A stretch of DNA of 62,955 bases, filler included, from Reclinomonas americana ATCC 50394 (GCA_048213135.1; 7 parts of 4 records of this genome joined end to end with filler, not necessarily neighbours in it); one strand, 5' to 3'. Shown: positions 1-62,955, numbered from the whole stretch's first letter. Numbers and translations: made by a program. The notes: a model not told the origin generated them from the sequence alone.

Positions 1-2417
1 CATGTCAACAGAACCGGATACGGGCGCCGCTGGTGTCACAGTCGTGATGATGCTGACGGACGTGGTCAGATCCGTCGCAATCTCAAACGACACTGTCACC
101 GATCCACCTCCATTGGCATTCACAACACCGTTGAGCAGGGCCGACAGGTACGTGATGCTGCTGGCTGGGGATGTCGTCGGCACTGGCGCAGTGAGCGTGG
201 TGAATGATTGCGGGAGACCGCGGACGACGCCGCCACCAACAGTGGCCACGATTCGGAAATAGTAATTGGTGCCGCCCGACAACGCAGCAACGGTGGCACT
301 GACGCTGACCGCAGCAACACCAGTGACAGGCGGCGGCGGAGCGACCATTGTCACCGTCGTCACTCCCGTCGACAGCGTACTGTCCGTGGACAACTCAAAC
401 GACGGCGTGACATCCTCGCCACCGGCGGCAGCAATTGTGCCGTTGAGCACCGCACTCAGGAATGTGACCGCGGAGGCCGCCAGCGTGACGGGCACAGGTG
501 CATTCAACGTCGTGAGTGCCTGTGGCGGCGCACTGGTCAGCGTCACGCCGGCCACCGTCGACAGCAGCCGGTAGTAGTACGTGGTGCTCGGCGCGAGTCC
601 AGTCACTGCGATGGACACATTCTGCATCGCCGAGCCGGAGAACGGCGGCGCGGGAGAGATGTTTGACAGGGTCGAGACGCCCGTGGACATGGTCATGTCG
701 GTGGCAATCTCAAACACCACAAGCGACGTCGCGCCACCATTCAGCAGCAACACAGCCTGCAAAAGTGCACTCTGAAACGTCACTAGCGACGGCGCCACCG
801 TCGTCAGCGACGGCACACCCAGCGTCTGCACCGACACAAAACTGCTGTCGACAACTGCGAGACCCATTGATACTCCCTCGATGCGGTAATAGTACACCGT
901 GTTGGGCGACAGGCCACTAATGGTGGCGGCAAGTGACGTGGGTCCCGCTGTAACATCGCCCGCCGGCGTGAGCGTCGTCACCACCGTGCCTGGAACGAAT
1001 GACATGTTGGTGGAGTACACGAAAACGAGCGCAGTGACTGGACCACCAACACCCGCCGTCACGACGGCGTTCAGTTGCGCACTCAGATGCGTCACGTCCG
1101 AGGCGGCTGCTGTGGTGATGGTCGGACCTACAAGCGTTGTAAACGATACCGGCGAGCCATTGGTGGTGACTGCGTTGGTGGTCAGAGCCACCGCCCGGTA
1201 CCAGTACGGTGTGCCTCCCTGCAGCGAGTCGACGCTGCCGGTGATGTTGGTGACGTCGCTGCTTGTCAGGAAACCGGCCGGTGACACCGCGGTAACAGTG
1301 ACGACACCCGAGCTGAATGTCATGTCTGGCGCCACCTCGAATGACACCGCCGTCACGTAATCGTTGGCGTTGACGGTGGCATGCAGAGTGGCGGAACGGA
1401 ATGTCAAGTCAGAGGCCGCCAGTGTGGTTGCCGTCGCGCCAGGCGGAGGACTGAGAGTGAGGAATGATGCAGGCGCGCTGGGAACCACTTCGCCGGCCAC
1501 AGAGGCAAGCAGTCGAAAGTAGTACGTGGTGGCATGAGCGAGTCCCGTCAACGACAGCGACACCGTACTGGTGCTGGGGCCAGTAAAGGGACCATCGGGA
1601 AGATTGACCATCACGGATCCGGCGAATGAGGGGTCGGTCGAATACTCAAACGCCACACTCACCGGATACAAGTCGTTGGCCGCAACATCACCGAAAACAG
1701 TGGCACTGTTGGTGGTGATCGACGACGACATATTGTTGTTGCACGTGGGCACATTCAGCGTCGTGAACGGCTCGACGGTGCTTCCCTGCACCAGTACGGT
1801 GCCTTGCAGGTCGGTGGCGTCCATGCGGTAATAATAGGTGGTCCCCGGCACGAGGCCCGTGAGAACCGCAGTCAGCGCCTGCGCACCGCTTCCATTGATC
1901 TGTCCGCTCGGATCGACCAGCGATTGCACCGAGGCACCCACCAGTGTCGGCAGTGTGCCCCACGTGAAGGCGCCGAGCACAGGAGATCCACCATTCGCGT
2001 CAACTGAACCGCGAACAGTCGCGAAAGAGAGGTGAGTGTCCACGCCGGGGGTCAGCGGTGTGGTGACGGCAATTGGGTCGGCAGCGGAGACTGTCAGCTG
2101 GCCTCCCGGGATCGGCACAAAGATGCCGCCCGAGAGGAAGCCCATGCATGCAATGTACGGCCCAGGCACAATGCCCGTCAGACCGCTGGCCGGAAACGTC
2201 ACCGTTTGCGAAGCTACCGGGCCACCGGCGTCGGTCATGCTGAGGCCCAGAACCATAAGCGACTGCGGTGAAGCTCCGGCCAGCGTGGGCGTGCAGACGT
2301 TGCCGGGTTCAAGAAGCAGCATGGTGATAGCTCCAGCAACGAGATTCGGTCCCGTTAGCACAATTGTAGACGTTGTGTCAGTGACGACATAGTAGGTTGG
2401 TGCGATGGACACGACGC
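1..2417 (-). repeat. Long exon with at least 6 tandem fibronectin-III-like repeats (~105 aa period)
   Basis: Recurring ATxxGxVxxN...FEY...LTGLxPxTTYYYR...FTT, with the YYYR-type motif near 1830, 1525, 1200, 895, 575 and 265. No intron is evident. Confidence 0.75.
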
Positions 2418-5400
2418 CTGCGTGTGGCGACGTGAGCGCACGACAGGAATAGAGTGGAGGAGATAATTGATGAGCAGCAGGCACGCGCACCAATGCTGCA
2501 ATCAGTGGCACCGGTGAACTCGGGCGCACACAAGCAGCTGCCGGTGCCATTAAAGCCGTCGTCACACACGCCTCCGTTTTCGCAGCTGCACAACGATGCG
2601 CATCCGGGTCCGTACGAGCCAGCCGTGCACTGTGCCGGGTGAATGAGCAGCGCGCGACAATACAGAGTAGGGTTATCGGCGAGGTAACGCAACATCAACC
2701 GTCAGCATGGTAGTCGTCGTCATGAATGTACCAACCGCACCCGCAACGTCGAAACACACGATAAAATCACCATAGTCGGTAGTCGATGCATGAATTGTAG
2801 AGGTCACGGTGTTTGGAGTGACAGTGGTAGCGGTTGCTATTGTGGACTGCGCAAATGTACAATCGGCTCCAGGTGCAGCGTCGACAAAAACAACGCTGTT
2901 GACAACGGCGCCTCTGTGTAGCCAAACAAGTCAACACTTGCTTCTCCATTCCTCCCCCGGTCCTGCTCCTTCTCCCTCCTTTCCCTATTTCCCTTAATCT
3001 TAACCTTCCTTCCTCTATTTCCTTCCCCCTCCTTCCCCCTCACTTCTCCTCACTTGCCCCCTCACTTCCCCTCCTTGTACATGCGCGTATTGCCACTGCG
3101 GAGGAGACGCAACTGCGGGCCGCCAATGTCGATCAAAAACGGTCCCACGCCAATGATAGAACTCGGAATCACCGAGTACGTGGCTGTCAGAAAACGAGCG
3201 ATGAGCGAACAACACTTGGGTAGCAAGGCAGCAGTCGGTGATGAGGCACACCCGACACTGTCAGCAAGCCGGGAACATCGAAAGCAGCGCCCACGCCGCC
3301 GAATCTGCACGCAATTCCATGAGCGCGACGACAGTTCCAATAATCTTCCCATCAACCACTCAACTTGATACACATCTTGTAGGTCGAGCTGATGCCAGTG
3401 ACAGTAATGGGCACTGTCAGTGACGTGCTGACTGTCGACGATACCGCACCGACTGCGAGCTGCGATGCGCGAAAGGTTCGTCAGCAGGCATATAGAGGCC
3501 GATAATAAACAACACGAGGGGCAGTACCGATGGGTCTGAGGCCACAGCTGTTGCGCAGGCGGCAGAGGAGTCAACGACGAGAATCGCATCGCTGGCTGAT
3601 AGACCGTTGCCAGCAATAACCACCGCGATGCTGGCGCCAATCAGCAGCGAGGAAGGTGCAAACGAATCAGCCGACTGCACATCGCCAACTCTTCAGTAAC
3701 AACGCAGGGGGAGAGCGCGATGAAGCAACACAGACTCGCCTCCGCAGTCAACACGCTTCCCGCAGTCACCGGGACAAAGGACGATGCAGTTGATGTTCTG
3801 TGCAGAACACAGATCCGTGTCAGCAAGGGAGCGCGCAAGATCGCCAGGAGACACGGACGGGGTAGAGAATCGAAACTGGATGCACACAATGTAGAGTCCA
3901 CCAGTGGAGATGGTGACAGGCACCTCCAAGCGAGTTGCAACAGGCAAGGTGAGTGCACCGACCGTCGTCGCACCCGAAGGCGGATCAGAGCAGGATCCGG
4001 GACTGGCGACGACTTTCACGGTGTCGCCCACTGCACAGCGATACGAGTAAGTCAGCAATTGAAAGGTGAGAAGCTGACATGTCACGCACCAGTGAGTCCA
4101 ACGCCGGTGATTGACACGGTGGTGGCAGCGTTGGCGGGTATGGCAGTTGGAGAGAATCCAGTGGCGCCTGCGGCCAGAATACAGAGATGTCACGACGCAC
4201 AATCCACAGTTGTATTTGCTCTTATTTCCAAACCTTGCACCGCAATCGTGCTGTTGACCACAGGCTGGAAGCCCGACGTGCCGCCGTACGAGATACAGAG
4301 CGACACTGTCGTCGGCACCGTGGCCACAAGCTGCAACGTGAGTGCGTTGGGCACGCCAGCCGCGCTGTTGAGGCTCGACGACACAGTGGTGACAGCGCTG
4401 TCGACAGCACAGTTGTCTGACGGACGGATAATCTTGAACGTATCAAAGGCTGCGCGACCAAACGAAGCATAAGATGCTGGCAAGTGGGAAAAAACAGTGC
4501 AAACGATCAGCACACCGCTGAGAGCCGCTCCGCTGACCACCACCAAGCTGGCGGATTGGTTGGGAATCAGCAGCGTGTCGACGCCAAATGTGCCTGTGGC
4601 ATGGAAATGAACAAAAAGTGTCTCCGCGTGCTGAATTCACAGCATGTACGCACCTCGCACGGCAATGGTTCGTGCACTGACATTGTCCATGTAAAACGCC
4701 GCAGCACCGGAAAATCTGCAGCTCGATCGTAGCGGGTGGGTGACATGTTATGATGGGAGGATCAATACTCTTCAAGCAGACAACACACCGAATGCACACC
4801 ACATAGTCGCCCGGTGTGACTGACAGTTGCGGAAGCACACTGAACGACAGGGTTGTCGATGCTGCGCCGCCAACTGTCTTGGTGCTTCCGATGGAAAACG
4901 CGGCAAGTGTCGATGCGCTGCACGGATCGCTGGCCGCGTGGATCGTGATGACATCGTTGGCGGAGAAGCCAAAGCCAGTCAGCATCAGTGTCTGAACGGA
5001 GCCGGGCACCAAGGCTGTCGGAGTTGCAGCAGTCACACTCTGCACGGAAATGTCGCCAATCGCAAACGACGTGGTGGCTGGTTGCGAGCCGAATCTGAAA
5101 ACAACAACAATGACACCACCGTGAGACGGACGCGTAGAGCAATCAAGGCACGTGCGTCATCCCATGATATACTCCGACGCAACTGGTAGCAGACAAGGAA
5201 TCTCCCGCTGACGGAGCCCGACACAGTGAACTGTGCGGAGACAGCGTTGAGCACGGTCACCGACGATACGGTGGCGGTGGCCAGTGGCGGATCGGAGGTG
5301 CACGAGCCGCCAAGAGCCACCAGCTTGACGACATCAGACGTCGATGCACCAGCCACCGTCACCGTAACTGTGAGTGAGAGAGACAAATATTCAAAGTCAG

Positions 5401-7955
5401 GCAGACGACGGTGGGCGCAGAGCACACGCTCAACTCAGACACACCAGTGGTGGCCACGTTGCGAGCCACTGAGGTTACATCAAATGCGGTCGTGGCCTGC
5501 ACTGCCAAGCTGCCGGCAGTCACCGGAAAGAAGTTGCCTGCGCCGCCGTACTGGATGCACAGAAAGTACACACCGAATGTGCTGCCGGTAACCGTTGTGG
5601 AAATCTCGGTGTTCATCGTCGAAGAGATGGCGCCGAGGGACACGATTGCTCCGCCGACGGCGGCGTTTGTCTGACAGTCGATGGACGCGGACATGATCAC
5701 GAGTTTGAGCACGTCGGAGGCGGCGAGTCTGCAAGCACAGAGCAGCGGTGAGTGGCGTGACGGCGAATGGAGTGTCAAGGCGGATGCACACAACGATACG
5801 CCAGAGACCACCAGCGGAGTGGCGGCGGCGGCCACCACCGCAGTGGGATTGATGGAGAGAGTACCTGTGTAGCATTTTCAGGACAGCAGTGACAGCTCGA
5901 GAACAAGAGTAATACGCACCGCGCACGGTGAGAGTGCCACCGGCAACGGCCTCGAACGTCGACACGCCGCCATATGATATGCACCATGTGTACGAGTCTG
6001 CTACCTGCACCGTGACCGACACCGTAATCGAGTTCGGCACGCTCGCCGTGGAGCTCACAGAGACTGTGGCCAGCGCAGAGCCGGTGGTGACAGCACATGA
6101 GCCGGCAATGGGAATGAGTTTGAAAGTGTCCGCGGCTGCTCGATTACTGTGGTGTGAGAGCACAGCGTGAGTCAAGTCACCAGCAAGCTGACCTCACCTC
6201 CGAGGCCGGCGCCGCTAACCACCACCGACGATGGCACAGTGGCGACAATGGTGGATGGTATTGCGCTTGTTGTCCCGCGCAAGACGAACGAAGGAGTCGG
6301 AGTGTAATACGTCGCCTGGTTCTGGAATCTACAGGTGATCGTGTCAACAACACACTCCTTCCATATCTCCGCCCACACGCGCGGCGGAGGGCACGTACCG
6401 GACACACACATTGTATGTGCCAATGGGAGCGACGCCCGTGGTGGACACGCTGACCGTGGACGTGGTCTGCGTGCCATTGACAGTCGGTGCACTGACCGAC
6501 ACGCCGGTGGTAGACAACGGGCCGCACGGATCACTGGCCCTCACGACGGTGATTTCATCCGTGGCCGACAGACCAAAGCCAGAGATGATAATCGACGTCG
6601 GCACAGTCGGCACGAGCAACGTCGGTGTGACGCCAGTGATTGACTGCACGGAAAGGAATCCAACACTTGTTGTGTCGACGGCAGCTTGCGCCGTGAACCT
6701 GCAAGGGGGGGCGGGTCAAGATGTGAGTGCAATGGGAAGCAGGGAATGCGTGAGATGATAAGGCACGCAACATGTAGCACACTTGAAAGCGACCGGCTGT
6801 GGTTCCAGTGAGCGCAAAACTGACAGACGATGAAGCCGAGGCGGTGACTGTGAATGCGTTGAATACGCCGAGGGTGGGGTCGGTGGCACACGAGCCGCCA
6901 GAAGAGATGATCTTGACCGTATCCGTGCTGCGTGCACCGAGCGCCGGTATCGTGACTGCCAGATAGAAGATGACATGCGTGTCACAAAGATGGTGTCAAG
7001 GGAAAGCTCGTGCACCGATGGTCGACAACGAAACTGTTGGCTGACACGCCGATGGGAATGGCGACGGGTGACAATGCACTGGCACCCTGCACGATAAAGG
7101 TGCCATTGACAACGGCGAAGCGGCTTCCGGTGCCGCCAAACTGAATGCAGGTGAGAAAAATGCCAAATGCATTGCCAATTGTCGGCAACGTGATCTTCGT
7201 CGATCCCATGAGCGTGCTGGCGGCAAGTGTCACCGATCCCGCAACAGGGTCTGTCTGGCAGTTGGGCGTCGACGTGGCCACCACAATGCTCAGCACGTCG
7301 GAGGAACTCAGACTGCACGCAGCGTGTTGCGATCGTGAGTCACAACGTGCGTCACAGGACAGAATCGCGGAAACACACCCGGCGCCAGTAATGGAGATTG
7401 TTGAGCTCGCACCGAGAGTGATCACCGGAGGCGAGAAGCCGGTGGTGCCTGGCGGTACTCTCATGTTGAGACAACGACCACAAACAATCAAAATCGAAAG
7501 GAGGACCGCACCTTGCACGACCAATGTGCCAGCGGTAACTGCAGCATAGGGAAGCACACCGCCGTAGGCGATGCACACGAGAAATGTGCCAGGACTGCTG
7601 CCCGTCACGGTGAGCGCGATAGAGCTCGGCACCGAGGCAGTTGACGAGACTGGCGATGTGATGCTGCCGACTTGCGAGTCGGTGGTGCAGCTGCCGGTCG
7701 ACGACACCATTTTGAAGAGGTCCGCGACTGCCGCAAAGGAGAAGGGCTCAGGGCAGAGGGGAAGGAGGGGAAGAAAGGGGGGAAGAAAGGGGGAAGGAAG
7801 GGGGAAGGAGGGAGGGGAGATAGAGAGGGAAAGAGAGGGAAAGAGAGGGAAAGAGAGGGAAAGAGAGGGAAAGAGAGGGAAAGAGAGTGAGAGACTGGAA
7901 TCAAGAAAGGCGGGCAGACAGACAAGCAGCCAGGCAGACTGGCAGCCAGGCAGGC

Positions 7956-8023
<68 letters not shown>

Positions 8024-8294
8024 GACGACGACGACGTACGTACGACGTACGTACGTACGTACGTACGTACGTACGTACGTCGGTCGGTACGGTACGGTAC
8101 GGTACGGTACGGTACGGTACGGTAGGTACGGTAGTCGTCGGTCGTCGTCGTCGTCGCGTACGACGTACGGTACGTANNNNNNNNNNNNNNNNNNNNGTAG
8201 CGAGCGTCGCCGTCCCGTTCGTAACGAAGAATAGTCGAGTCGTTCGGTCGTCGCGTCGTACGGACCGAACGGACGAGTAGTACGGTACGACGAC

Positions 8295-8331
<37 letters not shown>

Positions 8332-11300
8332 AAACGCACCGCTAAGTGCTGCGCCGTTCACAGTCATCGTGGTGGCCGTTGACACGGGTACGACTGTTGG
8401 AGTGATGCCCGTGGTTCCTGCGCCACGAATGCGGTGTAAGAAAGGCACGCATCACATGCTTGCGAGAAAGCTAAGTGCTCACACGCACCGCGAACGGCAA
8501 ACTGGACCGAGATGCCGCCTGGTATGGTGTAGAAACTGCTGGCAGTGGAAAAACTGCAGCGGCGGGATTCAGCAGACGCACGCATGAAACGGAGTGCAAG
8601 TCTGTGACGCACGTGATGCAAACCACATAGTTGCCGGTGCTGGACGCAATCGGCGTGACAACAAACGTCAGCTGCGTGCTTGTGGGGTTGGCAGCCAGCG
8701 AGCTCACTGTGATGCCAGCCACAGGCATGGTGCTGCACGGAGTCGCCAATGGCTGCACAGCGATAACGTCCGCATTCGAGAAGCCATATCCGGTCAGCGT
8801 CATGGTGCCGCCGGTTGGTGGCACAAGGACGGTTGGCGACAAGTTGGACGACAGTCCTTGCGCCGAGATGACGCCCACATTGAAAGAGTCCGCGCCGGCT
8901 GTTCCCGTGAATCTGCAGACGAGTTTTGATGAGAGGGTGGGAAGAATGAAAGAAAAGAAAGAGTGTCGCGACCACGAAACTGGTAACACAAGTTGTATCG
9001 ATTCATGGTGTTGGCCGTCACGTTGACAGAGTACGCAGAGGCCGACGTGGAGGGTGCAGCCACGGTGGTGCCGCCAGCAGCACCCATGACACACGCATCG
9101 GTTATTGGCACGAGCTTCACCATGTCGGATGCTTGAGCTCCAATCACCGCCACAGACACTGCAGAGGCGATAAGAGTGTGTGCATGTTTGCATACAAGCA
9201 CTCATTTGCGCAGATACCATTCATGGCCAGGGCCGCCGGAATGGTTGCGGGCGTGATGCTACTCTGGCCAGTCACGAAAAAGGTTCCGGCGGTCACCGGG
9301 TACGTGCTCCCGGTGTTGCCGAAGCGAATGCACATCACGTATGCACCGACCACCGTCGATGTCATGGACATGGTGAGATTCGTGGATGTGCCGCCGGGCG
9401 AGCTGAACGAAAAGCCAGTAGCCTGCGCTGTGTTGACGCAGTCGGGCGACGATGTGAACGGAATGCTTTTCAGCACATCGGCCGTGGTCAGGCTGGAGAG
9501 CACAGGGGGTGAGAGACGAGGGGGGAAGCAATGGAAGCACACGCGCTTGTAGGTACTCACGCGATACCGCTGACAGTCACTGTGGTGCTGACGCCGGCAG
9601 AGATCTTGGTGGGACTGAAACTCGTCGTTCCTGTGAGGTGGGCGACAATGTGAGCGAGAGTCAGCGCGCCAGCACGTGCATCAGCCCCCACACACTCGCC
9701 TCGCACAGACAGTGTGGCTCCGCCGGTGACGGCGTATGGAACCATGGTGCCCATTCTGTGTGTGAGAGAACCCATCGTGTCACTAATCTTACGCTACAAT
9801 CGATGACAATCCTGGCCAGCCCGCCCGCAACTTGACGCAAACAGTGAACACGGCCACCGAAGTCGGCACCAGCGTGAACTGCTCGAGAGTACTGGTGTGA
9901 CTCGTGAGTGTGAGCATGGTGATGCTCACGTCGGAGGCAGAGGCCGCGTCACACGAAGCCGCGCTGGGAATAATGTACAAAGTGTCGACGCCGAGCGTGC
10001 CGAGACCGTTGCCGGAGATGGCAATTGTGCTCAAGGCGTTGACGAGAATCACGGAGGGAGACAGACCGGTTGCGCCCCTGTTTGTGCAGAGAGAGAGGGA
10101 GAGGGAGAGGGAGGGAGAGGACGAGAAGGAAGAGGGAGNNNNNNNNNNNNNNNNNNNNNNNNNNNNNNNNNNNNNNNNNNNNTTAATTAATTAANNNNNN
10201 NNNNNNNNNNNNNNNNNNNNNNNNNNNNNNNNNNNNNNGCCAATGACGACGCCGCTTGGTGCGCTGTCTGTGCATACACCAGCGCTACCAATGGCCTTGA
10301 TGACGTCTCTGTCGGAGCAAGAGGTGGGAGAGGAAGGAAGGGGGAGTGAGAGAGAGAGGGGGAGCAAAGTCAAAATCGATATCGCAAAGTTGTGAGTGAG
10401 ACGCGCGCGGTGCACGCACAATGATGATAGCCCCCAGCCCTGGACCGTGACACTTGTTTGAACGTTCGCCTGTGTGAGTGCAAGCAGCACGGAGAAGCCC
10501 GTGAGCAAAGAAAGCAAATGATTGTGATGCACGATATCGATATCGGAAGCGCACGCACCACAATCATACTCGGCGTGATGTTTCTTGTTCCTGTGCGAAC
10601 CCACAAGAAGGTGGGAGTGAGTGAGCTGTCGGCTCCATGGTCAGAGACACAACCACAGACCTCGAACGGCGAGAAAGGTGTCGGCCACAATACCGGCCAC
10701 ACAAACATTGTACTCGCCGGGCACGGAGCTGGTGGTGGCCGTGAATGTGATGGAGAAGCGTTGCGCATCAACTACCGTCACGCTCCCTGTGTACGCAAAG
10801 GCTATGAGTGAGAGCGACGAAGCCGAGAACGCAGCGCAGCGGTGCAAGTCACCTTGTGTGATGAATGAGACACACGGTCCACAGGTGGCCGCCGTGCGCT
10901 GCGTGACGACGCACACCGGTGTCGATGTCGTGTACCCAATGTACTTGATCGTAGCCGTCGCGGTGGAGCCTCCAGGGGTGACCGCCTTGCGTGTGGAGCT
11001 CGAGAGAGTGAGCGCAGAAAGAGAGTGGACGATTCTTTGTGTTTGACGCGACACACGCGGAGGTCGGGAAGGGGAGAGAATGAGTGTAGGAGAGGGTGAT
11101 ATCGGCAGCGTAGGTAAGGGAGGGGGCGAGATGACAAGGACACTGGGAAGACGCAGCGCATGCATATTCGAACACTCGAACACTGAAGTTTGTGTGTGTC
11201 TCACCGTTGGTGACATTTCGACGGTGGCCAGAGGCTGCGCGAGAGAGACGCACATTCATTCAGATCATCAACGGTGAACGGTGGCAGTGGCAGATGCAGC

Positions 11301-12205
11301 ACACTCGCCACACGCAACATGATATCGGCGCCTTGCTGCCCCGGCCACTGTTTTGAGACAAGGAATCAGACGGCGGCGGTGAGGGAAAACGTGGAAAGCA
11401 CGCTGCCTCTGTCAACGCGGCGTGACGGGGAAAGAGAAAGCAAGACCATGTACTTCAGCGCACTAACTTCTTTCGTTCATAGTGTGACAAGAAACACAGA
11501 TGCGCACAACGATCGAACACTACATATGTATGATGGTCGTGATCGCCCGCGCGATTCAGAGTTTGGCGACCACACGCAGACCAACGTAAATGCATAGGGT
11601 GGGATTGTCTCGTCTGTGCGTGCGAGCGTGAGTGGGTGATCATGAGGAGAGCGTGAGTGTCATTTGCGCCTCTCCCTTCACGCTGCGCGCAACCGCTGCG
11701 TACACACGTTCGTGCTGGCCATGGGCAAAACTGACACACGGTGGAACCCGCTTCTCTTGTCTCACTTATCACTCTCGAGCTCTGCCCTCTCACTCGCATG
11801 CACGGCGACAGAGAGAAGAATCGAGTGCAGACAGGTGTCCCTGCTGGCACACGGAGCGCAACAGGCGGCCATGTCGCTGGCGTGTCCGCATTCTCACACT
11901 CACTCTCCCACACACCTTGCGCATCCCACACCAGCGCGTCGTCCGCACGCGACGGCACATGTGTGATGGAGTCATCTGTGGCACCAGCGAACACCGACGA
12001 GGGCGCCATCAACTGCGCGGCGTCAACAGTGCGCGCGGGTTACTTTGGTGGCCATGGCCATGGAGCGCACGTGTGACGTGGACGACAACGACGCAACGAC
12101 AATCGCAATGAGAGTGCATAGGGTTACACAGGCAACTGAAAACAACAGTGTTGAGGGCGCTGGAGCACGGCAACAACGACTGAAACAGTGTCGCCTCCCC
12201 AACAT
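1..12205 (-). CDS. Giant multi-exon secreted/cell-surface protein: hydrophobic N-terminus, many ~110-aa S/T/V-rich beta repeats (IPT/TIG-like, 'Y/F-x-VC' motif), one EGF-like module, FN3-like array; 3' end outside window
   Basis: GT-AG exons join in frame, e.g. GRFQVCY|MFTAQ, FLVCYQ|FGSQ and VD|CTAGSYGPGCASLCSCENGGVCDDGFNGTGSCLC. Putative first exon is MLGRR...LLFSVACVTLCTLIAIVVASL from 12205. The same repeat type continues across the 10183 linker. Start and several exons are approximate. Confidence 0.75.
10183..10194. other. Artificial scaffold linker TTAATTAATTAA (also at 29439, 43213, 50510, 57708, 61111)
   Basis: Identical all-frame stop linker flanked by N runs, present six times. Confidence 0.97.
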
Positions 12206-12986
12206 GTTCGCAAAAGTGATTAGGGGGCGCGAGCAATGCGCATGCTTCCGGTATCTGTTTTTGGATGTTTGTAAAGCTGCCTCCGCATGCATGTGCCTGT
12301 GAGACTTATGGCTAATCTTTGATTGTGAATTCGCGTGCTTCTTCTGATCATGGAAAAAGGAAAGGTCGCTCGTTACGAATTCGAAATGCGCCATGGCCAC
12401 GAAGTCCTTGATACAATTGGGTTGGCTTTGCCTCATGAAAGGGCAGATGGCTGTTGGGGGATATAGTTATTGTTTTTTATAACATGCCATAATAACTGTC
12501 GGCAAGGGACAATTGTCGAGCTTCGACGTGAACGATCAGAGTCAACACAAGGACGGGAGTTCACTTGATTTCTTTTCGAGCCTCGGTTAATTTAAAGCAA
12601 GACACGAGCGAGAGAGGCACAAGCTTCCAATAGTGAAGATAGTGCAAAAGCAGATAACGTAGAAGCCAAAACGACCGCAGTCGCCGTGACCAGTAATGCC
12701 AATGGCCGCACGTAGCACACCACCATCGAGGAAAACGCAGGGAGGAGAGAGGAGAGAGAATGAAGATTCACGATCCAGCGCTCAGCTCCGGAAGCAATGC
12801 TCTCATGATCATGCAGGCGAACATGCTCCAGATAATGACGGTGCCACCACATGCCTTTGCATAACTCACACAGCTTTTCGTATTAGCATGGATCTGGGCT
12901 CATTCGGGCGGGGGCAAGCAACTTGCCTCATGCGATCTCGCAAGCGTGTCCTCCGCTGCGACTCATTTGGACACTCGCACAAGTAC

Positions 12987-13720
12987 ATGCGATCTCTCAA
13001 TTCGCTCACTGCGCTCTCACTGGCATTGATCCTGTGCTTGAGCTTGCTCGCCACCAGTGCCACATGCATCAAGGTCAGCCGCAGAGGATACACACACACA
13101 CACTCACTCTCTCACTCACTCACTCACACACTCACTCGCACACTCACTCACTCACTCACTCTCTCTCTCTGTCTGTCTCTCACTGTCAGGTCGACCCCTC
13201 TCGNNNNNNNNNNNNNNNNNNNNNNNNNNNNNNNNNNNNNNNNNNNNNNNNNNNNNNNNNNNNNNNNNNNNNNNNNNNNNNNNNNNNNNNNNNNNNNNNN
13301 NNNNNNNNNNNNNNNNNNNNNNNNNNNNNNNNNNNNNNNNNNNNNNNNNNNNNNNNNNNNNNNNNNNNNNNNNNNNNNNNNNNNNNNNNNNNNNNNNNNN
13401 NNNNNNNNNNNNNNNNNNNNNNNNNNNNNNNNNNNNNNNNNNNNNNNNNNNNNNNNNNNNNNNNNNNNNNNNNNNNNNNNNNNNNNNNNNNNNNNNNNNN
13501 NNNNNNNNNNNNNNNNNNNNNNNNNNNNNNNNNNNNNNNNNNNNNNNNNNNNNNNNNNNNNNNNNNNNNNNNNNNNNNNNNNNNNNNNNNNNNNNNNNNN
13601 NNNNNNNNNNNNNNNNNNNNNNNNNNNNNNNNNNNNNNNNNNNNNNNNNNNNTCTCCTTCTTCTTCTTCTTCTTCTTCTTCTTTTTGTTATTCTTCTTCT
13701 TCTTCTTCTTGTTCTTGTTC

Positions 13721-13758
<38 letters not shown>

Positions 13759-14558
13759 CTTCCTCTTCTTCTTCTTCTTCCTCCTCTTCTTCTTCTTCTT
13801 CTTCTTCTTCCTCCTCCTCCTCCTCCTCCTCATTTTCTCTCCCGCAGCCTTCACGTGGCCTGGGAGGGATTCGAACCGCAGCGTGGCCAATACAACACCA
13901 CATACTTGGAGGCGGTGGCTGGAGTGGTGGCCACTCTGGCCGCCGAGAACATCTATGTCATTCTCGACGCACACCAGGATATTTTCAATCGCAAGACGTG
14001 CGGTGAGGGCGTGCCTGATTGGGCTGCCGTGTCGCCCACCGGCAAGGATGCGTTCCCCAGGTATTGTGGCCGAGGGGGGAGGGGAGTGTGGAGGAGGGGT
14101 GGCTCACCGTGTATGTGTGCGCTCAGCCCTATGCCGATCCATCTGCGCTTTGACTCGAAGGGATATCCGCTGTTGCGTTGGGCGAAGGAGGTGGAAGGAA
14201 AAAGGGAGAGAGAGAGAGATAGCGAGAGAGAGAGAGAGAGGAGGCGAGGGTTGCAGAAGGCACGCTGTAGAACTAGAACAAGCTACTTCGCACTGTCGTG
14301 CATCCGCCTTCGGCCGTACAGCAGACGATCAGAGTCAACACAAGGACGGGAGTTCACTTGTATTTCTTTNNNNNNNNNNNNNNNNNNNNNNNNNNNNNNN
14401 NNNNNNNNNNNNNNNNNNNNNNNNNNNNNNNNNNNNNNNNNNNNNNNNNNNNNNNNNNNNNNNNNNNNNNCGTACGTACCGTACGTCCGTACGCGTACGT
14501 ACGTACGTACGTACGTACGTACGTACGTACGTACGTAAGTCGTAGTACGTAGAGAGAG

Positions 14559-14601
<43 letters not shown>

Positions 14602-15177
14602 GTCAGCAAACGAGAGCGGGGCTGCAGAGGACACGCTGTGAATCCAGAAAGTAATTCGCACAGTTGTGTATCCTCCGGTGACGGATGTTAGGCTTAGAGT
14701 GTGTGTGTGAGAGAGAGACTGCGTTTGTCAACAACAAACTCGCGCGGTCGCACTTGTCGAAGACACGTCCTTTCGCATTTAGAGAGAAAAAGAGAGAATG
14801 AGAGGTTAGACGCACTATGTGTATCAACATCTAACTCGCGTGGTCGTGCTCTTGAGATACCACGTCACCCTCAGGTTTTTCCTTACCCTTTCCCATTCAG
14901 CGTCGAGGATTGCCTGCAACACCAGTTCGGCGAGTTTTACCTGACGCACGCTGTCGGCGGCGCGTTCCAGGCCCTTTACGACAACTACCAGGGCATTGCG
15001 GATTCGTTTGCCAACTTTTGGGGGCAAGTGGCCAAGCGGTTCGCGAATGTGCCGAATGTGCTCGGCTATGAGGTTTGTGATCAGTTTTTTGAAGACCTAC
15101 GCTCAATCAGGATACAGGGAGGGCACGAGACAGTATGAGAGAGAGAGACAGACAGATAGACAGAGACAGATAGACAC

Positions 15178-15208
<31 letters not shown>

Positions 15209-17739
15209 CAAAGGCACGCAGACAAACAAACAAAGAAACAGATAGTGAGACAGACAGACCTTCCAGTAAGGCAAACAGACAGGCGTACAGACGGTGAGGG
15301 AGAGGGGGACGAGAGCGTAGAGCGAGTGCCAGCGTGTGTCAAAGGAATGAGAGTTGCTGTCTCGAAACTTGCCAATCTCATCTTCTCTTGTTTTTCGCAT
15401 CACACAGCTGATCAACGAACCGTGGGCTGGCGATGTCCTCGCCCACCCGTCGCTCATCCTGGAGCTCGGCCACGCCGACAAGGTCAACCTCGCCCCGCTC
15501 TACGATCGCGTCGCCAAGCAGATTCGCCAGTACGACACGCAAAAGCTGGTGTTCTACGAGCCGACCACCACCGATGTTGCGTCACATTGCCTCTTTTTCT
15601 TGAACTTGCGAGTCTTGCAGCCGTCATCTGTCTCGTTCATCGATTCTGTCTCTCGGTAACTTCCTTCTTAGTTCTTTCTTGCTGCTTGCCCACTCGTTGA
15701 TTGGACCTCGCTCTCTCATTTGTTCCCTCTGTCTCTTTGCGTGTTGTGCGGTCGAATCTCTTCTATCTTCCTCTCCTCATCATCGCTTGTCTTCCTTCCA
15801 CAGGTGTATCCGCTGGGCTTCCCCTCTGGCCCACTTGGTCCCGAGTACAACGACCGCAACGTGTTGGCCTAGTTGCGTCCTTCCTTCATCTGCATCGACG
15901 ATATTTGGCGACTCAACTCTCTTCGTCTCTCTCTTCTGTTCCTCTCGTCTCGCCCTTGTCCTCCACTTTGCCTCTCCTCATCTCGCCTTCTCTCCCATAC
16001 TCTCTCCCCTATCTCTTCCCCCATTGCTCTCCCCATTCTCTCCCCCATTGCTCTCCCCATTCTCTCCTCTATTCTCTACTCCATTCTCTCCCTCCTCTTC
16101 CCCTTTTATCTCCCCATTCCACTCCCCGTCCTGTCCCCCATCCTCTCCCCCATCCTCTCCCCCATCCTCTCCCCCATCCTCTTCCCATCGCTCTCCCCCA
16201 TCCTCTCCCCCATCCTCTCCCCCATCCTCTCCTCCTATTCTCTCCTCCATCCTCTTCTCTCATCCTCTTCCCATCACTCTCCCCCATCCTCTCCCCCCGT
16301 CCTCTTTCTCCATCCTCTCCTCCATTCTCTCCCTCCTCTTCCCCTATTATCTCCCCCCTCCTCTTCCCCATTGCTCTCCCCCATTCTCACTTCCCCATCG
16401 CTCTTCCCTTTTGCTCTCCCCCATCGCTTTCCCCAATCGCTCTCTCCCATTCTCTCCCCCATCCTCTCCGTCTTCTACCCCTTCTCCCCCTTTCTCCCCC
16501 CTCCAGCCACGTGTACTGCCCACTGGTGCAAGACGATGGCAACCCGAAGTGGCTGTGGTTCTGCGACAAGGAGGAGACCGAGTGGATCAGCGTGCACGTC
16601 ACTGAAGGCAAGCGCCTGCAGAATGGCCTGTTCATGACAGAATGGGGAGCCGAGAGCAACTCCACCGACGGCATCAACTCGATTCACGACTTCCTCGGCT
16701 ACGCGGACAACTATCTGCAGTCGTGGACTTGTGCGTAAACGATGCACTTCCGACTTGAATTCTGTTGCGCACTCACACTGCTCGCAGACTGGCAGTACAA
16801 GTACTACCTCGACTACACTGTTGCGTTCCGCCCTGCTCACTGCTCCTGGTTTTACCACCGCTGACACCCTCGTTTCTTGACGTGCAGACCCAGAATCACC
16901 CTCGTGCGTCTCTTCTGGTGCAGCGTCCATCCTGCACGTTGTCTCATATTTCTCGTGTGCAGCGCAAGGCGAGTCTCTGTGGGACGTCAATGGCCAGCTG
17001 GAGACGAACAAGGTGGCCGCCTTGTCGCGCACGTATGCACAAGCGATTGCCGGCCGCAACGCCAAAATGTCGTTTGATTATCGCACGGCGGCCTTTAACC
17101 TCTCGTACATGATTGATGCGGTGAGTGTTGTAAACGTCCACTTCCGCTCAGCGAGTCTACGGTCTCTCTTCACAAATCCTTCTGCCGCGCATCCATGACT
17201 GCACAATAACACATGTTCCTCTGTGACCATTCTTGCTGTTCATGTGACGGTGTCGTTGCTTCTCTCGTTCGCCACTCTGATTCACGTGCCATCTCTTTTA
17301 CTCAGAGGTTCATTCTCCCTCTTACTTTCTGTCCTCTCTCTTCTCTCCTCTCCTTCCTCCCTCTCCCCTCTTCCCTCTTTCCTTCTCTCCTCACACCCTC
17401 ACCTATTCCCTTCCCCTCTTCTCCCTCACCCCTTCCCCCTTCCTCCCCTCTCTCCTCACACCCTCACCTATTCCTCCCCCTTCCTCCCCCTTCCCCCCTC
17501 ACCCCCTTCCCTTCCCCTCTGTCCCACCCCCACAGTCGGTGAGCGCGCAACCCACCCTCATCTACCTCAACCGCTCGGTGTACTACCCACACGGCTTCAC
17601 GTGCACGGTGAGCGCCTCCACCCTCGGCACCTGCTCGGTCACCGCCGCCGACACCAACGTGTTGCAAGTGGTGCACACGAATCCGGCCAGCACCGCCGGC
17701 CAGACCATTAACATTGCGATTACGGCCGCGCCGCAGTGA
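12987..17739 (+). CDS. Glycoside hydrolase family 5, endoglycoceramidase-like, secreted, multi-exon (part hidden in gaps)
   Basis: Signal peptide MRSLNSLTALSLALILCLSLLAT. Family motifs: W(E)GFEP..G.YN..YL, YVILDAHQD...CGEGVPDW, VLGYE|LINEP (acid/base Glu), YHVYC, FMTEWG (nucleophile Glu), SWTYWQYK and LSRTYAQAIAG. Stop at 17737-17739. Confidence 0.9.
13653..13830 (+). repeat. Intronic (TTC)n/(TTG)n/(TCC)n trinucleotide microsatellite
   Basis: Read directly from the sequence; lies just upstream of the acceptor at ~13847. Confidence 0.9.
16000..16500 (+). repeat. Intronic pyrimidine-rich minisatellite (~12-nt CCCATCCTCTCC units)
   Basis: Repeated cccatcctctcc / cccattgctctc units inside intron 15872-16506. 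Confidence 0.85.
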
Positions 17740-17798
17740 GAGCGAGAGAAAGAGAGTGAAAAGAAATCATCAGCCAACAAGCCATATCTTTCATAATT

Positions 17799-20700
17799 TT
17801 ACACCTCCAGCTGCATGATAAACACGATTCCGTTCTCCGAGGCCACGGCCAGCTGATTGCCGCCGGGTGGCGCCCAAATAGCGCACAGCCGATCGCGCTC
17901 AAGACTCAGCGGTACCACATCCACCACGCACTTCATGCGCAGGCGCGGATCGCACACGCGCACGTGGTTGCCGACGATGCTCGCCGTCAGGTGGCGCACA
18001 AACACGGCGCCAGTCACCGGCACGCGGTCGTCTTTCGAGGCCTCGTCGGTGCTCCACTCGCCACTGCTCTGGTCATAAAGCTGCGTCTCGCGCCCTGCGG
18101 CCAGCAACAACAGCCGGTTGCGTACGTCGAGACTCAGCACCTCCTTGCCGTTCAGCGGTCGCAGCGTGACCGGTCGCACCACCACGTCCTCCTCGTCGTC
18201 GTCCTCCGCCTCGCCATCGCCATCGCCCTCGTCGTCGCCTTGGCTGCGCACCAAGTCTCCCACAATGTCGTCGATACTCGCGCGCCGACGGTGTTCCGCC
18301 GTCGCCCCGCCAGTGCCGTCATCGATGTGGCCGCCCAACACTCGCCACGTGCCGCCTGCATTGCCGCTGCTGCTACTCGCCCCGCCACCAGCGCCCACGC
18401 CACTCGCCGTCATCGCCGANNNNNNNNNNNNNNNNNNNNNNNAACGCACCAGTCGCATCACGCGCACCGTGTCGCCACAGGGCACGGCCAGGCGGTACTC
18501 GGTGGGCAGCGCCGCCGCGGCGGCTCCACCGACCGTGCGCCCCCTCACCGTCGTCATCGGTTGCTGCTGCTGCCGCTGCTGCTGCTGCAACTCTTTCGAG
18601 GTCAACTCACGCCGCCGCAACGCGAGGCCGCGCACAAGCGCATCATGCTGGCCCGGAATGAGGAGCACGGGGGCAGAGACGGCGATGCGCCCGCTCTTGC
18701 TGTCGACCTGCACATTCAGCAGCGTCACGGCGCCGAGCACACTGCCAATGGCCACCACCGAGCCGTCGCTCGCCACATCCACGGCCGTCAGTTCGCCAGC
18801 CTGCAACAGGGTGCCGTGCAGCTTGCCGAGAACGCGCCCGATGCGTGTGTCGACCCACGCCAGTGAGCCGTCGCGGGAGACGGTGAAGACGACGCGCGGC
18901 CCGGAGCCGAGGGCGGGTGGGTTGGGAAAGGCGGCGATGGAGGTGACGGCGTCCGCGTGCACNNNNNNNNNNNNNNNNNNNNNNNNNNNNNNNNNNNNNN
19001 NNNNNNNNNNNNNNNNNNNNNNNNNNNNNNNNNNNNNNNNNNNNNNNNNNNNNNNNNNNNNNNNNNNNNNNNNNNNNNNNNNNNNNNNNNNNNNNNNNNN
19101 NNNNNNNNNNNNNNNNNNNNNNNNNNNNNNNNNNNNNNNNNNNNNNNNNNNNNNNNNNNNNNNNNNNNNNNNNNNNNNNNNNNNNNNNNNNNNNNNNNNN
19201 NNNNNNNNNNNNNNNNNNNNNNNNNNNNNNNNNNNNNNNNNNNNNNNNNNNNNNNNNNNNNNNNNNNNNNNNNNNNNNNNNNNNNNNNNNNNNNNNNNNN
19301 NNNNNNNNNNNNNNNNNNNNNNNNNNNNNNNNNNNNNNNNNNNNNNNNNNNNNNNNNNNNNNNNNNNNNNNNNNNNNNNNNNNNNNNNNNNNNNNNNNNN
19401 NNAATGAGGTCGCTCATGTGGCCGGAGCGCTGGCCGTCCACCCACAGGCCGGCGACGATGGAGAGGTGGCCCGTGCCTGGGTGGGGAGAGGATGAGGGAG
19501 AGGGAGGAGGTGAGGGGGAGGGGGAAAGAAGGAAGAGGGCGAGGGATGAGGAGAGGGAGGGAGAGGGAGGGAGAGGGAGGAGAGAATTGTAAAGCGGAAG
19601 TATAGCATCTGTGAGGTGCAGCGAGAGAGAGAATAATCGGCGAAGAAAGGATGGTGCTGCGAAAAAAAGTGAAACAACGACTCACGAAAGATATGCGCCT
19701 GCTCTTATGTTACATGCCTCCGAAGATCTACGGCATGGGATTCTCGCTCTCACTCTCTCTCTCTAAAGCACAGCTACCGTCGCACCCTGCAATTCGTGCT
19801 TCATCTCTCCGGCAGCGATCCATCACTCTCACCTGTCTTATCTCCTCTCTCTCACACACACACGTTGTGTATATCTCTCCGCGTCATCCTCCTCACAATC
19901 GCTCTCTCAAGCACTCAATTGCCTCTTTCTTCTTTTCCAAACACAAGTTTTTCTGCATAGATTCAGTTCTCCTCTTCTGTTCTCCTCTTCTCGTAATACG
20001 CCGCACTCCATTCTCTCTCCGCTCTTTCTCTCTCCCTTTCTCCTTCTTTTCCTCCGCTCTCTTTTCTCTCTCTCTCTCTCTATTCTCCTCTTCTCGTAAT
20101 CCGCCTCCTTCGCCGCGTTGGCAACCGCTATTGCACCAGCAGCCCATTCTTTCTCTCCGCTCTTTCTTTCTCCCTCTCTCTCTCTCTTTCTCTCTCTCTC
20201 GATGCAATTTGTGCGCTTATTTCACGTCATGGTTCCTGTTCCCTTCTTCTTCTCGTAATCTGCCTCCTTCTTCGTGCGGGTAAATCATGGTTCCTGTTCC
20301 CTTCTTCTTCTCGTAATCCGCCTCCTTCTTCGTGCACTCCGTTCTCTTCTGTCTCTTCCACCCTCCCTTNNNNNNNNNNNNNNNNNNNNNNNNNNNNNNN
20401 NNNNNNNNNNNNNNNNNNNNNNNNNNNNNNNNNNNNNNNNNNNNNNNNNNNNNNNNNNNNNNNNNNNNNNNNNNNNNNNNNNNNNNNNNNNNNNNNNNNN
20501 NNNNNNNNNNNNNNNNNNNNNNNNNNNNNNNNNNNNNNNNNNNNNNNNNNNNNNNNNNNNNNNNNNNNNNNNNNNNNNNNNNNNNNNNNNNNNNNNNNNN
20601 NNNNNNNNNNNNNNNNNNNNNNNNNNNNNNNNNNNNNNNNNNNNNNNNNNNNNNNNNNNNNNNNNNNNNNNNNNNNNNNNNNNNNNNNNNNNNNNNNNNN

Positions 20701-21852
20701 NNNNNNNNNNNNNNNNNNNNNNNNNNNNNNNNNNNNNNNNNNNNNNNNNNNNNNNNNNNNNNNNNNNNNNNNNNNNNNNNNNNNNNNNNNNNNNNNNNNN
20801 NNNNNNNNNNNNNNNNNNNNNNNNNNNNNNNNNNNNNNNNNNNNNNNNNNNNNNNNNNNNNNNNNNNNNNNNNNNNNNNNNNNNNNNNNNNNNNNNNNNN
20901 NNNNNNNNNNNNNNNNNNNNNNNNNNNNNNNNNNNNNNNNNNNNNNNNNNNNNNNNNNNNNNNNNNNNNTTGCACCACGCACGCCCTACTTCTTTCTCTC
21001 CGCTCTTTCTTTCTCCTCTCTCTCTCTCTTTCTCTCTCTCTCGATGCAATTTGTGCGCTTATTTCACGTCATGGTTCCTGTTCCCTTCTTCTTCTCGTAA
21101 TCTGCCTCCTTCTTCGTGCGGGTAAATCATGGTTCCTGTTCCCTTCTTCTTCTCGTAATCCGCCTCCTTCTTCGTGCACTCTGTTCTCTTCTGTCTCTTC
21201 CACCCTCCCTTACCCCTCTCACTCACCATGCCCAATCGTCAAACACTCTATCCTAACCGGCACCGCACTCCTCTGCACCGACGCCGCCACACCATCACCC
21301 CCACCCGAACTCGACGCGAAGCCACACAACGCCGTAATCGCTTCCATGCGCGATGTGGTCGTTCGCAAGCGGTACTGCGCCTTGATCATGTTGGCGCCCA
21401 CCTCACTCGCCGCTGCTGCTGCTGTTGCAGTGGTGGCGCCGACGTCGGCCGTGGAGAGTGCAGGGCTGACGGCCTCGCATTGCCAGACGATCCATGGGAG
21501 GGGAGTGCTGCAGGTGAAAGGGTGAGATGAGGCGGGAGAAGGAAAGAGGAGTGTGGAAACTGGCGGTTTGAGTAGTGGTCTTGGCGAGTGATTGAGAGAG
21601 AGGGTGGGGGGGAAGAGAGACAGGAAGAGAATGTCATAACTGACAAGGGCTAGTGATCTGAGGGAGATGAGAAGGAACAAGTCTGCAGAAGATTGAGTGA
21701 CTGAATGGAGAGAGCGAGCGAGAGAGAGAGAGAGAGAGCAAGCAAGAGAGAGAAAGAGAACATGAGAGCACGAGAGAGACAGCACAGAAGGCTCTGTGTT
21801 GGTGCAAAGGAGAGACTGAGGAGGAACAAGTCAGCAGATGATTGAGTGACTG

Positions 21853-21885
<33 letters not shown>

Positions 21886-22377
21886 CATGAGAGTATGAGA
21901 GAGAGCGAGCAAGAGAAAGAAAGAGAACATGAGAGCACGAGCAGAAGGTTCTGTGTTGAAGCAAAGGAGGAGGAACAACTCAAAAGAGATTGAGTGACTT
22001 GAGTGAGAATGAGAGAGAGGAACCTTGTGCATTCTCCCCTCTCTTCCCCTTCTCTCTCTCTCTCTCCCTTGTCTCTCTGTGCGCATTTTGCAACTCAACA
22101 ACACTCCCTCCTCCTCGGGCCTGTACTTCCCGTCTCCTCCCACGCCTCCCATTGTTGCAGCAGCAAGTGCGCCTCTGTCCATTCCATCCGCTTGTGTCGC
22201 CACTGCTCCTGCCTCTCTTGGTGTTGTTGTTGTTGTTGTTGCTGTGTGATCGCGAAGCAGTTGTGAGAGAGGTCGCGGTCGCAGATATGCATCTTGTTCT
22301 TCTGCTTCTTCGTCTGCGTCGGCGTCGATGTCGACGCGGGTGGTGGAGGGCGCTGGTTGGCTGTGAGAGCAGCCCAT
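17799..22377 (-). CDS. Divergent WD40-like beta-propeller protein with N-terminal MGCSHS dual-acylation motif (multi-exon, gapped)
   Basis: First exon begins MGCSHSQ and splices EEEGVF|TPLPWIVW. The terminal exon has HADAVTSI..VFTVSRDGSLAWVD, LTAVDVASDGSVVAIGS and LAVASENGIVFI. Linkage across the gaps is inferred. Confidence 0.55.
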
Positions 22378-23409
22378 TTCACATGCGAGCAGTGTGCGGA
22401 GAGAGAGAGAGAGAGAGGAGTGACTTGTCCTGTTCTGTTGCAATCGGGAAACCGTTCTGCAGCAGCAACAAAGGGTATCGCTGGTAAGCGAGCAGCACAA
22501 ACTGCAGCTGAGCAAGAGGCAGTCCGCAGTGGAAACACATGAACAGCGGACAGACACAGAATTCACGTACAGTTGCAACGTCGAATTCTCTGCGCGCGGC
22601 TGATGATTGTAAGTCCGGATCCAACAAGCACAGCTGTCTTGATGACCAATCAACACAAACACCAGTCCTGAGAAAGCAGCAGGTTTCTTGTGTGTGTGTA
22701 CATGTGTTCGCTCTCGGAGCGCCGAACAAGTCGAGAATTGCGATCTTGACCGCATAAGCGTGGTTGACCAGTGGATTTGACGCACCTGCATAGTCGCAGC
22801 GTTAATAGAATGACCAATCTCGGTAATGGCCATAGCGCTTGCCAGAAACAAAGCAAAGCCGCAGTGCGAGTTTGCCGTTCGCGTGGACAATTGTTTGCGC
22901 GGGAAATTGTGCACCAACGCTCGGCAATTCTATGTGCTTGCTGGCACGTACGCCCTATCCACGCAGGTCTCGGTACGTGCAGCTGTGGAATCGTAGCTGA
23001 CTCCGACACGTACTTTAAATTTTGTCCGATTTCAGGCAGAGAGACACTGTGTGCGTGTACGCAGCGTGCTTTTTGCGAACCTCAAGTGGCACTGCGAAAC
23101 TGCGACCAACAATCTCATTCCGAATGCGTAACAAATTGCAATTGGCATGCGCATGCGCAATTTCATTCCTCTGTGCGCTGCGCCTGTCCCCCCAGGGCCC
23201 TCAATCGCACCACCTGCCTGCACCCGAACCGCACACACACATACACACCCGCTATTTCACGTATGGGCCCGGTCCACACCGGGACCTCTCACATTGGTCG
23301 AAATTGAACGCGTTCGGTTTTCTCACCCGATATTTCACACGCACTTTGCGGACACCACCAATATACAAACTTGTGTCGGTGTTTGTGGAGAGCGGACAAC
23401 GCAGAAAGA

Positions 23410-26400
23410 ATGAGTGCCTTCCGCCTGTCTCTTGTGTTCTGCATCGTGGTGCTGCTCGCCATGAGCGCGCTGCTTGCCATGGCCAACGACGCCACCGAAG
23501 AACCAGGTGAGGCAACACACACGTGCACTCGCTGCATTACATTGTCCCCTCCATCTCTCTCACGCACTGTCTCACACGCAGTGGAGCATCGCCGTCCGCG
23601 ACACATACGATGGACGAGTCACAAGGTGATGGAACGACGTGCGGCGGCTGCGGCCGCTCGTGCGGCTTCCGCAGTGGAGGATGATGCAGAGTCGCGTCTG
23701 CGCGGTGGTGTCAGCACTCAGGCTTTCACGGTCGACACCACGCAGCTGTTGGCGCCGCACACGGGGCCTATCATTCCCAACGTGAAGACGTACGCCATTT
23801 TCTGGGGCACCACGGTGAGGGTGGAAAAGCGAGAGAGAGAGAGAGAGTCTGTACGAAAAGCAACAACTCAGGCATTGCAGTGTGAGAGTGTGACAGATGA
23901 GGGGGAGAGAGGGAGAGATATCGAGTGAGATGCGTGCACTGAAGAGTGTTCTGAGTGTTCCCACAGAGTGAATTTGTGAGTGTGTCCGGGAGAGAGCGTG
24001 AGATCCCACACGTCGCGCCCACTGGTATGTGCTGACTCTCGCTCTTCTGCTTTCTTTTTTCAGTGGTCGACGACGACGGCCGACGATCGTGTCAATGGCA
24101 TGATCACGTTTTTCAAAAACTACTGTTGCGTGCCCCACTGCGCGCGCTCGATGGATATGACCCTTCTCTCACACTCTTCCGATCGATCAGCCAAGAGTAC
24201 GTACACGAGCCTGATGAACGAGTACAACGCCAGCGACGTCAACGTGTGGGTCACCAACAAGTCGGCACCGAAGAACGTGTACCTGACGACGGATCCGACT
24301 CAGTCGCAGTTCGTCTCCTCGTTTATCGACAACTCGGCAGCGCCGTCCACTGAGCAGTCGTTGAGCCAAGTCGGTTCCAGGATTTGCTCCGTGATCACCA
24401 ACAACTGGAAGGTTGCGCCGCGTGTGGACGCCGTGTACTTCCTTTTCCTCGACGTGTATCCCAACATTGAGTTTCGTGCGCGTCCGGCGCTGGGGACGGT
24501 TGTGTGGTGTTACTCACTCACGATGCGCGTGTGCGTGTGTGCGTGTGCAGCTACTGCGCGTGGCACGATGGCTACACATGCCAGGGTGTGCAAATCCAAA
24601 TTGCATACATGCCGCTCGGCAAGGCTGGCGGTACCTCTGGCTGCATGCCCGAATACGTAGAGCCCAATCACGCCAAGGGTACCGTGCCCTTTGCGGCGCT
24701 GGGTCACAGCGCCGCTTTGGCTACACTTGTAACCAGCACCATTCATGAGCTGGTCGAGGCGGTCACCGATCCGGTGAGAGCATTCCTTGCATCAGCATGC
24801 ATGCAAATTTTTGCGTTCTCATCTCTACTTCCCTCGCTCCGCAGGTCTTCTACGACAGCTCCAAAAAACTCATGGCTGAAACGTACTACCGCGATAAGGG
24901 CGGTGATGAGATCTCTGGTTAGTGTTGGCTCTGCGCACCGCACTGTACTTGTGTACTGATTCCCGTTGTGTTTGCAGACGTGTGCGACTACATGGACTTT
25001 GCGTACGACAGCCCGCAGCAGATCGGCGACGCCAAGTACTACGTGCAGGGCCAGTGGTCCAACCGTGCCTACGCACTGCAGTCTGGCTTTGGCTTTCAAT
25101 ATGGTGGCGGGTGAGTACTTGCGAGTGTTGAAGTGCGTGATTCCAGATGCTGACACATTCGCTGTGCAGCACGAACCAGCACGCATGCGTGTTCACCGCC
25201 GTGCTATGCCCGGCCGGCAAGTGGGGTGCATTGTGTGAGAAGACGTGCCCCACAACCTGGTGAGTTTGTGCGACGCTCTGCGTAAGAGGAGACGACGACT
25301 CATTTCATGCTTTGCAGCTCAACGTCATGCGACTCCAACACTGGCCTGTGTGGCACCACGACGTGCGCATGGTGCGTACTCGCCCTGTCATCCTCACCGT
25401 TGAGTCTCCCTACTGACTGACTATGAACAAAGTGCCTCCACCAATGGCGTCTCGAATGGCACCTGCAACTCCAGTGGCGTCTGCACCACCTGCAATGCCG
25501 GCTTCTATGGAGCCAACTGTGGCACAGCGTGCGCATGTGGCACCGGCTCCACCTGCACTAACACCATCACTGGTGGTGGATGTTCATGCAGCTGGTTCGT
25601 ACTTGGACGACGAATAAGCGATCTGCCATCCATCTCGCTCATTCCTTCTTGCTTGTTCGCAGCTCCAAGACCAACAACATCTCGAACGGCACGTGCAGCG
25701 CCACTGGTGCATGCACTGCATGCAACACCGGCTTTTACGGTGCCACCTNNNNNNNNNNNNNNNNNNNNNNNNNNNNNNNNNNNNNNNNNNNNNNNNNNNN
25801 NNNNNNNNNNNNNNNNNNNNNNNNNNNNNNNNNNNNNNNNNNNNNNNNNNNNNNNNNNNNNNNNNNNNNNNNNNNNNNNNNNNNNNNNNNNNNNNNNNNN
25901 NNNNNNNNNNNNNNNNNNNNNNNNNNNNNNNNNNNNNNNNNNNNNNNNNNNNNNNNNNNNNNNNNNNNNNNNNNNNNNNNNNNNNNNNNNNNNNNNNNNN
26001 NNNNNNNNNNNNNNNNNNNNNNNNNNNNNNNNNNNNNNNNNNNNNNNNNNNNNNNNNNNNNNNNNNNNNNNNNNNNNNNNNNNNNNNNNNNNNNNNNNNN
26101 NNNNNNNNNNNNNNNNNNNNNNNNNNNNTTTGCACCACCTGCAACGCTGGTTTCTATGGGGCCAACTGCGGCACGGCGTGCGCATGTGGCACCGGCTCCA
26201 CCTGCACAAACACCATCACTGGTGGTGGATGCTCGTGCAACTGGTTTGTGACCACGCCGAAGCTGTCAGCGTCTCTCATGCGATGTGCTCATCTCTCGTT
26301 ATTAATCGCAGCACAAAGACCAACGGCGTCTCGAATGGCACATGCAACTCGAGTGGCGTTTGCACCACCTGCAATGCTGGTTTCTATGGGGCCAACTGCG

Positions 26401-26876
26401 GCACGACATGCGGATGCGTCAATGGCGGCACCTGTGTCAACACCATCACTGGCGGCGGATGCACGTGTCCCGCCGGTCTGTTTGGACCGACATGCGCCGG
26501 TGTGTGCACGTGTGCACCCAACTCGACGTGCTCTTCCACTGGCACGTGCTCGTGCCCGTGCGCCGCCGGTGGCGGTACGTGTGACACAAGCGGCTGGTGC
26601 ATTTCGGTGAGCGACAAGCCATAATGCCAACATTTTTCTGCTTTCGCTGTGTACTGACTGTACGCGCAGTGCCCGGCCAACCTCGTCGGACCGACATGCA
26701 GCACGTGTGCCCAGCACTGGTTCACGCCGGTCAGTGGCGCCGCCTGCAGCGTCTCCTGCGACGCCGTGGCGACGACCTACCAGAGCAAATGCAACGGCAA
26801 GGGCCGCTGCAACTCCAACGGCCTGTGCGTCTGCGTCACCGGCACCAACGCCGGCAAGGTGGCGTCCACCTGCTAA
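23410..26876 (+). CDS. Secreted PHI-1/EXORDIUM-like domain protein with C-terminal EGF/laminin-like Cys-rich repeats (copy A)
   Basis: Signal peptide, then GPIIPNVKTYAIFWG, DYCAWH, TIHELVEAVTDP, DEISDVC and YYVQGQWSN. These are followed by repeated CNAGFYGANCGTACxC modules. TAA at 26874-26876. Confidence 0.75.
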
Positions 26877-51343: not shown

Positions 51344-52423
51344 ATGTCACTTGCCACCTCCACTCTCCACTGCAGGCGCATTGACGGCCACGGTGGTGCT
51401 GTCACCTGCGTCGCCATCACTCCCGACAGCCAGCACATCGTGAGCGGGAGCGCAGATAAGAAAGTGCGTGTTTGGTGCCTGCGCAGTGGACGACTAGTGC
51501 GGCGATTGGAGGGACACAAGGGATGGGTGGCGTGTGTGGCAGTCTCCCGCGACGGTCAGCATGTTGTGAGTGGGGGCGACGACGGAACAGTGCGGATGTG
51601 GTCACTGGCGAGTGGAGACAAAGTGTGTCGGTGGGGAAGGCACTCTGTACCGGTGTTCTCTGTTGCCATCACCGCCAATGGAGAGCGTGTTGTGAGCGCG
51701 GGCGAGGAAACAGCAGTTCGCGTGTGGTCACTGAGCACAGGAGATGAGGAGCGACGATTCGAGGGACACTCCCGTGCGGTGAACAGTGTCACCGTCGCTC
51801 CCGATGGTCTTCATGTGGTGAGTGGAAGTGAGGATCGCACGGTGCGCGTGTGGTCGCTGGCAAGTGGAGAGGAGGTGCACCGGTTGGAGGGTCACACCGA
51901 TGCGGTGTGGTCGGTCGCAGTCACCCCCGACAGTCAGCATGTGGTCAGCGCAAGTCGCGACAAGTCGATACGAGTGTGGTCGCTGGCAAGTGGGCGAGAA
52001 GTGCGCCGGTTGGAGGGACACACCAGTGCAGTGCATGCTGTTGCCGTCTCCCCCGATGGTGAACATGCGGTGAGCGGGAGCAACGACAAGACAGTGCGTG
52101 TGTGGTCGTTGGCAAGTGGCGAGGAAGTGCACCGGCTGCGAGGGCACACACAGGTGGTGCGCGCAGTCGCTGTTGCTTCCAGTGGACAGCACGTAGTGAC
52201 CGGAAGCAGGGATTGCTTCTTGCGTGTGTGGTCCACGCCGCTTGGCCTCGCCGGGTGGGAGGTGGAAGCCGCTCGCTTGGCCATGGTCGCCGTGCTGGAG
52301 ATGCAAGAGAAAGAGGAGAAGGAAGGAGAGGAGGTAGATCCTCGCTGTCTGGTGGAGACCGTGCTGCGGTGTTTCATTGTTGAAGAAGCGGAGGCAACTC
52401 GCTTCCGTTGCATGCACTTGTGA
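51344..52423 (+). CDS. WD40-tail family member 5: intronless, 7 repeats (359 aa)
   Basis: MSLATSTLHC leader, 7 WD repeats and conserved tail. Confidence 0.9.
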   Translation: MSLATSTLHCRRIDGHGGAVTCVAITPDSQHIVSGSADKKVRVWCLRSGRLVRRLEGHKGWVACVAVSRDGQHVVSGGDDGTVRMWSLASGDKVCRWGRHSVPVFSVAITANGERVVSAGEETAVRVWSLSTGDEERRFEGHSRAVNSVTVAPDGLHVVSGSEDRTVRVWSLASGEEVHRLEGHTDAVWSVAVTPDSQHVVSASRDKSIRVWSLASGREVRRLEGHTSAVHAVAVSPDGEHAVSGSNDKTVRVWSLASGEEVHRLRGHTQVVRAVAVASSGQHVVTGSRDCFLRVWSTPLGLAGWEVEAARLAMVAVLEMQEKEEKEGEEVDPRCLVETVLRCFIVEEAEATRFRCMHL

Positions 52424-52590
52424 TTCCAAAGTCCATCGGCTTTCTCGCTGGTGTTCTTCTCTTCTCTTGTCTTTGTGTACGCAATGAAACGCCACGCACC
52501 TTGTTGGGCGAAAGCAGAGAACGACAACTGCATCATGTCCCATTTCTCCTCGTCCTCCACACATTCTCCCTCTCCCTCGCGCGCCAACCA

Positions 52591-53661
52591 ATGTCACTCG
52601 CCACCTCCACTCTCCACTGCATGACAATGCGTGGACACACCGGAGGAGTGTGGTCAGTTGCCACCACTCCCGATGGTTTGTATGCGGTGAGTGGAAGTGA
52701 GGACCACACAGTGCGCGTGTGGTCATTGGTAAGTGGCGAGGAAGTACGTCGGCTGGAGGGACACACTGACGTTGTGGCATCTGTTGCCGTCACCCCCGAC
52801 GGTCAGCACGTGGTGAGTGGCAGCTGGGACAACACCCTACGTGTTTGGTCTCTGGCGAGTGGAGAGGAGGTGCGACGGTTGGAGGGGCACACTGACTGGG
52901 TGCGGTCCGTTGCCGTCACTCCCGATGGTCTGCATGTGGTGAGTGGCGGTTTCGACCACACAGCTCGTGAGTGGTCACTGGCGACCGGAGAAGAAGTTCG
53001 ACGATTGGAGGGACACGCCGGTGCGGTGAACTGTGTCTCCATCACTCCCGACGGCCAGCACGTTGTGAGTGGGAGCCAGGACTGCACTGTGAGAATGTGG
53101 TCACTGGCGAGTGGGGAGGAAGTGCGACGGATGAAGGGACACAGTGCACCTGTGGTGTCTCTCGTCGTCACTGCCGATGGCCAGCACGTGGTGAGCGGGA
53201 GTGGTCGCTGCACATTGCGGCTGTGGTCGCTGGCTAGCGGGGACGAAGTGCGACGACTTGTGGGGCACGCTGACCTGGTGCTGTCTGTGGCTGTGACTCC
53301 AGATGGCGAGCACGTTGTGAGTTGCGGCTGGGATGGTACCATGCGTGTGTGGTCGCTGGCCAGTGGCGAAGAGGTGCGCCGGTTGGAAAGCCACAAAGGA
53401 ATGGTGCGCTCTGTCGCTGTCACTCCCGACAGCCAGTGTGTTGTTTGCTGTGACATGGATCCGGACGTGCGTGTGTGGTCGACGCCGCTAGGTCTCGCCG
53501 GGTGGGAGGTGGAAGCCGCTCGCTTGGCCATGGTCGCCGTGCAAGAGAAAGAGGAGAAGGAAGGAGAGGAGGTTGATCCCCGCTGCCTCGTGGAGATTGT
53601 GCTGCGGTGTTTCATCGTTGAAGAGGCAGAGGCAACTCGGTTCCGCTGCTTGCGATTGTGA
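52591..53661 (+). CDS. WD40-tail family member 6: intronless, 7 repeats (356 aa)
   Basis: MSLATSTLHC leader, 7 WD repeats and conserved tail. Confidence 0.9.
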   Translation: MSLATSTLHCMTMRGHTGGVWSVATTPDGLYAVSGSEDHTVRVWSLVSGEEVRRLEGHTDVVASVAVTPDGQHVVSGSWDNTLRVWSLASGEEVRRLEGHTDWVRSVAVTPDGLHVVSGGFDHTAREWSLATGEEVRRLEGHAGAVNCVSITPDGQHVVSGSQDCTVRMWSLASGEEVRRMKGHSAPVVSLVVTADGQHVVSGSGRCTLRLWSLASGDEVRRLVGHADLVLSVAVTPDGEHVVSCGWDGTMRVWSLASGEEVRRLESHKGMVRSVAVTPDSQCVVCCDMDPDVRVWSTPLGLAGWEVEAARLAMVAVQEKEEKEGEEVDPRCLVEIVLRCFIVEEAEATRFRCLRL

Positions 53662-53842
53662 TTCCGAAGTCGATCGGCTTTCTCCCCTCGCCGTCGGTTC
53701 TTCTCTTCTCTCTTGTCTTTGTGTGTGCAATGAAACGCTACGCACCTTGTTCTCGGCGGAAGGAGAGAACGACAACTGCATGTCCCATTCCTCCTCGTCC
53801 TCCATCACACACACATTCTCCCTCTTCCTCGCGCGCCAACCA

Positions 53843-54916
53843 ATGTCACTCGCCACCTCCACTCTCCACTGCAAGACGATGCGTGGTCACACCGAAGGAG
53901 TGTGGTCAGTCGCCATCACTCCCGACGGTCTGCACGTGGTGAGTGGAAGTGAGGACCGCAATGTTCGCGTGTGGTCGTTAAAGAGTGGCGAGCATGTGCG
54001 ACGATTGGAGGGACACACTGGAGTTGTAGCATCTCTCGCTGTCACTGCCGACGGCAGGCACGTTATCAGTGGTAGCTGGGACAAGACTGTGCGTGTGTGG
54101 TCACTGGCGAGTGGACAGGAGGTGCGACGGTTGGAGGGGCACACTGACTGGGTGCTGTCCGTTGCCGTCACTCCCGATGGCCAGCACATTGTGTGTGGAG
54201 GTTATGAGATGACAGTGTGGTCACTGGCGAGTGGAGAAAAGGTGTGCCGGTTGGAGGGTCACGCCGGTGTGGTGAACTGTGTCGCCGTCACTCCCGGCGG
54301 CCAGCACGTTGTGAGTGGGAGCCGCGACTGCACTGTGCGTATGTGGTCACTGACCAGTGGCGAAGAGGTGCGACGGATGGAGGGACACGCTGCACCTGTG
54401 GTGTCTCTCGTCGTCACTGCCGACGGTCAGCACGTGGTGAGCGGGAGTGGAGACTACACAGTGCGGCTGTGGTCACTGGCGAGCGGGGACGAAGTGCGAC
54501 GACTTGTGGGGCACGCTGACCTGGTGCTGTCTGTGGCTGTGACTCCCGATGGCGAACACGTTGTGAGTAGCAGCTATGATGGTACGGTGCGTGTGTGGTC
54601 GCTGGCAAGTGGAGAGCAAGTGCGACAGCTGGATGGACATACGGATGCTGTAAGGTCTATTGCCGTGAGTTTCGACGGGCAGCATATTGTCAGTGGGAGT
54701 GTGGACAAGGCGGTGCGTGTGTGGTTCACGCCGCTCGGTCTCGCCAGGTGGGAATCGGAAGCCGCTCGCTCGGCTTTGCTTGCCGTGCAGGAGATGCAGG
54801 GGGAGAAGGAGAAGGAAGGGGAGGAGGTTGATCCCCGCTGTCTGGTGGAGACGGTGCTGCGGTGCTTCATTGTTGAAGAGGCGGAGGCAACTCGGTTCCG
54901 CTGCTTGCGATTATGA
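53843..54916 (+). CDS. WD40-tail family member 7: intronless, 7 repeats (357 aa)
   Basis: MSLATSTLHC leader, 7 WD repeats and conserved tail. Confidence 0.9.
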   Translation: MSLATSTLHCKTMRGHTEGVWSVAITPDGLHVVSGSEDRNVRVWSLKSGEHVRRLEGHTGVVASLAVTADGRHVISGSWDKTVRVWSLASGQEVRRLEGHTDWVLSVAVTPDGQHIVCGGYEMTVWSLASGEKVCRLEGHAGVVNCVAVTPGGQHVVSGSRDCTVRMWSLTSGEEVRRMEGHAAPVVSLVVTADGQHVVSGSGDYTVRLWSLASGDEVRRLVGHADLVLSVAVTPDGEHVVSSSYDGTVRVWSLASGEQVRQLDGHTDAVRSIAVSFDGQHIVSGSVDKAVRVWFTPLGLARWESEAARSALLAVQEMQGEKEKEGEEVDPRCLVETVLRCFIVEEAEATRFRCLRL

Positions 54917-55086
54917 TTCCGAAGTCGACCGGCTTTCTCTTTCTTCGCCGTCGCTTTTCTCTTCTCTCCTGTCTTTGTGTATGCAATGAAACGCCACGCA
55001 CCTTGTTGTTGTTACGAAAGCAGAGAACGACAACTTCATGTCCCGTTGCTCCGCACTCTCCCTCTCCCTTCGTTGCGCGCCAACCA

Positions 55087-56142
55087 ATGTCACTCGCCAC
55101 CTCCACCCTCCACTGCAAGGTACTGCGTGGACATGCTGACGGGGTGTTCTCTGTCGCCGTCTCTCCCGATGGTCAGCACATTATAAGTGGTAGTCATGAC
55201 AAGACAGTGCGCGTGTGGTCACTGGCGATTGGCGCGGAGGTGCGACAGTTGGAGAGTCACGGCAGCCGGGTGACATCTGTTGCTGTCACTCCCGATGGAA
55301 AGCACGTGGTAAGTGGGAGTGATGACCACACAGTGCGTGTGTGGTCGATGGAGAGTGGGGCGGAAGTGCGACGGTTGGAAGGAGCCACTGAAAAGGTGTG
55401 GTCCGTTGCCGTCACTTGCGATGGTCTGCTTGTGGTGAGCGGAGGCTTTGAGTTGGCGGTGTGGTCTCTCGCGAGTGGCAAGGTGGTGAGACGTTTGAGA
55501 GGCCATCGCGCACCGGTGACGTCAGTTGCCGTCACTCTCGACGGTCAGCACGTAGTGAGTGGGATTATGGACAACCGCGTGCGAATGTGGTCACTGGCGA
55601 GTGGAGAGGAGGTGCGACGAATGGAGGGTCACACCAGATGGGTGTACGCTGTCGCTGCCACTCCCGATGGCCAGCACGCTGTGAGTGGGAGTGGAGACAA
55701 GACAGTGCTGTGTGGTCCCTGGCGAGTGGGCAAGAGGTGCGACGATTCGTCGGGCACACCGGCGGTGTGTTATCTGTGGCTGCCACCCCCAGTGGTCTGC
55801 ACATTGTGAGCGGGAGTCGCGACAAAACAGTGCGAGTGTGGTCACTGGCAAGTGGCGAGGAGATGCAGCGGTTGGAGGGGCACACTGACAGCTTGCGATC
55901 GGTGACCGTGAGTCCAGACGGGCAACACGTCGTCAGTGGGAGTCTAGACATGACGGTGCGCGCCCCTTGGTCTCGCGCGACAAGAAGTCGACTGCGCACA
56001 TCGGGCCATGGTCGCCGTGCAGGAGCTACAGGAGAAGGAGGAAGTAGATCGCCGCTGCCTGGTGGAGACTGTGCTGCGGTGCTTCATCGTCGAGGATGCA
56101 GAGGCGATGCTCTTCCGGCACTCTTCCGCAGCAGGCGATTGA
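55087..56142 (+). pseudogene. WD40-tail family member 8, disrupted
   Basis: A 1-nt deletion near 55708 causes a premature stop at 55809, and a deletion near 55960 removes VWST. The tail RCLVETVLRCFIVEDAE is still recognisable. Confidence 0.78.
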
Positions 56143-56284
56143 CAAACATGCCCCACTTTCACTGGATAAAAAAACAACAGTGTACCACCACCACCCCCAT
56201 CACCTACACCGCTCACTCCCTTTGTTTGCTCTCTGCTCCTAATGCATCGAGTAATTATGTTTAGCCGCGCGCACCCTTTCACGG

Positions 56285-57112
56285 CTACCGTGCCGTCTTT
56301 GGTGCAGGCCGTGATGAGGCGGGTGGAGGCGGACCGGGTACAACGTCGCCCGAAGACGGTTCCCTGGCCGACGCAGTTCTACGATAGCGCACGACGAGAG
56401 TGAGAAATAAACACTGACTGCACATGTTCCCCCAGTCGGACAGTAATCTCACCTTGCCGCATATGCCCGGCGCGCACTGGATGACGACGATGATGATGAC
56501 TTGCCGTACACAGCAACTGCTTCCTTCATCGAAAGCTTGGGGACCTGCGCACCCACCGTCAGCATCTACATCACCCCTTTCCTCTCTCCATTCGCCCGTC
56601 GCACGCAACTGTCGGCGTCGTGGCCTTGCCTCGCGCATCAGTCGAATTGCGCCCACTGCCCGTGGCCGCCGCCGTTGCCGCCGAGACAGCTGGCATATCC
56701 GCAGCGCCGCGATTTCGTTTGGTTGAGTGCGGTGTGGTCGACGTGGTGCGCGGACCATTGGCGGCGTCGGCCCCGTACACGGCCGAGAGAGCCGAAAAAG
56801 AGGAGCCCGAGCGAGCCGCCGAGGCGCCGCTGCCTTGAGGTGCGCTGCTCAACGGCAGTAACGTGCTGTCGCCACCGGCGGCCGCCTGAGCCGCGGCGGC
56901 AATGAGCAGCGCTTCCACACTCTGTGCTCGCTGGAAGGGATTCGGTGAGGCGCCGGCCGAGTTGTCGGCCGTGGTTACTGTCACTGACGGAGCAGGTGTG
57001 GAGCCGGAGGGTGTGGCGAGGGCCGGGAAGAGACTGCCGGGACCGCTGCCGCCCGATTTTCCGCCGGTGGCCGAAGCGACGGCGGATGCCGTTGAGGCGG
57101 GGTCGAAGGAGG
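56285..57112 (-). CDS. 3' exons of a low-complexity Ser/Ala/Pro-rich protein
   Basis: Three exons join in frame (..KATTPT|VPKLSMKE..AAR|TASAREP..KTAR*). Confidence 0.55.
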
Positions 57113-57522
57113 CTGCGTGGAGGGCAAGGGAGAGAAGGGAGGGTGAGCAAGGGAAAGATAGAAGAAGGCAAGGGGAGAAAAGAGAGAGTCCAAGGTGGAC
57201 GACGAAGGAAAAGAGGAATCGGAGGTGGAGACATGAGCGGAAAGGGGAGAAAAGAAACTGGGATCTAATGCACTACCTTCTCAAGCATCCTTGCGACATG
57301 CGCCAGTCTGATTCATGAACTCTTTCTCCCACATTTTCCGCCATCGAAACTCCGCCGATCTAAGTGCTTTCTGATGAAACGACTTGCAGACCCACACATG
57401 TGTCTCTCGTGAATGCAATCTTCCTCTGTCTGTTTGCCTCACTCGTCTAAATAGCCAAAACACACTTGGCTTTCAGAGCACGCGATCTACATCGTGCTGT
57501 CCGCCGTCTCTTTCGCTCACTC

Positions 57523-57570
<48 letters not shown>

Positions 57571-57763
57571 CTCTCAAATTTTGTGCTGTTCCGTGCCTCG
57601 TGCAAGTTGAAGGCTGTGTCACAATTGTCGCTTCGCCAAACTGCCGCCTCGCTTGCTCGTTCTNNNNNNNNNNNNNNNNNNNNNNNNNNNNNNNNNNNNN
57701 NNNNNNNTTAATTAATTAANNNNNNNNNNNNNNNNNNNNNNNNNNNNNNNNNNNNNNNNNNNN

Positions 57764-58559
57764 CCAGACGTCGCACCTCGTCGCCACTCGCCAGCGACCA
57801 CACACGCACCGTCTGGTCATCGCTCCCGCTGACGAGGAACTGACCATCGGGAGTGACGGCGACTGATCGCACCCAGTCAGCATGACCCTTCAACTGTCGC
57901 ACCTCTTCACCACTCGACAACGACCACACGCGCATTGTGCAATCAGCGCTGCCACTCACCACATAAAGACCATCGGGTGAGACAGTCACAGACACCACCG
58001 AGGCAGTGTGCCCCTCCATCCGTCGCATTGCCTTGCCAGTGGCCAGAGACCACACTCGCACTGTGTAGTCATCACTCCCACTCACCACGTACTGACCATC
58101 GGGCGTGACAGCCACGCACAGAACCCAGTTCGTGTGTCCCTTCAACCGTCGAACACATTTTCCACTCGCCAGTGACCACAGCCGCACACAGTCGTCGCCA
58201 CTTCCGCTCACCACGTGCAGGCTGTCGGGGGTGATGGCGAGACAGCACAAGTCCGCAGTGAAAGCAATCTGTCGCACCTCTTTGCCACTCGCCACCGACC
58301 ACACTCGCACTGTCTTGTCGTCACCTCCGCTCACAATGTGCTGGCCGTCGGGAGTGACGACGATGGAACACACCCCGTGTGTGTGTCCCTCCAGTCGACG
58401 CACTTCTTCGCCACTCGCCAGCGACCACACACGCACTGTCTTGTCATTGCTTCCACTGACGATTTGTTGACCGTCGGGAGTGATGGTGACAGAATACACC
58501 GTGCGCCTGTGACCGCGCAGGGTTCTACAGAAGAGTACTGAGGGATGAGAAAAAGACAT
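57764..58559 (-). CDS. WD40-tail family member 9 (3' partial, at least 6 repeats)
   Basis: MSFSHPSVLFCRTLRGH leader and six WD repeats, then a gap. Confidence 0.85.
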
Positions 58560-58682
58560 GGGAGGGAGAGGCGTATTTGCGTGCGAGACGGAGACGGATG
58601 AACGAGTGATCATGGGACTGTCTCGACGTTTCAACCCCGCCTTCTTCTATAACAACACTTCATTACTTCCCCCCCAAAGACC

Positions 58683-59958
58683 TCACAGGTGCAGCATGGG
58701 ATCCGCGCCGCATCGAAAGTGCAACATACTGGCCTCCTCCAATATAAAGCACCGCAGCACTTGCTCTGGCAGGCAGCGGCGATCGACTTCCTCACCGCTC
58801 TCCTCCGCTTGCAGCTGCTGCACGGCGAGCATTGCCGAGCGTGCAGCATCCACCTCAAACCTGGCGAGGCCGCAAGGTGTGGACCACACATGCACGTCCA
58901 CGCCACCACAAACAATGTGCTGCCCGTCGGGAGCGACATCCACAGACATTACAAAACCAATGTCGCCTGCCAGACGTCGCACCTCTTTGCCACTCGCCAG
59001 TGACCAGATACGCACAGTGTCGTCATTGCTACCGCTGACAACGAATAGACCATCGGGCGTGACAGCAACTGCTCGCACCCACCCAGTGTGACCCTCCAAC
59101 CGTCGCACCTCATCTCCGCTCTTCAGCGACCACACGCGCACTGTGCGATCATAGCTGCCACTCACCACAAACAGACCATCGGGTGAGACAGCAACAGACC
59201 CCACCATGTCAGTGTGCCCCTCCATCCGTCGCACTTCCTCGCCACTCGCGAGCGACCACACGCGCACTGTCTGGTCAAAACTCCCACTCACCACGTACTG
59301 CCCGTCGGATGTAACAGCAATTGACATCACAGAGGCAGTGTGCCCCTTCAATCGACACACCTCTTTCCCACTCGCCAGCGACCGCACCAGCACACAATCG
59401 CCACCACTTCCGCTCACCACGTGCAGACTGTCGGGGGTGATGGCGAGACAGCAAAAGTCTCCAGNNNNNNNNNNNNNNNNNNNNNNNNNNNNNNNNNNNN
59501 NNNNNNNNNNNNNNNNNNNNNNNNNNNNNNNNNNNNNNNNNNNNNNNNNNNNNNNNNNNNNNNNNNNNNNNNNNNNNNNNNNNNNNNNNNNNNNNNNNNN
59601 NNNNNNNNNNNNNNNNNNNNNNNNNNNNNNNNNNNNNNNNCATCCCTCCCTCTCCCTCCCATGTCTTTCGCTCATCCCTCAGTACTCTTCCGCAGAACCC
59701 TGCGTGGACACAGACGGGAGGTGCACTCAGTCGCCGTCACTCCCGACGGTCAACAAATCATCAGTGGTGGCGACGACAAGACAGTGCGTGTGTGGTCACT
59801 GGCGAGTGGCAAAGTGCGACAGCTGAAAGGACACGCATACGCGGTGTGTTCCGTCGTCGTCACTCCCGATGGTCAGCAAGTTGTGAGTGGGAGGTCGGAC
59901 GGAGTCATTCGAGTGTCGTCACTGGCAAGTGGCGAGGAAGTGCGACAGATGAAGTACA
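58683..59958 (-). CDS. WD40-tail family member 10; its 5' part (59661-59958) is assembled on the plus strand
   Basis: The plus piece ends atg aag tac a and the minus piece starts ct gga gac, giving MKYTGDFCC and matching the paralog IAFTADLCC. Seven repeats in total; tail RCLPEQVLRCFILEEAS..FRC. Confidence 0.8.
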
Positions 59959-60414
59959 NNNNNNNNNNNNNNNNNNNNNNNNNNNNNNNNNNNNNNNNNN
60001 NNNNNNNNNNNNNNNNNNNNNNNNNNNNNNNNNNNNNNNNNNNNNNNNNNNNNNNNNNNNNNNNNNNNNNNNNNNNNNNNNNNNNNNNNNNNNNNNNNNN
60101 NNNNNAGAGGGTGTGTTTGCGTGAGGGTGAAGAGTGGGCGAGTGGGCTCGTGGGACAGCTGTCTCGCAATCGACTTCAACAGTCGCCCTGGCAAGCAAAA
60201 GGATCAGCAAAGCAGACTTCAATACCACTCACACGACGCTGATCACAGCAACTGTCGCCTTGCGACAGAAGCAGTGACACGCAATGGCGGACGTTTTTTG
60301 GCGCCAAAATTGATCACCGTTTCAGCTCGTTTCCTTTTCTTTCGTCATCGCGCGCACATGCATGCCGCTGGCACACGACGTGACTCTCCTCACTCACGCA
60401 CTCGTGCGGTCGAC

Positions 60415-61066
60415 ATGCGCGTGCTTGTCGTCGTCTCCCTCGTCGTCGTTCTCGCACTCGTTCAAACAGCAAGTTGCGCGCGCGCAGCGCTAGCGCGCAG
60501 CGTTGCCTCTCCTCTTTGTGCGACTCTTCCTTTCCACTTACAATGTACTCCTCTCTTGAACTGCTCACAGACGCTCAGACGGTGACCACCGCCGTCGCCA
60601 ACAACATCACTGGCTCGTCCGCCACTCTCAATGCGTGGGTCAATCCCAACAATGTCGCCGGTGGCACCACCAACTCCTTTGAGTGGTCTCCATACTCTGC
60701 CACTCTGGGTGTCTCCTCCTCCACTGTCTCCACCAATGTGGGCACGGCAGGCACCTCAGGAACGACAGATGGTGTTGGTGCAAATGCATTGTTCAATGCA
60801 CCAATGGTGTGGCCGCGCTCGCGGTTGCTCCAGCTGTGCTTCTCATGTGACGCTCTGACATTGCGCGTGTGTGCTCGCTCGACAGGGACTGGCCTTGGAC
60901 GCAGCAGGCAACCTGTACGTGAGCGATTACAAGTTTCGCTGTCGTCTGTCGATTGTTGCTTCGGTTGTCACACCTCCTCTCACTCCTGCACACGCGCGAT
61001 GACAGCAACTGCCGCATTCGACGCATCACACCTGCAGCCACAGTGACTACCTTTGCTGGCAGCACA
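60415..61066 (+). CDS. Secreted protein with an FN3-like start and NHL repeats (3' partial)
   Basis: Signal peptide MRVLVVVSLVVVLALVQTA, then ATLNAWVNPN..FEWS, then DGVGANALFNAPM|GLALDAAGNLYVSDYN|NCRIRRITPAATVTTFAGS. Confidence 0.75.
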
Positions 61067-61167
61067 NNNNNNNNNNNNNNNNNNNNNNNNNNNNNNNNNN
61101 NNNNNNNNNNTTAATTAATTAANNNNNNNNNNNNNNNNNNNNNNNNNNNNNNNNNNNNNNNNNNNNA

Positions 61168-62905
61168 TTCTGCACCGTGTCGGCATATCAGGCACTTGTG
61201 TGTGCGGAGCGACGACTGCCGGCTGGGAGCCGTGCGGCGCAGCTGTGTCGCAGCATGCTGGCGGAAGTGGAGCCGTCGATGAGTGCATTCTTCAACACGG
61301 ATCTGTCGTATGTGGAAGAGCACAATTCGTCACTGCGCGAGAATGCGCATGCGCAGCTGTTCTTGGCGGCAGCGATTGGTGAGTGAAAGAGAGAGCGAGA
61401 GAGAGAGAAGAGAAGGAGTGTGTGTGTGTCTGTGTGGTGTGTTGTCAAGTGGGTGGCTCAATGGTTTCGGCGTGACGAGTGCAGGTGTGCTTGCATCGCA
61501 GCGTGATGGCAGCGGAGCAACAACCCGAGCCGTTTGTTGTGCGTGATCGCCGCTGTGTGTTTGTGACTTCCTCAGCTGTCCGTGTGTTGCTGGCTGATGG
61601 CTGGTGCTGGTGTTGTGCAGCGTTCGTCCTTCCGATCATGAAGGGCCTGTGGGAGATCGAGGACTTCACGTCGTTGGATGTGGAGAGCTGTGCGCTGCTG
61701 ATTCCGGTGTTCGACCGACGCATTCAAATGGAGGCTGGTGAGGGAGGATTGATGTGCCTGTGAGCGAGCGAGTGAGCATGCGTGTATGCCACTCTCACAC
61801 ACGTCCGTGCTTGTACACACACACAGTGGTGGATGACGAGGCGGATCGCAAGCAGCGCGACGAGGCTGGAGAGTACCTGCGCAAAGCGCTCGACCTGATC
61901 AACAACTGGTGAGAGAGAAAGAGACAGAGAGGGAGAGGAGTGGCACTGTTGGTGATGGACTGTTGTGATCTGACGAGGTGCGTGGTGGAATGGAATAACA
62001 GCGTGGAAGACGACGGCACGCATGCTCGACTGACGAGCTCGTTCTCGCGGATGTGGTCGGAGTACATTTTCGTCAACAGCAACCTGCGTGCGACGGCGTT
62101 GTTCTGTCGATCACTTCTGGACTGTGGCATGGTGAGCGAGTGAATGGATGGATGTACGGACGGGAGTGGGTATGCACTGATGTAATAGATGCAGATGGAC
62201 GATGATCGAGTGTTGATCGAGCCACTGAACGGACTGCGACTGTTGGTGCACCGACTGGTGCGTGGCATTGCGAAGGCACGCATTGCGACGCGAGTTGGAT
62301 ACTTTGGGACCACTGTCGTTGCGTTTTCACATCTTCTGTATGTGTGTCTCTCTCTCTCCCTTGCTCGTTCACTCTCACTCACTTNNNNNNNNNNNNNNNN
62401 NNNNNNNNNNNNNNNNNNNNNNNNNNNNNNNNNNNNNNNNNNNNNNNNNNNNNNNNNNNNNNNNNNNNNNNNNNNNNNNNNNNNNNNNNNNNNNNNNNNN
62501 NNNNNNNNNNNNNNNNNNNNNNNNNNNNNNNNNNNNNNNNNNNNNNNNNNNNNNNNNNNNNNNNNNNNNNNNNNNNNNNNNNNNNNNNNNNNNNNNNNNN
62601 NNNNNNNNNNNNNNNNNNNNNNNNNNNNNNNNNNNNNNNNNNNNNNNNNNNNNNNNNNNNNNNNNNNNNNNNNNNNNNNNNNNNNNNNNNNNNNNNNNNN
62701 NNNNNNNNNNNNNNNNNNNNNNNNNNNNNNNNNNNNNNNNNNNNNNNNTTCTTCATCACCCCCCACACAACCACGCACCTTTCGGCTTCACCTCCAGCTC
62801 GCGCACCAACATGTCCTTGTAGAACAGTTGCACTTGCGACGCCTCAGGGTCCGACGTCATGCGCTCGTAGTACCGACACAGCAAATTCGTCACCACAGCA
62901 TTCTC
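61168..62905 (+). CDS. Alpha-2-macroglobulin-like (thioester/TED-type helical domain) fragment; next exon on the opposite strand at 62779-62905
   Basis: Spliced exons give NLRATALFCRSLL...LVRGIAKAR...GYFGTTV|ENAVVTNLLCRYYE, resembling the A2M pattern RxTAL..L...W/YxxTQEN..AL..Y. Recognised by motif only. Confidence 0.45.
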
Positions 62906-62955
62906 CTGCTCAGTGATACATCACCATTCGCATCGACGACAACAGCGGCGGTCAC

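Follow-up and report, generated by a model that had tools for sequence, protein, structure and literature searches.

In the parts of Tan et al. 2016 (PMC4856993) considered here, validated noncanonical U1 registers account for 1.5% of 201,541 human 5' splice sites, in agreement with the rarity that an earlier sequence-only reading of the DNA studied here had asserted for vertebrates; the bulge +2/+3 register covers 54-68 of these sites and the bulge +3 register 36. At the +1 shifted-register sites described there, which that study cites from Roca and Krainer 2009, cleavage likewise occurs at GU with the consensus one base deeper in the intron, and A is the -1 base of the Table 2 example, just as the donors reported below lack G at -1. 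However, those human sites are a handful and form a stable helix, whereas the offset donors here constitute 16 of 46 curated donors, have a mean predicted pairing of -1.09 kcal/mol and, unlike the human sites, are restricted to K-C-G-T. The bulge +2/+3 and +3 registers, which the same study takes from Roca et al. 2012, place an extra U between GU and the distal consensus, as seen here, but keep the -1 G pair, which none of our 16 offset donors could form. A further comparison is offered by the U5- and U6-leaning donor classes (PMC9803359, PMC11732430), in which exon-side and intron-side strength are anticorrelated. The same holds here: donors with G at -1 are often weak on the intron side (GTATTG, GTTTGT, GTTTGG), and offset donors have no G at -1 and an invariant intron block. 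The parts of those two reports considered here describe a single register and no shift of the +5 G to +6. GC-AG introns are relevant as well, as GC stands at +4/+5 of every GTTGCG site here, where it is disfavoured or excluded as the cut.

We analysed 62,955 nucleotides of Reclinomonas americana ATCC 50394 DNA (GCA_048213135.1; 7 parts of 4 records joined with filler), hereafter the window. The sequence-only reading had listed 23 donors in it, of the types GTTGCG, GTTTCG and GTTGAG. All 23 motifs were found where they had been placed (minus-strand sites are numbered by their first intron base), and the statement that none follows a G was borne out (T 11, A 9, C 3, G 0 at -1). Twelve of these donors are well corroborated, four are plausible and seven are candidates. 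We then assembled a curated set of 46 donors from five genes. Sixteen of the 46 are offset donors (12 GTTGCG and 4 GTTTCG, three of them absent from the original list), a one-third share that does not estimate the genome, because the genes were picked for carrying listed sites and 12 of the 46 donors rest on a motif-blind gene model alone.

Within this set, G at -1 occurred in 0/16 offset donors versus 25/30 standard donors (Fisher 2e-8), and in 0/14 versus 20/25 when one paralogue copy was dropped (8e-7). Offset donors carry G or T at +4, C at +5, G at +6 and, in 15/16 cases, T at +7; standard donors have G at +3 in 22/30, G at +5 in 28/30 and T at +6 in 24/30. The C-G-T block and its conserved G lie, as had been proposed, one base farther from the cut than in GTGCGT donors. 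On the exon side, standard donors show C at -3 in 20/30 and a mixed -2 position (A 9, T 10, C 7, G 4), and offset donors show C at -2 in 8/16 with A and T equally represented at -1 (8 each); the -2 C signal is weak; the 16 sites include paralogues, and only 1 of 10 uncurated listed sites shares it. The description of each offset donor as an ordinary donor with one extra T is apt for the K-C-G-T subtype and fails as a general rule: GTGAG is the most frequent standard donor (12/30), yet GTTGAG is found in none of the curated offset donors. GTTCGT, which had been named among the ordinary donors, was absent from the 30 curated standard donors. The offset donors are thereby shown to be real and frequent, to exclude G at -1 and to occur only with C at +5. 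Every one of the 16 curated introns of this kind begins with GT and ends with YAG, and they are genuine U2-type GT-AG introns cut before GT. By eye, their 45-nt intron tails contain CTGAC-, CTCAC- and GTGAC-like motifs together with pyrimidine-rich tracts. U12-type introns have an extended, highly conserved donor box; the listed donor strings contain no such box, and a U12-type assignment was rejected.

The best-checked gene is a GH5 endoglycoceramidase-like gene (13849..17120, plus strand), for which nine exons and eight introns were inferred. Its joined coding sequence is open, has a length that is a multiple of 3 and is collinear with 13 homologues, the closest of which, P0043, matches solved endoglycosylceramidases. 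Alignment to these homologues fixes the eight introns, four of which start with GTTGCGT (chance probability 1.8e-7); the remaining four start at 14061 (GTATTG), 15073 (GTTTGT), 16731 (GTGCGT) and 16904 (GTGCGT). Joins at 15073, 15872 and 16731 require no gaps against 13/13 homologues. The four offset donors (a slash marks the cut) bear directly on a reading in which the boundaries are mis-set, the true donor being a GC 3 nt downstream (GTT/GCGT) or a nearby GT, and the offset an artefact of frame reading. The GC alternative is frame-compatible at 11/12 curated GTTGCG sites, at the cost of one added residue, and this residue can be weighed against the alignment. At 14172..14178 (CT/GTTGCGT, phase 2, intron of 729 nt with an N gap inside), the window, like 13/13 homologues, has four residues between a conserved P and a conserved C, and the GC donor would give one residue too many against all 13. 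At 15576..15582 (AT/GTTGCGT, phase 0, 228 nt), the length equals that of 9/13 homologues, with four longer and none shorter; the sole alternative, a GC donor at +4, would insert a Val, and two of the 13 homologues are indeed one residue longer here. At 15872..15878 (TA/GTTGCGT, phase 2, 635 nt), the NVLA-Y-HVYC join matches 13/13 homologues without a gap, the GC donor would create an in-frame TAG, as had been pointed out before, and the one other frame-compatible donor/acceptor pair was rejected since it loses three conserved residues. At 16820..16826 (CT/GTTGCGT, phase 0, 68 nt), the DYT/TQ join is free of gaps against 11/13 homologues and identical in P0043, and the extra residue of the GC donor misfits the same 11/13.

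A second group of offset donors lies on the minus strand, several of them in a repeat-module gene. In the modules, AA/GTTGCGG at 9825..9831 (phase 2, intron of 76 nt) occupies a homologous intron position, and CA/GTTTCGT at 8974..8980 (phase 2, 68 nt), which was unlisted and was picked by the motif-blind model, yields an LCYQ.FTGTAG junction. AT/GTTGCGT at 6765..6771 (phase 2, 73 nt; also the motif-blind model) yields VCYM.FTAQAA, and CA/GTTGCGT at 5177..5183 (phase 2, 89 nt), where the motif-blind model picked a different donor, yields VCYQ.FGSQPA. These three junctions share the spacing of their paralogues, and the site at 8980 has no GC alternative, which speaks against mis-set boundaries at 6771 and 5183. 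Another unlisted donor, CA/GTTTCGT at 7028..7034 (phase 1, 79 nt; motif-blind model), faces a single alternative that costs five residues. AT/GTTGCGT at 2687..2693 (phase 0, 64 nt) joins openly into an 898-aa ORF and is the choice of the motif-blind model, with two alternatives remaining. The third unlisted donor, CA/GTTGCGT at 3107..3113 (phase 2, 200 nt), is weak because only motif-blind models support it and ten frame-compatible alternatives exist.

Two paralogous gene copies, A and B, on the plus strand each contain two offset donors, which were checked by comparing the copies and by enumerating frame-compatible alternatives. CT/GTTGCGT occurs at 24125..24131 in copy A (phase 1, 66 nt) and at 28064..28070 in copy B (phase 1, 68 nt), with exons conserved between the copies and a diverged intron interior. 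GA/GTTTCGT occurs at 24471..24477 in copy A (phase 2, 80 nt) and at 28412..28418 in copy B (phase 2, 62 nt), the latter also picked by the motif-blind gene model; other alternatives here lose five or gain three to six residues. Neither copy B donor is independent of its copy A counterpart. As previously claimed, GTTTCG sites offer no GC 3 nt downstream: this was found at all four curated ones, the two in these copies included. Against this evidence, we regard mis-set boundaries as highly improbable.

The other listed sites are supported to varying degrees. In a ClC channel gene on the plus strand, AT/GTTGCGT at 33322..33328 (phase 2, 117 nt) is plausible, with approximate spacing to distant ClC homologues and a rival GA/GTGATT 22 nt downstream; GC/GTTGCGT at 35424..35430 (phase 1, best intron 78 nt) is likewise plausible, its PIVNNS.RDQILVG join being spaced as in P0152. 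The same strand provides a counter-example at 35119..35132, where a standard G/GTGAGT donor gives an LLPVL/LATVCAVLVGN join equal in length to P0151 and P0152. The motif alone is therefore not sufficient, since a GTTGCGA at 35126 lies inside the intron starting at 35119. Two further plus-strand sites are plausible: AA/GTTGCGC at 60473..60479, with two frame solutions (introns of 98 or 106 nt), and AA/GTTTCGC at 60933..60939, whose acceptor lies past an artificial contig join at 61067. The remaining listed sites are candidates. On the plus strand, these are AC/GTTGCGC at 47226..47232, with weak coding signal on either side, and TC/GTTGCGT at 62318..62324, a motif-blind model choice followed, across an N gap, by an unconvincing downstream exon. 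On the minus strand, TT/GTTGCGT at 40409..40415, TT/GTTGCGT at 42374..42380 and AA/GTTTCGT at 41899..41905 come from the original list only, CA/GTTGCGT at 56603..56609 is a choice of the motif-blind model alone, and TT/GTTGAGT at 22093..22099 is the sole GAG-type member claimed.

Might there be no special class at all, the offset donors being a product of chance, of common ancestry among paralogous introns, of mobile introns belonging to one family or of an extra T introduced by sequencing error? Window-wide, bare GTTGCG is not enriched (57 copies versus 49.7 +/- 7.1 in shuffled sequence, with 16/100 shuffles reaching 57), nor is bare GTTTCG (28 versus 29.0 +/- 5.0), and GTTGCGT occurs 22 times where about 12-14 are expected. 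In addition, four of the sites form two paralogous pairs and a single repeat-module gene holds several. It is at exon ends that the hexamers are in excess. We applied a motif-blind exon-end test, in which an open frame that looks coding must precede the GT and break down after it; 1325 of the 7421 GT sites in the window pass. GTTGCG passed at 19/52 sites (p 0.0011; rank 2 of 241 hexamers) and GTTGCGT at 11/20 (p 2e-4; rank 2 of 586 heptamers). Among 173 introns predicted by the motif-blind gene model, GTTGCG was picked six times (Poisson p 0.0017) and GTTTCG four times (Poisson p 0.0035). The four independent introns of the GH5-like gene (p 1.8e-7) argue against chance, and donor type varies among homologous intron positions of the repeat-module gene, which argues against simple descent. 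A blastn comparison of the 16 offset introns matched the members of the paralogue pair to each other and gave one further hit, 29 nt of low-complexity sequence, with no other sequence shared along their length, and introner-type mobile introns were rejected on this basis. An error that inserted T at random would have no reason to spare donors that follow G, and the extra T is present in both paralogue copies. The absence of a special class is, in our assessment, just as improbable as mis-set boundaries.

We next consider how such donors might be recognised. With the textbook U1 5' end, from which the host's own U1 may differ, the mean duplex energy of the offset class was -1.09 kcal/mol, weaker than that of random GT sites (-2.97 kcal/mol); corresponding means were -10.1 for GTGAG, -6.4 for other standard donors and -4.8 for GT[GA]CG. 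Where any pairing was predicted for offset sites, the +1 register was the commonest (9/16 curated and 5/10 other listed sites), but only nominally so, without the stability expected of a shifted-register helix. A bulged-U register, in which canonical U1 would pair at -1, +1 and +2, one U of the two at +2/+3 would bulge and G-C-G-U would pair, is validated in humans (PMC4856993, Table 3, within the part of the study considered here, where the updated tally is 54 for bulge +2/+3 and 36 for bulge +3), and GT-T-GCGT fits it formally. Since that register retains the pair between -1 G and C9, it predicts that G at -1 is favoured, whereas G is found there in 0/16 curated and 0/23 listed offset donors versus 25/30 standard ones. 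It was also never the best register in duplex folding, and we consider it very unlikely.

A more substantial alternative retains ordinary snRNAs: textbook U1 would bind weakly at +1, with proteins of the U1 particle and U6/U5 making the selection, and U6 would be the main reader of the C-G-T block, at a variable spacing of 3 or 4 bases. The +1 preponderance noted above is in its favour, as are three validated or curated H/GTGCGT donors that work in the same genes and are also weak with textbook U1 (-1.4 to -2.7 kcal/mol); weak U1 pairing may simply be tolerated. The existence of two major classes of 5' splice site, one relying more on U5 loop 1 and the other on the U6 ACAGA box (PMC9803359, PMC11732430), and the point that U1 register diversity need not recur at U6 (Tan et al., PMC4856993), each as given in the parts of these reports considered here, are also in keeping with it. 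Against it stand the predicted pairing below that of random GT sites and the human shifted-register example, which is much more stable (-6.5 kcal/mol; Table 2 of PMC4856993, from the same part of that study). In silico, changing +5 C to A improves pairing of the offset class with the textbook end to -3.5 kcal/mol; textbook U1 predicts that GTTGAGT should be preferred over GTTGCGT, and the reverse was observed. Explanation by ordinary snRNAs is, on balance, somewhat unlikely.

A U1 carrying G-C at nt 5-6 behaves in the opposite manner, pairing with the offset class at -6.67 kcal/mol and falling to -3.44 upon the same C-to-A change. The preference for C at +5 fits such a U1, because the change lowers pairing and no curated GTTGAG exists. 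We also scanned 211 variants of the U1 5' end for their ability to discriminate between 39 donors and 600 random GT sites. The textbook end ranked 45th of 211 (AUC 0.635; 0.231 for the offset class), and U5-to-G forms led, with U5G alone reaching an AUC of 0.787 across all donors (offset class 0.654, standard class 0.862); the scan partly restates the C-G of the donors, since the fit used the very donors to be explained, and it leaves out pseudouridine and proteins. Our search for snRNA genes within the window found none.

We propose that the offset register is read by an altered U1-type RNA, which is our best explanation of the data and falls a little short of probable. Its two parts differ in strength: that the donors are read in an offset register is probable, and that U1 itself is altered is a possibility we advance tentatively from modelled pairing. 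Here, the K-C-G-T block occupies +4 to +7, one base beyond the usual +3 to +6, with cleavage before GT. The whole signal, exon side included, resembles this genome's C-W-G/GTGCGT consensus in which the first intron base is T and the cut falls one base upstream, so that the same reader may bind displaced by a single base relative to the cut, with the nearest GT setting where the cut falls. The candidate reader would be a U1-type RNA with a 5' end complementary to G-C-G-U, in which G or G-C would replace the two pseudouridines of the textbook sequence, either as the sole U1 or as a second variant. To our knowledge, the U1 5' end is nearly invariant among eukaryotes, and an altered U1 is improbable a priori for this reason. 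A counterpoint also comes from the GTGAG donors (12/30), against which a U1 with G at nt 5 would have a mismatch.

In summary, it is conceivable, if unlikely on present modelling, that this lineage has changed its U1 5' end or gained a second U1 that reads G-C-G-U. If true, GTGCGT would be the cognate donor and the offset GTTGCGT/GTTTCGT form would become a major donor class that excludes G at -1; U1 and the 5' splice site would then have co-evolved in nature, and a second register would be in routine use.

The gene at 13849-17120 (+), which is GH5 endoglycoceramidase-like, is the best-checked case of introns beginning GTTGCGT or GTTTCGT, in which the conserved K-C-G-T block lies at +4 to +7 instead of +3 to +6 (offset donors). 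It has 1607 related proteins at E <= 0.001, and the best full-length one among them, P0043, matches endoglycosylceramidases of solved structure (5ccu_A, E 3.7e-33); Pfam gave only a sub-threshold Cellulase match, to one ORF. Six P0043 blocks were located on the window DNA by tblastn, and the nine exons joined form an open CDS with a length that is a multiple of three. At donors 15073 (+) (GTTTGT, LGYE/LINEP, where a slash marks the cut), 15872 (+) (GTTGCGT, NVLA-Y-HVYC) and 16731 (+) (GTGCGT, QSWT-Y-WQYK), the spliced product aligned without gaps to 13/13 homologues. The GTTGCGT donor at 14172 (+) gave a P-to-C spacing equal to that in 13/13 homologues, the one at 16820 (+) (DYT/TQ) was gap-free against 11/13, and the one at 15576 (+) yielded a segment of equal length in 9/13, with four homologues longer and none shorter. 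Half of the gene's eight donors are GTTGCGT, and the chance of at least four GTTGCG donors in eight is 1.8e-7, GTTGCG making up 0.71% of window GT dinucleotides. A PDB search with one exon returned no match, and a GH5 exon searched against metagenomes returned no relative.

As alternatives, we listed all GT or GC donors and AG acceptors located within 18 nt for which the frame stayed open. At GTTGCG sites, the sole near-neutral alternative was a GC donor 3 nt downstream (GTT/GCGT), which adds one residue; it conflicts with homologue spacing in the GH5-like gene. At 15872 we confirmed that this cut creates an in-frame TAG, as the sequence-only reading had argued, and its statement that GTTTCG offers no GC option held at all four curated GTTTCG sites. 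All other frame-compatible alternatives remove or add several conserved residues. Automatic acceptor picking gave no solution at seven of the donors that the reading had listed.

Offset donors recur in other genes of the window. Two tandem paralogues (23900-25000 and 27840-28940), 87% identical with exons kept and introns diverged, carry CT/GTTGCGT and GA/GTTTCGT in both copies; a protein search with a paralogue exon gave no match. The segmental duplication itself extends over 23900-26900 and 27840-30900, with its second copy crossing the linker at 29395, and has identical predicted intron borders at 26265/30264 and 26607/30606. The repeat-module gene at 1-10136 (-) ends in an 898-aa ORF with fn3 and purple-acid-phosphatase-N-like matches, for which the protein Atlas returned generic fn3 clusters only. 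Its short introns (55-90 nt) occupy homologous module positions with differing donor types: AA/GTTGCGG at 9831, CA/GTTTCGT at 8980, AC/GTGCGT at 8612, AT/GTTGCGT at 6771, CG/GTACGT at 6398, CA/GTTGCGT at 5183 and CG/GTGTGT at 4788, all on (-) and given by the first intron base. Junction peptides are equally spaced in the four offset copies (9831, 8980, 6771 and 5183). In the ClC channel gene, for which a protein search returned two distant ClC proteins only, donors 33322 and 35424 agree with the spacing of distant homologues. At the LLPVL/LATV junction of the same gene, the donor is a standard G/GTGAGT at 35119, and a GTTGCGA 7 nt downstream is intronic (35119-35132); the GTTGCG motif alone is without power to define a donor.

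All 23 motifs of the sequence-only reading (GTTGCG, GTTTCG and one GTTGAGT) were found where it had placed them, and none follows a G, as it had said (-1 base T 11, A 9, C 3, G 0). Window-wide, neither GTTGCG (57 versus 49.7 +/- 7.1 in shuffles) nor GTTTCG (28 versus 29.0 +/- 5.0) was enriched, so that the question is whether they are in excess at exon ends; the heptamer GTTGCGT occurred 22 times versus about 12-14 expected. In a motif-blind test, each GT was scored for an open, coding-like upstream frame that collapses downstream, and 1325 of 7421 GT sites passed. Among them were 19 of 52 GTTGCG sites (p 0.0011; second among 241 hexamers) and 11 of 20 GTTGCGT sites (p 2e-4; second among 586 heptamers). 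The top heptamer was GTGGCGG (11/18, p 5.4e-5), which may stem from coding repeats within the WD40 cluster. GTTGCG follows G at 11 of its 57 occurrences, none of them a listed donor; of the other 46, 19 are listed or curated donors (Fisher 0.010). A codon-only coding measure separated coding from non-coding sequence poorly.

Of 173 introns predicted by a motif-blind dynamic-programming gene model, six start with GTTGCG (Poisson p 0.0017) and four with GTTTCG (p 0.0035); the model over-called both strands and gave 15581 for the validated 15576 and 15861 for the validated 15872. A second model, in which donor mixtures were learned, drifted toward GTGAG and misplaced validated junctions. Because of this misplacement and drift, neither model was used as a catalogue, and we drew up a curated set of 46 donors from five genes (GH5-like gene 8, paralogues 7 + 7, repeat gene 19, ClC 5). 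Offset donors make up 16 of the 46 (12 GTTGCG and 4 GTTTCG), in a set where 12 donors come from the motif-blind model only, the paralogue copies are non-independent and the genes were picked because listed sites lay in them. Of the 23 sites on the reading's list, at least 12 proved real and a further four plausible, and three offset donors absent from that list, 3113, 8980 and 7034 (-), were added, 3113 on the motif-blind model only. Standard donors number 30, with GTGAGT (9), GTGCGT (6), GTGTGT (3) and others. That standard donors often follow G and offset donors never do was borne out, with G at -1 in 25/30 versus 0/16 (Fisher 2e-8), and in 20/25 versus 0/14 (8e-7) once the second paralogue copy was dropped. 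The offset class is frequent in the modelled genes, and G is excluded at -1. An exclusion extending to all G-C-G-T donors was rejected, being contradicted by five of eight standard GT[GA]CG donors that follow G.

Offset donors read T-K-C-G over +3 to +6 (K being G or T), followed by T at +7 (15/16), and standard donors favor G at +3 (22/30), G at +5 (28/30) and T at +6 (24/30). On the exon side, standard donors have C at -3 (20/30) and a mixed -2 (A 9, T 10, C 7, G 4), and offset donors have C at -2 (8/16) and A or T at -1 (8 each), such that the exon side appears to be shifted along with the intron block; the -2 C signal is weak and was not seen in ten uncurated listed sites. Taken as a whole, the offset donor is a standard C-W-G/G-T-G-C-G-T in which the first intron G is replaced by T and the cut lies one base upstream. 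A bulged U would retain and favor G at -1, and a register shift is therefore favored over a bulge. The inclusion of GTTGAG in the class was not borne out, GTTGAG being missing from the curated donors even with GTGAG as the most frequent standard type (12), and the class is limited to K-C-G-T. All 16 offset introns end in YAG, and they share no common sequence beyond the motif, except between the two paralogue copies and in a single low-complexity match.

Nearest-neighbor duplex energies were computed with the U1 5' end given in Tan et al. 2016 (PMC4856993), a textbook sequence that may not be the host's own. Mean values were -10.1 kcal/mol for GTGAG donors, -6.4 for other standard donors and -4.8 for GT[GA]CG donors, among which three H/GTGCGT donors (H being non-G) ranged from -1.4 to -2.7. 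The offset class averaged -1.09 kcal/mol versus -2.97 for random GT sites (n=2980), and thus pairs with textbook U1 worse than random GT. The +1 register was only nominally the best, at 9/16 offset sites, and textbook U1 favors GTTGAGT (-3.5 after in-silico +5 C-to-A), opposite to the curated donors. An explanation by ordinary snRNAs only, with no altered U1, is nearly as likely as the one we prefer. We then scanned 211 U1 5' ends with up to 2 substitutions at nt 3-9 on 39 donors versus 600 random GT, an exploratory scan that is fitted to the same donors and ignores pseudouridine and proteins, and from which the true host U1 may differ. The textbook end ranked 45/211 (AUC 0.635 overall, 0.231 offset, 0.861 standard); the top-scoring ends have G at nt 5, and U5G alone reached 0.787, 0.654 and 0.862, respectively. 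Placing G-C at nt 5-6 brought the offset class to -6.67, which +5 C-to-A weakened to -3.44, in agreement with the observed donors. Our preferred mechanism is that a U1-type RNA complementary to G-C-G-U would read the donor in the offset register.

All results are based on the window and on proteins from public collections. The window, 62,955 bases of eukaryote-like draft sequence (G+C 57% outside gaps, 31 N runs), consists of seven or more contigs joined artificially, with six N44-TTAATTAATTAA-N44 linkers at 10139-10238, 29395-29494, 43169-43268, 50466-50565, 57664-57763 and 61067-61166; a string search identified TTAATTAATTAA as a generic pseudomolecule linker. Proximity across linkers is therefore not biological, and introns cannot span them. 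A TACGTACG tandem repeat at 7900-8170 is, with TC/GA and GT/CA microsatellites throughout, the main source of k-mer excess, and sense-strand introns are often CT-rich, giving long spurious ORFs. A cluster of long intron-poor WD40-repeat ORFs with very strong Pfam scores spans 43270-59462 on both strands, broken by N gaps and linkers. The names PHI-1/EXORDIUM-like and NHL-like for two window genes, which reflect general resemblance, are unsupported, as Pfam had no matches for those ORFs. Rfam gave no match over the window at the gathering threshold and, at E <= 1, no snRNA and only low-complexity miRNA-like matches beside N gaps. The sub-threshold miRNA- or snoRNA-like matches at 33938-34139 and 14468-14552 fall on both strands in GA/TC low-complexity sequence adjoining N gaps, and are probably artefacts.

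Noncanonical registers described by Tan et al. 2016 (PMC4856993) include the shifted register, asymmetric loops and bulges of one base, the +2/+3 and +3 bulges among them. Offset pairing of donor and U1 is not known except as a rarity in humans; the validated human cases of all noncanonical registers number 3119 of 201,541 sites (1.5%), with 54 sites for bulge +2/+3 and 36 for +3 in the updated list, and a shifted-register example has -6.5 kcal/mol. The offset class works like the human shifted register but departs from it on the energetic criterion if textbook U1 is assumed, and it accounts for about one-third of the donors checked here versus that 1.5%. Other work divides donors into U5-leaning and U6-leaning classes (PMC9803359, PMC11732430). 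Full-text literature searches found no description of a GUUGCGU-type donor class, an absence that is not proof of there being none. A genome with one fixed offset sequence at about that share of its donors would be a natural system for asking what determines the cut site versus the binding site, how tolerant U6 is of spacing and whether the U1 5' end can evolve. Single-matrix gene finders will misplace offset junctions, as the motif-trained model did at validated sites, and this would corrupt a large fraction of the organism's gene models.
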